Source: a virus
Length of the DNA stretch: 64,000 bases
Reading direction: 5' to 3' (one strand)
Virus record (IMG/VR): IMGVR_UViG_3300028597_000007
Shown: piece after piece, positions 1-64,000 of the stretch
How the letters are laid out: every line of letters starts with the position of its first letter
Position numbering within the stretch: the first letter of the stretch is position 1
Made by a program: the position numbers and the translations under genes
The notes under the pieces: model-generated
The model's input: the letters and a program-made list of their open reading frames with translations, nothing else
What the model was told of the DNA's origin: nothing
The model's database searches: none

Positions 1-1
1 T

Positions 2-1540
2 CTGCTGATGACCGTCAAGACCTCCGACGCCGAGCACGTCGGCATGTACTCGTTCCTGATCGACGGCGCAGACATCCGTCTGACTCCGAAGGTCGACAAG
101 GTCGATGGCCGTGCCTACGAGACCCCGATCGTCATCGGCGACATCTACAACAGCCAGGACTACATCACCCGCGCCACCGAGCTGGTCACTCAGACCCGCC
201 AGGGCCGTGCGATCAACCTGATCGACGCCGGTGCCGTGATCCTGCCTGCCGCCTACAACATCGAAACCAACGGCGTGTACAACCTGCTGTACAAGGCCAC
301 CCTGGCACTGTACAACACCCTGAACTACGTCGTTCAGCTCGATGACCAACCAGCCTACACCCTGGCCGGTCGTAACCAAGGCGGCGAGCAACTGGTCGGC
401 CGTCTGAACTTCGGCGGCGAGCGTTACGTCGACGAAGTCGGCATGCCGCAGCGTCACGACGTTATCGTCGAGATGGATTCGGTCCGCAACCAGCAGAACC
501 GCGACTTCGCCGGCGCCTCCAGCAACATCACCAAGGTTGCCGGTTACATGGAGCCGGTGTACGCGCAGCCTGACCCGCAGAACCCTGCCAACAACCAGCC
601 GTTCTTCAACCAGATGGTGATCACCCAGATCGCCTCCGGCTTCGACGCGCAGGAAGTTGAAATGTCCCTGCTGGGCCTGGTCACTGCGACCATGGTGCAG
701 ATCCGCAATGGCTGGGCTGACGCCTACCTGCCGCGCTTCGCCAACCAGGGCAAGGAGCTGAACTTCCGTGACGTCGGCGCCCTGGGCTTCTGCGTACCGG
801 AAAATGCTCGTATCGACACCAAGGCTGCCAGCTTCAAGGAAAACTTCGGCAACTTCATGCGCGATTTCTTCCGCCTGAACGCCGGTGTGATCTTCGCGAT
901 CGATATCCCAGAAGTCGGTCCTGACGCCTTCATCATGGACATCTTCCGCGCTGCTGCCTCGGGCAACGGCAACGCCATCAAGGCGCTGACCGATGCGTGC
1001 AACAACCTGACCGGTGGTATCTACGGCCAGAAAGCTGCAGCCATCGGTGGTGGCTTCCCGCTGTTCATCGATACCGGCAACCGCATCCACAACGGTTACT
1101 ACGCTTCCGAAACCGGCGAGCTGCGTGACATTCGTGATGTGGACCTGCTGGCCGTCGCCAACGTCCTGGGCAAGACCAACCCACAGGCGCTCATCGACTA
1201 CGCTGATTCGTTCGCTGCCGGCACCGCCCAAGCGCCGATCCGTATGTCCAAGCGTTTGGCCATCATCGACGACGTGCTGCAAGGTCGTCAGGTGATCACT
1301 GGCTACTCCGGCCGCTACATCATCGGCCCTGTGTTCCTGCGCGTCCTGTCGGAAGCCTGCCAAGCCTGCGGCCTGGTTGTCAACCCAGCGAACATGGTTC
1401 ACGGTCTGGGTTCGGGTCAGGTCCTGGGTGGCTACGACTACGGCGCATTCGCAGCTGGTGCTGCTGGTGCTGGCGTGTTCAACGGCGGTGGCAACACCGC
1501 GGCCAACACCGCTGCTTACGGCGGTCGTTCGGTCTGGTAA
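2..1540 (+). CDS. chmA: Chimallin / phage nuclear shell protein (5'-truncated by window edge)
   Basis: Frame is open from base 2. Contains NRIHNGYY..GELRDIRDVDLLAVAN, recalled as chimallin-like. Lies directly upstream of the catalytic nvRNAP beta' gene, as phiKZ gp54 does to gp55. Strong C-ending codon bias. Confidence 0.85.
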   Translation: MLMTVKTSDAEHVGMYSFLIDGADIRLTPKVDKVDGRAYETPIVIGDIYNSQDYITRATELVTQTRQGRAINLIDAGAVILPAAYNIETNGVYNLLYKATLALYNTLNYVVQLDDQPAYTLAGRNQGGEQLVGRLNFGGERYVDEVGMPQRHDVIVEMDSVRNQQNRDFAGASSNITKVAGYMEPVYAQPDPQNPANNQPFFNQMVITQIASGFDAQEVEMSLLGLVTATMVQIRNGWADAYLPRFANQGKELNFRDVGALGFCVPENARIDTKAASFKENFGNFMRDFFRLNAGVIFAIDIPEVGPDAFIMDIFRAAASGNGNAIKALTDACNNLTGGIYGQKAAAIGGGFPLFIDTGNRIHNGYYASETGELRDIRDVDLLAVANVLGKTNPQALIDYADSFAAGTAQAPIRMSKRLAIIDDVLQGRQVITGYSGRYIIGPVFLRVLSEACQACGLVVNPANMVHGLGSGQVLGGYDYGAFAAGAAGAGVFNGGGNTAANTAAYGGRSVW

Positions 1541-1544
1541 GGAA

Positions 1545-1725
1545 TTCGGCAGACGCCTCCTAGGGGGGCGCCTAGCTGGATAGCTGTTGGTTGACCTAAA
1601 ACAAACTGCGTCATTCGGGGGTGGCTCCTCATTGGGATAAATCGACCGACAGCGAACAGGATGCAACGAAAGCCGCTTAGCCGAAGGCTAGGCAAAGATC
1701 ATGGGTAGGCTGCCCAGTTGTATCC
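1545..1725 (+). ncRNA. Candidate structured RNA / structured 3' UTR after chimallin
   Basis: 12-bp stem 1583-1594/1642-1653 and 9-bp stem 1659-1667/1717-1725, with all mismatches being G-U pairs on the + strand. Internal hairpins at 1676-1692 and 1702-1716. Confidence 0.5.
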
Positions 1726-1731
1726 GGGTAT

Positions 1732-1761
1732 AGCCGCCCTCCGGGGCGGCTTTACTTATGC
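1732..1761 (+). terminator. GC hairpin followed by TATGC
   Basis: agccgccc-tccg-gggcggct, then TATGC at 1757-1761. Confidence 0.65.
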
Positions 1762-1791
1762 CCCAATTTACTTTTTATGGGAGATTAGGCG

Positions 1792-3300
1792 GTGGGACTA
1801 TATGCCTACGTTGTTGACCATAAGGAGATCCTCCAGACAATGGAAGAGCCTCCGATGGTGGTCAATGATCTCAACTTGGACTTCGGTACCAAAGAGGGCA
1901 AAGACCAGCTGGCCATGTACCTGTCGTTTCAATTCGACGGTGACGTGATTCCTGCGGTCCCAACCTGTCTGGGTGGCCACATTGGCGGTGAGGATAAGCT
2001 CGGCGTCAAGTGCAAGATCTGTGACACCCGTGTAGCCAACCTGGTTGATCGTGCAGTAGACCAAGGGGTATGGATTCGTCCGCCGGAAGGTGTGAAGGGA
2101 TTCATCAACCCTGAAGTCTGGAACGTGCTATCGCCACGGCTGACCCCGCTCAAGTCGTTCTCGATGATGAGCTGGGTGTGTGACCCCAACTACAGCGAAA
2201 CGCTGCCAGCGTACCAAGGCGTGCTCGAAGAGTACAAGAAGGTGCACAAGCGTGGTATGAACTACGTGCTGGAAAACTTCGATGAGGTAATCCGCTTCAT
2301 CATCACATCGAAGCTCTGTAGTAAGCTGTCGATGCAGGACAAGGCTGACATCCAGCTCTTCCTGCTGCAGAACCGCGACAAGGTAGTTCAGCAGTATCTT
2401 CCGCTGCCGAGTTCCATCTTCGTGGTTTCTGAAAAGACAGCGATGGGTACTTACGCCGACGAAAAGACGCCGGCGTTGTTGGATGCGATCTACATGATCA
2501 CCTCCACCTACGGTTCTGCCATTGCGCTGAACCAGCGTCAACGTGAATCGCACACAGCCCGGTTCATGGCTGCGATTGGTCCGTGTTACCAGAACATCTG
2601 TACCAAGTTCATCGGTAGCAAGTATGGTCTGATCCGTCGCCAGCTGATCGGTTCGCGTCTGCACTTCACTGGTCGTGGTGTAATCACCTCCATCAGCGAT
2701 GCGCATCATTACGAAGAGATCCACGTCCCATGGGCCTTCGCAGTGCAGATCCTCGAACCACACCTGCAATCCAAGCTGATGCGTCGCGGCATGTCTGCGA
2801 ACGAAGCGTTGGAGTTCCTCGAAGACCACACGCTGCAATGGCATCCACTGCTGCGCCAACTGTTCGACGAGCTGATTGCAGAAGCTCCACCGATCGACGA
2901 CTTCCCACCAGGGATCTTCGAAGATCTGGACGAAGACCCATCGCTGCTGCGTGGCATCCCATGCCTGTTCCAGCGTAACCCTTCGTTGACCCGCCTGTCG
3001 GCACAATGCTTGCGCATTACCCGAATCAAAGACGATGTCGAGGATTACACGATCTCGGTTTCGAACATGATCCTGGTGAGCTGGAACGCCGACTACGATG
3101 GCGACGAACTGAACATGCTGCTCTGCCTCGACAAGAAGATGCTGAGCTGGTTCAACCGTTTCCGTCCACACCTGGGCATGCGTTCGCTGAGAGAGCCACG
3201 CGCACTGTCCGACAACCAGAAAATCCACGCACCAGTAGCCGCCACCTGGGCGCACTACGTGCACCACTCTGAACGTAAGGCACCCCCAAGCGTTCATTAG
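1792..3300 (+). CDS. nvRNAP beta' N-terminal (catalytic) subunit, phiKZ gp55-like
   Basis: NADYDGDELN catalytic motif; GSRLHFTGRGVI and FQRNPSL match conserved beta' regions; N-terminal Cys cluster; GTG start with GGGAG RBS. Confidence 0.93.
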   Translation: MGLYAYVVDHKEILQTMEEPPMVVNDLNLDFGTKEGKDQLAMYLSFQFDGDVIPAVPTCLGGHIGGEDKLGVKCKICDTRVANLVDRAVDQGVWIRPPEGVKGFINPEVWNVLSPRLTPLKSFSMMSWVCDPNYSETLPAYQGVLEEYKKVHKRGMNYVLENFDEVIRFIITSKLCSKLSMQDKADIQLFLLQNRDKVVQQYLPLPSSIFVVSEKTAMGTYADEKTPALLDAIYMITSTYGSAIALNQRQRESHTARFMAAIGPCYQNICTKFIGSKYGLIRRQLIGSRLHFTGRGVITSISDAHHYEEIHVPWAFAVQILEPHLQSKLMRRGMSANEALEFLEDHTLQWHPLLRQLFDELIAEAPPIDDFPPGIFEDLDEDPSLLRGIPCLFQRNPSLTRLSAQCLRITRIKDDVEDYTISVSNMILVSWNADYDGDELNMLLCLDKKMLSWFNRFRPHLGMRSLREPRALSDNQKIHAPVAATWAHYVHHSERKAPPSVH

Positions 3301-3314
3301 TCAGGAGCAAATGC

Positions 3315-3692
3315 ATGAAACAGTTGGGCCCCATTCTGACCAGCGTCGTGCAGGAACAAACTGAACACCAGGACGCGTCCATCCAGGGCATGATCTCGGA
3401 AAGTGATGCAGTCAACTCCGTCATCGACGGCGTGACCATCGTTGTCCTGGAGAAGCTCGCCATGGCAACTGCTCTGGCCATTCCGATGGCACTGAGCGAT
3501 GGCAAGAAGGTCGACCTGAGTAAGATCCAACGGGGTCGAGTAAAGATTGTAGAAGGTCTGCTGGAAATGCTGGAAGGCCAGGAAGAACTCCTGGAATTCG
3601 TCGGCGAAGAGCAGGTCCTCGGTGACGCTGATGTGCTGGCCGCACTCCGCGAATTCATCGACTACAACACCCCAGAAAAGGAGGCAGCATGA
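3315..3692 (+). CDS. Hypothetical acidic helical protein
   Basis: AGGAG RBS, ATG start, phage-like codon usage, coupled to the next ORF. Confidence 0.75.
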   Translation: MKQLGPILTSVVQEQTEHQDASIQGMISESDAVNSVIDGVTIVVLEKLAMATALAIPMALSDGKKVDLSKIQRGRVKIVEGLLEMLEGQEELLEFVGEEQVLGDADVLAALREFIDYNTPEKEAA

Positions 3693-4126
3693 GTCTCGAA
3701 AAATACAGTACCCTGCACAAGTACGTGCAGCGTATCGCGGAAGATGACCTGTGCGAAGAGCAGGACGATGCCGCGGCAGTGGCCTACGGCGTAGGTCAAG
3801 TCGTGTGCGCGGTTGGCAACACCATCCAGGCCGCCGCCCAGCGCCTGTACAATGCCAACAACCCGGAAGCCGTGCAGAACTTCCATGCCGGGGTTAGCAT
3901 GATCGCTGACCATGTCAAGCAGATGGCTGAAGAAGTCAGTGAGATGGTTGCCCCATTCGCCGAAGTTACCGACGGCGTCATGGGCGGCGCACTGGCCAAT
4001 GAAGCCGCCATGTTCAACGACGGTGTCCACAACACCCTGCTGAACGAAGCACAGCTGTTCCTCAGCGAGCACCTCGTAGCTGAAGCGAACAAAACCCACG
4101 GCGAAGCGCCTAAGGAAGCACAATGA
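3689..4126 (+). CDS. Hypothetical acidic protein
   Basis: GGAGG RBS; ATGA overlap with the upstream ORF. Confidence 0.8.
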   Translation: MSLEKYSTLHKYVQRIAEDDLCEEQDDAAAVAYGVGQVVCAVGNTIQAAAQRLYNANNPEAVQNFHAGVSMIADHVKQMAEEVSEMVAPFAEVTDGVMGGALANEAAMFNDGVHNTLLNEAQLFLSEHLVAEANKTHGEAPKEAQ

Positions 4127-4548
4127 GCAAGAACCTGAGCAAGTACGCAGCACTGCATCGCCTGACCAACGAGCTGAACATCGAAGACCAGTCGAGCGAA
4201 GGCGCCCCGATGAGCGACGATCGCCGTGTCGTGGCTACCGTCGGCGCTGCTGTAATGACCCTGGGCATGGGTATGACCGAACTGGCCACCTCCAACGAAC
4301 TGCCAGAAGAGCAGGTTGGTAAGCTGCTGGAGCTGGCCGGCAATTTGGCCGTGCATACGGCCGTCGGTTTCGACACTCTGGTCGATATCGACAAAACCAG
4401 CATCGGCGTCAGCATCGCTGGCGACATCGCCCAGGATGTTGAAGGTGTTGACATCTTCACCATGGGTCTGCGTGAAGTGTCCAGCTACGTGGCCGAGCGC
4501 CCGAAGCCAATCCCGCTGGCCGAGCAAGCCGTGCCAGCAAGCGAGTAA
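4123..4548 (+). CDS. Hypothetical acidic protein, possible paralog of the upstream ORF
   Basis: ATGA overlap; N-terminus LSKYAALHR resembles LEKYSTLHK of the previous ORF. Confidence 0.8.
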   Translation: MSKNLSKYAALHRLTNELNIEDQSSEGAPMSDDRRVVATVGAAVMTLGMGMTELATSNELPEEQVGKLLELAGNLAVHTAVGFDTLVDIDKTSIGVSIAGDIAQDVEGVDIFTMGLREVSSYVAERPKPIPLAEQAVPASE

Positions 4549-4551
4549 GTT

Positions 4552-5193
4552 ATGAACCAGGTGATCTATGGAGACGAGGGCGCAATCAACGAGCTGGTGT
4601 ATGGCTCGCGAAGTGACGCCTTGATTACTGAGCTGAAGCAACAGATCAGTATTCAGAACCCAATGCTCACCGAACAAGGTCGACTGCATGCTCAGCACGC
4701 CCACCGGGTATTTGAAGAGGTATCCGGTTGGGATGTTGTCCGCGCTGCTCGTCGAGCAGTTGCAGCAGCAGAAGGCTATGTCCAGAGTAGTCAGATCGCA
4801 CTCTATGAGACGGTTGAGCAATTCCAGATGGCCCCTCCACGCCAACAGCGTTGGATCATGGCTCATCCAGAAACTCGCCGCCTGTTCCAAGACGGGCGCA
4901 TTGACGGCTACTCCGAATCTTACGTCGACATCCAGCCCGACGCCATTGGTCGTGATCATTACGATTACAGCCTGGCTATCCATGGCGTCACTCGTGGTTA
5001 CGAGTTCGTCAAGGAAGATGGTGAGGTTGAACTGATGTATGAGAATACTCAGATCAAGCGTGATCTTGCCAGCTGGGATGAACCCCTGTCGCAGCGTAAC
5101 ATTCTGGACATCGCCAGACTGCACCAAGTCCAAGACGGCTTCTGCAAAGAAGGCGCTGAAGACTTCACCAGTCGATTCGGTGGCACCATCTGA
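4552..5193 (+). CDS. Conserved chimallivirus hypothetical protein (possibly phiKZ gp59/Imp3 position)
   Basis: RWIMAHPETRRLFQDGRIDGYS recalled from core hypothetical proteins; position between gp55-like and SbcD-like genes. Homolog identity unverified. Confidence 0.6.
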   Translation: MNQVIYGDEGAINELVYGSRSDALITELKQQISIQNPMLTEQGRLHAQHAHRVFEEVSGWDVVRAARRAVAAAEGYVQSSQIALYETVEQFQMAPPRQQRWIMAHPETRRLFQDGRIDGYSESYVDIQPDAIGRDHYDYSLAIHGVTRGYEFVKEDGEVELMYENTQIKRDLASWDEPLSQRNILDIARLHQVQDGFCKEGAEDFTSRFGGTI

Positions 5194-5199
5194 AGTGAG

Positions 5200-5252
5200 A
5201 ATGAGGGCGGCCTTCGGGTCGCCCTCATTTTTATGACGTATCTTTTTTTTTT
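5200..5252 (+). terminator. UUCG hairpin, TATGA and offset T10 tract
   Basis: 13-bp stem 5200-5212/5217-5229, TTCG loop, T10 at 5243-5252. Confidence 0.75.
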
Positions 5253-5267
5253 GTCTCGGAGTAGACC

Positions 5268-5702
5268 ATGCCTACCAATGCCGTTGTGACGTTATCCTCC
5301 GATGGGTGGGTAACAGCGATTGACAAGAAGTGTGACCGCATTCTGATGAACGCGTTCGCCAGTGATTTCTCCCAGTCCAATATGTTTGTCGGACAGATCA
5401 CTTCCATTCAGCACATGATCTATGCCGCGGGCCAGGATGTAAACGGTGCAGGTACCACCATCGCCAACGCATTGGAGCGGCTCTACAATCGCTTCTTCGA
5501 TTCCGCTATCTTTAAGTGCACCGTCACTGCGTGGGGCGATAATAGCGGGAGATATGATTTAGCGATCCAAGGGACAGTGGCCCAAGCCGGTCGGAAGTAT
5601 GACTTCGGTCGCCAACTTTCTTCGGCTAACGGTAAGATTGTCCAGTTCCTAACCAAGACTGGGGAAGTGATATGGTCGAATCAGACGGTGACGGGGCTGT
5701 AA
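5268..5702 (+). CDS. Conserved hypothetical protein, possibly T4 gp25-like baseplate fold
   Basis: GGAG RBS; a helix-helix-beta pattern loosely like gp25 wedge proteins (inference). Confidence 0.55.
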   Translation: MPTNAVVTLSSDGWVTAIDKKCDRILMNAFASDFSQSNMFVGQITSIQHMIYAAGQDVNGAGTTIANALERLYNRFFDSAIFKCTVTAWGDNSGRYDLAIQGTVAQAGRKYDFGRQLSSANGKIVQFLTKTGEVIWSNQTVTGL

Positions 5703-6007
5703 AGACTATTAAGGTGGGCGTCATTGCTCACCACCATCCCAACACTACAACTAGCCTCGTGGTCTCTGCGCTAAGGGCAATGGAGAACGTTGAGGTAGTC
5801 GAGTTGGGGGAGAAAGACATCCTCTTTACCGAAGACGGTATCCGGGCCTCCATCAAAGACCTCGTGGATAAGTTCCCCGAGTCGTCACTGCACTGCGGGC
5901 TTGAACTCATCTCGCCGTATGCGGGGATGGGTCGTCGAGGTAAAGGTGAAAAGAAACGAGAGCGTGCGCATCTGCGCAGGTTCTATGGAAGGAGGAATTC
6001 ATTTTGA
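5672..6007 (+). CDS. Small hypothetical protein with basic C-terminus
   Basis: ORF fills the gap between neighbours and ends GRRGKGEKKRERAHLRRFYGRR. Start position uncertain. Confidence 0.6.
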   Translation: MVESDGDGAVKTIKVGVIAHHHPNTTTSLVVSALRAMENVEVVELGEKDILFTEDGIRASIKDLVDKFPESSLHCGLELISPYAGMGRRGKGEKKRERAHLRRFYGRRNSF

Positions 6008-6669
6008 ACGACCAAGACTTGCAGAAGCTCAACGAGCATCACAACGCCGTTGCGGCTGAGGCCGATAAGATGCCTGCTGGCCTGCCTTACTCGATGCGAG
6101 AGGCGCTGGCAGAGCTGAAGGTGGGCGAATTGAACTCTCTGGTGCGAGTACCTGAGAGCATCTTCGTACGTGACATCCTCCCAGCGCTGTGCGGTGAACT
6201 CGGCACGCTGGTGGATTTCAAATGGTGGGGGTTCCGCTTCGGTAGTCCGTACAAGGGCTTCCTGATTGTCAAAGACCACAACCAGAGCGAGGTGTTGTTC
6301 GAGGCACCTCCCCTACTTGACCGCAACTTCAAACTACGTCCTGCCCGCTCCCCTAAGGATACGGTGCGTGAGGCGGCGGCCAATTACCAGAACCGCGCCT
6401 ACAGTCGCCCGCACCAGGCCAAGAACGAGTTCAACGACGCCTTGCGTGGTCGCCTGGACTTCTCTGAAACTGGCCAGGCCCTGAAGTTCATGACCATGTT
6501 GGATAAGATCTTCATCCACTACGGAAAACCCTCTATCTTTGAGTCGATCACCGACCCAGCAGTTCTGGAAGCGGTTGGTCACGAAAAGATAGAGAGTCCT
6601 GCAACCGCCGGGACCGTTTCGACAGTCTACGACGAGCAGGCATATTCCGATGATGGACTCTACGATTAA
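6004..6669 (+). CDS. Hypothetical protein
   Basis: GGAGG RBS before a TTG start; 221 aa. Confidence 0.7.
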   Translation: MNDQDLQKLNEHHNAVAAEADKMPAGLPYSMREALAELKVGELNSLVRVPESIFVRDILPALCGELGTLVDFKWWGFRFGSPYKGFLIVKDHNQSEVLFEAPPLLDRNFKLRPARSPKDTVREAAANYQNRAYSRPHQAKNEFNDALRGRLDFSETGQALKFMTMLDKIFIHYGKPSIFESITDPAVLEAVGHEKIESPATAGTVSTVYDEQAYSDDGLYD

Positions 6670-7831
6670 CATCGCCAGTGTCAGCGATGTTCACATGGGG
6701 CACCCCCGCACCCCGACGCAGTTGATCGCTGACAACTTCCGCAAGCACGTCCTGCCGGATAACGCAGTCACTGCCCAGCTGGATGTCCTGAACATCTGTG
6801 GTGATTTCTGGGACCGACTACTGAACTTACCAGAGGAAGAAGTATACATAGCCCGCCAGCTGATCGTGTACATCCTCCTTATCTGTGCCAAGTACGGTAT
6901 CATTCTGCGTGTTCTGGAGGGCACTCCCCGCCATGACCGCAAGCAGTCGAAGATCTTCCAGGAATTGATCGACATTCTCAATCTGGATATCGATTACAAG
7001 TACATGGACGGCTGCCAGATCGAGTACATTGAAAAGCTCGACAAGCATGTCCTGTACATCCAGGATGAGTACGAGACGCCAGAGGTTGCACTGGCAGAGT
7101 TTCGTCGTCTGTTGGCTGAACGTGGCCTGGAGAAAGTTGACTGGGCAGTGATGCATGGTCAGTATGAGTTCCAACTGCCGGACATTGGTAACGCTCGACA
7201 CAAGTGCCATGACTCCCGTGCCTACCTTGCACTGGTGCGGTACTTCATCTTCATTGGCCACGACCACACCCATTCCACATTGGAGCTGCCTGAGTTTAGC
7301 AGCATCATTTGTGCGCACGGTTCTTGTGATCGTTTGGCACATGGCGAGGAAGAGCCTAAAGGCCACGTACGAGCGCGTATCGAGCCCGATGGTAGTAGGA
7401 CACTCACGTTCGTCGAAAACACCGATGCGATGGACTACAGGACCTTAGACGTGGCAGGACTCTCGACCGATGAGGTGATTGTTCTGATCCGTGCACAAGA
7501 GCTGCGCGACGGCAGCCACATTCGTCTTAAGGGTGACATTTTTGACAAGGGGCTGCGGATGATTCGTCATCTGCGTAAAGACTTCCCACAATACCGTCTT
7601 GAGCCTTTCCCGGTCAAAGAGAAGAAGCGAGAAACTGAGCAGGTTGTGCAAATCTCCTCTCGGTATCTCCCCGTGCAGTTCGGCCCATCCAACATCACTT
7701 CGTTGACAATGGATTGGTTGGCGCGCAATGGGTATTCTGAAACGGAGATCAAGGATTGTGAGGATCACTTGAATGAGCAAATCAACGCAGGCACTCGCCA
7801 GCAGGGAGCAAGGGCAGTTCCCGATTTCTAA
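6650..7831 (+). CDS. SbcD/Mre11-like metallophosphoesterase nuclease
   Basis: Calcineurin-like motifs SDVH, GDFWD, GTPRHD (GNHD position), MHG and GHDH. Confidence 0.88.
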   Translation: MMDSTINIASVSDVHMGHPRTPTQLIADNFRKHVLPDNAVTAQLDVLNICGDFWDRLLNLPEEEVYIARQLIVYILLICAKYGIILRVLEGTPRHDRKQSKIFQELIDILNLDIDYKYMDGCQIEYIEKLDKHVLYIQDEYETPEVALAEFRRLLAERGLEKVDWAVMHGQYEFQLPDIGNARHKCHDSRAYLALVRYFIFIGHDHTHSTLELPEFSSIICAHGSCDRLAHGEEEPKGHVRARIEPDGSRTLTFVENTDAMDYRTLDVAGLSTDEVIVLIRAQELRDGSHIRLKGDIFDKGLRMIRHLRKDFPQYRLEPFPVKEKKRETEQVVQISSRYLPVQFGPSNITSLTMDWLARNGYSETEIKDCEDHLNEQINAGTRQQGARAVPDF

Positions 7832-8636
7832 GGGCACCAGTTACGCAATCGAGTCTCTGGTAAACATGCACCCGGATCGGGAGAAGATCAAGCCCGAACC
7901 GTTGTCGCAGATCGATGTGTTGTTGGTCAACATTCGTACGTTGTACCGCAACATGTTGGGCGGCTTGAAAGCGGCTGTGAAAGAGCAGGTACAGGCAGTG
8001 GACATCCCTGACTTCCTCTTTCAGGAAATGCAGCAGGTGCGTGCCGCGGTAGACAAGATCGGTCATGGCAGGGTGCAGGTGTTCTTCTACCTCTGCACCT
8101 ATCCTGACCTGAAGAAACATTTCCCCAAGGCCAACCTGATTGAACCCACAACGCTCAAGCAGAAGGCTGCCAAGGCAATGGAGGATCAGGTGATCGCTGC
8201 CATGGTGGCGAGTCCTCAACTGTACGGCTATCCAAAGATCTTCGAGTACACCGTGGAGGGTGGTAAGCTTGAGAACGAACGGGTGGCTCTGCTGACCCAC
8301 CTCCCCCTGGACTTGGTAAATCGCTACCAGTTCAAGGAGATGTATTTGCTAGAGAGCAACACTGGCGCATTCAAAAAGCCCAGCGAGTTCAATAGCAAGT
8401 TCAAGGTGAAACCAGAAGGCACGCACCTCCCCTTCTCGGCGTTCACCCTGCAGATCTTTGGCGACGGTGGGAAGATGTTTATGCCCATGGCGTCTGAGAT
8501 TACGAATTCCGTAGCGGAGCTGGCGAGGAAGAATCGCTGGACTCCACTGACCACTGCCGAGAAGATCAGGTACAACCTGGACAACTCGCAGGGCAACAAG
8601 TTTTCAGGTTTCCTGAAGGCATTACTGCGCGAGTAA
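7773..8636 (+). CDS. Conserved chimallivirus hypothetical protein (phiKZ gp66 position)
   Basis: 287-aa ORF between the SbcD-like and ChmC-like genes. Confidence 0.75.
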   Translation: MSKSTQALASREQGQFPISKGTSYAIESLVNMHPDREKIKPEPLSQIDVLLVNIRTLYRNMLGGLKAAVKEQVQAVDIPDFLFQEMQQVRAAVDKIGHGRVQVFFYLCTYPDLKKHFPKANLIEPTTLKQKAAKAMEDQVIAAMVASPQLYGYPKIFEYTVEGGKLENERVALLTHLPLDLVNRYQFKEMYLLESNTGAFKKPSEFNSKFKVKPEGTHLPFSAFTLQIFGDGGKMFMPMASEITNSVAELARKNRWTPLTTAEKIRYNLDNSQGNKFSGFLKALLRE

Positions 8637-8700
8637 AACGTAACCGGATCAGGTTATTGTTTGAAGGCCATGACCCCAAATTTTCACTAGGAGCAACACC

Positions 8701-9447
8701 ATGTCTGGTGGCAACGAATCCCGTGTCAACATTCCAACCGCACTGATCGAATTCCGTCTGCGCCTCACCGCCGACAAACTTCCAGAAGGTCGTAAGAACC
8801 CGAACCTGGAAGTCAGCGTCAACAAGAAGAACGAGATCCAGATCAGCTGCAACACCGGTATCTTCGGCGCCGACAATGCCCAGGTGCGCATCGATGGCAA
8901 GCTGGGTCTGCTGGACTTCAACGCCCTGCACACCTACGTGGAGAACATCCACAAGGAAGCCGCCGGCCACAAGTACCCGCTGATCCGTCTGTACGGCCCG
9001 CGCAAGAAGCGCACCCCGCAGGATTCCGGCAAGGGTCTGGACGCAGTGCTGATCGTCGGCAAAGATGCCAACGGCGTGTGCTACATGTCCGTCATGCGCA
9101 AAGATGCCCCGCAGGTCAAGTTCGTGTTCCAGCCAGGCCGTTGGGTTGACCTGGTCGATGCCAACACCCAGCAGCCTCTGCCACTGGCCGACATCTCCAA
9201 CCTGTACTCGCAGGCCTGGGCCAAGACCTTCGCCCCTCTGGTCACCTACGCGCTGAATGTCAAGGTCTACGACTTCCGCGAAGACAACCAGCAAGGTGGC
9301 AACGGCGGCGGTAACAACTACCAGAACAACGGCGGTAGCAACAACAACTACCAGAACAACAACCGCGGCGGTGGTCAGCAACAGCAGCAACAAGCTCCTG
9401 CACCGGCCGGCGACTTCAACGGGTTCGATGACGACATCCCGCTGTAA
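8701..9447 (+). CDS. chmC: ChmC-like nucleic-acid-binding protein with N/G/Q-rich tail and SSB-like acidic tip
   Basis: AGGAG RBS; directly upstream of the gp68-like and PicA-like genes; disordered tail ending FDDDIPL; high-expression codon bias. Name assigned by synteny. Confidence 0.7.
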   Translation: MSGGNESRVNIPTALIEFRLRLTADKLPEGRKNPNLEVSVNKKNEIQISCNTGIFGADNAQVRIDGKLGLLDFNALHTYVENIHKEAAGHKYPLIRLYGPRKKRTPQDSGKGLDAVLIVGKDANGVCYMSVMRKDAPQVKFVFQPGRWVDLVDANTQQPLPLADISNLYSQAWAKTFAPLVTYALNVKVYDFREDNQQGGNGGGNNYQNNGGSNNNYQNNNRGGGQQQQQQAPAPAGDFNGFDDDIPL

Positions 9448-9460
9448 TTGCTTTTGAAAA

Positions 9461-9494
9461 AAACGGTGGGCCAGGAATGGTCCTCCGTTTATGC
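9461..9494 (+). terminator. GGAA-loop hairpin followed by TATGC
   Basis: aaacgg-t-gggcca-ggaa-tggtcc-t-ccgttt, then TATGCTGTCG. Confidence 0.6.
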
Positions 9495-9514
9495 TGTCGT
9501 CTAGGAAATGACGA

Positions 9515-9541
9515 TTTTTGAAACCTAAATTATCAAGTTGA
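9515..9541 (+). promoter_or_regulatory. Putative early (virion-RNAP) promoter motif
   Basis: TTTTTGAAACCTAAATTATCAAGTTGA, identical to 57705-57731. Confidence 0.65.
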
Positions 9542-9592
9542 GATCCTCCCCAAAAGGAACTCTAGATCGACAACAAAAGGAGTCATCGCTTT

Positions 9593-11116
9593 ATGGAGAT
9601 CCAAATTGAAGGTTACTCTCCAACAGGCGCCTTCAAGCGAGTGGCTACCGTGCATAACGGTGAGTCCATTTCGTGGAACACGCAGACTTATTCCAAGCTG
9701 AAGTTCCACAATGCGGCTGTGATCTTTTCGGAGATCAATGCGCTCTGGGCTACGCTACCCATGGCAGCTCAGGACAAGATCTTCGCGGCGTACAAAGAGG
9801 TCCATCAACACCTCACTGAACCTGAGGATAATAAGCAGCAGGTCGAAAGGCTCATGGTGCTTATCGTTGAGATCTACAAGCACTACACGGCCAAAGATGC
9901 CGAGGATATCGTCAATGGGTTGAACCTGACATATCCAAGCTCGATGGCTGAGACCTACGGCGACAGTGGCGACAACGGGCGTACCCATACCCGTGCCGAC
10001 TACCATCGCCTGGTCCAACTGGCAATCCGGCTGCGCCCCATGTTGCCGGTGTTCGGCCAGTACATTCATACGTTCCTCGACCAACCGGGCTCGCAATACC
10101 GTGAGACCAGTGCGGTCAAGATCCTGAACGATACGGACGTACTGACCATGCCAGCGGTGGAGAAGTTGGTAAGTTTCATGGAGGCAACTCTGAAGAACTT
10201 CCAGCATCAGAACTCCGCCATTCTGGGAGGGAAGCTGGGTACTGCAGAAATGCCTTACTGGCTGGTCGCCAAGGCAATCTTCCGCAGGATCGCACCCGGC
10301 GAAGTACACAGCGTGGACGATGTATCTTCCATCATCACCAACGTGTACAACTTTGTGGTGAAGTCGACCCTCGACTCCATCCCCAGGAACTTTGGTGGCA
10401 CCAAAAACAAAACCCGCACCACAGAAGGTTCGAACAAAGACGAGAACGTTTCCTTGCTGGAAGCGATTCGAATCCGTGAGCAAATCTCTGGCGGGCGTAA
10501 GAAAGTGGTTGACGTGTATTCGCGTAACATCCTGTTCACAGCGCGTCGGGTAGATCCGACCGTGCCTGAGGCCATGGTGGAAGAATGCACCCGACCAGAC
10601 ATCACCAGACTGAACCGTGACGTGCATGAAGTGCAGTCGATCATGGCGCGTTGGGTAATGTCGCGAGGCCAGCCACCGTCGCACTATGACCTGCTCAAGC
10701 GCGAGCCGGTGTTCCGCTTCCTCGGGGCTGCTCAAGCCCTGCTCTGGCACTGGGGCTACCTGGAGCTGGCTGCATTGATGGATGCGGTTCCCCTGCAAGA
10801 CCTGACCATGGCTCCCTCGGCCACGCTGTGGGCACGAGAAGAGCTTAGCAAGGATCGTCTGGAACTGCTACGTGAGCGGTATCCACACGTGTCGCAACTG
10901 ACCCGCGGTAGCCAGAATCCCGATGAGGCTATCAAGGGTGTCGTGGAGAACGCAGAGCTTGCTCGCATGATCCACAGTGAAGAATGGGTCCTGGCAAAAG
11001 ACTCTCGGTTCTACGATCTCGTGAACCACAATGAGCAAGGACATCTGATCCTGTCCCCAGGCTTTAGAAACACCATCGCAGACCTGCAGCTTCAAGTATC
11101 TGCTGGTACGTGGTAA
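9593..11116 (+). CDS. nvRNAP fifth (promoter-specificity) subunit, phiKZ gp68-like
   Basis: 507 aa; AGGAG RBS; position between ChmC-like and PicA-like genes. Assigned by synteny and size. Confidence 0.7.
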   Translation: MEIQIEGYSPTGAFKRVATVHNGESISWNTQTYSKLKFHNAAVIFSEINALWATLPMAAQDKIFAAYKEVHQHLTEPEDNKQQVERLMVLIVEIYKHYTAKDAEDIVNGLNLTYPSSMAETYGDSGDNGRTHTRADYHRLVQLAIRLRPMLPVFGQYIHTFLDQPGSQYRETSAVKILNDTDVLTMPAVEKLVSFMEATLKNFQHQNSAILGGKLGTAEMPYWLVAKAIFRRIAPGEVHSVDDVSSIITNVYNFVVKSTLDSIPRNFGGTKNKTRTTEGSNKDENVSLLEAIRIREQISGGRKKVVDVYSRNILFTARRVDPTVPEAMVEECTRPDITRLNRDVHEVQSIMARWVMSRGQPPSHYDLLKREPVFRFLGAAQALLWHWGYLELAALMDAVPLQDLTMAPSATLWAREELSKDRLELLRERYPHVSQLTRGSQNPDEAIKGVVENAELARMIHSEEWVLAKDSRFYDLVNHNEQGHLILSPGFRNTIADLQLQVSAGTW

Positions 11117-11143
11117 GCAATTTCAAATTTAGGAGTTAGGCAT

Positions 11144-12757
11144 ATGAAAACTGGCGTAAAGATTCTGAACATCCTGTTGGCCGAAGCAGTTCCATCGGTA
11201 CAGTTGTTCCACCGTCCGTGGGAAGTGAACTATCGCCCAGAGTACCTGGATGGGCTGATGGAGTCCACCAATGACGGTACCAACCTGTCGCCGGGCGCGA
11301 TCAAGCGCGTGGCTAACCAGATGCTGGTTCCTTCTGCCGCTCATACCGGGGCCGTGCAAATCGCAAACGGCTTCGATACCCAGCGCTTCACCGTGACCTT
11401 CGTCGTTGAAACTGAAAACGTCGGCGGCCGCAAGACTCAGGAGATCCTCTCCGGCTACACCGACCACATGGGCATTGGTGGTACCGATACCAACCCGATC
11501 TACAACCCAGAGATGCGCTTCTTCTTCAACCACATGGGCACGCTGCAAATCACCCAAGGTTCCGGTGCTCTGGGTTACGGCATGTTCACCTTCGGCAACG
11601 CCACCGAGATCCTGACGCCGATGATTGGCTGGGATAACCAGGAGCACGTGCCAGTGGTCAACCGCCAAGCTACCGCCATGCGTCCTCGCGACGTTCTGGC
11701 CAGCATGGGCGAAGGCGCATTCTCCGGCATGGGTATGACCACCGGCCAAAGTCAGCTGAACGGCGCCCCTGTTCTGGCCAACACTGGTTATCAATTCGGT
11801 GCCCGTGCCAAGCGTTCCAGCTTCGACAACACCGACTCGGCCGAATACCTGAGCCGCGTGTTCACTAGCGTGCGCGATGTGAGCCTGTCCAATGAGAGCG
11901 ATGCCCGTACCTACGGCACCTCCCTGCAGCAGGCTGGTGAGAACAACTACACCGCTGAGCCGCTGACCTCCAACTCGGCCATGATGCTGCTCCTACAGCG
12001 CCGTAGCCAGTACCAGTCCGAGTGGTCCGTAACCCTGGGTGAGCTGTGCCAGATTGACCCAACCATCGCTCAGCGTATCCAACCGATCCGCATGAAGCGC
12101 GACTATGTTCACACCATGGCCGCTATGATGGGTAACACCGACGGCTGGGGCGAAACCAGCAATGAGTCCCAAGTGGCTCAGCTGGCTACCATGATCATGC
12201 CGAATGCCATGGCGAAGTTTGCTCTGGGTATGCTGCACTTCATCGCACACACCGACACCCTCGATGGCTCTGTCGACCTGCGCATCATGAACGCAGCTGG
12301 TGTGGCTCAAGGTATCGATCCTAAGCCGATCATCAACATGATCCGTCACCACCTGATCTACGAAGTATATCCGACTCTCACCAAGCAAGGTGCGATTAAG
12401 CTGTACATCGAAGCGAACATCTCGCTGAACCGGATCTCGAACGTGATCGTGTCGGTCAACGGCGGTGAGAAGAAGCCGTTCCCAATCGCGACCTACTGCT
12501 CGGCCCTGTATTCGCCAAACCTTGCACCGAACGTGCAGCGTCTGGAGTCTCTGGCATCCGACCTCAGTGTCGTATCGGCGCAGCTCACTGCGGCGGCAAT
12601 CAACCATGGTCCAGGCATCATCCGTCCAGATGGTGGCCAGTTCCACAATATGAACTACGGTGGGAGCAGCATTGCCGCTACTCCGATCGCTGATCTCAAC
12701 GTTAATCTGTCGGGCCAGGGCGGCGTCCCAGGCACTGGCAATGGTCGTGGCTTCTAA
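11144..12757 (+). CDS. picA: PicA/Imp1-like nuclear import factor (phiKZ gp69 position)
   Basis: 537 aa directly after the gp68-like gene in the conserved block. Assigned by synteny. Confidence 0.68.
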   Translation: MKTGVKILNILLAEAVPSVQLFHRPWEVNYRPEYLDGLMESTNDGTNLSPGAIKRVANQMLVPSAAHTGAVQIANGFDTQRFTVTFVVETENVGGRKTQEILSGYTDHMGIGGTDTNPIYNPEMRFFFNHMGTLQITQGSGALGYGMFTFGNATEILTPMIGWDNQEHVPVVNRQATAMRPRDVLASMGEGAFSGMGMTTGQSQLNGAPVLANTGYQFGARAKRSSFDNTDSAEYLSRVFTSVRDVSLSNESDARTYGTSLQQAGENNYTAEPLTSNSAMMLLLQRRSQYQSEWSVTLGELCQIDPTIAQRIQPIRMKRDYVHTMAAMMGNTDGWGETSNESQVAQLATMIMPNAMAKFALGMLHFIAHTDTLDGSVDLRIMNAAGVAQGIDPKPIINMIRHHLIYEVYPTLTKQGAIKLYIEANISLNRISNVIVSVNGGEKKPFPIATYCSALYSPNLAPNVQRLESLASDLSVVSAQLTAAAINHGPGIIRPDGGQFHNMNYGGSSIAATPIADLNVNLSGQGGVPGTGNGRGF

Positions 12758-12766
12758 GGGGTAACC

Positions 12767-14122
12767 ATGAACGCAAAGGAAAAAACACTCAGCTTCTTGA
12801 CCAGCATCCTCGTCTCGTTGGGTGCTTCGGTCAAGGGTCGAGCGGTGGTGATTGAAACCGAAGACGGTGAAGATCCCATCGTGATCGATGGCAAGACGCT
12901 GGTCATGCCTACCGATGAAACGCTCAAGCTCTCCAACTGGGATACGGAGATTCCGTTCTTCCCACTCTGCGAGAGCATCCTGCGCGGTGAATCTGAAGTT
13001 CAGCAAGAGCTGCTCGACATGATTCGCAGCGCCGTCAACATCCGCCTGGCCTCGCTTGTCTGGCAAATGTTCAAAGTAGCGAACTCCGACGAGTGCAAGG
13101 CTAACAAGCTCAGTCCAGAACAGGCAGAGTTCCTGCCTTGTCTGCCTGGCTTCGATGCCGAGATGGTCAAACGCATCGGTAAGGTAGTGCTTGGCGTAGA
13201 TCCGTCCGAGTACAAGTCCAGCCTGGTTCACATGAACCTCAAGCGCCGCGCCAAGATCAATGGCAAGGCGTACGATCGTGCATGTCTGGTTCGCTTCCCT
13301 CTGGCCGAGATGGAACGCAAGGAGAAGCCTTACAGCGCCGACCTGCGTGTCAAGGACATGGATGCACTGACCAACCTGCTGGACTACGTGCTGCCTAACT
13401 GGCAGGTGGAGAACACCTACAGCCGTGGCACCGATAGCCAGGTCGCCCCGTACTTCGTGGCAAGCCTGCTGGCCTACCAGAACATCAATGCCCGTATCAC
13501 TGAGCTGGCCAAGCGCTTCGAACCAACCTTCCCGATCTTCGGGACGCTGGTCAACGAAGATGACTGGGTCGAGTGCATGGATGATCTGTCGCGCATGCGC
13601 GACAGCATGCCGAACCTGCCGGGCAACGATGGTAAGGTTGTGCGCGGTCAGGCCGATGCTCCGATCATCGACGATCCAAAGCCTGCTCGTGGCGTACAGA
13701 TGCCAACTCCAAGCGCAGCTCCTCAGCGTCAGCCGGGTAGCCTGCCATGGGAAGATCAACCGCAGCAAGAGCAGCGCCCGGTCGAACGTCGTGTGGTGGA
13801 CGATGAGGCTGTCGAGTACAAGCCGCGTCAACAACCGCAGTACGGCAACCCAGGTCACATCCCGGTGCATCAGCCAGTGCACACTGGTGGTCCGAACGGC
13901 TATGGTAACCAGAACCATCAGCCAAGCTTCGCCGAACTGCAGCGCCAACGTCAGCAAGGCCACTACGGCTACGCTACCGTGAACACGCAGCCAGAAGTTG
14001 GCGGTAGTCCGTTCAGCAGCAGTGCACAACCAGGTTCCACGACTAACGTGGGTAACTACAACGTCAGCTACACGACCGCGAACAACGGGTATAGCACCCA
14101 GCCTCAAGGTCGGGGCTACTAA
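12767..14122 (+). CDS. Conserved protein (phiKZ gp70 position) with P/Q/G/N/Y-rich disordered C-terminus
   Basis: 451 aa; low-complexity C-terminal ~150 aa; synteny. Confidence 0.7.
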   Translation: MNAKEKTLSFLTSILVSLGASVKGRAVVIETEDGEDPIVIDGKTLVMPTDETLKLSNWDTEIPFFPLCESILRGESEVQQELLDMIRSAVNIRLASLVWQMFKVANSDECKANKLSPEQAEFLPCLPGFDAEMVKRIGKVVLGVDPSEYKSSLVHMNLKRRAKINGKAYDRACLVRFPLAEMERKEKPYSADLRVKDMDALTNLLDYVLPNWQVENTYSRGTDSQVAPYFVASLLAYQNINARITELAKRFEPTFPIFGTLVNEDDWVECMDDLSRMRDSMPNLPGNDGKVVRGQADAPIIDDPKPARGVQMPTPSAAPQRQPGSLPWEDQPQQEQRPVERRVVDDEAVEYKPRQQPQYGNPGHIPVHQPVHTGGPNGYGNQNHQPSFAELQRQRQQGHYGYATVNTQPEVGGSPFSSSAQPGSTTNVGNYNVSYTTANNGYSTQPQGRGY

Positions 14123-14124
14123 CG

Positions 14125-14155
14125 GCATACTCCCCCGCCTTAACCGGCGGGGGAG
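14125..14155. terminator. Hairpin at convergent junction, TATGCCG on the minus strand
   Basis: TAA-CGGCATA, then ctcccccgcc-ttaacc-ggcgggggag. Confidence 0.7.
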
Positions 14156-14171
14156 ATTTATCACCTAGTTA

Positions 14172-14522
14172 TTATTTTAGCACCTTGCCGCGAGATGTAG
14201 CGTACAGTCCCTTAAGTGTCGTATATGACTCTTTGGTCGGAATGTACAAAACCTCGACACTGGCATCGAACGCTGTGGGTACTTCAATGTCGCTCATGCG
14301 CATCGTTGCGAAGTGATACTCAGGATGTATCTTCATCGAGGCCAGGTAACCGTAAAGGTCATACTGGTACTTGAAGGCTTGGTGTTGGTCCACGGTGTGA
14401 ACCTCAAACCGGCCATCCTGACGGAGGAACCCTCGATGAGTTTCAATCATCAAGCGGAACCCATCCTCGTTGGTAAGGGAATCGGGTGTAGCAATCGCCA
14501 GCTTTCTCAGTGGTGAGCCCAT
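14172..14522 (-). CDS. Small counter-oriented protein, possibly LysM/T4 gp53-like
   Basis: AGGA RBS before ATG at 14522 (the ORF track starts upstream at 14588); YQYDLYGY..PEYHFATMRMSDIEVP loosely resembles LysM-type wedge proteins. Confidence 0.55.
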   Translation of the reverse strand: MGSPLRKLAIATPDSLTNEDGFRLMIETHRGFLRQDGRFEVHTVDQHQAFKYQYDLYGYLASMKIHPEYHFATMRMSDIEVPTAFDASVEVLYIPTKESYTTLKGLYATSRGKVLK

Positions 14523-14553
14523 AGTTGATTTCCTGCAGTAAGGGAATTTCAGA

Positions 14554-14571
14554 CCTAAAGTATCTAGGTGA
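14554..14571 (+). promoter_or_regulatory. Putative early promoter motif
   Basis: CCTAAAGTATCTAGGTGA matches CCTAAAnTATCnAnnTGA, upstream of the nvRNAP beta gene. Confidence 0.6.
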
Positions 14572-14647
14572 AGGTTATACAACCTCAATTGCTGTTAGGC
14601 TTTGTCTATGACGATTACTTCCGTCGTTGTCGACAAAAGGAGATAAG

Positions 14648-16750
14648 ATGCCTCGTTCAAAGGTCAATCAACTGCATCCAGAGTTTCTCTCGACGCAGAA
14701 CTTGAACCCATTCGTGGGTAACGACTCGGCGTCGCGTAAGCAGATGATGGCAGGCAACATGCCCCAAGCGTTGTCCCTGCTCAATCCAACTCGTCGGATT
14801 CTCATGACGGGTATGGAACCTGAATACGCGAAGTACGTGTTTAAGATCGAGATGCCGTGTGACGCTTATGTCATCGACGTCATCGATCGCGTTACTGCCA
14901 GTAACGTAAAAGGAGCGTTGAAACGTAACCCATCAACCCTCGTGATTTACGAGGACATCAAGACCGGTGAAGTGGGGCAGTTGAACATCCCCGAGTACCT
15001 GTCGTTCCACAAGCGGTTTGGTTTTGAGCTGGTGAAGAACCCAGAGGCCATGGCCTTGCTCAAGCCAGGGAACGGCGTCCCCAAAGGTACAGTCTTCGCC
15101 CAGCCTGCTACTGTGACACCGGAAGGTGAATACATGTACGGGCGTGAGCTGTCCTGCGTCTGGGCAACCTTGCCAGGCGTAATTGAAGACGGTGGTATCA
15201 TTTCCGAGACCGCTGCGCGAAACATGTCAACTTACATTTACGAGGAGCGTTCTGCCTCGTACGGTAAGCAGGAATACCCGCTAAACCTGTTCGGCGACGA
15301 CAGCGTCTACAAGCTTTGCCCGGATGTGGGTGAGTTCGTGGGTGACGACGGTATCCTCATGGCGTTCCGTAAGAAACGTGACATGATGGGTACCGTCGAG
15401 ATGACGCCAGAACGACTGCGCAAGATCGACCGCATCTTCGATCGCCAGATCAAGGTGCCGCCAGGATCTGAAGTGGTTGACATCCAGGTTCAGCACGACA
15501 GCGAACAACGTGTGAACAATACGCCACTCGGCATGGAGTACACACCGAACCGCTATGACGATGCACAGCGCCGTTACTATCAGCGCATCATCGCCAAGTA
15601 CCGTGAGCTGGAGCAACGTGGTGAAGGTCTGTCGCTAACGCGTGAATTCCACCGTCAGGTGGTTGAAGCGCTGGTGTACATGAACCCGTACCATAAAGGC
15701 GGTCGTAAACTCTGCTATCGCAAGGTAGAGCTGGATGACTGGCGCATCACCGTAACCATCCGTCGCGAGATCCGCGCTGGCATGGGCATCAAGATCACCT
15801 GTACCCATGGTGGTAAGGGTGTGATTGTAAAGGTGATGAAGGACGAGGATATGCCGCGCGACAAGCACGGCCGTATCATCGATCTGGTCATGGACCCTAT
15901 GTCGCTTACCAAGCGGATGAACATGGGTCGTGTGATCGAGCCTCGCATCAGTTCCGTCTGCATGGAGTACACCCGCCTGCTGCGTGAAGCACTGGGGTTG
16001 CGTGATGAGTTCACCGACTACAGTGTTGCTCAGACTGCATTGCAGAAGATGGCCGAAGATCAGCAACAAGAGTTCTTCAAGCGGTTCCTGAGCTTCTATG
16101 AGCTTATGAGCCCACGCATGCATAAGGGCATCGTCGACTTCCCAGACTTCGACGTTAAAGGTCACCTGACCACGGTGGCTTCCCATGGCATGCAGCTCTG
16201 GCTGCCGACTGACAACCCTGTGGTCTACTCGGACATTCTGCCGCGACTTAAAGCAGAGCATCCATGCAACTACAGTCAGATCACCTGGCGCAACGCGAAA
16301 GGCAAGTGGATCACCAGCCGCAAGGAAATGGTCGTAGGCTCTATCTACACGATCATGCTGGAGAAGATTGCCCGAGACTTGGCTGCCGTATCCTCGGCGA
16401 AGCTGCAGATCAACGGCGTTCCATCCAGGATTGCAAACAGCGACCGTTACAGCACCCACATCCGCATGCAGCCAATGCGCTTTGCAGGCGAGACCGAAGT
16501 GCGACTGATGCTGATGGCAATCGGCGGCATGGCGACACGGGACCTGTTGGAGCAAACCAACAACCCAGACTCTCACAGCATCGTCTATGAGAGCATCCTC
16601 TTGGCCGATCAACCAACGAACATTGAGGAGGTCATTCCACGCGATAAGTTCCCTGCAAACGGGCACCGCATCGCAAAACAGATCGAGCACCTACACATGT
16701 GTGCGGGTGTTGGATTCAGACTGGAACCTGACCACATTCCAACGGAGTGA
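14648..16750 (+). CDS. nvRNAP beta C-terminal subunit (phiKZ gp71-73-like), uninterrupted
   Basis: NPFVGNDSASRKQM, GIKITCTHGGKGVI, DLVMDPMSLTKRMNMG and PMRFAGETEV align to conserved RpoB motifs; AAGGAG RBS before ATG 14648. Confidence 0.92.
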   Translation: MPRSKVNQLHPEFLSTQNLNPFVGNDSASRKQMMAGNMPQALSLLNPTRRILMTGMEPEYAKYVFKIEMPCDAYVIDVIDRVTASNVKGALKRNPSTLVIYEDIKTGEVGQLNIPEYLSFHKRFGFELVKNPEAMALLKPGNGVPKGTVFAQPATVTPEGEYMYGRELSCVWATLPGVIEDGGIISETAARNMSTYIYEERSASYGKQEYPLNLFGDDSVYKLCPDVGEFVGDDGILMAFRKKRDMMGTVEMTPERLRKIDRIFDRQIKVPPGSEVVDIQVQHDSEQRVNNTPLGMEYTPNRYDDAQRRYYQRIIAKYRELEQRGEGLSLTREFHRQVVEALVYMNPYHKGGRKLCYRKVELDDWRITVTIRREIRAGMGIKITCTHGGKGVIVKVMKDEDMPRDKHGRIIDLVMDPMSLTKRMNMGRVIEPRISSVCMEYTRLLREALGLRDEFTDYSVAQTALQKMAEDQQQEFFKRFLSFYELMSPRMHKGIVDFPDFDVKGHLTTVASHGMQLWLPTDNPVVYSDILPRLKAEHPCNYSQITWRNAKGKWITSRKEMVVGSIYTIMLEKIARDLAAVSSAKLQINGVPSRIANSDRYSTHIRMQPMRFAGETEVRLMLMAIGGMATRDLLEQTNNPDSHSIVYESILLADQPTNIEEVIPRDKFPANGHRIAKQIEHLHMCAGVGFRLEPDHIPTE

Positions 16751-16755
16751 CCTGA

Positions 16756-18747
16756 ATGTCATTAGTAATTGAAGGGAGAACACTTCTGGGTATGCGCCCA
16801 GAACGTGTGAACGAATGGCTGATGGGTCAGGGCCTCGAAGAGGATGGCGCCTTTACCCTGAAGCTGGATGACGGGGAACATCCCTGCACTGTTCAGCGGG
16901 CGGTCTACTCGACGTTCTGCTGGAACTTCCAGCGCATCTGGCCAAAGACGCCGTTGGAAAAGCGTCACGTGTTGCTGTACCCGGATCGGATCACTAGCAA
17001 CGCACACTTGCAGCTGATGAAGCACAGCTATTGGGATACGTTCGACATCTACCTGGAGGCAGGTGAAGAACTGGATCTTGAGTACCTGGACCTCATTGGC
17101 TGTAAGTCGGCCAACGCCATCTACAACTACGCGGTTAATGAGCTGCAGGAATGGGTGGAAACCCTGTCGCTCGACGACTACGTGGACGTGGTGGAATCGC
17201 CGCTGATCAAACATGAGCTGGATACCGTTGAGCCGTCTCGCCGTGGTGTGAGTAATTGCCACGACAACATCGGTCGCCTGCTCATGACCAGCGATGACCT
17301 GGAGAAGAACACGCTGTCTGAGTTCTGCCGGTCGAAGTTCATCTCGCTGGGCCAGGTGTTGCAATGTATTGGTCCTAAAGGCTACCCAACCGAGATCAGT
17401 TCGGAATACTTCCGTCATCCGATCCTGAACTCGTTCTTGACTGGTCTGAACACGCTGTACGAAAGTGCAGCAGAGTCGCGCTCGGCTACCAAAGCGATGT
17501 ACTACTCGAAAGACCATGTTGAGAAGGGCGAATACTTCCAGCGTAAGATGCAGCTTGGCGCCTTCCCTGTGGCCAGGTTGTTCAAGGGCGACTGCGGTTC
17601 TACCAAGTACCTGCAGATCACCATGCGTGAGGATCTCCTCTACGCATTCGCTGGTAAGTACATGCTGGTGCCTGAGACTGGCAAGCTTAAAGCGATCTGG
17701 AAAGATAGCCGCGAGCTTATCGGTCAAACGATCCTGTTGCGTTCCTCGATCCACTGCCAGCGCTTCCACGAGCATGGCGTGTGCCAGACCTGCTTCGGCT
17801 ATCTTGGTCACTCGATCGTGCGCAACTCCAACCTCGGCCACATCTCGTCGTCTGAGCTGTGTAAGGATGCCTCCCAGGCGCTGCTGGCAGTTAAGCACAG
17901 CGATGCCACGGTGGACATTGCCGACGTTGCGCTCGGGGATCTGGAGCAGCTATTCCTCACGCCATCGGCGGACGAGGAGGTTGCAGACCTGCGGCTGTTG
18001 TACAACCCAGAGCTGCACAACCTGCGCATCGCGATCGACGAGCGCTACGTTCGCAACCTGCACGACATCAAGGTGGTTGACGATCTGTCCAAGCTGACCC
18101 TGTCCAACACCACGAGCATGTACTCCATGCAGCTGTGGTACGTGGACGAGGATGGTTTCGATCAGGTTCAACGACTGACAGTTGCCAACGGTTCCCGTCA
18201 GGCGTCGTTCACGCTGCAAGCGCTGGAGTACATCCGTAAAACCGGGTGGACCATCAGCGAAGGCATGGTGGTGGTCGACATGAAGGACTGGGAATTCGAA
18301 GACAGCCTGCTGTCGCTGCCGGTTCAGCATGCGAACATGTTGGAGTACATCAACGACGTGGAAACCTTCACCCGCTCTAGTGGCAAGGGCAGCGGAGATG
18401 GCGCACGCGATCGTCTGGTGAACTACGAGACTCTGGACGAGGGCTTGTTGATGATGAACAAGATGGTTTCCTCGAAGCTGTCTGTCAATATCGCCCACCA
18501 GGAAATCGTTATCTCCTGCATGACCGCCATCAGTGAAGATGACTCGCGCTTCCCGCGCATGCCATCGGAAGGGGTAATCCGTCCGTACGAAGATCTTATT
18601 CGTGATCGATCCCTCGCAGGGACTCTTTCTTACGAACATTTGGAACGTATTTATGGAAACCCACGTACCTATCTTAACCAGAACAGGTGCTACCATCCGA
18701 TGGACGCATTGCACGCCAACATTCCTGAAGGCATGACAGTGCTGTAA
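16756..18747 (+). CDS. nvRNAP beta' C-terminal subunit (phiKZ gp74-like)
   Basis: QVLQCIGPKGY, GEYFQRKM, GDCGS, LRSSIHC..GVCQTCFG and SQALLAVKH match RpoC C-terminal motifs. Confidence 0.9.
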   Translation: MSLVIEGRTLLGMRPERVNEWLMGQGLEEDGAFTLKLDDGEHPCTVQRAVYSTFCWNFQRIWPKTPLEKRHVLLYPDRITSNAHLQLMKHSYWDTFDIYLEAGEELDLEYLDLIGCKSANAIYNYAVNELQEWVETLSLDDYVDVVESPLIKHELDTVEPSRRGVSNCHDNIGRLLMTSDDLEKNTLSEFCRSKFISLGQVLQCIGPKGYPTEISSEYFRHPILNSFLTGLNTLYESAAESRSATKAMYYSKDHVEKGEYFQRKMQLGAFPVARLFKGDCGSTKYLQITMREDLLYAFAGKYMLVPETGKLKAIWKDSRELIGQTILLRSSIHCQRFHEHGVCQTCFGYLGHSIVRNSNLGHISSSELCKDASQALLAVKHSDATVDIADVALGDLEQLFLTPSADEEVADLRLLYNPELHNLRIAIDERYVRNLHDIKVVDDLSKLTLSNTTSMYSMQLWYVDEDGFDQVQRLTVANGSRQASFTLQALEYIRKTGWTISEGMVVVDMKDWEFEDSLLSLPVQHANMLEYINDVETFTRSSGKGSGDGARDRLVNYETLDEGLLMMNKMVSSKLSVNIAHQEIVISCMTAISEDDSRFPRMPSEGVIRPYEDLIRDRSLAGTLSYEHLERIYGNPRTYLNQNRCYHPMDALHANIPEGMTVL

Positions 18748-18758
18748 CAGGTGACTGC

Positions 18759-18798
18759 GCCCCCTCTTCGGAGGGGGCACGGCTCCCTGTATTTTTTT
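18759..18798 (+). terminator. UUCG hairpin with offset T7 tract
   Basis: gccccctc-ttcg-gagggggc ends at 18778; T7 at 18792-18798; no TATG. Confidence 0.6.
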
Positions 18799-18814
18799 GT
18801 GAGGGAGATAGCGA

Positions 18815-20335
18815 ATGCGGATTGACGTTTACTCCCACGGGTATACGGTGCGAGGTCTTACCAATGCCACTCGCGTTGGTGTTGGTAAGCTGTGTCGTTT
18901 CCTCGGTCACTTTGAATTGCAACCTACGGAGACTGGTCGCTACGAGCAAAAGCAAACAGCGACTTATGCCGGGGGTTTTGCAAACAGGGAGCAGTTCTGT
19001 TTCCACAAAGATACATTGGAGCGATTCCTGCGCATCATTGCAGACATCGTCCCAGGTATCAAACCGGAAATAGTGCACCATGACCTGTGGGACTCGGTCG
19101 ATGTAAAGATCGAGCTTAAAGACCTGCGTGAACCTCGTTGGGGACAACCCGGTGCCATTGAGCATGGGCTTAGCGAGGGCAACATCAAAGCGATCTGCCT
19201 AGGCCCTGGCCGTGGTAAGACGTTTGTATTCAACCGGATCTCCTTCGCCAAGCAAAAGCGTGTGGCGATGATTCTCCGGTCGGGGTATGTGGACAAGTGG
19301 GAAAAAGACATCGGCAGTGCGCATCACTGCGAAGAAGGCGACATCCTCAAGATCAAGGGTGGCAAGGACCTGATGAAGTTGATGCTTGCAGCATTGACGG
19401 GAACCATCACGGCCAAGTACATCCTGATCTCCAACTCCACCTACCGCAATTACCTGAAGCTCTGGGAGATGGCCAACGGCGACCTGAAAGATCAAGGTTT
19501 CCCGTTGTCGCCCTTTGAGTTGATGGGTGCGTTGGGCGTGGAGATTCTGGGCATCGACGAGGTGCACCAAGACTTCCACTTCAACCACCGCTGCATCATT
19601 CACCAAAACGTGCCATTGATCGTTACGCTCTCTGGTACGCTGGACCCTGACAACTCGTTCAAGAACGACATCACCAAGCTGACGTTCCCCGCGAGTACCC
19701 GTTACATCGAGCCACCACCTCCACCCTACATCCGTTGTAAGGCATTGCAGTTCAGTCTGCAGAGCCCGCACCTGATCAAGTGGAAGCACCGGGGGCGGTC
19801 TGAGTATTCTCAGGCAGCCTTTGAAAAGAGTATCATGCACTATGGAAAGGTCCTGACCAAGTACAAAGAGATGATCCTCGACATTGCGGCCATCTCCTTC
19901 ATGCCATTGTGGAAGCCAGGCAGGAAACTGCTGGTGTTCGCAGGTACGAAGAAGATGTGTACGATCCTGGCTGAAGCGTTCACCAAGAAGTACCCTGATC
20001 TCAAGGTACGGCGCTACATCGGTGAGGACCCGTACTCGCACATTGGTGAGGCAGACATTCTTGTCTCCACTACCAAGTCGTGTGGTACCGCAATCGACAT
20101 CCCCGGCTTGGCAATCTCGTTGATGACTGAAGCCGTCAACGACACTCAGGCAAACTTGCAGCACATCAAACGTCTGCGCGAGCCTGATCAGGGACCTGAT
20201 TATTTCACGCCGGAGTTCTTGTATCTTCTGTGCTCGAACATTCCGCAACACATGAACTACCACAAGCACAAGGTTGAAATCTTCCGCTCTGAGGTAATTT
20301 CTCACGAAACACTTTTAACGGACTATGTGATCTGA
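18815..20335 (+). CDS. Superfamily 2 (DExH) helicase, phiKZ gp75-like
   Basis: Walker A GPGRGKT, DEVH, and C-terminal SF2 motifs (GTAIDIPGL, QHIKRLR). Confidence 0.9.
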   Translation: MRIDVYSHGYTVRGLTNATRVGVGKLCRFLGHFELQPTETGRYEQKQTATYAGGFANREQFCFHKDTLERFLRIIADIVPGIKPEIVHHDLWDSVDVKIELKDLREPRWGQPGAIEHGLSEGNIKAICLGPGRGKTFVFNRISFAKQKRVAMILRSGYVDKWEKDIGSAHHCEEGDILKIKGGKDLMKLMLAALTGTITAKYILISNSTYRNYLKLWEMANGDLKDQGFPLSPFELMGALGVEILGIDEVHQDFHFNHRCIIHQNVPLIVTLSGTLDPDNSFKNDITKLTFPASTRYIEPPPPPYIRCKALQFSLQSPHLIKWKHRGRSEYSQAAFEKSIMHYGKVLTKYKEMILDIAAISFMPLWKPGRKLLVFAGTKKMCTILAEAFTKKYPDLKVRRYIGEDPYSHIGEADILVSTTKSCGTAIDIPGLAISLMTEAVNDTQANLQHIKRLREPDQGPDYFTPEFLYLLCSNIPQHMNYHKHKVEIFRSEVISHETLLTDYVI

Positions 20336-20337
20336 CA

Positions 20338-20637
20338 ATGAGCCATCCACGCCCGTATCAGCTCTATCGGGTCGATGCAGGTGGAAACCGGGTCTACGTG
20401 CCCGGTCTTGTCATTCAGCTTGTAGGGACTCACCCAGGCTGTCTGGCAGAGTATCACCTGATCCATCGACACTACAAAGTCGGCAAGATCATCGTCAAGT
20501 ATCCGGTCCACGGACCGGAATTGATGGAGGTCATCATCGACGCAGATTTCCCTGCCCGCGACTGGAAAGTTGAAGACCAGTACGGTAACGACTACAACCT
20601 TGCCCGAGTTGTTGGGCTCATGCAAAAGGAAGAGTAA
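20338..20637 (+). CDS. Hypothetical protein
   Basis: 99-aa ORF tightly packed between neighbours. Confidence 0.65.
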   Translation: MSHPRPYQLYRVDAGGNRVYVPGLVIQLVGTHPGCLAEYHLIHRHYKVGKIIVKYPVHGPELMEVIIDADFPARDWKVEDQYGNDYNLARVVGLMQKEE

Positions 20638-21375
20638 GTGAACAAGCCCTATCAATCTGCACCCCTGTCTGAACTGCACCTGCGCGTCGGTGCCCTGCTG
20701 TTCTTCGCCAACGAAGTCAACCGTGGCCTGGAGCGTAAAGAGCTGAACCCAATGGGTAGCTTCTACATGTTCGACGACCACAGCGAAATCCGTACCCCGG
20801 CCAATGTGCCCGACAACTGGCCACACGGCCTGGTGCGCATCTTCACCGAACAAGTGAAGGGCGACGAGAAGTTCGAATTCCAGCTGTCTCAGTTCGACCC
20901 GGCCATGAACACCGCAGCCTACGACGCCAAACGCGGCGGCGGCCTTGACCAGCAGGGCATCCGCTTCGTGGCTGGTACCGGCTGGCAAGGTCTGAGCGCG
21001 CACTACCTGATGGTGCCTGAGTATGACCAGATCTCCTACGTGCCACTGATCGGTAGTCATACCGACGACATCGAAACCATTCTGGAGCAGTCCAAGCTGG
21101 GTGGCTACGATCGCAAGGTCATTCGTGAAACCTACGAAGCCACCGCCATGGCAGCGTACGAGAACGAAGACGACCTCGAACACGCTCGTGGTGTTCCGCA
21201 CACCTACCACAACTGGCTGATGCTCAACGCCCTGATCATCGCCAAGATCGTCACCCTGCGCGCGATCGCGCTGGCCGAGCATGGTGAGAACGTCCTCAAC
21301 GAAACCATGCAACGCGATTCCAAGACCGGTGCTGTACTGCCGATCGACGTATCAGAAGAGCAAGATCCAGCCTGA
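20638..21375 (+). CDS. Hypothetical protein with high-expression codon bias
   Basis: GTG start right after the upstream TAA; strongly C-ending codons. Confidence 0.8.
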   Translation: MNKPYQSAPLSELHLRVGALLFFANEVNRGLERKELNPMGSFYMFDDHSEIRTPANVPDNWPHGLVRIFTEQVKGDEKFEFQLSQFDPAMNTAAYDAKRGGGLDQQGIRFVAGTGWQGLSAHYLMVPEYDQISYVPLIGSHTDDIETILEQSKLGGYDRKVIRETYEATAMAAYENEDDLEHARGVPHTYHNWLMLNALIIAKIVTLRAIALAEHGENVLNETMQRDSKTGAVLPIDVSEEQDPA

Positions 21376-21377
21376 CG

Positions 21378-21434
21378 GCATAGCTGCCCCTCCCCGCAAG
21401 GGGAGGGGCAGTGAGCCTATGCTCTTTTTTTTTT
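21378..21434. terminator. Bidirectional hairpin flanked by GCATA and TATGC, with offset T10
   Basis: 12-bp stem 21384-21395/21400-21411, GCAA loop; GCATA 21378-21382; TATGC 21418-21422; T10 21425-21434. Confidence 0.8.
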
Positions 21435-21442
21435 GCTTCAGA

Positions 21443-21970
21443 TCACATGTACTGTGCGTAGAAGCCTTGCAGGCGCTCGGCCTGACTTACGTCGCTGACG
21501 CACTTCTCGATGCGACCGAAGCCGTAACGGGAGATGGCAACACCACGGCTTCGGCCGTCGCAGGTGGAGGTCATCAGGTGCAACATGGCTTCCAGCAGGC
21601 GCAGGTCCATCACCGGCATGGTCTTGAGCAGGTCCATGAAGCGGTTGCGGTAGCGCATGCTCATGACGCCATTGATGTTCTTCAGCACCCACTGCAGGAG
21701 TGCCTCGTAGGCCTGGTTGAAGTCTTGGCCTTCGAGCTTGAGTACCATCTTGATGATCTTGAGAATGGCTTTCTGCTGCTTGATGCCTTCCTCTTCGCTC
21801 GGTTCATTGCCTTTGGGGTCCATGACCTTTTCGTAGTCAGCCAGCAGGCCGTTGACGGTCTCCATGGTGATGTCGTATTTGGTCTTGGGTGTCACGTTGG
21901 CTTTCGCCACCTCTTTGGCCATGACTTCGGTACCTTCTTCGGTTGGAGTTTGTTCTTCGCCAGCCATCAT
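21443..21970 (-). CDS. Hypothetical protein, downstream of the virion RNAP subunit gene
   Basis: GAGGA RBS before ATG at 21970; high-expression codon bias. Confidence 0.75.
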   Translation of the reverse strand: MMAGEEQTPTEEGTEVMAKEVAKANVTPKTKYDITMETVNGLLADYEKVMDPKGNEPSEEEGIKQQKAILKIIKMVLKLEGQDFNQAYEALLQWVLKNINGVMSMRYRNRFMDLLKTMPVMDLRLLEAMLHLMTSTCDGRSRGVAISRYGFGRIEKCVSDVSQAERLQGFYAQYM

Positions 21971-21977
21971 TGTTTCC

Positions 21978-23261
21978 TCAGGTGAAATGGCGCCTTGGAT
22001 CAAAGCGCGTAGTTTTAAGGGCCGTACCGTGGGCTTTACCCATGAAGATGTACAGCATCATCGAACCCATGTCGGAGGCTTGACCACCAGGAGAGTTCGG
22101 GAAGCGAGCGTTCATGTCGCCCATACACTTGCCGCAGTAACCTGCACCAGGGGTCAGGCAGCGCTGAGGACTCCGCAGGGTAATCGTCTTGTTGACAATC
22201 GCGTCCAGGTTCTGCTCAGTAATGTGCACCGTCTTGCCATTGACGATGATGTAGAAGCCGATGTAGCGCTTGGCTTTATCTGCTGCCACAAACCGCTTGA
22301 TACCCAGCACAGACCCGCAGTCGTCTTCGGTGATCGCATGGTTCTGGAATACCCGGATCAGGTACTGTACCGCTTCACCACCGAGCGCTGTCTGCGCACC
22401 ACGGTTGAAGGAACCTTCGCGGAGCGAGTTCGCATAGTCCGGGAGGTTCTTAAGGTTCAGGCCTTCGTCCAGAGACGTTGGGATCAGGTTCACCTGAGTA
22501 CCGTCACCGAAAGCAGATTCCTCACCGTGCATGAGCAGCGTCTTCATGCGAACGATGTCGAAGTTCTTCTTACCGATGAGGTAGTCTTGCGAGTCGTCCC
22601 CCTTTACCCAGTCCTTGTCCACCTTGGACAACTCGCCTTTGATGATGGCGATGGTGGCTGGGTCGTGTAGGCGATCCTTGTACTGCTCCAGAAGCTTTTC
22701 GCGCAGTTCCCGTACCTTGGGGTCAGTCACCAGAGATTTACGCGTGGTGCCTGGTGTGAAGAGCTGCGTGAGGCCAGAGAGGATACATGCAGTAGCCTCC
22801 GTGTATCGCAGCAACTCCCAGACATAGATCTTGGCAGGATCGTTCTGGCTACGGTCTTCCGGGTTATTGGTCAGACGCTGAGCAATGATCTTCTCGATGT
22901 CTGACAGACGACGCGGGTTGGGGTCGAAAGGAATCTTGCCATTGAACGCGTAGACCACAGCCAGATGATGCCACAGCACCCAGGCGTAAGGTGCATTGCA
23001 GTCTGCCTCACATCCGATGAAGTCACCTTTCTTGAAGTCGGCCACCTCACGCTTGGAGAACAGTGGCTTGGTGATGTCTGCTTCAAAGCGAAGCTTGGAC
23101 TCACCCATCTTAACCACCCACTCCTTACCTTCCACGTAAGGCTCGTACTCGCCCGCCTCACCACGGGTCAGGGAGAATGCACGGATCGACCAGGACAAAC
23201 GTTTGTACAGGCCAAGCTCCATGCATTTGAGAAAGAACAACCGCTTATCAAGCGTTTCCAT
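21978..23261 (-). CDS. Virion RNAP beta' subunit fragment (phiKZ gp80-like)
   Basis: SLREGSFNRGAQTALGG, ITEDDCGS, LRSPQRC..YCGKCMG and FMGKAHG correspond to RpoC bridge/trigger-region motifs. Confidence 0.88.
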   Translation of the reverse strand: METLDKRLFFLKCMELGLYKRLSWSIRAFSLTRGEAGEYEPYVEGKEWVVKMGESKLRFEADITKPLFSKREVADFKKGDFIGCEADCNAPYAWVLWHHLAVVYAFNGKIPFDPNPRRLSDIEKIIAQRLTNNPEDRSQNDPAKIYVWELLRYTEATACILSGLTQLFTPGTTRKSLVTDPKVRELREKLLEQYKDRLHDPATIAIIKGELSKVDKDWVKGDDSQDYLIGKKNFDIVRMKTLLMHGEESAFGDGTQVNLIPTSLDEGLNLKNLPDYANSLREGSFNRGAQTALGGEAVQYLIRVFQNHAITEDDCGSVLGIKRFVAADKAKRYIGFYIIVNGKTVHITEQNLDAIVNKTITLRSPQRCLTPGAGYCGKCMGDMNARFPNSPGGQASDMGSMMLYIFMGKAHGTALKTTRFDPRRHFT

Positions 23262-24087
23262 GACCCAGTACCCTTGTCAGAATTTTGTTGATCTCTGCCA
23301 AGAGGCGTTGACCTGCTTGGGAACTGCCCAGCACAGGCTCCATCAACTTGGCCACTTCTTCACGCAGGGTATCGCGCTTGAGGTCAGACATCAGTGCCAT
23401 GCCAGACACCTCGACTGCCATCTGCTCAATCGGCAGTGCCTCGAACCACTTGTCGTTGTTCACGATCAGGGTGTTCATCGACTGACCCAGTGCAGCGCCA
23501 CTGCGCACGTAGTCCACGACCTTGGACTCTGGGTAGATGGCCGCGAACACACGGAAGTCGCTCAGCGCAGCGCCTGGGATGGTGGACTCCTCATCCGAGA
23601 GCAATGGCTTGGATTCCATCGACTCGCCCAGCCGTTTGATCAAGCTGGGGGATACGGAAACGATCCAGTCAATCAGGTGACCATCGTGGTTCTTACCGAC
23701 CATCTCGAACAGTTCGGTGAGGATGTCGGTGTTGGAGTTACCCAGCTCATGGATGTCAATGCCGTCTGGGTAGTCCAGGTGTGATACACCTTCTGCCGTG
23801 TCCCAAGTCAGGAGGAACTCCAGCAGGTCGGCAGTGGTGGAGATTGCACTAGGCTCGAATTCGATCTCAACGCCAAATTGAGCATAGGCAGCCAAGATCC
23901 CATCGATCATCATCTTCTCAGCGTTACCTGCGATGACTTCAGGTTCAAGACCCTGCTCACCCTTGATGATGTGCTCGATGCGATCGGTGTGTCCGGTCAT
24001 CCCGCAGCGATAGAGCAGGTTGATGCAGTGCATCAGCTCTACGGTGCGGTTGGGGTGATAAACCGCGTTAAAGAATTGTTCAAGCAT
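23248..24087 (-). CDS. Conserved hypothetical / probable virion protein
   Basis: 279 aa overlapping the start of the vRNAP gene. Confidence 0.75.
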   Translation of the reverse strand: MLEQFFNAVYHPNRTVELMHCINLLYRCGMTGHTDRIEHIIKGEQGLEPEVIAGNAEKMMIDGILAAYAQFGVEIEFEPSAISTTADLLEFLLTWDTAEGVSHLDYPDGIDIHELGNSNTDILTELFEMVGKNHDGHLIDWIVSVSPSLIKRLGESMESKPLLSDEESTIPGAALSDFRVFAAIYPESKVVDYVRSGAALGQSMNTLIVNNDKWFEALPIEQMAVEVSGMALMSDLKRDTLREEVAKLMEPVLGSSQAGQRLLAEINKILTRVLGHGNA

Positions 24088-24174
24088 GGCGCACCTAAAC
24101 TGTGTGTTATATAGGAAGAGCGTCTACTAAGATATAGCGGCTATGGCCTCTTCAACAGACAAGGAAATATACAA

Positions 24175-25065
24175 ATGGCAAATGGCAAGAGCGGCGCGTT
24201 CGGTAGCCGCAAAGGTATCAAGACTCCAGCGGTCATGGTTCAGGGAAACCAGCTGCGTGTGGCAAAGGACCCAGCCCCATGGTTCGCTGACTTCGACTCG
24301 CTGGCGGCACAGTGCACCGCACTGACCACCTCCCCGGCAATGATCATGCCGTACTTCGGCGACGCCGAACTGATGGCCAAGATCGACCGTCAGGGCGTTA
24401 ACGATGCCACCAAGGCATTGATGGAACAGATCAAGCAACAGAAAGAACGTCTGGCTGCACTGGTTGCTGAGACCAAGGCCATGCGTGAAGGCGTCCCGGC
24501 CATGGACGGCAAACCTGCTCGTGCCCCGATCACCAAGGTCACCCAGGACAACACCATCGAGCTGCTGAACCACGGCGAGCAGTTCCAAACCTTCATGGAT
24601 GACTGGCTGCGCATCATCTACTTCTCCATGGACAAGGTGCTGGACTTCTTCCGCGCCCTCGGTCAGGACATCCCGGTACTGTGCCCTTACAGCCAGGGCT
24701 TCGTGAAGACCGAGCAGAACATGACCCCAGAAGAGCTGAAGGCGGCCTCCGGTGCCAGCCTCGACGAGCTGGCCGCAGAAGTCGCCGAAGAAGATCACCT
24801 GGGCAAGATGATCCTCGGCGTACTGCAGGCAGCACCGCTGAAGGCGCACCAGCGCAAGGCCTTCGCCAAGATGATCGAGGTCACCCCTGAGCAGTTCAAC
24901 AAGCTGATCAAGGGCGACTACCGCCAGTTCTCCCTGACCAAGCTGCGTTCCATCCATGAGAAGATGGACGGCCCTGCCTACGAGCAGGAACTGGCAGCTG
25001 TCGAGCAGACCGAACTCCAGCAGATGGCAGAAGCTGCCGAATCCACCACTCAAAAGGTTGAGTAA
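24175..25065 (+). CDS. Helical protein with C-terminal XRE/HigA-type HTH domain
   Basis: AAGGA RBS; HQRKAFAKMIEVTPEQFNKLIKGDYRQFSLTKL resembles the XRE/HTH_37 pattern. Confidence 0.65.
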   Translation: MANGKSGAFGSRKGIKTPAVMVQGNQLRVAKDPAPWFADFDSLAAQCTALTTSPAMIMPYFGDAELMAKIDRQGVNDATKALMEQIKQQKERLAALVAETKAMREGVPAMDGKPARAPITKVTQDNTIELLNHGEQFQTFMDDWLRIIYFSMDKVLDFFRALGQDIPVLCPYSQGFVKTEQNMTPEELKAASGASLDELAAEVAEEDHLGKMILGVLQAAPLKAHQRKAFAKMIEVTPEQFNKLIKGDYRQFSLTKLRSIHEKMDGPAYEQELAAVEQTELQQMAEAAESTTQKVE

Positions 25066-25067
25066 CC

Positions 25068-26696
25068 ATGCAAGGTTCCGACATCGAAAGCGAAGCACCA
25101 GCGCCGGATGATTCCGATCTGGTGCATGAGGCCGAGGCTGTTGCGCAGGTAGAACTGCCGGCCGAAGAACGTGCCCCGGCCGAAGAAAAGCCGCGCACTG
25201 AAATGCACGACGACGAAGACTCCGACCTGCCCAATGAAGACCAAGCGTCTTCCGAAGCCGGTAAGCCGTTCTTCGAAGCCGACCACTGGCAGAGCGACAA
25301 GACCTACCAGAAGGAGCCGATGGTTAAAGACCGTCCGGCTAACTTCGAACCCCCGTTCACCTTGATTGTCCCCTCGCTGAACACCAAAGACGCTACCCGC
25401 GTTGCTGAAGCGCTGGAACCAGTCATCAAGCATGTCTCTCCACAGACTGCTGAATGGCTCCGCCGCATTGTGACCAGCCAGTCGATGATCGTGGCCAACG
25501 GTCAGTTCGAAGCTTCTCTGCAACGTGATGGCTCGCTCTGGCTGCAAGCACCTGAACACGACGGCATCAAGCTGGTCGCTCAGGTGCCCGCCATTGCACA
25601 GCCTGCACCTGGCACTATCCTGACCGGCCAAGATGCTGAGATCCACATGGCTCAGCAAACCAAGACCTATGCCCGGATGATGTTCCCCCTGTACCACACC
25701 GGTATCTGGTTGAACGTCGCAGTGCCCCACGGCTCCGAGCTGCACGTCCTGGAAGAAGCACTGGCTGCTGCCAAGTACGACCTGGGCTACATGACCAAGG
25801 GCCTGGTTTACTCCAATACCTCAGTCATGCAGAACATCGCGCTGGTCAACTTCGTGTTGGACCATGTGATCAACTCTTCGGCGGAACACACCACCACTGC
25901 GTTCCTGAAGAAGGTGATTCGCATCACCGACATTAACTTGATCGCTGCGAACATGTCGTCGGCTATCTATCCGTCGGGCTTCCCGCTGGAGCGCCCGTGC
26001 TCTGCTGAGCCGATGAAGTGCCACAACGTTACCAAGGGCCTGCTGCGCCTGTCCAAGATCATCTGGACCGACGACAACGGCCTGTCGGCTTACCAGAAGA
26101 AGTTCATGGCTACTCGTCTGGCTGGCCAGAAGAAAACCGAGGCGGACTTCAAGAAGTATCAGGAGGAATTCCCCGGTGTTACTCAACGTGTTGTCGAAAT
26201 TGCTCCTGGCATCAGCGTTCTGCTCATGCCTCCAACTATCGAACAGTACGAGCAGTCCGGCTATTCCTGGATCGAGTCGATTGAGCGTGGGGCGAACGCC
26301 ATGCTCAACACCCCAACTGGTCCTGAACTGAACGCTCACATGACTGCGCAGTATCAACTGCAGTCGATGCGCCAGTACGCCCACTGGGTAGACGCGATCA
26401 TTTACCCGAACGACGTGTCGGTACGTGACCGCGAGACCATCAACAATCTGCTTGCCAAGCAGTCGGATAACACCGACCTGGTTGACAAGTTCATTGCTGC
26501 GGTCAAGCAGTTCATCGAAGACTGTGTTGTCTCGGTCGTCGGCATTAACAACTACAGCTGCCCATCCTGTGGTAAGTCCCAGACTGCCGAAGGTTCGCGC
26601 AATCCGAAGTTGATCCCCCTCGACCCGGTCCACACTTTTTTCACCCTCAGCGGCCTGAAGACTCAAACTACTCTCTCGAAAAACTCGGAGCACTAG
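25068..26696 (+). CDS. Conserved protein, possible T4 gp26-like baseplate/tail assembly chaperone
   Basis: Acidic N-terminus; Cys motifs CSAEPMKC and CPSCG; PPTIEQY pattern. Function inferred. Confidence 0.6.
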   Translation: MQGSDIESEAPAPDDSDLVHEAEAVAQVELPAEERAPAEEKPRTEMHDDEDSDLPNEDQASSEAGKPFFEADHWQSDKTYQKEPMVKDRPANFEPPFTLIVPSLNTKDATRVAEALEPVIKHVSPQTAEWLRRIVTSQSMIVANGQFEASLQRDGSLWLQAPEHDGIKLVAQVPAIAQPAPGTILTGQDAEIHMAQQTKTYARMMFPLYHTGIWLNVAVPHGSELHVLEEALAAAKYDLGYMTKGLVYSNTSVMQNIALVNFVLDHVINSSAEHTTTAFLKKVIRITDINLIAANMSSAIYPSGFPLERPCSAEPMKCHNVTKGLLRLSKIIWTDDNGLSAYQKKFMATRLAGQKKTEADFKKYQEEFPGVTQRVVEIAPGISVLLMPPTIEQYEQSGYSWIESIERGANAMLNTPTGPELNAHMTAQYQLQSMRQYAHWVDAIIYPNDVSVRDRETINNLLAKQSDNTDLVDKFIAAVKQFIEDCVVSVVGINNYSCPSCGKSQTAEGSRNPKLIPLDPVHTFFTLSGLKTQTTLSKNSEH

Positions 26697-26770
26697 AGCC
26701 TTCACAAATCCAAACCGAAGCCGGATTATCAGTTAACACTAAGCGCCACGTTAACGATCCGAACTTCGGT

Positions 26771-27178
26771 TTGGACACCGACCTTTATGACACAGAGCTG
26801 GCGCGCATCCGCGAGGTGATCCATGAGACAGGTGATAAGCCTGACTATGTGGACTCCGAGATGATGATGCGCACGGTGTACGAGTCTGCGTTCGGTATAC
26901 ACAACCACTACGGGCCTAATCAACATCCTTTCGCTTTGGTCGCGGCTCATCCAAAGGAAGATTTTGTTCCGTACTCCAGTCGGTTCCGTGACTATGCGGC
27001 TTACATCAATGCGCGGGTCTACGAGACTACCGGGATTCCAATGGACAAGTTCTTTGATCGGCCTCGTGCCGAGATTGAAATGATCATGGGTCTTGTGCGA
27101 GTCAGCAACCGCAAGCAGGCACACAGCGCTGAAGAGATTGCCGCGGCAGCGCGAGCAGCTCAGCAGGGCAAGAAGTAA
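26771..27178 (+). CDS. Conserved small protein (T4 gp51-like pattern); start uncertain, possibly reached by -1 frameshift
   Basis: TTG start with no RBS, buried in a hairpin; frame open back to 26576. Confidence 0.65.
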   Translation: MDTDLYDTELARIREVIHETGDKPDYVDSEMMMRTVYESAFGIHNHYGPNQHPFALVAAHPKEDFVPYSSRFRDYAAYINARVYETTGIPMDKFFDRPRAEIEMIMGLVRVSNRKQAHSAEEIAAAARAAQQGKK

Positions 27179-27191
27179 TGGGGAGTCTACA

Positions 27192-27479
27192 ATGATCGAC
27201 AACCGCATGATGCGTCACGCTATCATGGGACATGAGGAGGGGGATGATCCACGCCCCTCCCGCTTTGTGGTGGATAACCACACACGTCGCCTGATCCCTT
27301 ACCGTGACACGTACACGGAGAGCCAGGTCTGTACCAAGTTCGGTATCACCAAGGGCCAGCTGCGTAAAGCAGTGAAGTCTGGAGGCTTCCCGAAGCCTAC
27401 CAAGTACGGTCCAGGCAACAAGCCGTGGTGGGCTGACACCATCATCGACAAAGTGTCCCGTGTTGACGAAGACGAGTGA
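27192..27479 (+). CDS. AlpA/excisionase-like winged-helix DNA-binding protein
   Basis: GGGAG RBS before ATG 27192; ESQVCTKFGITKGQLRKAVKSGGFPKPTKYG..PWW fits the AlpA pattern. Confidence 0.72.
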   Translation: MIDNRMMRHAIMGHEEGDDPRPSRFVVDNHTRRLIPYRDTYTESQVCTKFGITKGQLRKAVKSGGFPKPTKYGPGNKPWWADTIIDKVSRVDEDE

Positions 27480-27481
27480 CG

Positions 27482-27522
27482 GCATAACCTCCCTCCCCGC
27501 AAGGGGAGGGAGGGCTTTATGC
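27482..27522. terminator. Bidirectional hairpin flanked by GCATA and TATGC
   Basis: 11-bp stem 27488-27498/27503-27513, GCAA loop; core shared with the 21384 hairpin. Confidence 0.8.
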
Positions 27523-29268
27523 TGCGTCTTTGTGTTCCTCGTCGTACAGTGCCAGCAGTTCGTTCGAAGCAGGCAGGCCCAGCAGTTGTTGTGCGATCAT
27601 GTTACCGTTGACATGACCACCAGTTAGATCGATACCGATCCATCTCCACTGATCCTCCTCCATGCCCTCCACAGATGACAGTTCCGTTTGCGTTGTGAAC
27701 TTGTCAATGTTGAGCATGTCCTGCAACTTAGGATACGTTGACACCACGTCGATGTCGGATACGTGCGTGAACAGTAATGGAACATGTCCTCGCATGTCAG
27801 ACACAATGTCGTCGTCTGGTTCCGGTCCCATGTAAGCAGGTAGTGTGACGATCCAGTTTCCAAGGCCAGGGCTGGCTTGGTCCACCTCCGTTAACATCTC
27901 GTCGGAAGTAGTACCCGCCATCAGCTTGTACTTCTGCAGGAAGAAGTGCAGGTCGTCAGCGATCATCCGTGGCTGGGAGTCGTAGTTCTTGTACTCGGAG
28001 CACTTCAGAAGAGCTGGCAGGCACATGGCGATGTCGTTGGTGGTTTCATCCAGCATTTCTACCGAGATGTCGTCCCACAAGTTGTAGATGCAGTATTCCA
28101 CAGGGAAATACTTCTGCATGAACTGGTGCCACTCTTTCTTCACGAACCCGTCAGCTTCCGTGAACTTAAGCTTGCCGCCCAGCTTGTGCTTACGCAGCAG
28201 ATAGTCCAGGTTGTACTCGGGGTCGTTCGCCGATGCCGTGCGGATACGCTTGTACAGAAGCATCGAGTCACAGATGACAAAGGAAGCCTGGTTGGTCACC
28301 GTGTGCCATTGGTCAATCGGGTTGATTGGAACCTTGGTGTCTTTACCGCCGTCCTTCTTGACCTTGTGTGCCGCGCCTTGGTTCCATTTGAAGTTACGGA
28401 ACTTCTTAGGAATACGGGGATCGCAGAATACGTCAGCCGGGTCATAGCCAGAGTCACGTAAGGCGCGTTCTGATTTGGGAATATCGAACGCCATGTTGAA
28501 GATGGTGACGTAGTCTGGTTGCCATTCATGGGCTGCCTCAAAGCTACGCTGCACCAATTGAGCCGGGAAGTCATGGATGTTGATTTCCATGGTCTGCGGG
28601 TCAATGCCACGTTTCTTTAAGATCGGCCCTAATAACTCTTCAGCCTTGTCGCGCACCAGTTGAATGAAGCGTTCTGGTTTCTTGTCTTCAGCAGACAGCG
28701 CAGACTCATCAATCCAGCTGCCCAGAATGTTCATGCTGACATTCTTTTTGTTGGTCATCGACGCGATAATGATCTCCTCTTCTTCGGAGTTCATATTCGT
28801 CTCGATATCGTAGACCGCCACGTTACTTGGGGTAGGTGTTCCACCCCAGCGATCGCGGTAACCACGCTTGACCAACACCGGTGTAGATACGTCCGCACCG
28901 TACAGGTAAGGGGACCTGGCAAGCTGTCTCAGACCGCCCCGAGCATTGGGGTTGCCGAGGGCGCGAGCGACCTTATTATGTAGTTCATGCTGACTGCAAG
29001 TGAACTTCCGAAGCTGCGAGATAGGTGCCCACGGGCGCTTGTCTTTATGTGTCCTGTACTTTTCCAGAGTGACGTAAAAGTCACGCTGGTAGTTGTGGAT
29101 CAGACGCAGGTTAGGAATAGGGGGACGCCCGTCCTTGCAGTGAATCAGTTCTTTAACGACGACCACGTCATTAGGCGAATAGTCGTTAGCCTTCGAATAA
29201 GTTGCGTGCACACATTCGAAGCGGTCGATCTCTTCCCGATCGGGGAGATTTGGATACATGAATGGCAT
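27517..29268 (-). CDS. Split B-family DNA polymerase, exonuclease and motif-A half (phiKZ gp82-like)
   Basis: Exo motifs YDIET, FNMAFD and YNLWD; PolB motif A DVVSTYP near the C-terminus; motifs B and C absent. Confidence 0.88.
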   Translation of the reverse strand: MPFMYPNLPDREEIDRFECVHATYSKANDYSPNDVVVVKELIHCKDGRPPIPNLRLIHNYQRDFYVTLEKYRTHKDKRPWAPISQLRKFTCSQHELHNKVARALGNPNARGGLRQLARSPYLYGADVSTPVLVKRGYRDRWGGTPTPSNVAVYDIETNMNSEEEEIIIASMTNKKNVSMNILGSWIDESALSAEDKKPERFIQLVRDKAEELLGPILKKRGIDPQTMEINIHDFPAQLVQRSFEAAHEWQPDYVTIFNMAFDIPKSERALRDSGYDPADVFCDPRIPKKFRNFKWNQGAAHKVKKDGGKDTKVPINPIDQWHTVTNQASFVICDSMLLYKRIRTASANDPEYNLDYLLRKHKLGGKLKFTEADGFVKKEWHQFMQKYFPVEYCIYNLWDDISVEMLDETTNDIAMCLPALLKCSEYKNYDSQPRMIADDLHFFLQKYKLMAGTTSDEMLTEVDQASPGLGNWIVTLPAYMGPEPDDDIVSDMRGHVPLLFTHVSDIDVVSTYPKLQDMLNIDKFTTQTELSSVEGMEEDQWRWIGIDLTGGHVNGNMIAQQLLGLPASNELLALYDEEHKDAA

Positions 29269-29330
29269 GATGTGCTCCAGCGTGAATCTCGAAATTCTCT
29301 AAACAGTATCCCGGCCGGGTAGGAACTCAC

Positions 29331-30632
29331 ATGACACGTCGTCTCAAACAGTGCGCCACGATGGTGCAAGAGGCTATCGCCCACCAGGGTCGAAGCCAAC
29401 TCTTCCGTGATCTCCTCATGATCATCCGCGAGGTCAAGGAAGTCCCTTACGCTGCGCTGGGCAAAGAATTGCTCATCAAGAAGGGCATCGATAAGGTGAT
29501 CGAGAAACACACGGGTCTGAAGATCCCTGTGTACATCGACAACTCGCCGTACATCAATGCCTGGATCTATCCTCCGTACATCGACGCCAACCACGCGGTG
29601 TTCGCCGGTAACCAGTGGCAGCGTGGCGACAACTGGACCCTGGAGTACATCAACAAGCAGTCCAACAAGGTCTTCGGTAAATCCGAATCGATCTTCGGCA
29701 CTGTTGACCGTGAGCGCTCGCGCGTGTCTGGTGACTTCACCAAGATCGAGTGTCCGATGTACGTCACTCGTATGGCCATCAATCATCCAGAGGCGACCCC
29801 TGAGATGATCGTGTCGGTTATCCTGCACGAGATCGGTCACGTCTTCACCTACTTCGAGTTCATGGGTCGAGTGACCACCTTCAACGGCGCACTGCAGGCT
29901 GCCTCAGAAATGTTCTTCCAGTGCAACTCCCGCGAAGACCGCCTCAAGGTTGTCCGTGACGTGGGTGACAAGTTCGGCGTCGATACCGACGACCGCGATG
30001 CATTGATGAACTCCCGCTCCAAAGACGGCTTCATTACCGTCCTGGCCCGCGGTTACGTCATCGACCGCAAGTCGAGCCTGGGTTCTTCGATTTATGACAT
30101 CACCCTGTGGGAGTCGCTGTCTGACCAGTTCAGCATGCGCCACGGCTCCGGCGTTGATGGTGTGAAGATGATGGACCTGATCTACAAGAACAGCGGCGCC
30201 TCGGCCTACCACGGTACCCTGACCCACATCATCTTTACCCTGTTCAAGGTTCTGATGTTCATCGTCATGACCTTCTCGCTGTTCGGCCTGCCTCTGCTGC
30301 TGTTGTTTATCAACCCGGCAGAGAAGATCTATGACGAGCCAGAAGCCCGCATGTTGCGCATGCGTAACGACTTCGTCTCGGGTCTGAAGTCTCCCACCAT
30401 CTCCAAAGAGGAGAAGGCAAAGATCGCTGAAGACGTTAAGGAAATTGATCTGATCATCAAGGACCTGGACGACAAGCGCGGCCTGATTGAACTGTTCTAC
30501 ACCTCCTGCACCCCAGAAGGTCGTCGTCAGTACAGTCAGATGCGCTTCCAGCAAGCCGTAGAGAACCTGGTTGCCAACGACCTGCTCGTGGCCTCTACCC
30601 GCCTGACCAACCTCGCTAACCGCCTTTCCTGA
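29331..30632 (+). CDS. Probable virion protein with HExxH metalloprotease motif and transmembrane segment
   Basis: ILHEIGH; downstream ESLSDQF; hydrophobic stretch IIFTLFKVLMFIVMTFSLFGLPLLLLFI. Confidence 0.72.
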   Translation: MTRRLKQCATMVQEAIAHQGRSQLFRDLLMIIREVKEVPYAALGKELLIKKGIDKVIEKHTGLKIPVYIDNSPYINAWIYPPYIDANHAVFAGNQWQRGDNWTLEYINKQSNKVFGKSESIFGTVDRERSRVSGDFTKIECPMYVTRMAINHPEATPEMIVSVILHEIGHVFTYFEFMGRVTTFNGALQAASEMFFQCNSREDRLKVVRDVGDKFGVDTDDRDALMNSRSKDGFITVLARGYVIDRKSSLGSSIYDITLWESLSDQFSMRHGSGVDGVKMMDLIYKNSGASAYHGTLTHIIFTLFKVLMFIVMTFSLFGLPLLLLFINPAEKIYDEPEARMLRMRNDFVSGLKSPTISKEEKAKIAEDVKEIDLIIKDLDDKRGLIELFYTSCTPEGRRQYSQMRFQQAVENLVANDLLVASTRLTNLANRLS

Positions 30633-30643
30633 GGAGTGCCACC

Positions 30644-31096
30644 GTGCGCGAACTTAAAATCACCCGCAAGAAGTCGGGTAACATTCTGGCCAACATCAAC
30701 CAGATGCTCACCGCCACCAAAGTCGACGCCATCGATCGTACCGCGGTAACTGAACTGGGCTTTGCTGAGCTGGTAGCAGCCACCCTGCCCCTGTGCCCAA
30801 CTGGCCAAGACCCAGCCGACTTCTACCGTGCCAACTGCATCGAGGGCGTGCGTGCGTTCCTGGACCAGGTGGTCGAGATGGTCAACATCAACCAGGAACA
30901 GTGCCTGCTGGCTGTCTGGGGCGTCTACGCTTACCGCCTGTCGATCATCCAGCCGATGAACCTGACCGACGTGCGGCCTTGTGTGGGTCGCTACATGGCC
31001 AAGTTGCCCGAGCGCCACAGCGCCATGGTTGCCAAGTACCCGACCCTGAACGAGAACTACTGGGCTCTGGCTGACAGTATCTACGTCAACGTTTAA
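30644..31096 (+). CDS. Probable virion structural protein
   Basis: GAGGAG RBS, GTG start; within the structural operon. Confidence 0.7.
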   Translation: MRELKITRKKSGNILANINQMLTATKVDAIDRTAVTELGFAELVAATLPLCPTGQDPADFYRANCIEGVRAFLDQVVEMVNINQEQCLLAVWGVYAYRLSIIQPMNLTDVRPCVGRYMAKLPERHSAMVAKYPTLNENYWALADSIYVNV

Positions 31097-31097
31097 G

Positions 31098-32444
31098 GTG
31101 ATCGCGATGAAGATGATCACTGAGAACCTGACAGAGGAGTTGTTTACCGACGACCCTCTGATTCCCAAGGGGATCATCACGGCCTACGAGACGATCAAAC
31201 GAGATCGAATGGTAAGCCAAGAGATGGTGAGCCCCTACATCCAGAACTTCCCGATGAACGTGTCGCTCAGCAACTTTACCGTTGAGCCATCGGAGAAAGG
31301 ATTGGAAATCGCGCTGGAAGGCTTTGCGGTGCTGTTTAAGGTGACTGCCGGTGTTTTGCTGGTGTCTGCCCTGGGTGTGTGCATCTTCAACTTCATACGC
31401 TCCCGTAAAGCGGCTGAAGCCACTGCAGATGCGGCCACCAATGGTGTACTCCTGCATAAGGAAATCACCAAGCTGGTTCAGGGTATCCGTGCAGCCAAAG
31501 GCTTCCATGACCGTACCATCAAGATCAAGGCAAGTGACATCCCGCTGGGTCCAACCCGGCGTGCCTTGGGCCTGCATGGCGAGATTATCTACCCCGAGTG
31601 GGCAGATCGTTTCTACGCCTACGGTCACGACCAGCACTTCACCAACGCCATTGCCTCCAAGGTAGCAACCGGTCAGTTCTTCAGCATCACCGAGCATCTC
31701 ATGACGCCGATGGCTGATTACATGTCGGATCTGGCAGGTCGTGTCAAGCAGCTGACCAAGATGGTGGATAACCTCCCAGCCACCATCAACTCCGGTCGCC
31801 TGGAACAGGTCGCTCGTGACATCGAGCAACTGGACACCCGTTCTATCCGTGGCACGTTCCTGGGTCACCTCGAACGAGTTTATGGCAAAGAGCTGCCGCA
31901 GCCTCGGGTAACCTTCCAAGCCAACAGCGCGGAGTTACTAGATGCACGGGTAACGGCGCTGAAGGAGTTCTACGACAGCACTCGGGACGACAAGAAGTTC
32001 GTCCAGAACCACTACCAGGCCAACGTTGATCGTTGGAAGGCTGGTGATGTCGAACAGATGCTGGGGCGTATCCCAGAAATCTGCGCCCAGGCTGCAAAGC
32101 TTGGCGCTGCTCCTTCGCTGTCGACAGGTAAGTCCATCGTGGACGAATGCGAGCAACTGCGTCGCAAGATCTCTCCGATCGAAGTACCTGAGATGATTGA
32201 TCAGGCGCTTAAGAACACCCTCGAAAGTATCCGACTCGATTCTATTGCGTCGGTGAACCTCTTCGAAATGGTGATCAATGAACAGCGCCAGTTCACCATC
32301 TACATCCAGGACATCCTGAACCAGACCATCGAGTGGGCAACCGCTGTGGGTGCGTTCACCAAGCCAGCTGATCCACAAGCAGCTCGGCGGTTGATGAGCG
32401 ACGCTCAAGATGCAACCAAAGCCACGCGCAAGGTAAAACTTTAA
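31098..32444 (+). CDS. Probable internal head/ejection protein (propeptide, ALE site, hydrophobic helix)
   Basis: IALE-GFAVLFKVTAGVLLVSALGVCIFNFIRS. Start may be ATG 31107 or 31113. Confidence 0.68.
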   Translation: MIAMKMITENLTEELFTDDPLIPKGIITAYETIKRDRMVSQEMVSPYIQNFPMNVSLSNFTVEPSEKGLEIALEGFAVLFKVTAGVLLVSALGVCIFNFIRSRKAAEATADAATNGVLLHKEITKLVQGIRAAKGFHDRTIKIKASDIPLGPTRRALGLHGEIIYPEWADRFYAYGHDQHFTNAIASKVATGQFFSITEHLMTPMADYMSDLAGRVKQLTKMVDNLPATINSGRLEQVARDIEQLDTRSIRGTFLGHLERVYGKELPQPRVTFQANSAELLDARVTALKEFYDSTRDDKKFVQNHYQANVDRWKAGDVEQMLGRIPEICAQAAKLGAAPSLSTGKSIVDECEQLRRKISPIEVPEMIDQALKNTLESIRLDSIASVNLFEMVINEQRQFTIYIQDILNQTIEWATAVGAFTKPADPQAARRLMSDAQDATKATRKVKL

Positions 32445-32496
32445 GCCACCCTGCCCCCTACAGGTTCACGCTTGTAGGGGGCTCAAGGAGTTTTTT

Positions 32497-35400
32497 ATGA
32501 AAGAGTACGATCTGGCCAGCTTGGCCCAGGCGTCTGACAAAGATCTGGTTGAGTTCCTCGGTCAGAACGAGCGTGTCATCGGTGAGGTGACTGCCCACAT
32601 TGCCAACCTGGAACGCCTCAAGGGTACCAGTCAGGCACATGCGCTTGGCTACCAGGAATACCTGCCCGACGAAATCACCATGCAGGACTTTGACACTCAC
32701 CTGTCGAAGAAAGGCTACCAGATGTCCACCGAGGCTCTGCACACCATCCTGCTCGTGGCCGCATCCGCCGCTGTCGTCGCTGGCATCGGTATCATCGCCT
32801 ACAAGCTGATCAAAGCTTCGATGGCCAAGGAGCCCAAGTCCGCCGACTTCCTCAAGAAACAGAAGGAAGTTCAGCAGTTCGCCATGCATTTGATCAAGGT
32901 GCAGTGGAGCGATGCCGCCGCCCCTACCCGTGAAGCGCTGAAGACCAAGTTCCTGGCCGACTGCGTCAGCGAAGTAACTGCGAACCTGTCCGAAGCAGAC
33001 CTGCTGAACGACCCGTTCAACGCCTACGTGCGCAGCGAGTTCAAGACCTCCGGCGTTCCGTACATGGCACTGGTTGCCGGCATGCGTGGTCCAGCCTCGA
33101 TCTTCTCTGGCGCTGCCACCATCTACCTGACCAACGTCAAGGAATCGCTGGAAGCCTTCCGCCGTGAGTTCCTGGACGTGATCGCTGGTGCGCCTGATAT
33201 CACCGACCACCAGATGATCAACCTGGTCAATGGCCTCAAGTGGAACCAGATCGACAACGGTAACGCTGCCGGTGTTCAGGCTCTGATGGGTTGGATCAAT
33301 GCCATGGGTATCCCGTCCAGCAACCGTCTGGAAGAAGCCCTGCGCAATGCCAACGACATCCTGTCGGCCCCGGCCACCATCGACCAGATCAATGCCTACG
33401 ACCAGCACATCCAAGATGAGCTGATTGGCGAGGGCACTGTTCCCAAGGTCATTGCAATGATCCAGTCGCTCAAGGCCACCGGCAAGTACATCGAAGGTGC
33501 CAAGGGTAACTTCGTGGCTGGCGAGAAACGCTCGCAGCAAGTGGTTGACCTGTTCAAGGCCCAGATCGAACGTGCGCAGCTGCTGACCGACACCATCCCT
33601 CTGATCTCGCCACTGGTGACCCTGGAGTCCGACAACATCGTTCGTCGCTCCAAGTGCATCGCCAATGCCGGCAAGGCCCTGCTCAATGCCATTGAAGATG
33701 TGGCAGACAAGCTGGAAGACAAGGAAGCGGCCAAAGAGATCCGCACCGCGTTGGACGAGATTGCCCGTGCGTCCAAACAAGTGCTGAAAATGAAAACCGA
33801 GTCGCTGGTAGAACTTCCTGCCCCGGTCAGCTACGGCACCATGATGGACCTGCAAGCCAAGTCCGTGTGGATGGAACTGCTGAAGTCTTTGGCAGTGGCC
33901 GCGATGATCGGCCTGGCCGTGTTCGCCATCCAGGCGCTGGTATTGTCTATGTTGGGTCTGCAGTCGATGGCTGCATCCTTCGCTGGCGGCATCGTTTATT
34001 TCAACAAGAACGGTAAGCGTATCACCCCTGGCGAAGCCGCCGACGCCATTGCCAAGACCGTTGAGGAAAAGCGTACTGGCAAATACGGCGCGACCCTGGT
34101 AACCGGCCAACGCAATCTGCCATTCATTCTGAACCGTAGCCATCTGGACTCTGGCTTCAAGGACGTGGCTGCTGGCGTTGAGAAGTCGCTGAACGAGTTT
34201 GCCAACGAGCTACCGCGCGGGGGTGAGATTACCAGCGAGGCTATGGTTGCCGCCGCCAACAGCGGTATGAAGCACCTTAAGCGCACCATCTCCATTTTGG
34301 AAGGTCGTTTGAAGGGCATGAAGGTCAAGGTACCAGGCGGCGACCCGTCGGTTAAAGCCACCACCCACAACCTGCGTGACGCGATGGATGCTTACGTTGA
34401 CGAGTGGTTCAACCCTGAAAAGGCGAACTACGCTATCGTGCGTCAGGGCATCGACACCACCTGGTTCGGCGTCATGGACCCGAAGATGGCCGAGCACGTG
34501 GACGCCAACGCCAAGGTTCTGACCGACGGCATCGTACGCTTTGCCAAGTCCATCCCGAACGCAAGTAAGGATGAACTGACCAAGCTGTCGCCAGAGGCCC
34601 AAGAAGCCCATGCCAACTTCAGTCAGGCTCAGGCATACCTGGCAACCCTCGGCTTCGTCATTACTGAAATCACCAAGAAGGCAATTGCCGACGGTGGTAA
34701 AGGTATGCAGGCGGTAAAAGACAACCTCAAGATGAAGGGCGAGGATATTGGCGGCATCGAGGTCGAGGATGACTTCGGTGGTGACGACATCGTTCAGTAT
34801 CAAGAGGATCTCGATCCCTTGGTTGACATTGCAGACGCCATGGGCGACCTGTATGTTGACGAACAGACTGATGCAGTGATGGCCATCGAGAAGATGAGCG
34901 TCAAGACCAAGCGCTTGCTGATGACCGCTGGTATCGTCCTCGCATTGGGTGCTGGTGCTTATCTGCTGCTGTCCATGTCCCAGAACCGCCGCAGCCCTTC
35001 CTCGTTTGCAACTGACAAGATGTTCAAGCAAATCCAGAAGGACCTGGAGGCCAGCTTGGCATCTGAAGAGTTTGCAGCCCGGATGCAGGCTTCCAGTGAG
35101 GAGCTGGGCGATGCCTTGCAGAAGGACTTCGACCGCATGCGCAAGCAAGCGGAGAGCCTTCGCCAGAAGACCGCGCAGCCGACCGAGAAAGAAGTCGGCG
35201 GCCAGCGTGTTGACGCAGGTGCCGCGCGCCCTGCTTCTGTGCATCCGCGCATCGGCGAGACCGGTTCCCCAGTGGCCGGGTCCAACAATGCGTCTCAGGC
35301 CAACCCTGAAACCACTTGGATCAACGACGTACCACACAGCACCGAGGCCCTACAGATTGCCAAGGAAGTGGACGAACTGATCGCCAACCTCGGCAAGTTC

Positions 35401-36237
35401 GACTACAAGGGTGTGCTGCGTAGTCGTCTGGTTGAGCGTGCCCCTGGCATGGTTGCTTTGAACATGGCCACCGGTGGCTTCGACAAGGCTAGCGAGATCC
35501 TTTCGGGTGACCGCACGCGTCGTGTCGATAAGTTGATGGACCTCATGACCCACGTCATGGAGAACATCGTTGAACCGGTCATCGATGTGGTCCGCGGTCA
35601 GGGCGATACCAATCCACAGGCTGAGCAGGTCTACGACAAGGTTGTGGCTGCCATCGAAAAGGCAACCGCCGATGCTACTGCCGAACGACTGCTCGACGAG
35701 GCCTACATGGCTCGCACCGAGGAAGACTTCGCAGACTGGTCCAAGCCTTGCACCGAGTCCGATGTGGTGGAAGCCATGGGTCGCTTCGATCCGAAGTGCG
35801 TGCAGTCGGCCGAGCGCTACTACCTGGACGAGGCCAAGTCTTACCACAGCTTGTCGCAAGACCTGGACTCGATGTGGAAGGACAACAAGGACTTCCTCAA
35901 CCGCGAAGTGGGTGATCGGTTCAACGAGCTGAAGGGTAACCGGGACGCAACCTCCAAGCTCATCCGCCGCATGGAAGAGTTCAAGCCAACCTTCAACGTC
36001 ATTGCGCGTTCGATCAAGGCTCATGTGGCCATCAGCGACGTCATCTTCGAGGCCAGTGAATTCTGCCTGCGGGTGCATCGCAGTGTGCAGCGTGAGCTGA
36101 TCAAGTCCCTGCAGTTCCACCAGATGAAGGTGGCCGAGCTGGATGCCCGTATGGGTAAACAGTCCGAGACGCTGGGCAAGCTCTCGAAAGAGATGCAGGA
36201 TCAGATCAACCGCTTCAATGATCGCAAAGATACCTAA
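32497..36237 (+). CDS. Large internal head/ejection protein, possibly multi-module
   Basis: 1246 aa with three hydrophobic helices, two directly preceded by S/A-x-E sites. Confidence 0.7.
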   Translation: MKEYDLASLAQASDKDLVEFLGQNERVIGEVTAHIANLERLKGTSQAHALGYQEYLPDEITMQDFDTHLSKKGYQMSTEALHTILLVAASAAVVAGIGIIAYKLIKASMAKEPKSADFLKKQKEVQQFAMHLIKVQWSDAAAPTREALKTKFLADCVSEVTANLSEADLLNDPFNAYVRSEFKTSGVPYMALVAGMRGPASIFSGAATIYLTNVKESLEAFRREFLDVIAGAPDITDHQMINLVNGLKWNQIDNGNAAGVQALMGWINAMGIPSSNRLEEALRNANDILSAPATIDQINAYDQHIQDELIGEGTVPKVIAMIQSLKATGKYIEGAKGNFVAGEKRSQQVVDLFKAQIERAQLLTDTIPLISPLVTLESDNIVRRSKCIANAGKALLNAIEDVADKLEDKEAAKEIRTALDEIARASKQVLKMKTESLVELPAPVSYGTMMDLQAKSVWMELLKSLAVAAMIGLAVFAIQALVLSMLGLQSMAASFAGGIVYFNKNGKRITPGEAADAIAKTVEEKRTGKYGATLVTGQRNLPFILNRSHLDSGFKDVAAGVEKSLNEFANELPRGGEITSEAMVAAANSGMKHLKRTISILEGRLKGMKVKVPGGDPSVKATTHNLRDAMDAYVDEWFNPEKANYAIVRQGIDTTWFGVMDPKMAEHVDANAKVLTDGIVRFAKSIPNASKDELTKLSPEAQEAHANFSQAQAYLATLGFVITEITKKAIADGGKGMQAVKDNLKMKGEDIGGIEVEDDFGGDDIVQYQEDLDPLVDIADAMGDLYVDEQTDAVMAIEKMSVKTKRLLMTAGIVLALGAGAYLLLSMSQNRRSPSSFATDKMFKQIQKDLEASLASEEFAARMQASSEELGDALQKDFDRMRKQAESLRQKTAQPTEKEVGGQRVDAGAARPASVHPRIGETGSPVAGSNNASQANPETTWINDVPHSTEALQIAKEVDELIANLGKFDYKGVLRSRLVERAPGMVALNMATGGFDKASEILSGDRTRRVDKLMDLMTHVMENIVEPVIDVVRGQGDTNPQAEQVYDKVVAAIEKATADATAERLLDEAYMARTEEDFADWSKPCTESDVVEAMGRFDPKCVQSAERYYLDEAKSYHSLSQDLDSMWKDNKDFLNREVGDRFNELKGNRDATSKLIRRMEEFKPTFNVIARSIKAHVAISDVIFEASEFCLRVHRSVQRELIKSLQFHQMKVAELDARMGKQSETLGKLSKEMQDQINRFNDRKDT

Positions 36238-36246
36238 GGAGGTAAT

Positions 36247-37611
36247 GTGAGCGACTATTCCATGAAGATGGAAGAGCTGCTCGAAGACCTTGAAGGCAAT
36301 GATTGGGTGGCTGACCCTGACGCGCCTCTGAGATTAGAGGACGAAGAAGGGAACGTCATCCCAATGCCTGGGGACAACGAACAGCCTTCGGAAGAGGAGC
36401 TGGACGATGCCGTATTCCTAGCACATGGTCGCGAAACCGAATTGGTCAACATCATGGAAATGCTCCAGAGTTCTGGCGGCGTATCCCGTGACATGGCCAT
36501 GCAGTTCCGCGACCTGCTTCCGCCAGAGATGGCGATGGAATCGTTCACTGTCCAGGTGACGCAAACCAACCATGTCATGGCCATGGAGTATGTGGGGACT
36601 GCAATCAAGATCGCGGCCGCTGCCGGCGTGATCGCAGTATTGGGTGCGGTGGGTTATCTGATCTATCGCATTACCAAGTCCCGCAAACGCATGCCTAAGA
36701 ACAAGTTGGACAAAGCGGTATCTGCGGCATACGGCACTGCTGAGGAAAAGCTCAAGGTTGTGTTGGAAGGGCTCAAGCATGAGTACCCTGAAATCGAGCA
36801 CGTCGAACTCAAGTGGAACAAGGAAGAGGCGCTTGTCCAGATGGCAATCCAATGCCAGATGCAAGAGCTGGACCTGCGCATGATGACTGGGACCTACAAG
36901 TCCTTCGTTGGCATGGTGGGTTCTGATGCCTTGGTGCAGGCTAATGAGATCAAGAAGTTCTTTGATACGTCAGTCTTCCCAGAACTTGACAAGATGTCCA
37001 AGGCAGGTACGGGCAAGGATATTGACGACATCACCAAAAAGATCCAGGAATTCAAATTCACGGATATGGTGTCCAAACACCTTGATCGTTTCGGTCACGA
37101 CATGCAGGTCAACTTCGAGCGCCCTGATCAGGTCTGTGAGAAGTTCCGTGCCAAGTATTCCCGTAGCGTGAGTGTTGAGGAGGCGGCCAGTAAGCTGAAG
37201 GGTGTTAAGCCCAACGGTGTGGACGTCCCTGAGCAGGCTGCTGTTGGTCTGTACAAGGCACAGGACATCATGACCCAGATGTTGGTCAAGGTGAAGAACT
37301 ACGAGAAGAAGCTGGAGAAGACGAAAGAACTCCCAGCCGATTACGTGGCTCAGATCAAAGGCGTGTTGGAGAAGTGCAAGCAGCCTCTCAAATCCTTGGG
37401 TGATGTATTCAACATCCTGGAGATGGAGATTGCTTCGCAGACCCGCTGTGCCAAGATCAAAGGCCTGGCTGTAGCGGAAGGTTACAAGAACGTAGCCAAC
37501 CACTACAAGGAGAAAGCGTTGACCGACAAGGAACACCGCGCATCCTACCGAGCCTGCGTCAAAGTGCTGGACAAGTCCTTCGACGACATCCGTGGCGCCA
37601 TGAAGTTGTAA
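36247..37611 (+). CDS. Probable internal head/ejection protein
   Basis: AAGGAGGT RBS; acidic propeptide; two AME sites, then AIKIAAAAGVIAVLGAVGYLIY. Confidence 0.72.
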   Translation: MSDYSMKMEELLEDLEGNDWVADPDAPLRLEDEEGNVIPMPGDNEQPSEEELDDAVFLAHGRETELVNIMEMLQSSGGVSRDMAMQFRDLLPPEMAMESFTVQVTQTNHVMAMEYVGTAIKIAAAAGVIAVLGAVGYLIYRITKSRKRMPKNKLDKAVSAAYGTAEEKLKVVLEGLKHEYPEIEHVELKWNKEEALVQMAIQCQMQELDLRMMTGTYKSFVGMVGSDALVQANEIKKFFDTSVFPELDKMSKAGTGKDIDDITKKIQEFKFTDMVSKHLDRFGHDMQVNFERPDQVCEKFRAKYSRSVSVEEAASKLKGVKPNGVDVPEQAAVGLYKAQDIMTQMLVKVKNYEKKLEKTKELPADYVAQIKGVLEKCKQPLKSLGDVFNILEMEIASQTRCAKIKGLAVAEGYKNVANHYKEKALTDKEHRASYRACVKVLDKSFDDIRGAMKL

Positions 37612-37650
37612 CATACGCCCCCGGCTCATTGCGAGCCGGGGGCTATGCCG
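37612..37650. terminator. Bidirectional hairpin flanked by CATA and TATGCCG
   Basis: gcccccggctc-attgc-gagccgggggc (37617-37643); TATGCCG 37644-37650. Confidence 0.78.
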
Positions 37651-40587
37651 TTACTTGTCAGCCAAAGCTGGGAGGTGCTTCAGGAATTGAACATCCACGT
37701 CCTCCTCCACCGTGAACGTGCCATCTGGCAGTGCGGTCAGTTTCTTACGCACAGACAGACGACCACTGTTGTCGGCCATGGAGATCAGTGGATAGTTCTT
37801 GTCGCCGCCAAGGTTGCTAACCCGTACAGTGATGACCTCACTACCCGCATTCTTCTTGATGGCCTCAGCCGTTTCCAGGGCCTCAATCCGATCCTTGGCA
37901 AAGTCGGTTGCCAGCTGCTGGATGATGGTGGTGCGGATGCCGGACTTAAGCACTTCGTTGTTCCAACCAGCCTCGGTCATGTAGACCTGGACCTTAGGCG
38001 ATTGCTCGGCATCGAGTACAACAGAAGAACCACTCTCCACCACACAGCGAACCTTGCCATTCGTTGCGATTGGCTTGAGGTACAGCTTGGTCTTTTCCAG
38101 CACCGTCTTGTTGGTGTTGCCCATGTCGGTATCGGACCACTGCAGCATCTTGGTGCAAACGAGCTTCAGGTAGTCTTCAGTCGACTTGTCGTTGGCGAAG
38201 TAGTACCGACCATCGAACAACGTCAGGTCAATCTGACGGGCAAGCTGACGAGGAGACACCAGGATCTTGTTACCGTTGGCATCGAGGACAAAGTCACCCT
38301 TGAACTTCCGGTACTGCTGAACACCGTTCTTGATTACCGGCTCACCAACCTGGTGCAGCAGATACGTGACCACCTTACCGTTTACCACATCAACCTTCAT
38401 CATGCTCGGGTTGTTGGGGTCCATCTCGAACACCGGCTCAGTGTACAGCTCTGGCACGTCGTCGTCGTAGACTTGGTAATCAGCTTCAGTGGTAATGCTG
38501 CGGCTACCTGCCCACAGGTACTTCAGCGGGCTACCCAGTTTAACCTGGACACGCTCCTGCAGGATACCTACCGAGTCATACGGAAGCATGTTGCGGTTCT
38601 TGTCGTTGTCGATGTCGCCCTCTTTCATGTCGACCACGGTGTAGTCGGACACGGTGTAGATCACGTCGAACGTGACCGACAGATTAATCAAGTGATCCAG
38701 AGGGCCGTCACCGAACATGGAGAAGTTACGCAGGGTCATCGCGTCATTTGCGTTGATTGCGTAATTGGTCTCCAGCAAGAACTCATACACCCGATCACCA
38801 TCTTGCTTGGCGATCAGCGTACCATTCAGGTAAGCCTTGGCCGATTCACCCGGTGGGGTGTAAGCAAGCTGCACATGCAGTTGGTAATCTTCCAGGTCCT
38901 TATACAGATCGCCACTCTTGGTGAGCAGGTGAATAAGGTAGCCCTTCTCCGTACGCGACACCGTGAAGGTCTGTGCGGCCTGTAGGTCCAGCTGCAGGGA
39001 TGGGTTCTCCATCCAGAACTGGCGCCCTTCAATGGTCGGAGCATCGAGATAGTAGGCACGTACCTCAAAGCTCTCGTTTGCCGCATCCAGGACCCAATGG
39101 AACGGGCTGAAGCGATAACCTGCAGACGACACAGCGCGGGCCATGGCTTCTGGCTTGAGCTGATACAGGTCATTGATCTCAGACTGGCTCACAATGGTCA
39201 TGCCGCCATCCACGGACCTGAACAGTACCGAAGGATGGATGGTGACCGAGTCAGTGTTGTGACTGACGCCTGGAATGCCATTGAGGTCGGCCATACGAAC
39301 GATGAGGTTCTCTACGGCCCCTGAGATCGGCGTGATGGTGTATTTGTCCTGCGGGGACTCCATGACACGGGTTGCGTTCAAAGTACGCTTGGTGATGGCG
39401 TCTACGTCCTTTACGGAGGTATAGTCCATGTCACCCAGAACAAAGTCCAGGTTAACAGGCGTAATTGGAATGTTGATCTCACCCGTGTTGTGTTGCATGA
39501 CACGGTTACGCAACTCTTCCAGCGTCAGGGCAGGCTTGCCGCCAGTGGTGTACTGGTCGGAGTAAACCGAGTACGTGGAGAGCAGGCCCCAGTTCGCGGT
39601 GTACTTGCCTTGGTCTTCGCTGTCAAGGTCAAGCCACTCCTCACTCCAGTCGTTGGCCGAGAAGCCTTCGAACACCATGTCGTTCACACCTTTGGTGGTG
39701 TAGACGTCAATGCGCAGCTCGCCAGTAACTTGGCCTGTGGTCTGGTAGATCTGAGGCAGGTAGCAGTCGATCACCTTGTCGTACAGCCGGACCAACACGG
39801 TTGGGTCATATGGGTCAAACACTTGGCGAGTATAGTTGACCTTGATCTCTTTCCAGTAAGGGACGCCCGCAGCGTCGCGCGCCCGAACATAGGCACGGCA
39901 GTACGAGTAGAGGTCGTTGAAAGCGATACGGGTGTTCCACACCGTTGCCTGGTTGAGCGGGTAGACCTGGCTGTTGATCGCCATCTGCGACATATTGGCC
40001 AAGAGGCGCAGCATTGGAACGCCGTCGCTACCAGCCACCTGGTCAACTTCTAGCAGGTTACCGTTGGATGGGTTCAGTACGCCATTCAGAGGAGTGCCGT
40101 ACACAACGGTCGGCTCGCCCACAGGAGGAATGCGGAATTCAATCGGATACTCTGCAGTGAAGGTGTAGCCGTTGCAGGTGAAGTTGGAGTTCTTCGGCAT
40201 CACCAACTTCTTCATACCACCGGCCGTTACTTCGACCGCATAACGAATAACTTCATCGCGGCTCACCAGCAAGGTGATTGGTAGAACAGGTGGCTTATTG
40301 AAGACGTTGAGGAAGTCCCGATCCGTCATGTGCAGATGCAGGTCTTCCATAGTCAGTGCAAGGCCAGGGTAGCGCTTGCGGTTCAATACGTCAATGCCGT
40401 TGAGTACGTGCGCACCACATGCAGCGGCGTATTCCCACATGAGCATAAAAGGACTGGTGGGATCGACCAGGCGGTAGTTACCGGCAAGGTTGTCATCTAC
40501 GGCATCCAGAACGTCGAGCGCTTTGGCAGCTGGGTCAAAGCGGGCGAAGTCCATCGCCTTCATGAGATCTTCACTGGTCATGGTCAT
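37651..40587 (-). CDS. Large virion protein, probable baseplate wedge (T4 gp6/baseplate J-like)
   Basis: 978 aa; LTLEELRNRV..PIT pattern resembles gp6/J-like proteins; synteny. Confidence 0.6.
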   Translation of the reverse strand: MTMTSEDLMKAMDFARFDPAAKALDVLDAVDDNLAGNYRLVDPTSPFMLMWEYAAACGAHVLNGIDVLNRKRYPGLALTMEDLHLHMTDRDFLNVFNKPPVLPITLLVSRDEVIRYAVEVTAGGMKKLVMPKNSNFTCNGYTFTAEYPIEFRIPPVGEPTVVYGTPLNGVLNPSNGNLLEVDQVAGSDGVPMLRLLANMSQMAINSQVYPLNQATVWNTRIAFNDLYSYCRAYVRARDAAGVPYWKEIKVNYTRQVFDPYDPTVLVRLYDKVIDCYLPQIYQTTGQVTGELRIDVYTTKGVNDMVFEGFSANDWSEEWLDLDSEDQGKYTANWGLLSTYSVYSDQYTTGGKPALTLEELRNRVMQHNTGEINIPITPVNLDFVLGDMDYTSVKDVDAITKRTLNATRVMESPQDKYTITPISGAVENLIVRMADLNGIPGVSHNTDSVTIHPSVLFRSVDGGMTIVSQSEINDLYQLKPEAMARAVSSAGYRFSPFHWVLDAANESFEVRAYYLDAPTIEGRQFWMENPSLQLDLQAAQTFTVSRTEKGYLIHLLTKSGDLYKDLEDYQLHVQLAYTPPGESAKAYLNGTLIAKQDGDRVYEFLLETNYAINANDAMTLRNFSMFGDGPLDHLINLSVTFDVIYTVSDYTVVDMKEGDIDNDKNRNMLPYDSVGILQERVQVKLGSPLKYLWAGSRSITTEADYQVYDDDVPELYTEPVFEMDPNNPSMMKVDVVNGKVVTYLLHQVGEPVIKNGVQQYRKFKGDFVLDANGNKILVSPRQLARQIDLTLFDGRYYFANDKSTEDYLKLVCTKMLQWSDTDMGNTNKTVLEKTKLYLKPIATNGKVRCVVESGSSVVLDAEQSPKVQVYMTEAGWNNEVLKSGIRTTIIQQLATDFAKDRIEALETAEAIKKNAGSEVITVRVSNLGGDKNYPLISMADNSGRLSVRKKLTALPDGTFTVEEDVDVQFLKHLPALADK

Positions 40588-41723
40588 ACGACAGTACCTG
40601 TAGTTGGAGTGTTACCTGGGACAATGATCCGGCTAGGGTTCTGCCCATTGTAAGCCATCGGGGTCAGCGCCCCCTTGGCAAAGCGGCTAGACCAAGCAAT
40701 GCGAGAATCACCCAGACGTTCTTCGTACACCTCACGAGAAACCCAGCGCTGCATTGTCTGCTCCTCTGGATCAATCCAGAAGTACGTGTCGTATGTGAAC
40801 AGGTGCCAGAGATCTTCATTGATCTGGACCATGTTCTTGTCACGAAGGGCGGGGTGCATGTTCGCATTGAACGAGGCAACGATGTTGTTGAATTCAGTGA
40901 ACACGATCGGGTCGAACGTATCCAGGCCATGGCACTTCCAGTTGACCGAGATCTGCTGACCTTCTTGGTTGAAGGGGGAGTCCAGCGACATGTTGGCGCC
41001 GGTAGCAGTTGGGGCAACGTAAGGATATGCAATGGTAGACCACCAACTGGTGATCCGACGCTTGTTGGCGTCTAGGGAGAAACGGTAAATCCGGCTGTGG
41101 TAGTCGATCCGATTTTGAATGATCGAATCCATGTACGGAACCATGTCCCCCTCATACACCAGGGAGGCATAACACACCCAGACGAAAAGCATCATTATTA
41201 TGATGTTACCCGTCCCGTTACGCAGCGTCGTATTCAGGTCCCATACCCTGTAGTTCTTGATCGTGTCATCGATCATACTCCAGGCTTCATGGTGGTTACC
41301 CTCTACCGAGGTGAATGTGCCTGGTGCGATTTCCTGCCAACCGGATTGGGAAACCAAACCGTTAGACAGCCACGGGATAAAAGCCTGCTCGTGGTTGGCC
41401 AGCGGGGAGCCTTTGCCGTCACGCCACACACCGACAGGATCAAGCATGGCTCGAATGGCCCGTGGAAGGCTAATGCCGTCCGCACCACCGATCATGCTGA
41501 AAAACGGGCGGAATGCACGCAGGTTGCCATCGGTCAAGTTAAGTCTGGGTCGCGTGAAGAACGTGAGACCAAACTGTTCTCGAACGGGCGGCATCGTGGG
41601 GTGTGTCCCCAGGCTGTTAATGCCTCTCAGCTGTTCGTAGATCGAGGTTACGGAACTACCCTTGCCTCCGATCCGCGAAATGAAATCAAAAATCTTCTCG
41701 TATTCTTCGCGGCTTAAACTCAT
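40584..41723 (-). CDS. Virion structural protein (possibly tube-initiator/baseplate type)
   Basis: 379 aa, coupled to the 978-aa gene. Function inferred. Confidence 0.6.
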   Translation of the reverse strand: MSLSREEYEKIFDFISRIGGKGSSVTSIYEQLRGINSLGTHPTMPPVREQFGLTFFTRPRLNLTDGNLRAFRPFFSMIGGADGISLPRAIRAMLDPVGVWRDGKGSPLANHEQAFIPWLSNGLVSQSGWQEIAPGTFTSVEGNHHEAWSMIDDTIKNYRVWDLNTTLRNGTGNIIIMMLFVWVCYASLVYEGDMVPYMDSIIQNRIDYHSRIYRFSLDANKRRITSWWSTIAYPYVAPTATGANMSLDSPFNQEGQQISVNWKCHGLDTFDPIVFTEFNNIVASFNANMHPALRDKNMVQINEDLWHLFTYDTYFWIDPEEQTMQRWVSREVYEERLGDSRIAWSSRFAKGALTPMAYNGQNPSRIIVPGNTPTTGTVV

Positions 41724-41752
41724 AACCCCTCCAGAATGGTCAGGAGCACTTC

Positions 41753-43048
41753 ATGAACATCAATATTCTGCCAGACCTCAGTCTGGCGGCGGCACCGTTT
41801 ACCACGGTACTCGGCAATGCCCTAAAGTTGGCTTCGACCGGCGATAGTGACAGCATCATACAGTATTCCGCCCCCGCCCGCGTGGAGCCGATCTGCTTGG
41901 TGGATAGCGCTCTCGCCCAGTACGAATTCCTGTACCCGATTCTGCAGACCACCAACTCGATCTTCGCCGCCTACTACATGCAGGCCGCCGCTCGTATGAT
42001 CAACGTATCGGCCATGCGCCTGCTGCGTGACATCGATCCGCTCAAGCCCGACCGCAACATGAACGCTGCAATCTACGACTTCGCCGAGCGCAGCGCCCAG
42101 CAGCACTACGGTGACAACAAGACCCTACCTCAGCGCGTTGAAGGTCGTGTCCTGGACATCGTTACCGAAGGCATGCAGCTGCCGCGCCCAGGTCAGGGCA
42201 AGCCAACCATCACCTTCATGATCACTGAAGGGCAGGGCGGCAAGCCTGTGATGAAGGTGGCCTCGCCTGAAGAAGTGCGCAAGTATCAGGAAGCCTCCAA
42301 GCGGGCGGCAACCGAACTGGCCAAGAAGGAATACGACAAGCAGCTGGCTGACCTCAAGCACGCCGGTGCTTCCACCAAAGGTGGCGCGTCTCTGGTTGGT
42401 GACCTGCTCGATACCCCGAACCTGGCTACCGGCCGTATTTTCGAAGTGTCTGGCGACTACGGTGGAGGCGAAGTTACCATCCAAGTGATGGTGGTCTTCA
42501 AGACCATGATGACTACCTCGAACAACATGGTAGACGTCTACGCCACCGGCGGCGAGCTGCGTACCGCTTCCGAGCGTTACCACGGCTGGCGTTCGGGTCA
42601 ACTGCGCTTCCTCGAAGACATCATCTTCACCAACGACATCATCGAGAACCACCGCCGTACCGCTATCCGCGACAACACCGGTGTGTACCTGCTCAACCGC
42701 GAGCGCGACACCAAGAACCGTGTTGCTGCTCTGCTGTCCGGCAAGTCCTCGATCGGCACTGCCTCGGGTGTTGCTGTGATCGACAGCGCCACTGCCAAGC
42801 GTCTGGAACTGGCCGTAGGCGGCAAGCTTGCTGACTTCAACACTCGTGAGAAGATCTTCAAGCGCACCTACCTCATGAACATGATCGTCGTTGATCGTGA
42901 CTGGGACCAGGTGGTTGTTTACAACCGCGGTATCCCGAAAGCCGTTGAACTGCCGGTGACCGAGTACACCAAGGCCAAGAGCAAGGGCGGCTCCGACGTG
43001 GCCGATATCGTCAAGCTGTTCCTGTCCGGCTCTGCCCCGACTCTCTGA
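41753..43048 (+). CDS. Virion head protein (phiKZ gp89 position)
   Basis: AGGAG RBS; divergent from the 379-aa gene; synteny. Confidence 0.65.
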   Translation: MNINILPDLSLAAAPFTTVLGNALKLASTGDSDSIIQYSAPARVEPICLVDSALAQYEFLYPILQTTNSIFAAYYMQAAARMINVSAMRLLRDIDPLKPDRNMNAAIYDFAERSAQQHYGDNKTLPQRVEGRVLDIVTEGMQLPRPGQGKPTITFMITEGQGGKPVMKVASPEEVRKYQEASKRAATELAKKEYDKQLADLKHAGASTKGGASLVGDLLDTPNLATGRIFEVSGDYGGGEVTIQVMVVFKTMMTTSNNMVDVYATGGELRTASERYHGWRSGQLRFLEDIIFTNDIIENHRRTAIRDNTGVYLLNRERDTKNRVAALLSGKSSIGTASGVAVIDSATAKRLELAVGGKLADFNTREKIFKRTYLMNMIVVDRDWDQVVVYNRGIPKAVELPVTEYTKAKSKGGSDVADIVKLFLSGSAPTL

Positions 43049-43077
43049 GTCGGGTGCCTCACTAAAGGATTCAATCC

Positions 43078-43986
43078 ATGAAGATTACTGCTTTCGTTGA
43101 CAAGATTGTCGACGGCTTCAGCCAGAACGCCACGGTCACTGTGCATTCGAACGTCATCAAAGAGATGATCGATCACACCATCCCGTCTCTGGAGTTGTTC
43201 TCCGAGTACGTCAGTGCCGAACCTAAGGCCAAGAAAGTCCTCGACAAATTCAACAAGGACTTCCTGCAACGCCTGGGTAAAGGTGGCAAGGGCGAATTCT
43301 ACGACCGCATCCTGGCCGCCATGCGCGCTAACGTGGCCCAGGCTGGCGACGTCGAAGACCTGATCAACAAGCTGATCCCCAAGAACGCAGATGCGCTCTC
43401 TCTGGACGGCCGTGCTGCCAACCTCGTGCAGTACGTCGAGATCCTGGGCTTCACCAACCGTTACATCCGTCACCTGCTGCTGACCTTCACCGAAGACATC
43501 GCCAAAGGTACCGGTGGTCCGAACTTCAAGTCGGGCCTGGCCAAAGAACAGGTGGATGGCCTGCAGCGCAACCTGAGCGCTTTCGCCACTGCCATCATGG
43601 TATTGGAGACGGCCGCTCCTGGTGTTGAGCGTGCCATCAAGTCGATCCCTGAGTTCAACGTGGCTCATACCGACATTGATGCTATGACAGCAGCCAATGG
43701 CCAAGCTGCCATGGACCCACTGCGCGCCACTGGTTTCATTTCGGCCGACTGGAACCCGATCACTGCCGTGCGCATGCTGATCGAAGACCGTTGCATCGCC
43801 AACTACCAAGGCGCCAAAGAAGACCGCCAGGCTCTGGAGTTCCGTATCCAGGCCCTGAAGGACGCCCGTGACGGTACGCAGAACCCACGACTGGAGAAAT
43901 CCATCGAGTACCACACTGGCCGTCTGAAAGAGGTCAACAGAAAGATCGAGAAGTACGAAGCCTCGGTCAAGGAGAAACGTGAATGA
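43078..43986 (+). CDS. Virion head protein (phiKZ gp90 position)
   Basis: AAGGA RBS; C-terminal coiled coil; synteny. Confidence 0.65.
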   Translation: MKITAFVDKIVDGFSQNATVTVHSNVIKEMIDHTIPSLELFSEYVSAEPKAKKVLDKFNKDFLQRLGKGGKGEFYDRILAAMRANVAQAGDVEDLINKLIPKNADALSLDGRAANLVQYVEILGFTNRYIRHLLLTFTEDIAKGTGGPNFKSGLAKEQVDGLQRNLSAFATAIMVLETAAPGVERAIKSIPEFNVAHTDIDAMTAANGQAAMDPLRATGFISADWNPITAVRMLIEDRCIANYQGAKEDRQALEFRIQALKDARDGTQNPRLEKSIEYHTGRLKEVNRKIEKYEASVKEKRE

Positions 43987-44537
43987 ACGATCGCGGGTTC
44001 GACGTCTACAGCTCAGGCTTTGCACGCCTGAGCCCGCTGCAAGCCGGTACGGGCTACAAAGAGCCTGATACTATGGCAGTTGCGCACTATGATGGTATGG
44101 TGAAAGGTTTGGTGTCGATCGTTGACTCCAAGACTTTCGACAGCGTCGTGCGTAATGCTTTGGCTCTGTTGGGTACTGGCCCTGACTGGATCACCGTCCA
44201 GGCCTTTAACCCCAACCTGTCGAAGTACCAGGTCGAGTTCATGGTTGACACTGTCAATTATATAGTCACCGGAAAACGCCGGTACTTGCTCGCCACTTGG
44301 CGCGAACTTCTCGCCGAGATGAACAACAACGGTTCCGTTAAGCCTATTGTTATGGGCGGACGATCCGTGAACCCGGATATCAAGGTGCCCGCAGAACTTC
44401 TGAAAGGGCATCCCGCAGAAATCATGTCCCGCTGGATTTCCCGAGAGGGTGGTGTAGTGGATCTGATAGAGTCCCTCCATCTCATGTTCGGTGGAGACAT
44501 CGAAGTGGGTGAAGTGGGCTCGCTAGTAGCTAGCTAG
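43983..44537 (+). CDS. Probable virion protein
   Basis: ATGA overlap; 184 aa. Confidence 0.65.
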   Translation: MNDRGFDVYSSGFARLSPLQAGTGYKEPDTMAVAHYDGMVKGLVSIVDSKTFDSVVRNALALLGTGPDWITVQAFNPNLSKYQVEFMVDTVNYIVTGKRRYLLATWRELLAEMNNNGSVKPIVMGGRSVNPDIKVPAELLKGHPAEIMSRWISREGGVVDLIESLHLMFGGDIEVGEVGSLVAS

Positions 44538-44571
44538 CGCTAACGCAATCAACAACTCTGGAGTTAGACAC

Positions 44572-45807
44572 ATGTCCCGTAACTTCCGTTCCACCCGTGG
44601 TCGCATGGCCATCGAAAGCATCGAAGGCGCTGACCAGACCGCAGCTGAAATCGACATCGACACCGACAGCCAACACGGTGACGGCGCCGACGCCGCCCTG
44701 CTGGATCTGAAAGACGTCAACACCGAAGTCGCCGAAAACGACGGCGCCGTCGACGAGCTGGAAAACACCGTTGCCGCTCTGGAAAGCCTGCTGGAAACCG
44801 CAGAAGCTGCCCAGGAAACCGGCGGCCTGGACCCAGTCGCTGCCGACCTGCTGCAGAAAGCGGTCGAAAACGAAACCGCTCCGCTGGGTACCCCGGCTGA
44901 AGAAGTGGTTCCTGCTCTGGAAAACTTCACCTCGCCTTCGAGCCGCCGCCAGGCGACCGTCATGGCCTGTGAAGGCATCAAGGACTGGATCGACAAGGTC
45001 TGGGCCAAGATCAAAGAGCTGATCCAGAAAGGTCGCGACCTGGCCAAGAAAGCCTACGTTGCCGTCAAGCAGTTCATCCAGCGTATCGAGCCGCGCATCA
45101 AGGCGCTGCAGGAAGACGCCGGCAAGCGCAACTTCTCGATGCCGAAGTCCGGCAACGTCAGCGACAAGGGCGAGTGGGCTCTGTCCGAAGTCGGCAAGCT
45201 GCAGCAGCTGAGCGACGCCGTTCTCGACGGCTACACCAAGGCCGCCATCGCGCACGCCAACAGCATCGCCTCCGCCCTGTCGGCCGGCGACGAAGTCAAG
45301 GCTGCCGAAGAAGGCAAGACCGAAGAGAAGGCCGAGTTCAGCGTACCGTCCAACCTGGACGCGCCTGCCAAGGTCCTGCTGGCCATCAAGAACCTGCCGG
45401 GCGGCCGCGAGTTCGTTCCTGCTGGCGACACCATGACCATCCGCACCAAGCAAGGTGGTTCGACCGGTGGCTCCAACGCAGCTTCCGCTGCCAACGAGCA
45501 GACCATCACCTCGGCTCTGACCACCCTGGCCACCGTTGCCAAGGCCGTCGTCGGCTACGAGAAGAACTTCCAGGAAAAAGACCGCGCTCAAGAAGGCGTG
45601 ATCAAGGCTGGTGACGCTTTCGCCAAGAAAGCCAAGGCCAACGACAAGGGCGACGATGCTGCTGCCCGCGCCGCGATCAACGCTGCCAAGAACGCTGGCC
45701 GCCTGCTGGACCAACCGGCCAAGGACACCCTGTCCTACCTGGTTACCGCCATCAACGGCTACTGCACCACCATCGCCGCTCACCTGAAGCACTACGACAA
45801 GAAGTAA
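44572..45807 (+). CDS. Abundant internal head protein (phiKZ gp93-97 / SPN3US gp53 family)
   Basis: Acidic propeptide with repeated AIE, ALE and ACE sites; extreme high-expression codon bias. Confidence 0.78.
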   Translation: MSRNFRSTRGRMAIESIEGADQTAAEIDIDTDSQHGDGADAALLDLKDVNTEVAENDGAVDELENTVAALESLLETAEAAQETGGLDPVAADLLQKAVENETAPLGTPAEEVVPALENFTSPSSRRQATVMACEGIKDWIDKVWAKIKELIQKGRDLAKKAYVAVKQFIQRIEPRIKALQEDAGKRNFSMPKSGNVSDKGEWALSEVGKLQQLSDAVLDGYTKAAIAHANSIASALSAGDEVKAAEEGKTEEKAEFSVPSNLDAPAKVLLAIKNLPGGREFVPAGDTMTIRTKQGGSTGGSNAASAANEQTITSALTTLATVAKAVVGYEKNFQEKDRAQEGVIKAGDAFAKKAKANDKGDDAAARAAINAAKNAGRLLDQPAKDTLSYLVTAINGYCTTIAAHLKHYDKK

Positions 45808-45835
45808 TTCTTCCGTAGCGCCTGGTGCGTTGTGA

Positions 45836-45871
45836 ATAAAAGCCGGGCCTTCGGGTCCGGCTTTTATGCCG
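45836..45871 (+). terminator. UUCG hairpin followed by TATGCCG
   Basis: aaaagccgggcc-ttcg-ggtccggctttt; TATGC 45865-45869. Confidence 0.75.
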
Positions 45872-45915
45872 CAGGTTGGACATGCTATGCAGACCATTCC
45901 TTCAAGGACATTATC

Positions 45916-47505
45916 ATGCCCAATGGTAACTACGCTATTGGGAATACCTACGAGACCGTGACGCGTCCCATGGCTTTTGCCATTGCCAAGGACTGCCTTG
46001 CTCGGCTAGGGTTTCCCGAAGACGCATTCCTGAGCATCCCTGGCCACACTGAGCAGGCACTCGTTCAGGGCTCCACCATCGACAACAATTTTGATACCAA
46101 GAACTGGTTCGGCACTAACAACGAAGCCATTCTGAAAATCAAAGAAGACCCCATCACCGATCGCATCTATGAAGCCTCGGTTATCCGACGCGACAACAAT
46201 GTGATCTTTAAGGACGCAGAGACGCACGTATACGTCCGTCCCGTCTATCAGCCTACCAAAGCCACGCTGACGTTTCGTCTGCGCTGTAAAGACGAGATTG
46301 AGGCCAGCAAGCTACGTGACGATACATGGGCCCGTTCCCATCTGTTGCGCCACGAGCAAGTGCACACGCTGACCTACCACTGGCAGATCCCCGAAGTGTT
46401 CCTGGTTATCCTCCACGAGATCTGGATGAAGCAGGAAGCCCACGACAAGACCGGCGACTCGTTCCCCAAGTACCTCAAGGATCGTTTCGATCCACGGGTG
46501 GACACTGTCACCAACTTGGCAGGTAAAGGAGGTGTGTTGGTTGTGCCTGAAGATCAGGTACGGGTGCTGGGTTGGTTTGACTTCTCTGGCGTCATGGATG
46601 AGCCGACCTTCAACAAGGACAACGGCACCTGGGATCTGGAGTGGTCGTACAGCGTGGTTTATGACAAGCCTATTGAGGCTGTCCTGGATTACCCATTGGT
46701 TGTGCGGCAGAAGATGCTGGGGGCAGACTTCCGTCCCAAGCAAGGCATGTACAAGCTCTCTGACCACGACGTAGACCCTAACACGGTCAATCGTACTCTC
46801 GGTAGCTTCTTCAACGTCTGGACGCCTCCTAAGGGCATTCTGGACAAACGTTACCCTGACTTCGATACATGGCAGGTGGAAGGCGGTACTCGTGGCTGTA
46901 TCGACCTGTGGTATGGCCTGACAACGATCTCTGCGGATAACCGCAAGGACATGTTGTCCATCGACACCCTGGGCGTGCACAAGCTCAGCGACGCTGCTCG
47001 TGACTTCATCATGTCTGAGCGTAAGTACGTGGTGGATTACGGCCGTAGTCTTTTTGACATCGCGGTGTACTCCGATAACGAGCGTCACTTGAACGGGCAG
47101 GTCGAGTTGACTGAAGACGGAATGATCCGTTCCCTGTTCGATGTGTCCATGGTGCCGATCTACCATGTTGTGATTGCCTTCCGCAATAACCTCTACACAC
47201 TCTCTGTGGAGGACCAGGATCGCCTGCGTCAGAATGCCTGCAAGATGTATGAGGTATTGGTTCAGATGTATCCAGCGCTCGCTGCAGCCGGACAGATACC
47301 TAAGCCAAATAAGCGCTGCTTCTGGACCCGTGAAGAGTGGGAATGGATTGTTGACATCATCTCACCTCCTCGTCCAGGTGTGTGGCCTCGTCCATCTCGC
47401 CCCCCTAGTGTACCTGGCGGACATGGTGGCGGTAACCTCACCCCAGGCCAACGTCGCATCCTGATGCTGACAGTCGGTTCTTACAACATCATCACCCGGA
47501 GATAA
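45916..47505 (+). CDS. Virion structural protein (neck/tail region)
   Basis: AAGGA RBS before ATG 45916; Pro/Gly-rich C-terminus; synteny. Confidence 0.65.
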   Translation: MPNGNYAIGNTYETVTRPMAFAIAKDCLARLGFPEDAFLSIPGHTEQALVQGSTIDNNFDTKNWFGTNNEAILKIKEDPITDRIYEASVIRRDNNVIFKDAETHVYVRPVYQPTKATLTFRLRCKDEIEASKLRDDTWARSHLLRHEQVHTLTYHWQIPEVFLVILHEIWMKQEAHDKTGDSFPKYLKDRFDPRVDTVTNLAGKGGVLVVPEDQVRVLGWFDFSGVMDEPTFNKDNGTWDLEWSYSVVYDKPIEAVLDYPLVVRQKMLGADFRPKQGMYKLSDHDVDPNTVNRTLGSFFNVWTPPKGILDKRYPDFDTWQVEGGTRGCIDLWYGLTTISADNRKDMLSIDTLGVHKLSDAARDFIMSERKYVVDYGRSLFDIAVYSDNERHLNGQVELTEDGMIRSLFDVSMVPIYHVVIAFRNNLYTLSVEDQDRLRQNACKMYEVLVQMYPALAAAGQIPKPNKRCFWTREEWEWIVDIISPPRPGVWPRPSRPPSVPGGHGGGNLTPGQRRILMLTVGSYNIITRR

Positions 47506-47509
47506 GATC

Positions 47510-48904
47510 ATGCCATTGGTCGAAGTCGATGAAGACAAGGTCGAGAAGCAACCCGCTACTGGTCGTGTCGTACCCGTGGATATGCGCACTGCCTTGGTGC
47601 AGACGCGTAATCAACCTCGCCAATCCCTGATCACTCAGGCGGGTGGCTCGATCTTCCCGATCACTGTGTACAAGCAACTGGTTCGAGAGCATGACTCGGT
47701 CAAGCCTCAGGCACTGAACCTGGATGCCCCGTACCAACAGTACGAGAAGATCAACAACGTGGAGTCTCGCCTGCAGGGCGACTTCTCCTATTCGTTCGAA
47801 GAGGAAGAAGGTGACCGTGTTATCACCGGTACCCTGATCCTCTATCCGGGCATCTACCTGAACATGCACGACATGTTTGAGGCAGACGTGGGGGATGGTC
47901 AAACTGGCCTCTTCCACATCAACATGAAGCCAGAGCCTCTGTCGTGGATGGGTCAGGCCTGTCAGCAGATTCAGTTCCGCATGGTGGCCCGTGATGACCC
48001 ACTGCGCCAAGCAGACCTCAAGGCCAAGACCGTAGAAGAGTTCTACTACGTTGTTGACTTCGTCCGCTTCGGCAAGAACCCTGTCCTGATCAGTTCGCTG
48101 TATCACGACTACCGCATGCTGTTCCGCACATCGGAAACGATGATCAGCGAATACCTGCGGTTGTTCTTCAGTCCGATCAGTCAAACTCTCATCATTCCTG
48201 GCCAGGAGCCAGAGAACGGTACCTGCTATGATCCTTTCCTGGTTTCTGCTGTGCTCAGCGTACTTGAAACTACCCAGCACCCCCTGCTTCGAAAAGTACA
48301 GGCCCATAACACCGACGCACAGTACGCTTTCAGAACCACCACGATCTGGGATGCTCTGCTCCAAATGGAGCCAAGCCACCTTCACCTTGCCTGCCAGCAA
48401 ATGGGCCTAGTGCAAAAGAGTGTCCTCAAGACCCGTGCCAACTACGGCGGGGCTTACTGGGCACAGATCGACATGGTCATGTTCCCCATTGAGCCGCGTG
48501 AAGATGCCGACTCAATGCGTGCGCCGACCATGCAGTACACCACCACCCCTTTGCGTGACGGCCCAGCCCCGATCCATGACTTCAATCGCCTGATCCGTGA
48601 AAAGGACCTGACCGACGTTAAAGTAGTAGAGTCGCGTGATCCCAAGGACAAAGTACCGAACATCTGGGACACCAACGACGACACCTACTACGTCTTCAGT
48701 AAAGCCTTCTACGAGGAGGACTACACGAAGATGAGCCATCTGGAGAAACTGGTTTGGTCTGTACTGAACCAGCAGGAACTGGATGTGCCCAAGTTGGCAG
48801 AGCTGGTCCGTCAGTCGAAAGAGTGGGACAAGCTTGAGCGTTTCTATTACGTGCCAGTGTTGATGATCCTGAACATTCTGGCATTGCGAGGACCTTCGAT
48901 ATGA
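47510..48904 (+). CDS. Virion structural protein
   Basis: 464 aa in a coupled structural operon. Confidence 0.68.
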   Translation: MPLVEVDEDKVEKQPATGRVVPVDMRTALVQTRNQPRQSLITQAGGSIFPITVYKQLVREHDSVKPQALNLDAPYQQYEKINNVESRLQGDFSYSFEEEEGDRVITGTLILYPGIYLNMHDMFEADVGDGQTGLFHINMKPEPLSWMGQACQQIQFRMVARDDPLRQADLKAKTVEEFYYVVDFVRFGKNPVLISSLYHDYRMLFRTSETMISEYLRLFFSPISQTLIIPGQEPENGTCYDPFLVSAVLSVLETTQHPLLRKVQAHNTDAQYAFRTTTIWDALLQMEPSHLHLACQQMGLVQKSVLKTRANYGGAYWAQIDMVMFPIEPREDADSMRAPTMQYTTTPLRDGPAPIHDFNRLIREKDLTDVKVVESRDPKDKVPNIWDTNDDTYYVFSKAFYEEDYTKMSHLEKLVWSVLNQQELDVPKLAELVRQSKEWDKLERFYYVPVLMILNILALRGPSI

Positions 48905-49521
48905 CTCCTAATCGTCCAAAACCCCTACCCGTGGGAACTAGCCTGTCGCCTGCAGAGCAGATCTCCTTCAACCACTATGAGGTCATGGTACCTCGGTTGT
49001 TCCTGCAGTCGGCAGAGGCCGCCTCCTTCTACGGGGCGATGGCGCAAGACAACCCGATGGCTCAGCGTGAGCAAGAGCAGGGAGACATGCGCGTGAACCT
49101 GCCTGCAACTAAAATGGCAGAGCTGTACGCCAAAGGTTGCAAGCCTTGGTTCATCGACCACCCCAAGTCTGCCAAGCTGTACCGCGAGGTTGTGGGCTAC
49201 CTGAAGACTGCTGTGCAGAACTTCGATCAGGCGCCTAACTCTGGTCGCTGGACACCAGACATGATGGACAACCTCCTGAAGCTTGAGAACTTCGCTCAGT
49301 GGCTCCATGGAGTTGCGTTGCCATTCCTCACCGAAGAAGACGTAGGTCCTCCACGCGATACGTTGGCAGGCTACAGCCGTCGCACTCCAATGCAGCGTCT
49401 GTCGCAGCAACAGCAGGAAGACCAACGTCAGAAGGCAGAGCACCTTGCGCCAGATCACCAACGCGTGGTTGATGACCTGGTTGAACGTCAAGTTGCTCGT
49501 GGTCGGAGAGGTTGGTCCTAA
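48901..49521 (+). CDS. Conserved hypothetical protein
   Basis: ATGA overlap; 206 aa. Confidence 0.7.
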   Translation: MTPNRPKPLPVGTSLSPAEQISFNHYEVMVPRLFLQSAEAASFYGAMAQDNPMAQREQEQGDMRVNLPATKMAELYAKGCKPWFIDHPKSAKLYREVVGYLKTAVQNFDQAPNSGRWTPDMMDNLLKLENFAQWLHGVALPFLTEEDVGPPRDTLAGYSRRTPMQRLSQQQQEDQRQKAEHLAPDHQRVVDDLVERQVARGRRGWS

Positions 49522-50891
49522 TGGAGACACGTCGCTCAACCTTAATGCAGGAAGTGCGTGCGATCTTTGACGATGGCTCCAAGCCTGTTCATTTCCTTTG
49601 GAAGTGCGACATCACGGCAGGAGGCGAGAAGATCGAACCCTTCCGTACCCTCAACATGGATATCGGTCGTCACTACACGCTCAACTTTGCTGAGGACATT
49701 TCGGTTGAGCTGCAAGTGCGTCCATCGGAGTACGTCGACAAGATCTACCCCAATCGCCAGAACATCACCGTCACGCTGTATCAGATCCCTCTGAATGAAG
49801 ACGGCACGGAGAATTGGGATCAGCCTCGTTACCTTGAGATCTATCGAGGTAACATCAAAGGGGCAAAAGACCCGAAGCTCAACGCCCCGCGTGAAGTGGG
49901 AACGAGCGATGACCTGGATCTACAAGGTCCAGTGGTGGTGGAGTTCCAGTTGGTATCTCGTGCGCTTGAGCAACTGCGCTTGCAGATCCCAGGTGGCAAC
50001 TACCGCCACACTACCCCAGGCCGTGTACTGCGTTCGATCATGGATCAACTACGAACCAAGATCAAGGTGGATAACATCGAGGCCATCGTTGGCACCGATA
50101 TGACCCCACCCGACAACACCGTCGTTCGCGAGCACGTCATTGTTCCTCCGTTACCAGTCACGAAGTTGCCGCTGTACATGCAAGAGAAAGCTGGCGGTGT
50201 TTACAACGCTGGCATCTCTTTCTTCTTGCAAGGTGACAAGTGGTACGTCTTCCCGCCGTATGGGATTGATTCCCCGACCGAACGGGATAAGCGTATCCTG
50301 ACAATCTTCATCGTCCCACCTAACCAGTTCCCTGGTGTGGAACGTACCTACCGAGAAACTATCGGGCAGGTTATTGTCATGTCCACCGGTGGCTCTTCCA
50401 ACAGCGACATGTCAGAGGCACTGGACTTGAACTCCGGTAACGGTATTCGGTTCAGTGATGCGATGTCGATGTTGGATGGATTCGTCAAGACAGAGAACGG
50501 GGTACCTGTTGCTCGTCGTGGTGTGTCGGCTTCTGAGTTCGTTGACGGGACACGTGACACGGGCCTTAACTTTGCACCAGTGGCCACCGAGCGCATCACT
50601 TCCAACGCCATGAAGATGGCATCGAAGCTTGCACCTCGTAAGGGCATGACCATGCAGGTCGTCTGGGAGAACGCTAACCCGTTCACGGTGTACCCAGGCA
50701 TGCAGTGCCGCGTCTATGTGCTGCGGGACAATGTGCTCGAAGAACGTAAGGGGCGCCTGGTGGATGCGCAGTTCCTGATTGCCCCCAAGAGCAAGACTGC
50801 CCGCAATTCACAGCAGGCTTGCGTTGGACACCTCGCTGTATTCGTTTCCAGAGCGACTGAGCTTGACAGGCTACCAGACGTCACGGCATAA
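49521..50891 (+). CDS. Virion protein, possible baseplate hub
   Basis: ATG overlaps the upstream TAA; beta-rich; hub role inferred. Confidence 0.6.
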   Translation: METRRSTLMQEVRAIFDDGSKPVHFLWKCDITAGGEKIEPFRTLNMDIGRHYTLNFAEDISVELQVRPSEYVDKIYPNRQNITVTLYQIPLNEDGTENWDQPRYLEIYRGNIKGAKDPKLNAPREVGTSDDLDLQGPVVVEFQLVSRALEQLRLQIPGGNYRHTTPGRVLRSIMDQLRTKIKVDNIEAIVGTDMTPPDNTVVREHVIVPPLPVTKLPLYMQEKAGGVYNAGISFFLQGDKWYVFPPYGIDSPTERDKRILTIFIVPPNQFPGVERTYRETIGQVIVMSTGGSSNSDMSEALDLNSGNGIRFSDAMSMLDGFVKTENGVPVARRGVSASEFVDGTRDTGLNFAPVATERITSNAMKMASKLAPRKGMTMQVVWENANPFTVYPGMQCRVYVLRDNVLEERKGRLVDAQFLIAPKSKTARNSQQACVGHLAVFVSRATELDRLPDVTA

Positions 50892-50940
50892 GCGAACTCC
50901 TCTCTACGGGCCTCTGTGGGGCTCGTAGAGGGCTTTATGC
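50886..50940. terminator. Hairpin flanked by GCATA and TATGC
   Basis: ctctacgggcc/ggctcgtagag stem (50902-50930); TATGC 50936-50940. Confidence 0.7.
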
Positions 50941-50964
50941 CATTGGATATTAAAGTATCTCAAG

Positions 50965-50982
50965 CCTAAACTATCCATGTGA
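50965..50982 (+). promoter_or_regulatory. Putative early promoter motif
   Basis: CCTAAACTATCCATGTGA matches the consensus; a second half-site TAAAGTATCT lies just upstream. Confidence 0.6.
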
Positions 50983-51008
50983 GTGTATCCACATAAAAGG
51001 AAAGCTAC

Positions 51009-51503
51009 ATGAACCGCACTGAAGTTATCGATGCGTACTTCGCCTTCTGCAAGCAGGCTGGTTACGAACCGCATCAAGTTATCCTGTCAGCCGGTGCTGC
51101 GTTGGTGATGTTCGAGGAACGTGAGACCACCGCTGATCTGGATTGCGATGTCCCTGCACATGACTACGCTCAGTTCGTATGTCAACGCCCATCTGGCGAG
51201 CGTCGCTCGTCGCTGGGTGCTTTCTTCGACTACGACGATGTGGTCTCCCTGCATGCCTTCCCAGAAGGCACTGGCGTTTCCCAGCACGCTACTCCCAAGG
51301 GCCTGGTCTACACCTACAGCTGGATGGCTCTGGTGGAACAAAAAATCAAGCTGGTGGAAATGCCAGATCGCAAACCAGAGAAAATCCCTCGCGATCTGGA
51401 AGAGCTGGACAACATGGTCCTCGGTCTGGCATTCGCTGGTGACGTTGCCGGTGTCAAAGAACTGATTGAGCGCGCAGGTCGCGCTAAGGCGAATCGAGTA
51501 TGA
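51009..51503 (+). CDS. Minimal nucleotidyltransferase-fold protein
   Basis: AGAALVMF..RETTADLD matches the GG-A-h..R-x-T-x-D-x-D signature. Confidence 0.65.
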   Translation: MNRTEVIDAYFAFCKQAGYEPHQVILSAGAALVMFEERETTADLDCDVPAHDYAQFVCQRPSGERRSSLGAFFDYDDVVSLHAFPEGTGVSQHATPKGLVYTYSWMALVEQKIKLVEMPDRKPEKIPRDLEELDNMVLGLAFAGDVAGVKELIERAGRAKANRV

Positions 51504-51961
51504 GTGTTACCTACATCGTAGTTGCAGAACCAGGTAAGCTGGGGTCTATCGAAGTCAACCAGCAGTATGTCCCCTGGGTGGCCAAGGTTGGAGGGTTCAA
51601 GGTGGCTGCTGGCGAAGAAGCCAGAGAGATCACGCTGCCAGTAGGTTCTGAGTTCGGCAATAGCTTCGAATCAGTCCTGGCAACCCTTAACCTGTCCACC
51701 TACCATTCCGACAAGTTCCATGTGGTGGTTGACATGGGGTGGTCGCTCAAGTACCTCCAGCGCATGTTCGACGAAGGTCGTGCGGTTAACCAGCGTGAGG
51801 TTAACTTCATGAACTACATTGCAGGTATTGTTCATGAGGTCGGCACCACGGACCTCACGATATCTGGCTTCGGCTTCCAGGCCAAGGTCCAGGTAGTAAC
51901 CTTCGACAAAGGTGCGGCGGTCTTCCGCAGTAAGTTCAGCGCACAACTCAAGTCAGTTTAA
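51500..51961 (+). CDS. Hypothetical protein
   Basis: ATGA overlap; 153 aa. Confidence 0.72.
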   Translation: MSVTYIVVAEPGKLGSIEVNQQYVPWVAKVGGFKVAAGEEAREITLPVGSEFGNSFESVLATLNLSTYHSDKFHVVVDMGWSLKYLQRMFDEGRAVNQREVNFMNYIAGIVHEVGTTDLTISGFGFQAKVQVVTFDKGAAVFRSKFSAQLKSV

Positions 51962-51970
51962 GAGGTAAGT

Positions 51971-52417
51971 ATGGGCTATGTAGTTGTTCACCACGGTCTG
52001 ACTGGCCAGAATCTGGATTACGATTCTCAGGACGTTGCCAACAACATCCTGACCTACTTGAGGTTCATGGCAGATCGTCCGGCCAGCGGTACCTATGACG
52101 CTGGTCGTCTGGTCTGGGAAGAGATGTTGGATGAGCAGTTGGAGGTTACTCTCTTCCGCTTCTCTGACCAACACAACCACAACGAGCAGCTGCACCTTCT
52201 GTTTGAGGTTGGCTCTTCTGTTGAAGAGTTGATCAGAACTAAGGGCGACATGTATGAACGCGTCATCCGTCAGATCAGGTTCCACCTCAAACATGGTGCT
52301 GGGGAACTACTGAACCTCGAAACCGTCGGCAACTGTATCGTTGCAACATGCACAAGGTCCGCCCACTTGCATGATGTAGTGGTTCGTAAGAAGCGCTCAG
52401 AAATGAAATCAGTGTAA
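51971..52417 (+). CDS. Hypothetical protein
   Basis: GAGGT RBS; 148 aa. Confidence 0.72.
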   Translation: MGYVVVHHGLTGQNLDYDSQDVANNILTYLRFMADRPASGTYDAGRLVWEEMLDEQLEVTLFRFSDQHNHNEQLHLLFEVGSSVEELIRTKGDMYERVIRQIRFHLKHGAGELLNLETVGNCIVATCTRSAHLHDVVVRKKRSEMKSV

Positions 52418-52430
52418 CAAGGAGAGTTTC

Positions 52431-52754
52431 ATGTTGGATCGAAACAAGTTCGGCGAAGAGATAATCTCCGCCGATCCTGAGATGCATATCCACCACAATG
52501 AATTCTACAAGCGGAATCCTCTGGCCCAAAAGCTGGTAGGTTCTCCTTTAAGGCGGATTACCCTAATGCATGTATTAGTTGGTATCCTCTTAATTGGAAT
52601 TGGAGCTACATATGTCGTACAAAAACTGGTCGGCCCTGGACATGGTGTTGGTACTGGAGTTGGCCCTGCTGAAGGATGGGGACAAACACGAGAACGTCCT
52701 CTGCTCCTTGAAGAATCTCGCCAGTCCAGACAAGACCTGGAAGCGCGGCGATGA
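52431..52754 (+). CDS. Small membrane protein; 3' part overlaps the next gene
   Basis: AGGAG RBS; hydrophobic stretch LMHVLVGILLIGIGATYVV. Confidence 0.55.
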   Translation: MLDRNKFGEEIISADPEMHIHHNEFYKRNPLAQKLVGSPLRRITLMHVLVGILLIGIGATYVVQKLVGPGHGVGTGVGPAEGWGQTRERPLLLEESRQSRQDLEARR

Positions 52755-52977
52755 AAGCCTGCCTGAATACTGCACCATGTTGGCCCAGCTCCCTGATCCA
52801 GTGAAGTCTGTGCGCGATGTCTGCAGCAACTTCTACCGGCAGCTCAAGCAGGTTGACGTCTTTGAAGTGGTGTCGACTGTCCCCGCTGAACTGACAGCCG
52901 ACGAGCTGGAAGAGTTTGCCCAGGCGCACCGTGAGTTGATTATCAACGACAGACTGCGTCGCCCAGAGATGGTCTAA
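52612..52977 (+). CDS. Hypothetical protein
   Basis: GGAG RBS before ATG 52612; typical codon usage; ends TAA-CGGCATA like other real genes. Confidence 0.68.
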   Translation: MSYKNWSALDMVLVLELALLKDGDKHENVLCSLKNLASPDKTWKRGDESLPEYCTMLAQLPDPVKSVRDVCSNFYRQLKQVDVFEVVSTVPAELTADELEEFAQAHRELIINDRLRRPEMV

Positions 52978-52979
52978 CG

Positions 52980-53039
52980 GCATAGTAGCCTCCCTCCCAC
53001 CTTCGGGTGGGAGGGGGTTATGCCACCATCTTTTTTTTT
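52980..53039. terminator. Bidirectional UUCG hairpin with GCATA/TATGC and offset T9
   Basis: Stem 52990-53001/53006-53017; TATGC 53019-53023; T9 53031-53039. Confidence 0.8.
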
Positions 53040-53042
53040 GTT

Positions 53043-54590
53043 TCAGAAATCAGCCATGAAGTTCGACATGTCAGCCTGATCTTCACCCACCTTACGCATG
53101 GACATGTCTTTCCCGTTAATGTCATCCGGGAAACCAGGTGCCAAGTTCTCAGCAAACTTGTAGACCCAGTACAGGTCACGCGATGGAGTGATCGACGAGA
53201 TACGGTGCTTGCCACGACGGTTGGTCAGGTATGCAGCTCCACCGTATTCCACGATGTGGCAGTAGATCTCCATGTCCAGCTCTTGATGGAGAGTACGGCA
53301 GCCATCGTAGAAACCACGACCAGCAACTTCGTTAACCAATTGCTCGGTCACACCCATCTTGGTCAGGTTCAATGCCTCAGACGACATTTGGTGCGCGGTG
53401 ATCAGAGCGATCTTCTTCTTGTTGAAGAAGTTTCGTACACGCGAGTACAGGTTCTTGACGTCTGCACCTGCCACGCCCTGAGTACAGCCTTCCTTGTTCA
53501 GCTTGGCAAGGTAGTCGATCACGCACAGCTGAATCTCGTAGCCGAGCTTCTCGTAGTATTCGATCAGAGCGAACAGCTTACGGAAGTTGGAGTTGTCCGG
53601 GTCAACCCGAATGAACTCAATCTTCCAACCATTCTTCTCCAGACGATCCTTAACCACAGCCGACACTTCTTCGATCGACTTGTTGATGGTCTTAGGATCA
53701 ACACGAATGCCTTGCTCGTTGAGAATGATCTGGGAGTAGACGCCTTTATAGTTGTCCTCCACTGTCTGCTCGTACGAGATGTGTAGCAGCAAAGGAATCT
53801 TGCCAGGCGTGATGACCGGGGTGTTATACTGGGCCGCCTGTCGGAAGTAGTTGAGGATCTTACCCGACTTGAAGTTGTGGGACAGCGCAGAGACGCAAAG
53901 CACATCCACACGACGCAAGCCCTGCGCGTCACCGAATGCACGGTTGTCTGCCTGCCAGCCAAACTTGAATGCGTAGGACGCTGCAGGGTCTTCTGCTTCG
54001 TCTTCCATGAACTGGTCTTTGATGTTGTCCAGCTCACCTACAGCAATACGCTCCATGACGCCCAGGTCTTCCAGACCACCCACACCACCCACACGGTGAT
54101 AAGGTTCCAACTCGATGACCAGATCACGTACGAAGGACGACCAATCGATCTTGGCCGATTCGAACATGAGCTTACGACGAGCCTTGGCAATGATCAAGTC
54201 AACTTCGACCTTTGCCTTATAACTCTGAATGTCGTAGATGGTGCGATCACGATACTGGGTCATCTTTTCCTGGTCGCCACACACTTCCAGGAAACTGGCC
54301 AACGCTTCTACAATGAACGACTCGCCCTGAGCATTCATCGTTATTCTTTGAAGTAGGTCCTCGCGGCCGACTGGGGTACCTTCGCCCACACACTGGACCA
54401 TCCAGCCGGCTGTACTTAGCAGGCCCTCGATGATCTCTCGCCCGTAGTCGTTCTCTGCACCGGCGTTGGGTAACTCCGTGGTGTTGATGATTTCGCGACC
54501 CAGCGAAAGAATGTCGTCACTGCGAGTCCCTAGCAGACCTTCAACGTGCAGCAACGAAATTACTTTGATGAGCAGGAGTTTGTTATCCAT
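53043..54590 (-). CDS. DnaB-like replicative helicase (phiKZ gp118-like)
   Basis: Variant Walker A ALSHNFKSG, VIDYL, TAHQMS and RRGKHR; position before the capsid gene. Confidence 0.85.
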   Translation of the reverse strand: MDNKLLLIKVISLLHVEGLLGTRSDDILSLGREIINTTELPNAGAENDYGREIIEGLLSTAGWMVQCVGEGTPVGREDLLQRITMNAQGESFIVEALASFLEVCGDQEKMTQYRDRTIYDIQSYKAKVEVDLIIAKARRKLMFESAKIDWSSFVRDLVIELEPYHRVGGVGGLEDLGVMERIAVGELDNIKDQFMEDEAEDPAASYAFKFGWQADNRAFGDAQGLRRVDVLCVSALSHNFKSGKILNYFRQAAQYNTPVITPGKIPLLLHISYEQTVEDNYKGVYSQIILNEQGIRVDPKTINKSIEEVSAVVKDRLEKNGWKIEFIRVDPDNSNFRKLFALIEYYEKLGYEIQLCVIDYLAKLNKEGCTQGVAGADVKNLYSRVRNFFNKKKIALITAHQMSSEALNLTKMGVTEQLVNEVAGRGFYDGCRTLHQELDMEIYCHIVEYGGAAYLTNRRGKHRISSITPSRDLYWVYKFAENLAPGFPDDINGKDMSMRKVGEDQADMSNFMADF

Positions 54591-55128
54591 GTACCGATCC
54601 TATATGTTCGGAGGTCAAGGCTATCAGCCGGGGGCGATTAACCTGATCGCTGTTCCCCGCTGGCTTGATTTGGCGTTCAAGGCAAAAGGTCTGACGGTCG
54701 AGCAAGCAATTAACATCGACCCTCAGTTGGGATTCACTGAATGTGTTTCGCGTAAGTTCGCGGAAGCTATAGTGTCATCCCAGGAAGTTGATTTTCACAA
54801 CGAGGTCACTTGGAGTCTGGGCGAATACCTGTTCCCGGACAAGAAGCAGCGACCGCAGCGTGACGAACTATATGCGAAGCTTGTGCGCGACTGGCATGGG
54901 GTTCCTCTGGTAAAGGGGCTGGAGTTGCACCTCCACCCTATTATCTTGGGGAGCAATCTCATTGGTCTGTATCACGTCGACCCAGTGCCTGGAGTCACTG
55001 ATACAGATTTATATGGGCGCATTCTGCGTTGTGCACACACTCTGGCATACAGCAAGGTCGGCGTTGGTGCGCTGGGCTGCGATCTGATCAAAGATGTGCT
55101 TAACGAAATTTATCTGGGTCAGCAATGA
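54589..55128 (+). CDS. Probable virion protein (phiKZ gp119 position)
   Basis: AGGAG at 54574-54578; ATG 54589 shares CATG with the helicase start. Confidence 0.65.
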   Translation: MYRSYMFGGQGYQPGAINLIAVPRWLDLAFKAKGLTVEQAINIDPQLGFTECVSRKFAEAIVSSQEVDFHNEVTWSLGEYLFPDKKQRPQRDELYAKLVRDWHGVPLVKGLELHLHPIILGSNLIGLYHVDPVPGVTDTDLYGRILRCAHTLAYSKVGVGALGCDLIKDVLNEIYLGQQ

Positions 55129-55249
55129 TCTGGAAGCAAGGTCTGGAGCTACAGGCACTGTAGTAACAGGTATTCTATAGCGAACTGGTATACGGGTCGC
55201 TCGTTAGTCGACTAACACAAACGCAGCATCCAGTCACTGGAGATTCTAC

Positions 55250-57568
55250 ATGAACGTGTTTTCCCTGGCAGGTGGCGCAAGCGCGCCCCTGGACACTCTG
55301 ATCCAAAGCTTCAACAACTCCTTCACGCACCGCGCTGCTGAGCTGAAGGACAGCCGTCTGACCAAAGGCCTGACCATGGCCGTTGAAAGCCTCGACGAAT
55401 CGACCAAGGCCTCGCTGACCGCTTCCCTGGGCAGCATCCGTCAGATGGTGATCGAATCGTTCGAAGGCGTGCCAGGCGTGAACCTGGGCCACATGGGCGA
55501 TCCGATCGCTGCCTCCGGCGAAGAAGCCGGTACTCAAGTTGGCGCTGATACCGCCGGCCTGAACGAAAACCAGCTGCAGGCTGCTACTGCCGTTGCAATG
55601 GCTTTCGCTGACCCTGAAGGCTACGCCAAGGCCGCGACCAACACCGCGACCCTGCCAGGCACCCAAGGTGTTGCCATGGCTTCCGAAGGTATCGGCGGCC
55701 AGCTGCAACACTTCAAAGAAACCGTCATGGCTACCGAGGCGTTCTCCGAACAGCCGCTGCGCCAGATGATGGGCTGGTCCGTTACCCTCGCTGCCGCGAA
55801 CGCCCGTCAGGACGCCTTCGCCGAAGCCTGGTTCCCGACCACCGTTCTGACCCCTGCCGACATGGGTCTGACCCTGACCATCGCTCGTTCGATGATCGTC
55901 AACACCCCGATCCACCAGCTGGACGGCGCGCCGAACAACCTCGGCCGTGTGAACCTGATCGACGCCGCTCGTCACCCAGAACTTCTGGAAGACGAATCGA
56001 CCCGTATCGTGCCGGTGGTTCCGCAGGACGTCAACGCCCCTGCTCGCAAGTTCCTGGTCGACGGCTACGCCTCCTGGCAAGTCGACATCGACGGCTTCAA
56101 GGTGCCGACCGCGCCTCTGGCCTTCGGTGAAGTCGGCCTGATCAACATCTCGACTCCGAACCACATGGCCCAACAGGGCGTGATGGAACTGACCGACGCC
56201 GTTGGCCAGGGCGCTCGCCTGGACTTCCTGGTTGCCAAGCTGGGCACTGACTTCATCAAAGTCAACGTCCGCAACCTGGCTACCTCGGGCTTCCTGCCTG
56301 CACAAGAAGGTGAAGCACCTCGCCAAGTCCTGAGCTTCGACGCTCGCGACCTGCCGATCCATGCTGGCACCAAGACCGCTTCGGGCGCCGCTCTGAACTG
56401 GCCGGAAGTTGTCGACAACAACCTGACCATCCGCTACGCCGTGGATGTGACCGGTTCGCTCGACCTGCAGACCTCGATCGCCCGTGTGAACGGTTCGATC
56501 ATCGGCATCAGCGCAATCCTCGACGCCGAAGGCAACGAAATCACCCTGGAAGACGGCATCGGTAAAACCGTGGCCGACAAGTTCAAGGCTGACTTCAAGC
56601 TGGTTGGCTGGTATCCGTTCGCCGTTCGTACCAACGAGAACAAACGCCAGCTGGGCAAACTGCTCGACGTCCTGGAACAGCGCTACTGCTACGGCATCCC
56701 GCTGACCGCACCGATCTCGGTTCCTGCTCCTGTTGGTTCGGCCAAACCGGCTCAGAACCTGGAAGCCCTGATCTCCGCACAGCGCCGCCGCTGCTCGAAC
56801 GCCGCGATCACCACCCTGATCAACCACGCTGGTCTGCTCGCAGACTACATGGCCGGTCAGCGTCGCAAAGGCACCATGCCACAACTCGGTTCGATCGGCC
56901 GTCTGGTCGTTCATCCGTTCTACGAGAAGCGCGTGATCGACGCCGCCGCTGCCGTGCAGACTCTGCGCGACAACGACAAGGCGCTGGACATCGCTGCTCT
57001 GCTCACCAACACCATCAAGGACCTGGCAGCCGACATGCTGATCCAGTCGGCATACCCTGCCGCTCTGGAAGCTTCGCTGACTGGCTCCAAGTCGGTGAAA
57101 CTGCTGGTCGGTACCGACATCAAAATCGGTCAGCACCTGCAAGTGGTTGGTGACCTGCGCACCTTCGGCCCGATGTTCAGCAACATGACCGTCGTGACCA
57201 CCCTGAACAAGAAGATGGACGGCCGGGTCTTCCTGACCCTGACCCGCGACAGCGAGTCGAACGTGCCTGACGTCCTGCAGTTCGGCTGGCACGCCTTCAT
57301 GCCTGAGCTGGTGTCCGTGGTTCAGGTGAGCCGTAACGGTAACACCCGTCAGGAAGCGACCGTGCAGTCCCGCTACCTGCACATCTGCAACCTGCCTATC
57401 CTGGCCGAAATTGAAGTGAAGAACCTGTCTCAGGCTCTCTACAACAAGTCGGCCATGCGTGTGGACCTGACCCAGGAGTCGGAGTTTCCCGGTGGCACTG
57501 GCGGCGGTACTGACCCAGACGCAGGTGGTGGTACCGATGGCGGCGCTGGTGCTGGCACCGGCGGCTAA
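55250..57568 (+). CDS. Major capsid protein (phiKZ gp120-like)
   Basis: 772 aa; extreme codon bias; propeptide with AVE, ASE and ATE sites; DnaB-gp119-MCP synteny. Confidence 0.85.
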   Translation: MNVFSLAGGASAPLDTLIQSFNNSFTHRAAELKDSRLTKGLTMAVESLDESTKASLTASLGSIRQMVIESFEGVPGVNLGHMGDPIAASGEEAGTQVGADTAGLNENQLQAATAVAMAFADPEGYAKAATNTATLPGTQGVAMASEGIGGQLQHFKETVMATEAFSEQPLRQMMGWSVTLAAANARQDAFAEAWFPTTVLTPADMGLTLTIARSMIVNTPIHQLDGAPNNLGRVNLIDAARHPELLEDESTRIVPVVPQDVNAPARKFLVDGYASWQVDIDGFKVPTAPLAFGEVGLINISTPNHMAQQGVMELTDAVGQGARLDFLVAKLGTDFIKVNVRNLATSGFLPAQEGEAPRQVLSFDARDLPIHAGTKTASGAALNWPEVVDNNLTIRYAVDVTGSLDLQTSIARVNGSIIGISAILDAEGNEITLEDGIGKTVADKFKADFKLVGWYPFAVRTNENKRQLGKLLDVLEQRYCYGIPLTAPISVPAPVGSAKPAQNLEALISAQRRRCSNAAITTLINHAGLLADYMAGQRRKGTMPQLGSIGRLVVHPFYEKRVIDAAAAVQTLRDNDKALDIAALLTNTIKDLAADMLIQSAYPAALEASLTGSKSVKLLVGTDIKIGQHLQVVGDLRTFGPMFSNMTVVTTLNKKMDGRVFLTLTRDSESNVPDVLQFGWHAFMPELVSVVQVSRNGNTRQEATVQSRYLHICNLPILAEIEVKNLSQALYNKSAMRVDLTQESEFPGGTGGGTDPDAGGGTDGGAGAGTGG

Positions 57569-57582
57569 TCCGTAAGGGTTGG

Positions 57583-57648
57583 CAAGTACAACGCTCTGCT
57601 TGTATAGGGGCGGTGGTAACATGGGTCTCGTGTTACCACGCGTACTTG
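57583..57648 (+). ncRNA. Candidate three-way-junction RNA in the capsid 3' UTR
   Basis: caagtac/gtacttg closes cgctct/ggggcg and an 11-bp stem gtggtaacatg/cgtgttaccac. Confidence 0.4.
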
Positions 57649-57656
57649 AAAACATG

Positions 57657-57688
57657 AGGGCAGGCCTTCGGGCCTGCCTTTATGCCGT
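57657..57688 (+). terminator. UUCG hairpin followed by TATGCCGT
   Basis: agggcaggcc-ttcg-ggcctgcctt; TATGC 57681-57685. Confidence 0.78.
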
Positions 57689-57704
57689 CGTGTTGGAATA
57701 ACCT

Positions 57705-57731
57705 TTTTTGAAACCTAAATTATCAAGTTGA
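57705..57731 (+). promoter_or_regulatory. Putative early promoter motif
   Basis: Identical 27-mer to 9515-9541; upstream of the operon containing nvRNAP beta-N. Confidence 0.65.
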
Positions 57732-57876
57732 ATGGATCTGGTTAGCGGCCCTAATCAAAACCATTCAAAAGGTGCAGTCATCCCCAAGTCTGCCACTTAC
57801 TCACTAGCTGAGAGTTACAACATGGAAGCTGGCATTAACGCCAACCGATTTCATCCATCGGCACCGGAGTGGGTAA

Positions 57877-59025
57877 ATGACTATTACAGTCACCATCCCG
57901 GACAAGATCATCCACGAAGTTCCGATTGCAGAGTTGGAGTGGTGCTCGGGCCAAGACATTCAGTTCGATCACATGCCCGCAATGGAAACAACGGTGACAT
58001 GCGAGAACTACACCCATCGTGACATTTGGGTGGCTGAGCGTACTGGCGCAATTAGCAAAATCTCTCCCAAGTCTAGTTATAACCAAAACAAGTTCTGCAT
58101 CAAGATACAACGTCGAAGGGCTTCGTCTACTCATACCGAGTTTGACATCTTTGACGTCGTGGAAGATAAGTCCGGTAAAATCAAAACAGGCAGCGGCGCA
58201 GCTGCCGTAGATCGCTCGTACTCCATCGCCAATAGTCGGGGCGGTGGGATGCACGTATGCCATGAGGTGATCTTCACGATTCCTCTAGCAGGCTTGCAGG
58301 GCCATGGTGGATCGCTGTACCACCATGAGACTGATATGGTTCTGGCTGTCAATAAAGAGCAGGCTATACATCCTGGCTCCCCGCAGTCCAGATTGAAGTC
58401 CAAGTACCGTGAGATGGAAGCTGACCTTCAAGTCTACACGGAAGATTCACACGACATAAAGGAGATAAAGAAGGCGCTAGGGCTGCGCCGAGGTTCTGAC
58501 ATGGCGCGAGTCATGATCGGTATCGTTGATAATGAAAGGAGGTATGGCGACAAGTTTGTCAACCTACTGGGAACGCCTCACTTGGTGAGAGCTGTGAAGA
58601 GCGCGACGCTCATCGATGGCGTGTATGTGGTGAGGGATGAACTGATCAACAATTCGGGTCGTTCTTCAAAGCCAACTGTCACGCACTATTCATTCGAGGA
58701 CGTCGAGACTTCTGGGATTAGGTTATTCAACTCCAGCAGCGATGCCCTTACCTATGGCGAGCCTGAGAAAGCAGCGGAACGAGAAGCTGAAAAACTCAAG
58801 TCTGATAACTTGCGACTGAAGGCTGAGCTGGACAAGCAACAGACTCAAAGCAAGTTGGCCATTACCCAAGTCTCTGATCAAGTTGATCGGGGGGCCATAG
58901 TCCGCAAAGATTACTACGAAGAACGATCCCAAAGGCGGAAAGATTCTTCGGAGGACATGAAGTACGTTTATGCGGGCTTAGCAGGGTTCTTAGGTTTAGT
59001 GGCTCTATTCCTTAAAGCGAAGTAA
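57877..59025 (+). CDS. Conserved protein with C-terminal coiled coil and hydrophobic tail (phiKZ gp122 position)
   Basis: GGAG RBS; ends VYAGLAGFLGLVALFLKAK. Confidence 0.72.
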   Translation: MTITVTIPDKIIHEVPIAELEWCSGQDIQFDHMPAMETTVTCENYTHRDIWVAERTGAISKISPKSSYNQNKFCIKIQRRRASSTHTEFDIFDVVEDKSGKIKTGSGAAAVDRSYSIANSRGGGMHVCHEVIFTIPLAGLQGHGGSLYHHETDMVLAVNKEQAIHPGSPQSRLKSKYREMEADLQVYTEDSHDIKEIKKALGLRRGSDMARVMIGIVDNERRYGDKFVNLLGTPHLVRAVKSATLIDGVYVVRDELINNSGRSSKPTVTHYSFEDVETSGIRLFNSSSDALTYGEPEKAAEREAEKLKSDNLRLKAELDKQQTQSKLAITQVSDQVDRGAIVRKDYYEERSQRRKDSSEDMKYVYAGLAGFLGLVALFLKAK

Positions 59026-59043
59026 CAACGGGGAGTTGTCTGG

Positions 59044-60663
59044 ATGAACGCACAAATGCTGGCAATTATGGCTGCGGGTACACCGCCCATCAACCCAGAC
59101 ATTGCTAACGGCATTGCAACCATTCAGGTCAAGACGGCGGAATCGTACATTGACCGGGATTTGCGTGCCTGTTCGGAGCAGTTGCCGGAAGGTATCCGCT
59201 ACGAAAACTATCGCCGCTGCACTCCGATGGAGGAGTACAAAATCCTTCATCAGAAGAAGGAGAAGAACTACGTTGAGCTTTCCCGCTCGGACATGTATCT
59301 GATCGAGGCGAACTTCTCGCTTCACGGACGTCCACTGGAAAGCCGCCCCATGTACATGCCATTCGTGGGGGACGCTGGTATCATGCACATCCGGGGAACG
59401 CCGTATTCGGTGAACCCCGTCATCGGTGACGTAGCAGTGAGCGTCACCCGTGGTGGTCTGTTCGCATGGCTGGGCCTGACCAAGGTTCAGTTCTATCGCA
59501 TGAACTACCACTTCGAAACCGATGGCAAAATCCAGGGTGCGTCTGTGGCGCACTCTAACCTGTACCACCGCAGCACCAAGTCGAAGGCAGCGAAGGTTGG
59601 CAAGAACAGCCTGCGCTCCACGCTGGTGCACTACATGCTTTGCCGGATGGGTCTGACCGAGATGCTCACCAAGCACTTCAAGTGCTCGGAGGTTCTGATC
59701 GGCGACAAAGACGTGATCAACTATGATCGCGTAGATCCTGAACAGTGGCTCATCTGCACAACAGGTGGTCACGGCGGTCACTTGAAGGTGCCTATGGATT
59801 ATGTCCCTAGTCGCCTCGCCATCGCGATCCCTCGCGCTGAAGTGACTGCAGATCAGATCGATGCCATCTGCGGTGTGTTCTATGTGGTGGACACGTATCC
59901 AGAAGCGGCCACTGAGCAGTACGTGGAAAATCCACACATGTGGCAGCGCCTGATGGGTCGCATCATCTTCGGTGATTCCATGAACGAAGGTGAGCGGATG
60001 ATCCTGCTGCGCGAGCACTTGATCTCCATCGATGGTTACGTGAACTATCAGTCGCGCAGAACGCTGCACCAAGGCGGGATCATGGTTGAAAACATCCATG
60101 ACTTCTTCGCTTGGGTTGTACGCGAGTTGCCAGTGTTGATCGCAAGTGCACCTACGGAAGTAGCGTCGCTCTACGGCAAACGACTGATGACTGTGCGTTA
60201 TCTGCTTAAGGACATTAGCCGGTCCATCTACCTGCTCATGTTCAGGCTGCGTGCGCAGTACAACAAGCGGGGTCGTCTCTCGGAGAAAGAGATTCGCGAT
60301 GCAATGCGTAAAGGCCTACTGCGTGACCGCATCACTGTGGTAAACGTTGGCCACGCTGAGGTATCGACCGTTTCCTCTCCAGGCGACAACAAGATCTTCA
60401 AGATCACCTCGACAGCGGTACTGCAAGAGAACACCGATAGTCCAAAAGGCAAGGGCGGCGGCGGTAGCTTGAATGACCCATCCAAGTTCATTCACACCTC
60501 CGTTATCGAGTTCTGCAGCTACTGTGCAATGGGTAAGAACGAACCTACTGGTCGTGGTAAGTTGGGCACGCATGCCATTACCAACGAACGTGGTGACCTC
60601 ATTCGTAACCCTAAGTACATCAACCTCATGGAACATACGCAACATCTCCTGACGCGCATGTAA
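59044..60663 (+). CDS. nvRNAP beta N-terminal subunit (phiKZ gp123-like)
   Basis: YMPFVGDAGIMHIRGTPYSVNPVI aligns with the RpoB LPLMT..GTFVINGTERVIVSQ region; synteny. Confidence 0.82.
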   Translation: MNAQMLAIMAAGTPPINPDIANGIATIQVKTAESYIDRDLRACSEQLPEGIRYENYRRCTPMEEYKILHQKKEKNYVELSRSDMYLIEANFSLHGRPLESRPMYMPFVGDAGIMHIRGTPYSVNPVIGDVAVSVTRGGLFAWLGLTKVQFYRMNYHFETDGKIQGASVAHSNLYHRSTKSKAAKVGKNSLRSTLVHYMLCRMGLTEMLTKHFKCSEVLIGDKDVINYDRVDPEQWLICTTGGHGGHLKVPMDYVPSRLAIAIPRAEVTADQIDAICGVFYVVDTYPEAATEQYVENPHMWQRLMGRIIFGDSMNEGERMILLREHLISIDGYVNYQSRRTLHQGGIMVENIHDFFAWVVRELPVLIASAPTEVASLYGKRLMTVRYLLKDISRSIYLLMFRLRAQYNKRGRLSEKEIRDAMRKGLLRDRITVVNVGHAEVSTVSSPGDNKIFKITSTAVLQENTDSPKGKGGGGSLNDPSKFIHTSVIEFCSYCAMGKNEPTGRGKLGTHAITNERGDLIRNPKYINLMEHTQHLLTRM

Positions 60664-60690
60664 CCAGTATTTAAGTAAAAGGACACAAGC

Positions 60691-63069
60691 ATGTACAGCG
60701 GAAATCTGCCGTTTCCACCCGATCAGATCATCAGCGGCAACTGGTTCGATGACCCGTTCAGTGCGCAGCTCCCGGTACCGGTGATGGCGATCATCCAACA
60801 GAATCCGAACCTGCAGTGGGTTCAGGCTCTGGTGGCAGCCGTACTGGTAGGCGATCTGCAACAGAACTGCCAAAGCGGGCCGGTGAGCGCATTTGCGTAC
60901 AACCTGTTCTCCAACAACCGCTACAACAACGAACCGTGGATGTTGGTAATGGACGGTGGTGTGCAGTTCGCCTTTGGCCAACTGCGCATGAACCAGCAAG
61001 GCGATCCTCGCCAAGTTGTCAGTCAAGCAACCGTGTTCTACGCAACCTATGCAACAGCGGCCTGCGTTGAGCGCTTCCCTGAACTGCGCAACTGGATGCA
61101 ACCGCATCAGGTTCAGCGCTGCATGGAAGTGATCCAGCGCTACCGCGCAATGACCGGTGGTGTTGCTGGCGCTGGTGGTGGTCATCAGCCTCAGCAATAC
61201 GCCAGCGGCCATGTGAGCAACATCATGTCGCCTACTGGCGGTGCTGGTGCTCATGCTTTCAACATGCTGCACATGGAGGAGAACTCCAAGTTCGGCAACC
61301 CTAACCGCGGTCGAGCGGTGCCTTTGGGGCGTGAACCTAAAAACGAGCCCGATCAGGCTCTCAAGAATCTGGGAGTGACTGAAGTGAGCGACATCGGCCG
61401 CAACACCCAACAACCAGTGCAGGGCGAGCCGCAGCAAGCACAGCCAGCCTACACGCCTCCGGTCAATCGTCCGCGTGCACGTCCAGTGCCGATCGGTCAA
61501 CCGACCCCAGGCACCATTCAACCAGTGCTCGAAGGCGAGCTGCAACCAGCCGGCCAGGTACACGAGATTCCCACTGGTCAGCCTGCGCCACAAGCCTACG
61601 CCGCGCCTCCGGTTGCACAGCGCGTTGAAATCCCACAGCAGACGCTGGACACTTCGCTCAGCGTGAGCAACGATATCCCTGCACTCGATGTACTGGGTGT
61701 GTCGGATGCCGAGTGGGGCGATGTGCCTGAGCACCACAAAGAAGTACCTGTGGCGCAATTCGGCAATGTGCAACCAACCGAGCAAGCCCGCGACGATTAC
61801 CAGGTCCACGCAAGTGGCCGCTTCATGGTGCGTCCGCAGCATCTCGATGTGGTTCTGCCGCAGACCCGCGAAGAAGCTCAGCTGGAAGAGGTGGAAGATC
61901 TGGAGGTCATCGAGATCGCCAGCCTGCCTACCGAAGGCGACTTCACCGTGCTGGAACTGGAAGATGGCAACGTGGCTGTTCTCACCACTGGCGACGATGT
62001 TGGTCGTACCTGGTCCGAGAGCAATCCGCACAACTATCCTTTCAACCCGATCACCCACCAACGTTACCTCGTACAAGTCTCCGACGATGTTCGCTACGAG
62101 GCGTTCCTGCCGCGAGACCCAGACGTGGATTACGAAGACCTGGAATTCGATGTCGCCAAGCGTACCAAGGCGAAACAGCTGCGCCTGTCCGATCAGCACA
62201 TCCTCGCCGACCTCTCGGTCATCACCGAGATCGTCCCAGCAGGTGCGCCGTACACGATCATCCACGCCAACGAAGAGCTGGCCAAAGCGGCTCAAGACGA
62301 AGACCAAGGCAAGCAACTGGAAGCTGTTGAGAAGTTCCAGGGCAAGCTGACCTTCTTCGACGGCGTGACCGAGAACTCCAACCTGCGTGAAGAGCTGTAT
62401 CGCCTCGACCTGTTCTTCGATCAAGTCAAAGCGCGCAACGCAGTGGCCGTGTCGTACTTCAGCCAAGAGACTCGTTTCGTGGCGTATGGCATGTCCACCA
62501 AGGTCAGCAACCTGATGACCTCGCAGCACGCCGACCGCGTCGCCAAGATGTGGCTGTTCCTCAACGATCTGGCCACGGCCTGTCCGCGTGGTTTCCTGTT
62601 CATCGACAAGCTGATGACCGACGGCGTGAATCGCCTGCTGGGCAAAGCTTGCGGCATCACCGAGTACGACATCAAATCCTTCGCCGAAGAGTACCACGAA
62701 CTCAACGAGATCGTGGAGAAGGAATACGGCGTAGTGGCGACTGAGAAGCTGCAGGCTGCCGCAAACGAACTGGCCTTGGGCCTGTCGATCTCCACCACCG
62801 GTGTAGATCTGGTTGTGAAGCAAACCTTCGCGGTAGTTGGATTGCCCGTAGGTCTGGCAAGCTTCGATTTGGCGCTCACGTCTGGGGAGATGTTTGTGAC
62901 CACTTCGGTTCAAGCTCCAGAGCTGAACGCTTTGTTGGATGAAGCAAAGAAAGACCAGGCACGACCAAAGTACATCAACACCTACCTGAGCGGCCGCGAC
63001 GGCGAGGTGTACGAGGTTGTGGAATCCCTTTGGGACGACGCGTTCAAGATGCTGGTGGCTGCTAAGTAA
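60691..63069 (+). CDS. Large conserved hypothetical protein with central P/Q-rich disordered linker
   Basis: AAGGA RBS; 792 aa. Confidence 0.75.
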   Translation: MYSGNLPFPPDQIISGNWFDDPFSAQLPVPVMAIIQQNPNLQWVQALVAAVLVGDLQQNCQSGPVSAFAYNLFSNNRYNNEPWMLVMDGGVQFAFGQLRMNQQGDPRQVVSQATVFYATYATAACVERFPELRNWMQPHQVQRCMEVIQRYRAMTGGVAGAGGGHQPQQYASGHVSNIMSPTGGAGAHAFNMLHMEENSKFGNPNRGRAVPLGREPKNEPDQALKNLGVTEVSDIGRNTQQPVQGEPQQAQPAYTPPVNRPRARPVPIGQPTPGTIQPVLEGELQPAGQVHEIPTGQPAPQAYAAPPVAQRVEIPQQTLDTSLSVSNDIPALDVLGVSDAEWGDVPEHHKEVPVAQFGNVQPTEQARDDYQVHASGRFMVRPQHLDVVLPQTREEAQLEEVEDLEVIEIASLPTEGDFTVLELEDGNVAVLTTGDDVGRTWSESNPHNYPFNPITHQRYLVQVSDDVRYEAFLPRDPDVDYEDLEFDVAKRTKAKQLRLSDQHILADLSVITEIVPAGAPYTIIHANEELAKAAQDEDQGKQLEAVEKFQGKLTFFDGVTENSNLREELYRLDLFFDQVKARNAVAVSYFSQETRFVAYGMSTKVSNLMTSQHADRVAKMWLFLNDLATACPRGFLFIDKLMTDGVNRLLGKACGITEYDIKSFAEEYHELNEIVEKEYGVVATEKLQAAANELALGLSISTTGVDLVVKQTFAVVGLPVGLASFDLALTSGEMFVTTSVQAPELNALLDEAKKDQARPKYINTYLSGRDGEVYEVVESLWDDAFKMLVAAK

Positions 63070-63137
63070 GCAGTCAAACTAACCCCTCCCTATCAACCAC
63101 TGACAACCCCGGTGACAACCAAGAGCGCCTAATAAGC

Positions 63138-63195
63138 GCATAGAGTCCAGGCCCACCGGGGGCCTGGACTCCACTTATGCCTCTATTTTTTTTTT
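63138..63195. terminator. Bidirectional hairpin with GCATA/TATGC and offset T10
   Basis: gagtccaggccc/gggcctggactc (63143-63171); TATGC 63176-63180; T10 63186-63195. Confidence 0.8.
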
Positions 63196-63198
63196 ACC

Positions 63199-64000
63199 TC
63201 AGATGGCAGTATCGTCGTTGCCAGAGTCATCCGGCTTCTCTTCCTCTTCCTCGGTACTGGTGTCACCACCGTCATCATCACCGAAGTCGAAGTCACCACC
63301 ATCACCGTCGGTGTCATCATCACCCATGTCGAAGTCACCGAAGTCATCATCACCACTGTCGAAGTCGCTATCGCCACCGCCGCCAGTGCTGCTGCCTTCC
63401 ACTGCTTCAGTGCCTTCCACTCGTTCGGTATCCAGACGCTCCTTAAGGGTTGCGAACTGGTTCTCGGTGATGAGCGCCTTGGAGTACAGTTGCAGGCCAA
63501 CGCCCTGGATCATCTTGACCAGACGACCAACGTCCTCGATACCACCTTCGAGCAACTTGGTGCCTGGATCTTCCGGGGTGTCGTTCTTCAGCAGGTCAGT
63601 GACCTCGGGCATGATGTTGTTGTTACGGCAGTAAGCCAGCACGAGCTGAGACTTGACCGACGCTTTAACCACACCCACCCATTCGTTGGCGCTTTCACCA
63701 GTAACTGCACCTTGCATCAGGTCATCTGGGATGACGTGATCCAGTACCTTCTCAACTGCAGAGATGTACTCATCCAGATCAGACATGCGGTTAGCCAGGC
63801 CCGTGTCAGGACGCGGCAGGGAGACCTTGTAGATCTGGAAGAAGGTCTTGATGAAGAACTCCTCACCCAACTTGGCCAGCTTCTCTTTCGGAATATCCTT
63901 GGAGTGCTCGGCCACCGCCTTACGCAGCTTGTCCATGATCCCCTTGTGGTTGATCGCAATCTTGATCAGGGTTTCACGGATAAGGTCGTTGGTGCGGTCT
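63199..64000 (-). CDS. Probable portal protein, C-terminal part (phiKZ gp129 position; runs off window)
   Basis: Frame is open to the window end; acidic C-terminal tail; convergent position after the capsid and nvRNAP block. Assigned by synteny only. Confidence 0.6.
   Translation of the reverse strand, partial: DRTNDLIRETLIKIAINHKGIMDKLRKAVAEHSKDIPKEKLAKLGEEFFIKTFFQIYKVSLPRPDTGLANRMSDLDEYISAVEKVLDHVIPDDLMQGAVTGESANEWVGVVKASVKSQLVLAYCRNNNIMPEVTDLLKNDTPEDPGTKLLEGGIEDVGRLVKMIQGVGLQLYSKALITENQFATLKERLDTERVEGTEAVEGSSTGGGGDSDFDSGDDDFGDFDMGDDDTDGDGGDFDFGDDDGGDTSTEEEEEKPDDSGNDDTAI

Follow-up and report, generated by a model that had tools for sequence, protein, structure and literature searches.

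To judge from the sequence of the window (the whole 64,000-nucleotide stretch of viral DNA analyzed here) and from that of its relatives, positions 1541-1751 are a structured 3' untranslated tail of the transcript of chmA, the chimallin gene, and this tail ends at an intrinsic-type terminator. The tail is made up of three independently folding conserved modules (hairpin A, stem-loop B and three-way junction C) and is a mosaic, in that relatives swap, lose, gain or duplicate the modules independently, rather than as one unit. Conserved, structured RNAs in the tails of phage mRNAs are a known kind of element; modules B and C are RNA families new to Rfam and to the searchable literature. The message of chimallin, the founding protein of the phage nucleus, ranks among the earliest and most abundant ones. 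The best explanation of the tail, which we consider moderately probable, is that the tail or a 3' fragment of it would be a stable, protein-bound 3'UTR RNA with recognition surfaces. The coordinates of all features are given in Table 1.

The flanking genes are those named in the first-pass annotation, chimallin upstream and the beta' subunit of the nvRNAP downstream, and translations, tblastn, blastn and the Pfam domains of relatives agree on both. The chimallin of the window is 23-30% identical (tblastn) to phiKZ gp54, PhiPA3 gp53 and 201phi2-1 gp105, and likewise to that of many other Chimalliviridae; Pfam PF25677 is present in the chimallins of the closer relatives. The blastn matches of the downstream gene are annotated as RNA polymerase beta subunit in phages D6, Viktualia and 201phi2-1, and its counterparts in relatives contain an RNA_pol_Rpb1_2 domain. 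The gap between the two genes is 251 bases long, with about 190 bases from the chimallin gene to the terminator. No nucleotide-level relative was found by blastn among 50,697 deposited phage genomes, and the source phage is a member of an uncultured clade with genomes of about 231 kb.

Table 1. Coordinates of the chimallin-tail features and associated elements (window positions, unless a contig is named).
Feature	Position	Strand	Details and basis
chmA (chimallin, nuclear shell protein), 3' part	2-1540	+	C-terminal 512 aa; stop codon TAA 1538-1540; translation
Module A, hairpin directly 3' of stop codon	1544-1581	+	lower stem AUUCGGC/GCUGGAU 1544-1550/1575-1581; upper stem 1554-1560/1564-1570; RNAfold
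Module B, outer stem	1583-1594/1642-1653	+	12 bp, two U-G pairs
Module B, inner stem	1595-1599/1632-1636	+	
Module B, unpaired conserved stretch	1600-1612	+	AAACAAACUGCGUC
Module B, hairpin	1617-1620/1627-1630	+	conserved loop GUGGCU 1621-1626
Module C, three-way junction	1659-1725	+	alignment A5, model R1
Module C, P1	1659-1667/1717-1725	+	
Module C, J1/2	1668-1674	+	GAAAGCC, 7 nt
Module C, P2	1675-1682/1686-1693	+	loop GAA
Module C, J2/3	1694-1701	+	AAAGAUCA, 8 nt
Module C, P3	1702-1707/1711-1716	+	near-invariant GGGUAGGCUGCCC; J3/1 absent
Candidate pseudoknot in module C	G1672 C1673 C1674 with G1708 G1709 C1710	+	J1/2 with P3 loop
Intrinsic-terminator-type hairpin	1732-1751	+	8 bp, 7 of them G-C, loop UCCG; terminator scan
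Boundary motif after terminator hairpin	1752-1763	+	TTACTTATGCCC; alignment A3
nvRNAP beta'-type subunit gene	1792-3300	+	GTG start; Shine-Dalgarno GGGAGA 1779-1784; translation, blastn
Other terminator hairpins with TTTATG	5202-5235, 27488-27521, 29020-29050, 45842-45868, 57659-57685	+	
phiKZ-type chmA-downstream RNA, phiKZ	L030 3001-3394		
phiKZ-type chmA-downstream RNA, PhiPA3	L034 2923-3437		
phiKZ-type chmA-downstream RNA, HPP-Temi	L041 2926-3318		

Every stem named earlier was found at its position (±1) on reading the sequence, and the RNAfold structure agreed with this reading, with hairpin A first, then a long stem around an internal hairpin, the three-way junction and the terminator hairpin. 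The minimum free energy of the + strand was -109.9 kcal/mol (z -3.56), a value equaled by none of 200 dinucleotide shuffles, and the reverse strand gave a z of -0.64. In a second dinucleotide-shuffle test, on positions 1541-1791, z was -4.3 for the + strand versus -0.5 for the - strand. A minus-strand RNA was rejected, its folding being no better than that of shuffled sequences (z -0.6 and -0.5 in the two tests). Wobble pairs (G-U or U-G) make up about 14% of the pair cells of module C in alignment A5; on the opposite strand they become A-C mismatches, and this frequency therefore fits an RNA from the + strand only. The strand-specific folding excess, the wobble cells and the covariation described below uphold the initial proposal of a structure selected at the RNA level and on the + strand.

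Relatives were obtained as four IMG/VR contigs and one JGI metagenome contig (the only locus that a metagenome scan yielded) from chimallin-based searches, and as 15 Logan contigs via a 5.8-billion-protein index and contig look-ups. At least one module is carried by 16 related uncultured phage contigs. In the main clade, chimallin identity to the window is 59-92% overall (92% for L010; 74-77% for L001, L002, L009 and L011-L013; 59-65% for L003, L004 and L014-L021), and in a sister clade (L022, L023 and L051) it is about 36-37%. The next called gene is the polymerase gene in 18 of 20 relatives; L017 ends within the spacer, and three small genes intervene in L023.

The helices of the modules covary among these relatives. 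For module C, 12 distinct sequences were aligned with the structure written by hand (A5, 273 pair cells): 96.7% of the cells are standard pairs, and both sides have changed in 13 of the 23 pairs (51 cells), six of these pairs lying in P1 and six in P2. None of 500 shuffles reached the observed values, and pairing fell to 27-44% when the 3' partners were slid by 1-3 columns. P3 is nearly invariant apart from its closing pair, which is G-U, U-A or A-U. P3 and the junction bases are near-invariant, whereas the other helices of module C vary, which points to specific recognition rather than to a mere hairpin barrier. In the core of module B (1591-1640; alignment A7, 11 sequences, one of them from the clade at about 37%), 93.9% of the cells are paired, versus 39-62% in slid controls, and seven of nine pairs are doubly changed; the outer stem is present throughout, with a different sequence in each lineage. 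The hairpin at the module A position is kept in nine sequences (alignment A9), where it varies compensatorily, its lower stem being conserved and its upper stems differing, and the terminator stem also covaries, with three doubly changed pairs. At the nucleotide level, the modules (56-94% identity) are no better conserved than the coding DNA on either side (70-94%). A covariation analysis of the spacer between chmA and the polymerase gene had been proposed with the first-pass annotation, and in uncultured relatives it yielded the doubly changed pairs reported here for modules C and B; these compensatory changes and the conservation in relatives show structure far beyond chance.

The junction of module C may be pseudoknotted, through pairing of J1/2 with the P3 loop. 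This pairing (1672-1674 with 1708-1710) is allowed in all 12 sequences. L016 alone changes a near-invariant C (to U) and is also alone in changing a near-invariant G (to A), turning C-G into U-A, and three sequences with a C-to-U change in this pairing have U-G instead. The single compensatory event is suggestive, and the pseudoknot, if formed, would account for the lack of variation in the P3 loop and in the GC of J1/2. A manual search for a pseudoknot within module B gave pairing that was inconsistent across sequences, and this candidate was rejected.

When the spacers of the relatives are aligned side by side, modules A, A', B, C and D appear in differing combinations, that of the window being A-B-C. 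Module A' is a hairpin with covarying stems and the conserved loop GAAGGGCCAACCUA (L003, L011 and L014). Module D, which is absent from the window, is a hairpin with the hexaloop GCUUCA and flanks CAAUG/AUAGG (L004, L011, L014, L015, L018, L019 and L022); it is found in chimallin tails of both clades, and L051 has two tandem copies (4030-4130). L002 and L009 are without module B, a variant of B occupies the usual site of module C in L015 and L018, and L020, L021 and L023 have the terminator alone, in spacers of 72-76 nt; the modules are thus dispensable. In all carriers the modules come after the stop codon of chmA and before the terminator. L022, with the combination D-B, has about 100 further bases from the terminator to the polymerase gene. 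The modules hence stay with chmA and the terminator and belong to the chimallin transcript rather than to a polymerase leader. A dispersed or terminator-associated repeat family was rejected, because the modules present are single-copy in each of three ~230-kb genomes and in the window: covariance model R1 (module C) scores 69-91 bits at this locus only, R1 and R2 (module B) find one copy each in the 64-kb window and in the two IMG/VR genomes (~230 kb) that carry both modules, all at this locus, and genome G003 has module C only, without B. This exchange of modules among relatives clearly exemplifies the shuffling of RNA domains within untranslated regions of phages.

The first reading had recognized no riboswitch or ribozyme, and an Rfam search of positions 1300-2000 at E up to 10 likewise gave no such family: the only matches were the end of ryfA on the terminator hairpin (13 bits versus 80) and a snoRNA match of 11.5 bits. 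The whole window had no match in Rfam 15 at the gathering threshold, and the loci of eight relatives had no match to the tail modules, with only a group I intron-like match elsewhere. The window contains no tRNA or tmRNA. A conserved small ORF was rejected as well: relatives do not share the single ATG of the junction, at 1701, and their reading frames are broken by indels of one base. Neither blastn nor covariance models found homologues of the modules in cultured phages; with filters off, R1 and R2 reached at best 10-11 bits (E above 1) on 10 cultured chimallivirus loci. A strict pattern (P3 and the terminator base) run on 185,579 prokaryote genomes retrieved one chance hairpin, in an Acidobacteriota metagenome-assembled genome.

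In cultured phages, the spacer between chmA and the polymerase gene is either short (84-117 nt in Noxifer, RAY, RP12, DT01, D6 and SA002) or long (394 nt in phiKZ, 394 in HPP-Temi and 515 in PhiPA3; also Phabio, LucasX, RTH11 and 201phi2-1). The spacers of phiKZ and PhiPA3 have an excess of folding over shuffled sequences (z -3.5 and -3.1, respectively). In the Pseudomonas phages phiKZ, PhiPA3 and HPP-Temi, the spacers have conserved blocks in common, together with a first hairpin that varies compensatorily and a shared terminator. Since the HPP-Temi spacer is filled by this conserved RNA, the two small ORFs annotated there (HSP1_CDS0382 and HSP1_CDS0381) are doubtful. The phiKZ-type RNA has the same position, strand and layout as the tail of the window: the stop codon is followed by a conserved multi-helix RNA of several hundred bases, a G+C-rich terminator that has a UUAU-type tail and a U run, and the polymerase gene. 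It is also mosaic, with an insertion of about 120 nt in PhiPA3. It differs in being longer (394-515 nt versus about 210 nt in the window) and shows no homology in sequence or structure (R1 and R2 at most 11 bits there, no blastn match). On these comparisons, the phiKZ-type RNA is analogous to the tail of the window and unrelated, not homologous. A literature search found no paper on how any RNA of a chimallin tail is structured or what it does.

A conserved boundary comes after the terminator, with TTACTTATGCC unchanged throughout alignment A3 (12 sequences) and slightly varied in L020-L022. The boundary motif includes TATG, the core of phiKZ late promoters, in which the G is +1 (PMC4666361). 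The full motif has no second copy in the window. The shorter TTTATG comes after most terminator hairpins; it directly follows five others of the + strand in the window, which makes it the usual transcript-boundary signal of this genome. By analogy with phiKZ, the TATG after the hairpin may have a role in termination, in initiation or in both, and TTTATG after hairpins may be a combined stop/start signal of phage polymerases. A hypothetical start at G1760 would give the polymerase gene a 32-nt leader, a length within the typical range in phiKZ (PMC8244752). No early-promoter motif of the chmA type lies inside the spacer, and TTACTTATG was rejected as a repeated promoter motif (4 found versus 4.7 expected in the window).

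Stable RNAs derived from 3'UTRs are documented in Pseudomonas phages, e.g., PAK_P3 ncRNA1 and ncRNA2 and phiKZ 3'UTR_PHIKZ298 (PMC10914365). Like these, the tail of the window comes after a stop codon, has the mRNA's own terminator as its end, is structured and is conserved among relatives; the terminator-sharing layout, from the stop codon to the terminator, occurs in the same order in the relatives. By contrast, its processing and accumulation are hypothetical, no target pairing was found for it, and its multi-module fold is far more elaborate than the seed-plus-terminator type. If the tail is a stable, protein-bound 3'UTR RNA, as we favor, the modules would be produced in large amounts along with the most abundant early message, and their near-invariant loops and junctions would be recognition surfaces for a protein or for a tertiary fold. 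Either still on the message or as a cleaved 3' piece that shares the terminator, the tail would then accumulate as a stable ribonucleoprotein, and additional shielding of the chmA message from 3' decay would be a by-product. The partner may be the phage's own RNA-binding protein, ChmC, or a host factor. ChmC is the obvious candidate: the unannotated RNA in the chmA-polymerase spacer of PhiPA3 has ChmC eCLIP peaks (Enustun et al., 2024; PMC11077065). As the PhiPA3 RNA is not homologous, the ChmC link for the tail of the window is one of positional analogy only. Further points against the favored reading are that the binding motif of ChmC could not be unambiguously identified by the authors of that study, that three relatives do without any module, and that the nucleotide identity of the modules does not exceed that of the neighboring coding DNA. 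The presence of two unrelated RNA families at the same chimallin-tail site, together with the PhiPA3 eCLIP peaks, suggests uncharacterized RNA-based functions in nucleus-forming phages, and the defined modules and boundaries, testable pairs and candidate pseudoknot make probing, ChmC-binding, half-life and termination assays straightforward.

It seems unlikely that the tail is a pure mRNA stabilizer, with stacked helices that would slow 3'-to-5' exonucleases or block endonuclease entry and raise the yield of ChmA with no specific partner. The location of the tail, 3'-terminal on a message that has to be plentiful, and its dense, stable pairing would suit this role, and retention of the terminator in module-free relatives would allow the modules to be optional boosters. 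However, a barrier needs no invariant loops or junctions, whereas P3, J1/2 and J2/3 are near-invariant across 59-92% chimallin identity; the terminator hairpin by itself already protects 3' ends, and the occurrence of distinct modules with conserved loops (GCUUCA, GAAGGGCCAACCUA and CUGGCU) favors specific recognition.

Flavivirus xrRNAs are exonuclease-resistant 3'UTR RNAs that yield sfRNA. Compared with them for a possible mode of action only, the tail of the window is likewise a viral 3'UTR with compact three-way-junction modules, a candidate pseudoknot, and modules that can be duplicated or exchanged, such as the tandem module D of L051. Unlike them, the tail has no match to any Rfam family at E up to 10 beyond the low-scoring ones given above, and its pseudoknot is only a candidate. 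A broader proposal, which we regard as quite unlikely, is that the chimallin tail of nucleus-forming phages is a cassette site at which their most abundant early message takes up interchangeable, compact RNA devices (a pseudoknotted module C, and modules B and D), which would be released as nuclease-resistant, sfRNA-like RNAs and would bind or titrate a specific protein of the phage or the host, the phiKZ-type site being analogous and independently filled. The protein could be ChmC at the shell, the degradosome or an RNA-targeting defence. If true, this would be a previously unrecognized RNA layer of phage-nucleus biology.

The put RNA of HK022 mediates processive antitermination in cis, comes just after promoters and has two hairpins. 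The modules of the window likewise form a folded nascent RNA immediately upstream of a terminator that has to be passed for downstream expression; unlike put, they follow an ORF rather than a promoter and are dispensable in some relatives, and any effect on the polymerase is hypothetical. A function of this kind, in which module C, either as an aptamer that senses a ligand or a protein or as an RNA that, like put, modifies the transcribing polymerase, would tune passage of the terminator at 1732-1751 and thus read-through into the nvRNAP gene, is decidedly unlikely. Module C ends 6 nt upstream of the terminator stem, its compact junction with invariant bases and a possible pseudoknot is aptamer-like, and phiKZ gene 54 has been described within a multi-gene operon (PMC8244752). 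Several observations stand against such read-through control. Manual inspection of alignments A3 and A5 revealed no conserved alternative pairing between module and terminator, covariation is free in the terminator stem but absent from the invariant P3, and the same place holds module B in L015 and L018, and D and B in L022. Furthermore, L020 and L021 retain the terminator, the motif and the gene with no module, and the TATG 32 nt before the start codon suggests that the polymerase gene has a start site of its own. A terminating riboswitch with an antiterminator was rejected, as no conserved, mutually exclusive pairing was found by hand in A3 and A5.

In the classic layout of 3'UTR-derived sRNAs (see the review PMC9438474), a terminator closes a structured scaffold within which a conserved single strand lies. 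The conserved unpaired stretch of module B, AAACAAACUGCGUC, has this arrangement and could be imagined as the seed of a trans-acting, base-pairing sRNA directed at phage or host mRNAs, but this is very improbable: sites complementary to it number 6 versus 5.6 expected in the 64-kb window, none of them convincing, and pairing between the chmA leader and tail is at chance level in 11 relatives (z -1.3 to +1.3). The cores of hammerhead ribozymes have CUGANGA and GAAA joiners in a set order around three stems. The conservation of the region and its three-way junction with purine-rich joiners could also recall a self-cleaving ribozyme or a DNA-level element (a protein-binding site or an origin), but we consider these extremely improbable, given that no Rfam ribozyme matched at E up to 10, that the joiners of 7, 8 and 0 nt (GAAAGCC, AAAGAUCA and none) are unlike those of the hammerhead core in length and order, and that an element acting as duplex DNA is excluded by the G-U pairs and the difference between the strands.

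Several other features of the window and its relatives were observed. Two further stretches of the window, gaps in a crude gene map, fold far better than shuffles, 27209-27516 and 54591-55174 (z -5.0 and -3.5 on the + strand). Both are probably coding: an ORF of 128 aa lies in the first and one of 220 aa in the second, the latter with 78-79% conservation from end to end among relatives. The chmA leader is conserved in relatives (at 2400-2500 in L010, L011 and L014, and in others), beginning with a promoter-like TGAAATAA-N11-AACCTAAACTAT, which is followed by a hairpin (GUGAA../..UUCAU) and then by near-invariant UGGCCAA. The loops of this hairpin (GGGUUU, GGAUUAA and GGAAUA) are complementary to AAACCC, UUAAUCC and UAUUCC just before the Shine-Dalgarno sequence, in an H-type pseudoknot with compensatory changes. 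The sequence GGAATAACCTTTTTTGAAACCTAAATTAT at 57690-57723 of the window is similar to this promoter-like motif of the relatives and is a candidate early promoter. The nvRNAP beta' gene is called at only about 442-469 aa in some relatives, and behind it comes an HNH_3 gene (L010 and L018) and/or a group I intron-like Rfam match (L022, 34.8 bits against a gathering score of 50); the loci concerned are L022 6274-6365, L010 6100-6828, L013 and L018 3761-4522. The polymerase gene of these relatives may hence be interrupted by an intron that carries a homing endonuclease; the gene of the window (502 aa) looks uninterrupted. In the closest relative, L010, a GIY-YIG/NUMOD3 homing-endonuclease gene (1812-2432) lies directly upstream of chmA.

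Follow-up and report, generated by a model that had tools for sequence, protein, structure and literature searches.

Hairpins followed by TTATGCCGT in a new phiKZ-like jumbo phage are probable transcription terminators of the phiKZ/201phi2-1 class

The canonical bacterial intrinsic terminator combines a GC hairpin with a U-tract of 7-9 nt. In phiKZ, the terminator motif is a stem-loop followed by TTATKYYGT (Putzeys et al. 2024, microLife 5:uqae002, PMC10914365), given in full as BCCYCCCCHWWDGGGRRGGBYTTATKYYGT for 61 ONT-cappable-seq terminators (PMC10914365). In 201phi2-1, motif A is a hairpin followed by CTTTATGYYGT, the addition of motif B yields a longer hairpin, and 15 of 132 termination sites are bidirectional (Microb Biotechnol 2024;17:e70037, PMC11512511); of motifs A to E, our comparison covers A and B. 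In uninfected P. chlororaphis, a reporter trap showed eight terminators of this motif type to be active, six of them at least as strong as lambda T0 (PMC11512511). At all eight published 201phi2-1 sites that we fetched, the RNA 3' end lies 1-2 nt past the G of TAT(G/A) and 7-8 nt past the stem, where ONT-cappable-seq 3' ends do not fully separate termination from processing. An initial annotation of the DNA studied here held its recurrent hairpin and TATGC element to be undescribed, but the element had already been published for phiKZ (PMC10914365) and, as motifs A and B, for 201phi2-1 (PMC11512511).

The DNA in question, hereafter the window, is a stretch of 64,000 nt from IMG/VR virus record IMGVR_UViG_3300028597_000007. 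It carries genes for a nuclear shell (chimallin) protein (phrog_4795), a major head protein, split beta/beta' RNAP genes for multisubunit polymerases of the phiKZ type (Pfam RNA_pol_Rpb2_6; phrogs 2987, 3295, 3015 and 2943) and a homologue of GP123 (59044-60663), and because of these genes the phage is, judged by gene content, a new chimallivirus, that is, a phiKZ-like jumbo phage. Its identity to known phages is at most 36%, as is that of its RNAP proteins to those of phiKZ, no DNA-level match to any known phage was found, and its GC content is 55% vs 37% in phiKZ. A relative with a complete genome of 231,724 bp (232 kb), G001, is only 69% identical in protein sequence.

By sequence, the element that recurs in the window, a GC hairpin followed by TTATGCC(GT), is an example of the terminator class mapped in phiKZ and 201phi2-1. 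The anatomy of this class is a GC-rich RNA hairpin, then (U)UUAUGCCGU within 0-3 nt; the window consensus tTATGCCGT fits the phiKZ motif, and hairpins with TTATG, both one- and two-sided, are seen directly in phiKZ DNA. The window has 13 strong intergenic GC hairpins, all of which fold strongly (-18.6 to -37 kcal/mol; z -3.3 to -6.8, RNA fold against dinucleotide shuffles), and they are given below as candidate terminators.

1732..1764, + strand: one-sided, 3' of the nuclear-shell (chimallin) gene; hairpin 1732-1751, TTATGCCCC at 1756-1764, z -3.4; near-identical in G001.
5199..5252, + strand: end of the gp55-like RNAP operon; hairpin 5199-5230, TTATGACGT at 5231-5239, T10 at 5243-5252, z -6.8; TATGA and T-run kept in G001.
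9457..9497, + strand: after gene 8701-9447; A7 tract, hairpin 9464-9487, TTTATGCTGT at 9488-9497, z -4.4; another hairpin in G001 with the same ATTTATGC tail.
14122..14164, - strand: convergent junction; hairpin 14130-14155, minus-strand TATGCCGT (14129-14122), TATGC on the minus side only; the + side is TTTATCAC (14157-14164), its TATCAC kept in G001, where the stem is rewritten and the flanks are retained.
18759..18798, + strand: after the gp71-74-like nvRNAP genes; hairpin 18759-18778 (outer stem to ~18790), without TATG, T7 at 18792-18798.
21376..21434, both strands: two-sided, convergent junction; CGGCATAG, hairpin 21384-21411, TATGC at 21418-21422, T10 at 21425-21434, z -5.3; stem replaced and flanks conserved in G001.
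27480..27524, both strands: two-sided, convergent junction with the DNA polymerase gene (27517-29268, minus strand); CGGCATAA, hairpin 27488-27513, TTTATGCTG at 27516-27524, z -6.6; compensatory stem changes in G001.
37612..37652, both strands: two-sided, convergent junction; CATAC, hairpin 37617-37643, TATGCCGTT at 37644-37652, z -5.8; the minus side at 37612 is GTATGTTAC, with TATGT and not TATGC; a single U-A pair is replaced by C-G, a compensatory change, in the relative (L001; G001).
45839..45871, + strand: one-sided, after an internal-head-protein-like gene; hairpin AAAGCCGGGCC uucg GGUCCGGCUUU, TTTTATGCCG at 45862-45871, z -5.8; no orthologous site in G001.
50884..50941, + strand: tandem junction, both flanks; CGGCATAA overlapping the stop codon (upstream copy absent in G001), hairpin 50900-50931, TTTATGCC at 50934-50941, z -6.0.
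52978..53039, both strands: two-sided, convergent junction with a DnaB-like helicase gene (minus); CGGCATAG, hairpin 52992-53015, TTATGCC at 53018-53024, T9 at 53031-53039, z -5.7.
57659..57688, + strand: after the major head gene; hairpin 57659-57678, TTTATGCCGT at 57679-57688, z -6.1; compensatory stem changes in G001.
63136..63195, both strands: two-sided, convergent junction; GCGCATA, hairpin 63143-63171, TTATGCC at 63175-63181, T10 at 63186-63195, z -6.0; a single pair swapped, G-C to C-G, in G001.

At 12 of these 13 hairpins, one strand or both carry TATG (as tTATGCCGT) 0-7 nt from the stem. TATGC is found on the + strand at 1757, 9490, 21418, 27518, 37644, 45865, 50936, 53019, 57681 and 63176, with TATGA in its place at 5232, and the reverse complement GCATA is found at 14125, 21378, 27482, 50886, 52980 and 63138. 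Every coordinate that the initial annotation listed for the element was confirmed, as were the five genes that end in stop+CGGCATA (14122, 21375, 27479, 52977 and the minus gene at 37651), the prevalence of stable RNA tetraloops (UUCG at 5/13 and GCAA at 2/13, counted partly by eye) and the exceptions, namely 14130 with the motif on the minus strand only, 18759 without it and tandem 50902 with both flanks. The tail stands on one strand only at six sites (1732, 5199, 9457, 14122, 45839 and 57659), and three hairpins, located at gene ends or tandem junctions, lack it altogether (18759, 32452 and 43036). Anchored on TATG, 18 oriented copies give the consensus t-TATG-C-C-G-T-y-A (C 16/18, C 13/18, G 11/18, T 12/18). 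Stem sequences are unrelated from site to site, and the distance from stem to tail is most often 0-2 nt, in the window as well as in G001, phiKZ, RAY and FLC9.

TATGC is depleted in the window, with 51 copies on both strands vs 76.9 +/- 9.3 in shuffles. Eighteen of the 51 start within intergenic DNA, which makes up 2,251 nt or 3.5% of the window, and 16 of those 18 are hairpin-adjacent by manual tally. A check proposed with the initial annotation, whether TATGC is enriched beside hairpins, came out in its favor: the word occurs on 12 of the 30 oriented sides of the 15 strongest hairpins, where 0.16 are expected. It was beside none of the 19 in-CDS hairpins examined.

The distribution of the element over gene junctions supports its assignment to transcript 3' ends rather than gene starts. 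All six convergent junctions of the window carry it, five of them on both sides, and none of the five divergent junctions does; at the 14130 junction, the minus-strand gene 14172-14588 is judged real, with 72% amino acid identity to G001. A motif scan of this relative, also proposed at the outset, found a hairpin with TATG at 19 of 21 convergent junctions (15 two-sided) and at 0 of 21 divergent ones, and TATG at 36 of 58 hairpins with dG <= -12. Since convergent but never divergent junctions carry the motif and the 201phi2-1 3' ends fall inside it, the preference of the initial annotation for a role in termination or 3'-end formation over one in gene starts is upheld. In addition, at six orthologous sites (14130, 21384, 27488, 37617, 57659 and 63143), the stems are compensatorily changed or rewritten between the window and G001, and the ACGGCATA and TTATGC flanks are unchanged.

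We therefore consider it very probable that the sites are transcription terminators of a phiKZ-like (chimallivirus) jumbo phage, belonging to the conserved phiKZ/201phi2-1 class. In the window, this reading is based on the anatomy of the sites, the enrichment of TATGC, the logic of strands and junctions, the covariation of stems and the match to the published motif; RNA 3' ends and termination activity come from the relatives, and the 3' ends in the window are placed by homology. We infer the release mechanism, and likewise which of the two phage polymerases responds. A phage multisubunit RNA polymerase would transcribe the stem and then the weak UUAU stretch, the hairpin would fold in the exit channel, and release would follow ~7-8 nt beyond the stem, 1-2 nt past the G of TATG (...UUAUGCC-3'). 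This would be termination of the intrinsic type, in which the U-tract is short and interrupted and the tail is GC-rich and conserved. At convergent junctions, a single hairpin would work both ways, hence the tail on both strands (ACGGCATA ... TATGCCGT); the complementarity of the two tails lengthens the stem at these sites, which should strengthen termination and leave the RNA 3' end fully paired.

Several observations count against this model. The tail is missing from the three hairpins named above (18759, 32452 and 43036), the conserved G and T past the mapped 3' end are unaccounted for by an RNA-only mechanism, and the extra T-run (T7-10) at five sites, 8-17 nt beyond the inner stem, is superfluous to it. 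These runs behind hairpins are the only ones of their kind in the window and are mostly at the ends of operons that start from an early-type promoter; it is conceivable, though doubtful, that they form a second tier that serves the virion polymerase.

One may argue that TATG after the hairpin is at the same time a late promoter for the non-virion polymerase. Transcription would then start anew for the downstream genes of tandem junctions, and convergent junctions would yield antisense RNA. The phiKZ late promoter does need TATG as its core, with +1 at G (PMC4666361), these four bases are bound on the non-template strand by GP123, and the GP123 homologue of the window matches it at 7 of 14 TATG-pocket residues and keeps an aromatic at two more; antisense RNAs are reported for phiKZ, at least as cited in PMC11077065. 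However, TATG alone is insufficient for promoter activity (PMC4666361), no hairpin lies upstream of P119L, the model late promoter, and the motif is absent from every divergent junction, where promoters must lie. TATG is not upstream of a same-direction gene at convergent junctions, which offer no gene to express, and a late promoter was rejected as an identity for the element, whose distribution is that of a gene-end and not a gene-start signal. Non-hairpin TATG upstream of genes in G001 shows a small sense bias (41 sense vs 29 antisense), and no observation here requires antisense initiation. A dual role is thus unlikely. At tandem junctions, TATG as promoter and TATG as terminator tail look the same by position.

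Within the terminator reading, it is possible, if doubtful, that the TATG is read during elongation by the very non-template-strand pocket of the beta-like subunit (the GP123 homologue) that fixes late start sites. TATG located 1-6 nt past the hairpin would then cause a sequence-specific pause, scrunching by 1-2 nt and hairpin-driven release at G+2, and one four-base word would serve the non-virion polymerase as both start and stop. The proposal of the initial annotation that the element is specific for phage RNAP is itself questionable, as 201phi2-1 versions also terminate in the uninfected host (PMC11512511).

The conserved tail might instead be a signal for RNA 3'-end processing, stability or nuclear export, read after transcription by a protein or nuclease. 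The tail is more specific in sequence than a U-tract, the RNA released at two-sided sites would end fully paired and should resist 3' exonucleases, and chimallivirus mRNAs have to exit the phage nucleus. Nevertheless, the conserved G and T are beyond the mapped 201phi2-1 3' end and would thus be outside the mature RNA, the 201phi2-1 elements block a downstream reporter in uninfected cells, and the RNA-binding protein ChmC has no motif and binds near start codons; we regard such a signal as quite improbable. Finally, DNA-level palindromes, whether binding sites for a dimeric protein or REP/MITE-like mobile repeats, are almost certainly not the explanation, for although the two-sided copies form nearly perfect inverted repeats whose outer arms are conserved (ACGGCATA / TATGCCGT), the copies share no stem sequence and their stems covary between orthologues, 6 of 13 sites bear the tail on a single strand, two phages with only 69% protein identity have the elements fixed at syntenic gene ends, RNA-type tetraloops are frequent and an Rfam search gave no match.

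As terminators, the elements provide a ready map of transcription-unit ends in this phage and, combined with the early-type promoter motif, an outline of its operons. The nine-base tail is common to phages whose polymerases are at most 36% identical and whose GC contents are 18 points apart. The top enriched 5-mers beside hairpins are TTATG/TATGC in phiKZ, Erwinia RAY and the window lineage, and CTATG/TATGC in Burkholderia FLC9, whereas tail enrichment beside hairpins is absent in EL, Vibrio Aphrodite1, Salmonella SPFM22 and Bacillus AR9; since RAY and FLC9 have it and the latter four do not, co-evolution of the tail with one branch of phage polymerases is suggested. We found no biochemical study of termination by these sigma-less, split polymerases in the accessible literature, and the conserved tail is an obvious handle for one.

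Compared with known systems, the element resembles the canonical intrinsic terminator in its hairpin, in a predicted release ~7-8 nt after the stem, in an A-rich 5' flank that pairs with the U-rich tail (A7 at 9457, AUAAAA at 45839) and in that the relatives' versions stop host RNAP. It differs in that the U-tract is merely UUAU, followed by conserved GCCGU, and that true T-runs, if any, are 8-17 nt beyond the inner stem. A canonical identity was rejected, as the stem is followed by no uninterrupted U-rich tract (>= 5 U in 8 nt) and the tails are UUAUGCC; a consensus terminator scan of 1-20000 returned just two sites, 1732 and an alternative stem at 18772. With 201phi2-1 the element shares an upstream complement, which in the window appears to correspond to the stem-elongating motif B and in the fetched 201phi2-1 sites is, by our reading, of the ACGRCATA type. 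The phiKZ terminators are RNA-mapped and those of 201phi2-1 have experimental 3' ends and in vivo terminator-trap data, whereas the window sites are read from sequence. In the window, K is always G (the minus side of 37617 being TATGT) and CC is the usual YY; in phiKZ, TTATT or TTATGTT is frequent. As in phiKZ, TTAT-K-Y-Y-G-T is preceded by a GC-rich stem-loop, whose 5' arm is often C-rich and whose 3' arm is often G-rich, and the element is placed at gene ends, including bidirectional terminators between convergent genes. Moreover, site 57659 is the positional counterpart of the gp120 terminator, and the order of terminator after the major head gene, early-type promoter and gp121-123-like genes is that of phiKZ.

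Predicted proteins identify the window as part of a phiKZ-like, nucleus-forming jumbo phage. Its GC content is 55%, megablast against 50,697 phage records returned no nucleotide match, and amino-acid identity to the closest known phages (PhiPA3, phiKZ relatives and Burkholderia FLC9) is only 34-36%. Comparison was made with G001, a complete IMG/VR relative of 231,724 bp that is collinear with the window and shares 69% protein identity in a probe gene. The genes on which the identification rests are the following.

2-1540, nuclear shell protein
1840-3300, 14648-16750, 16792-18747 and 59044-60663, split multisubunit RNA polymerase genes
27517-29268, minus strand, DNA polymerase
53043-54590, minus strand, DnaB-like helicase
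55250-57568, major head protein

The element that combines a GC hairpin with a TATGC tail is real and highly non-random, and every coordinate listed for it in the initial annotation was correct on rechecking. The window holds 13 strong intergenic hairpins (-18.6 to -37 kcal/mol, z -3.3 to -6.8), and in 12 of them TATG lies 0-7 nt from the stem on one or both strands. TATGC as such lies below shuffle expectation in the window (51 observed versus 76.9 +/- 9.3), and 18 of its starts are intergenic, within 3.5% of the sequence; by our own tally, 16 of these 18 adjoin a hairpin. The 15 strongest hairpins have 30 sides, of which 12 carry TATGC against 0.16 expected, and beside hairpins inside coding sequence of the window it occurs in 0 of 19 cases. 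A TATG-anchored alignment of 18 oriented copies gives the consensus tTATGCCGT(y)A. This form of the window consensus, TTATGCCGT, exactly fits TTATKYYGT, the motif of the phiKZ terminator; in phiKZ, ONT-cappable-seq mapped 133 termination regions in all (Putzeys et al. 2024, PMC10914365). The element is a new example of the terminator class published for phiKZ and 201phi2-1 rather than an undescribed one.

Could the motif instead mark transcription starts? The predictions for a start signal and an end signal differ only at convergent and divergent junctions. In the window, the element is present at each of the six convergent junctions, two-sided at five, and absent from all five divergent ones. 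According to our own crude gene calls in G001, a hairpin with TATG is present at 19 of 21 convergent junctions (two-sided at 15) and at 0 of 21 divergent junctions. The gene called at 14172-14588 on the minus strand is genuine, with 72% identity to G001. TATG upstream of genes away from hairpins in G001 is found 41 times in sense and 29 times in antisense orientation, an uninformative difference. The distribution across junctions is that of a 3'-end signal, and the initial annotation was right to favor termination.

The hairpin is also conserved in a manner expected of RNA. Between the window and G001, orthologous stems (14130, 21384, 27488, 37617, 57659 and 63143) show compensatory changes or are wholly rewritten, while the flanks ACGGCATA and TTATGC are unchanged; UUCG and GCAA loops are moreover frequent among the hairpins of the window. 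Together these features speak for an RNA hairpin that is selected as structure and followed by a fixed tail, and they count against a mobile repeat. The orientation of UUCG/GNRA loops on the motif strand is supportive in G001, RAY and FLC9 but confounded in phiKZ, where many seemingly one-sided sites have TTATT on the opposite side. No Rfam family match was found. Two gene-end hairpins, at 32452-32481 and 43036-43054, have no TATG tail: the former runs directly into the ribosome-binding site of a 1,246-aa gene, and the latter spans a stop codon and shows compensatory changes in G001 (CCCGAC/GTCGGG to CCCTAC/GTAGGG). These two may be attenuators or translational elements.

Two further features accompany the terminators, namely T-runs and an AT-rich motif of 25 nt, TTT[GC]A[AG]ACCTA[AG]AYTATC(A)AnnTGA.

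5243-5252, 18792-18798, 21425-21434, 53031-53039 and 63186-63195, + strand, T-runs (at least seven T)
9512-9540, 14542-14570, 50953-50981 and 57702-57730, early-type promoter motif (motif at 9520, 14550, 50961 and 57710)

No other T-run of this length occurs in the 64 kb of the window; each of the five follows a terminator hairpin at a distance of 8-17 nt, usually has G next, and is kept at the orthologous position in G001. The copies of the early-type motif at 9520 and 57710 are identical over 17 nt, and G001 has 15 intergenic copies, all on the + strand. The motif often lies 23-44 nt past a terminator and stands upstream of the operons for gp71-74-like subunits of the non-virion RNA polymerase (nvRNAP) and for the GP123-like, beta-like subunit; operons for nvRNAP subunits are early genes in phiKZ. 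It is probably the early (virion-polymerase) promoter, and the ATATTAC/ATATCAT elements after the terminators of phiKZ and 201phi2-1 resemble it. The copy serving a + strand nvRNAP operon overlaps, face-to-face, the 5' end of the minus-strand gene 14172-14588 (14542-14588). T-run terminators tend to close operons opened by this motif (11/14 versus 21/110, Fisher p = 1.6e-5), but strand confounds the test, as every T-run, and every promoter except one, is on the + strand, and within + sides the association is weaker, with an odds ratio of only about 4.7 by hand calculation. In phiKZ, TTAT-T and TTAT-G tails did not differ significantly in their relation to a crude early-promoter core (p = 0.16). 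The idea that an outer, extended stem uses the T-run as its U-tract has mixed support, fitting 4/5 sites in the window and 3-4/10 in G001.

The best-supported reading of the element is intrinsic-type termination, in which the hairpin and a weak UUAU stretch would release the RNA at ...UUAUGCC, some 7-8 nt beyond the stem. Published 3' ends of 201phi2-1 fall 1-2 nt past the G of TAT(G/A) in 8/8 fetched sites, which is 7-8 nt past the stem, and several of the eight have an ACGRCATA-type complement upstream. Two-sidedness could allow one hairpin to terminate both convergent transcripts and, compatibly with this, the complementary tails could lengthen the stem; the longer stem would leave the RNA 3' end fully paired. 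The conservation of ATGCCGT, including bases past the mapped RNA end, suggests a sequence read in the DNA or by the polymerase. The RNA-binding protein ChmC was rejected as a reader of the tail, its eCLIP data yielding no motif and binding near start codons (PMC11077065). In PhiPA3, ChmC eCLIP peaks lie between chmA, the nuclear-shell gene, and the next gene (PMC11077065); by analogy, the 190-nt non-coding stretch at 1541-1731, between the nuclear-shell gene and the terminator and in part strongly conserved in G001, may be a small RNA ending at the 1732 terminator.

A link to the late promoter was also considered. In phiKZ, nvRNAP reads the late-promoter TATG on the non-template strand, using a pocket in its core beta-like subunit GP123. 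The homologue at 59044-60663 (26% identity, phrog_2943) keeps 7 of 14 pocket residues (S144, F151, K158, K190, H331, S334 and Q466), and two further positions stay aromatic (H185 to Y, Y406 to F), preserving aromatic stacking. The transcribing polymerase could therefore pause at the terminator TATG through the same contact, a speculative possibility that we regard as unlikely; the authors who described the GP123 pocket state that it is not complete in a polymerase engaged in transcription. Because the model late promoter P119L lacks a hairpin, late-promoter architecture does not include one.

How widely the tail is shared was assessed by counting TTATGYYGT and its reversed control in nine phages.

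Occurrences of TTATGYYGT and of its reversed control
Phage, motif, control
phiKZ, 35, 15
201phi2-1, 41, 12
PhiPA3, 46, 16
Erwinia RAY, 20, 7
Burkholderia FLC9, 19, 5
EL, 3, 9
Vibrio Aphrodite1, 7, 10
Salmonella SPFM22, 1, 11
Bacillus AR9, 3, 12

Enrichment over the control in the first five phages and none in EL, Aphrodite1, SPFM22 or AR9 marks the tail, judging from these counts, as a trait of the family branch whose polymerases are closest to those of this phage. Hairpin-anchored 5-mer enrichment agrees in the genomes where it was run, and EL has TTATT/TTTAT, without the G, beside its hairpins. In the coding regions of the window and G001, TATG and CATA occur at roughly half the frequency expected from synonymous shuffles and are the most depleted TA-containing 4-mers tested (in G001 the ratio is about 0.48, with z -17 and -10). 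Since all words with TA also fall below expectation (0.6-0.85, and 0.63-0.85 for related words), this avoidance is only weakly specific.

In 201phi2-1, motif A occurs at 59 sites, motif B elongates the hairpin, 15 termination sites are bidirectional, and longer stems were tied by the authors to stronger termination (PMC11512511). In a reporter-trap assay, eight of these terminators were active in P. chlororaphis that had not been infected (PMC11512511); because the elements of relatives thus stop the host polymerase, the proposed specificity for a phage polymerase is not supported as stated. Inspection of phiKZ DNA itself shows the element, with two-sided copies where genes converge and a copy after the major head gene, and the window and phiKZ share the same arrangement there: the terminator of the major head gene, then the early-type promoter, then the gp121-123-like genes.

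Follow-up and report, generated by a model that had tools for sequence, protein, structure and literature searches.

The stretch of viral DNA analyzed here (64,000 nucleotides of IMG/VR record IMGVR_UViG_3300028597_000007, ~55% GC; hereafter the window) comes from an uncultured soil phage and opens on a gene for chimallin, whose product matches the 'nuclear shell protein' family phrog_4795 over profile positions 145-667 of 677. Elsewhere the window codes for split RNA polymerase subunits, a DnaB-like helicase, pieces of a DNA polymerase and a jumbo-phage major head protein; a search for tRNA genes across it found none. Downstream of chimallin lies a block of genes (Table 1) in the phiKZ order, namely SbcD-like nuclease, gp66-like protein, ChmC, gp68-like protein, Imp1/PicA orthologue and gp70-like protein, an arrangement that is identical in 15 cultured phages. 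Together, chimallin, the replication, transcription and head genes, and the phiKZ block indicate that the window is a piece of the genome of a chimallivirus, or nucleus-forming jumbo phage. An SbcD-like neighbor also accompanies chmC in phiKZ, PhiPA3, 201phi2-1 and others, and gp68 of phiKZ is a non-virion RNA polymerase subunit (10.1101/2024.03.27.586873). The Imp1/PicA orthologue aligns over 461 columns (hhalign 99.7%, E = 3.4e-26) with Goslar gp174, which goes by the name PicA (PMC13648698).

Table 1. Features of the chmC neighborhood, with window coordinates and the evidence for each.
Feature	Coordinates	Strand	Evidence
Chimallin (ChmA), nuclear shell protein truncated N-terminally at the window edge	8..1540	+	phrog_4795, E 8.2e-65
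SbcD-like nuclease (phiKZ gp65 position)	6650..7831	+	phrog_100, E 2.5e-40
gp66-like protein	7773..8636	+	phrog_3229, E 1.1e-70; synteny
chmC/imp6 orthologue	8701..9447	+	ATG at 8701, stop TAA 9445-9447, 248 aa
Whirly/PUR-type nucleic-acid-binding core (predicted), residues 1-198	8701..9294	+	AF2 model, structural matches
Disordered N/G/Q-rich linker closing with APAPAG, residues 199-237	9295..9411	+	pLDDT 32-36
SSB-Ct-type acidic-hydrophobic tip DFNGFDDDIPL, free C-terminus, residues 238-248	9412..9444	+	ORF translation
GC-rich hairpin, then UAUGC (likely 3' end signal)	9461..9490	+	RNA fold -18.6 kcal/mol, z -2.62
gp68-like protein	9593..11116	+	phrog_3209, E 5.1e-89
Imp1/PicA orthologue	11144..12757	+	phrog_3141, E 4.8e-62
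gp70-like protein	12767..14122	+	phrog_3520, E 7.7e-68

Inspection of the chmC reading frame bears out the architecture that an earlier note had described from the letters of this DNA: a folded core is followed by an N/G/Q-rich linker and a short acidic end, the last 55 residues running through NNYQNN (twice), GGG-Q6-APAPAG and DFNGFDDDIPL to the TAA stop. The GC content of the gene at the first, second and third codon positions is 0.61, 0.37 and 0.79, respectively, and the last of these values falls in the top group of gene calls in the window (0.77-0.80), near that of chimallin (0.80), which fits a highly expressed chmC. An overlapping antisense reading frame of 275 amino acids (8566-9393) was rejected as a gene, since the codon-position GC pattern of the region suits a gene on the plus strand and that of the antisense frame resembles a non-coding frame. 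Past the stop codon there is a gap of 145 nucleotides before the next gene, within which a GC-rich hairpin followed by UAUGC is likely to mark the 3' end of the chmC transcript; scans for sigma-70 promoters and intrinsic terminators around chmC returned nothing useful.

The earlier note had gone no further than to call the product a ChmC-position protein, and several lines of evidence now agree that it is a real homologue. A profile search matched residues 13-247 to phrog_3284 (E = 2.5e-34), and tblastn against 50,697 phage records gave Goslar gp176 as its sole match (E = 3e-7); gene 176 is the published chmC of Goslar, alongside those for PhiPA3 gp61 and phiKZ gp67 (PMC11077065). Kinship to the phiKZ and PhiPA3 proteins lay beyond the reach of tblastn and required profiles: one built from the window ChmC and 18 metagenomic relatives aligned with phiKZ gp67 at 99.8% probability in hhalign (E = 6.9e-30). 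The predicted fold, described below, points the same way. Judged by these sequence relationships, the gene is a true ChmC/Imp6 orthologue, more than a gene in the position of chmC, and a new, divergent member of a characterized family. The protein matched no Pfam family at E <= 0.1, and searching 1.84 billion representatives with a profile recovered 1321 family members at E <= 0.001. Identical copies of it occur in metagenome assemblies from ENA, JGI and Logan (ERZ27256767, JGI 3300028608 and SRR8439256), which give no host.

An AF2 model of the protein shows an ordered core at residues ~8-198 (pLDDT mostly 83-97) comprising two beta-beta-beta-alpha repeats, and a disordered remainder at residues 199-248 (pLDDT 32-45; all below 50 except 244-245). 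Structural comparison of the modeled core ranks WHY2 (Z 9.0), WHY1 (8.8), MRP1/MRP2 (8.6), PBF-2 (8.3) and Pur-alpha (7.0) highest, after which scores drop to 5.2. Because Foldseek alone gave marginal values for the Whirly fold (E 1e-3 to 3e-2), the assignment rests on these Z scores from a second comparison of a predicted model; on that basis, the ChmC core is predicted to be of the Whirly/PUR type, and the published fold of ChmC is likewise Whirly (PMC11077065). Tandem-core forms are also present within the ChmC family.

Alignment of ChmC C-termini, a check that the earlier note had proposed, establishes that the tip is conserved across the family, so that one of the refutations named in the note, a lack of conservation, does not apply. 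For the best 150 of the 1321 members, taken as representatives of clusters at 50% identity, the consensus of the last seven residues reads FDDDIPF. Counting back from the stop, the final position (-1) is F in 82 representatives, M in 30, W in 18 and L in 8; P occupies -2 in 134; position -3 is I (66), L (42) or F (23); D is found at -4, -5 and -6 in 110, 109 and 83, respectively; and F is found at -7 in 41. A hydrophobic-Pro-hydrophobic ending ([ILMFVW]-P-[FWMLIYV]) closes 131 of the 150 sequences, and exactly DDDIPF closes 15. In an alignment of 145 sequences, P247 is identical in 92%, D245 in 79% and D244 in 74%, and few columns anywhere in the protein are better conserved than the proline at -2, which ranks within about the top ten; D245 and P247 are also two of only five invariant columns in an alignment of 19. 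The 40 residues ahead of the tip, by comparison, conserve neither sequence nor length in the 145-sequence alignment, and the linkers of the 150 representatives are 30% G and 14% N.

Cultured phages sample this variation unevenly. SA002, Ea35-70, FLC9 and DT01 have near-canonical tips, phiKZ, PhiPA3 and PS119XW carry one extra residue separating the proline from the final phenylalanine, and in Goslar, 201phi2-1 and two Vibrio phages the tip is reduced to little beyond acidic residues and a terminal aromatic (W in the Vibrio phages). Such drift in the model phages may account for the published wording, in which the end of ChmC is called only an S/D/E-rich 'electronegative cluster' and no comparison with single-stranded DNA-binding protein (SSB) is drawn (PMC11077065). 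The leucine that ends the window protein is an ordinary minority variant within the family (8 of 150) and is shared by its closest relatives, which lends no support to the earlier suggestion that a change from F to L may retune specificity.

The comparison with SSB is nonetheless direct. Translated from its gene, SSB of E. coli K-12 ends in a G/Q/P-rich linker followed by MDFDDDIPF; the window tip therefore reproduces six of the last seven SSB residues, with Leu replacing the final Phe, and the ChmC consensus equals those seven residues letter for letter. Among gammaproteobacterial SSB loci, 74 of 80 end in DDDIPF in the matched frame, which is every one of the 74 that could be read. The bacterial peptide is highly conserved, binds at least 18 proteins as well as the OB fold of SSB itself, and enhances phase separation (PMC7584906, PMC8881015). 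A literature search found no relevant paper joining ChmC and SSB among the searchable papers, and the term SSB occurs nowhere in the text of the ChmC, Imp6, Rhc and review papers; for an SSB-type tip on a Whirly core as a feature of the ChmC family, we could find no match in the searchable literature. The shared order of a Q-rich, then an A/P-rich, then an acidic segment had raised the idea that linker and tip were captured from an SSB gene, which was dropped because low-complexity sequence gives no reliable signal of homology.

Published work on ChmC places this tail in a functional setting. The protein binds RNA and forms condensates (PMC11077065), as the earlier note had stated, and its further statement on a phiKZ counterpart in nuclear import was also accurate: gp67 is Imp6, which binds the import factor Imp1 directly, two copies per Imp1, in a pathway that imports host TopA (10.1101/2024.03.27.586873). 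PhiPA3 ChmC binds RNA with a Kd of 58 nM and ssDNA about threefold more weakly (184 nM); it loses condensates and shell localization when residues 204-251 are removed, and keeps its tetrameric state and RNA binding (PMC11077065). Goslar ChmC deprived of its C-terminus fails to rescue titer and still forms puncta at the shell (PMC11077065). These deletions took linker and tip together, as a 48-residue block whose role was explained in terms of condensates, so that the tip was never separated from the linker (PMC11077065). ChmC is one of the most abundant early proteins and is partly cytoplasmic; it is also recovered by proximity labeling with nuclear UvsX and has ChmB and RNA polymerase subunits as interactors (PMC11077065), and Rhc, an RNase H-clamp DNA polymerase subunit, co-purifies with it in a pull-down (PMC13648698). 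Since ChmC alone is a tetramer and the complex with Imp1 holds two copies, contact with Imp1 may be made by the folded core and not by the tip; the construct name 'gp67-FLAG' suggests that the C-terminus may have been blocked in that work. ChmC/Imp6 is an essential and abundant protein, conserved in nucleus-forming phages and dependent on its C-terminal region to function, which one group links to mRNA export and another to protein import.

We read the tip as a working peptide of the SSB type on the strength of the roles of the SSB peptide, the behavior of the ChmC C-terminal deletions and a precedent in potato WHIRLY1, where C-terminal Glu271 and Trp272 touch Lys188 of the core and mutation of Trp272 increases ssDNA binding (PMC9070903). 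The account that we favor, if by a modest degree of confidence, is that ChmC, with its Whirly core, acts as a hub in the manner of SSB and has a tip that docks partners, likelier of phage than of host origin, and that probably also folds back. In such a hub, a Whirly-type core, tetrameric as in PhiPA3 ChmC, would bind single-stranded RNA and DNA, and each core would hold out, at the end of a flexible N/G/Q-rich linker, a free C-terminal peptide obeying the SSB grammar of acidic residues, I/L/F, Pro and, last, a hydrophobic residue whose carboxylate is free. The last hydrophobic residue and the carboxylate would insert into a basic-rimmed hydrophobic pocket on a partner, so that RNA or ssDNA coated with ChmC could gather partners both at the nuclear shell and in the interior of the phage nucleus. 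Tips not engaged in this way may fold back onto the basic nucleic-acid-binding face of their own or a neighboring tetramer, which would tune nucleic-acid binding and aid condensate formation. As partners, we infer that co-evolving phage proteins of the shell and import machinery, of RNA polymerase, or of replication and recombination are likelier than the host partners of SSB.

Some observations sit awkwardly with such a hub. A non-specific cluster of charge whose role is to hold an RNA-binding protein in solution, the reading of PMC11077065, would likewise lead to selection for acidic residues; the 1:2 stoichiometry of Imp1 and gp67 suggests a core contact, the 'gp67-FLAG' construct was used there, and the Goslar deletion keeps its puncta; and the tips of Goslar, 201phi2-1 and the Vibrio phages lie far from the consensus. 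A complex prediction for the tail (residues 209-248) with the Imp1/PicA orthologue, run without controls, returned a score of 0.00 (mark 0.32), which weighs on neither side. If the last seven residues do form a conserved SSB-type docking peptide, then the roles of tip and linker, and which proteins bind the tip, become separable questions, and ChmC would plainly exemplify how the complete tail design of bacterial SSB can be taken on by another fold.

A related and less probable proposal, which we hold tentatively, goes a step beyond the hub and casts ChmC as the SSB for replication and recombination that appears to be missing from nucleus-forming phages. A search for the SSB family PF00436 came back empty for the complete genomes of Goslar, phiKZ, PhiPA3, 201phi2-1 and DT01 and was positive in 10 of 14 control genomes; the gp32 family (PF08804) and the T7 gp2.5-type family (PF10991) gave no match in these five genomes, nor in any control genome, so that their blanks carry little weight. 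With no canonical SSB gene found in the five, ChmC becomes a candidate for the function. Its tip might then assemble phage replisome, recombination and R-loop enzymes on ssDNA and nascent RNA within the phage nucleus, a Whirly protein having taken over the whole SSB design of tetramer, disordered linker and docking peptide, and mRNA handling would be just one of several ChmC jobs.

Other explanations of the resemblance need to be weighed against a docking hub. That it arose by chance in a low-complexity tail, or from a mis-called reading frame, is exceedingly improbable: the linker is indeed of low complexity and the antisense frame does overlap the gene, but the GC pattern by codon position fits the plus strand, the family numbers its 1321 representatives, and conservation of the tip throughout that family excludes a chance likeness to SSB. 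A second view gives the tip no specific partner, and treats the acidic end as a solubility and autoinhibitory 'electronegative cluster' by which RNA binding, and condensation through the N/G-rich linker, are adjusted. This is the interpretation offered in PMC11077065, where removal of the C-terminus abolishes condensates, and it gains from plant Whirly, whose C-terminal Glu-Trp pair touches the core and lowers ssDNA binding (PMC9070903), and from the binding of the SSB peptide to its own OB fold (PMC7584906). A cluster of charge, however, leaves unexplained both the proline kept at -2 (134/150) and the hydrophobic residues kept at -3 and at the end (131/150), all at a fixed distance from the C-terminus. 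Proline, hydrophobic residues and fixed register are instead what characterizes a peptide made to enter a particular pocket, possibly one on ChmC itself, and we regard the charge-only explanation as unlikely.

We consider it equally unlikely that the tip copies the host SSB peptide so that abundant ChmC recruits, imports or titrates host enzymes that bind SSB, such as RecQ, ExoI, PriA, Pol III chi, RNase HI and topoisomerases, although the consequence, a new route by which phages hijack or blunt host genome-maintenance enzymes, would be considerable. The ChmC consensus is the bacterial consensus, and its constancy would be easier to understand if the pockets sat on host proteins that must keep binding SSB; ChmC is partly cytoplasmic and highly abundant early (PMC11077065), the GC3 of chmC is high here, and at least one host protein, TopA, enters by the Imp1 pathway, with which gp67/Imp6 is physically linked (10.1101/2024.03.27.586873). 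Yet only 55% of ChmC tips end in the phenylalanine that every readable SSB locus retains, and on a tree of 145 core domains the end residue changes at least 42 times (shuffled labels: mean 63, minimum 55). Neither do tips match the SSB of their own hosts in the pairs Goslar/E. coli, SA002/Salmonella, Ea35-70/Erwinia and two Vibrio phages with theirs, a comparison for which SSB of the four hosts (E. coli, Salmonella, Erwinia and Vibrio) was read from DNA. The single Pseudomonas SSB locus fetched was of an atypical read-through form. The phiKZ and PhiPA3 tips have, in addition, a residue inserted after the proline and ahead of the final phenylalanine, and the phage nucleus excludes most host proteins (PMC11077065, 10.1101/2024.03.27.586873). 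Because the residue that would anchor the peptide is the variable one, a co-evolving phage partner or a contact within ChmC fits better than a host pocket, as the hub with fold-back would have it. The interactors named in published data (Imp1, ChmB, RNA polymerase subunits, UvsX and Rhc) are phage proteins.

Set beside known systems, the window protein stands closest to the cultured ChmC/Imp6 proteins (PhiPA3 gp61, phiKZ gp67, Goslar gp176 and 201phi2-1 gp123). Identity to these is ~20-28%, and they have in common with it a homologous core, the gene neighborhood, the Whirly fold, an N/G-rich disordered C-terminal region of 50-70 residues and an acidic end. What sets it apart is a canonical tip (acidic residues, I, P and a hydrophobic end residue), whereas the phiKZ and PhiPA3 tips have one residue more and those of Goslar and 201phi2-1 have diverged further. 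Plant Whirly proteins (WHY1/WHY2 and PBF-2/StWHIRLY1) and MRP1/MRP2 of T. brucei, the best structural matches to the window core (Z 8.0-9.0), are tetrameric binders of ssDNA and RNA, but identity to the core is 5-10% in structural alignments and there is no Pfam match; with 8-10% identity to plant Whirly, the window protein belongs with it by fold and is not a member of that family by sequence. The acidic-aromatic pair of the plant proteins, moreover, neither sits at the very end of the chain, following a long N/G linker, nor is of the D-D-I-P-F type.

Acidic C-terminal tails also occur in T7 gp2.5, where the terminal residue is Phe, and in T4 gp32; these tails organize the phage replisome and compete with DNA for the binding cleft, and both proteins have OB folds, unlike ChmC. 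Plasmids and phages can also carry OB-fold SSBs that retain a host-like tip. Bacterial SSB (PF00436) and ChmC have several features in common: both proteins bind single-stranded nucleic acid and form condensates, in both a disordered linker rich in G/Q/N/P leads to a free C-terminus whose acidic-hydrophobic peptide is conserved, and SSB is a tetramer (PMC8881015), as is PhiPA3 ChmC (PMC11077065). Unlike SSB, PhiPA3 ChmC prefers RNA over ssDNA in vitro (PMC11077065). The window ChmC is not an SSB by membership, since it lacks the OB fold: its predicted core is Whirly, it has no match to the Pfam SSB family, and where SSB keeps a fixed terminal Phe, the ChmC family varies among F, M, W and L.

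Inspection of the region immediately downstream of chmC, the gene for the 248-residue ChmC/Imp6 orthologue, revealed a GC-rich hairpin 14 nucleotides beyond the stop codon (see table). Because the hairpin lacks a U-tract, it was missed by the scan for intrinsic terminators. Upstream of chmC, the called start of the gp66-like ORF places its first 59 nucleotides within the end of the SbcD-like gene (7773-7831), and the real start of the gp66-like gene probably lies downstream of position 7773. Elsewhere in the window, three consecutive large ORFs returned no PHROG match at E <= 0.001; they are surrounded by a chimallivirus core region that is otherwise well matched to PHROG.

Features in and beyond the window (+, strand as presented)
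Feature	Position	Strand	Details
Chimallin C-terminus, YGGRSVW	1517-1540	+	follows glycine-rich stretch
GC-rich hairpin, directly followed by UAUGC	9461-9490	+	RNA fold -18.6 kcal/mol, z -2.62
Imp1/PicA orthologue C-terminus, GNGRGF	12734-12757	+	follows glycine-rich stretch
gp70-like protein C-terminus, PQGRGY	14099-14122	+	follows glycine-rich stretch
Three consecutive ORFs without PHROG match	31098-37611	+	448, 1246 and 454 aa
ChmC homologue of 'Bacillus phage vB_BspM_AgentSmith' (locus L005, MW749006.1)	1192-1854		E 4e-16 to Goslar ChmC

Further short C-terminal motifs, each with an aromatic terminal residue, are present in three shell-associated proteins: the Imp1/PicA orthologue, the gp70-like protein and chimallin. 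Among bacterial loci, an SSB-like ORF of Pseudomonas lundensis (JAWQUI010000003.1, locus L094) reads 16 residues past an internal MDFEDDIPF, such that the tip does not lie at the free C-terminus; this ORF may be a variant, or else a broken second copy of SSB.

The ChmC homologue of phage AgentSmith, whose recorded host is Bacillus, has a short and glycine-poor linker, yet nonetheless terminates in FDTDVPM. Either chimallivirus-like phages extend to the Firmicutes, or the recorded host is doubtful.

Some members of the ChmC family have undergone tandem duplication: in four metagenomic proteins of 419-466 residues (P0022, P0043, P0053 and P0094), two Whirly cores, the predicted folded nucleic-acid-binding domains, share one chain, which then has only one linker and one SSB-type tip. 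The SSBs of Deinococcus and Thermus are dimers with two OB folds per chain, and carry two tails per functional unit as opposed to four. The two-core, one-tip layout of these ChmC relatives is reminiscent of such dimeric, two-OB-fold SSBs.
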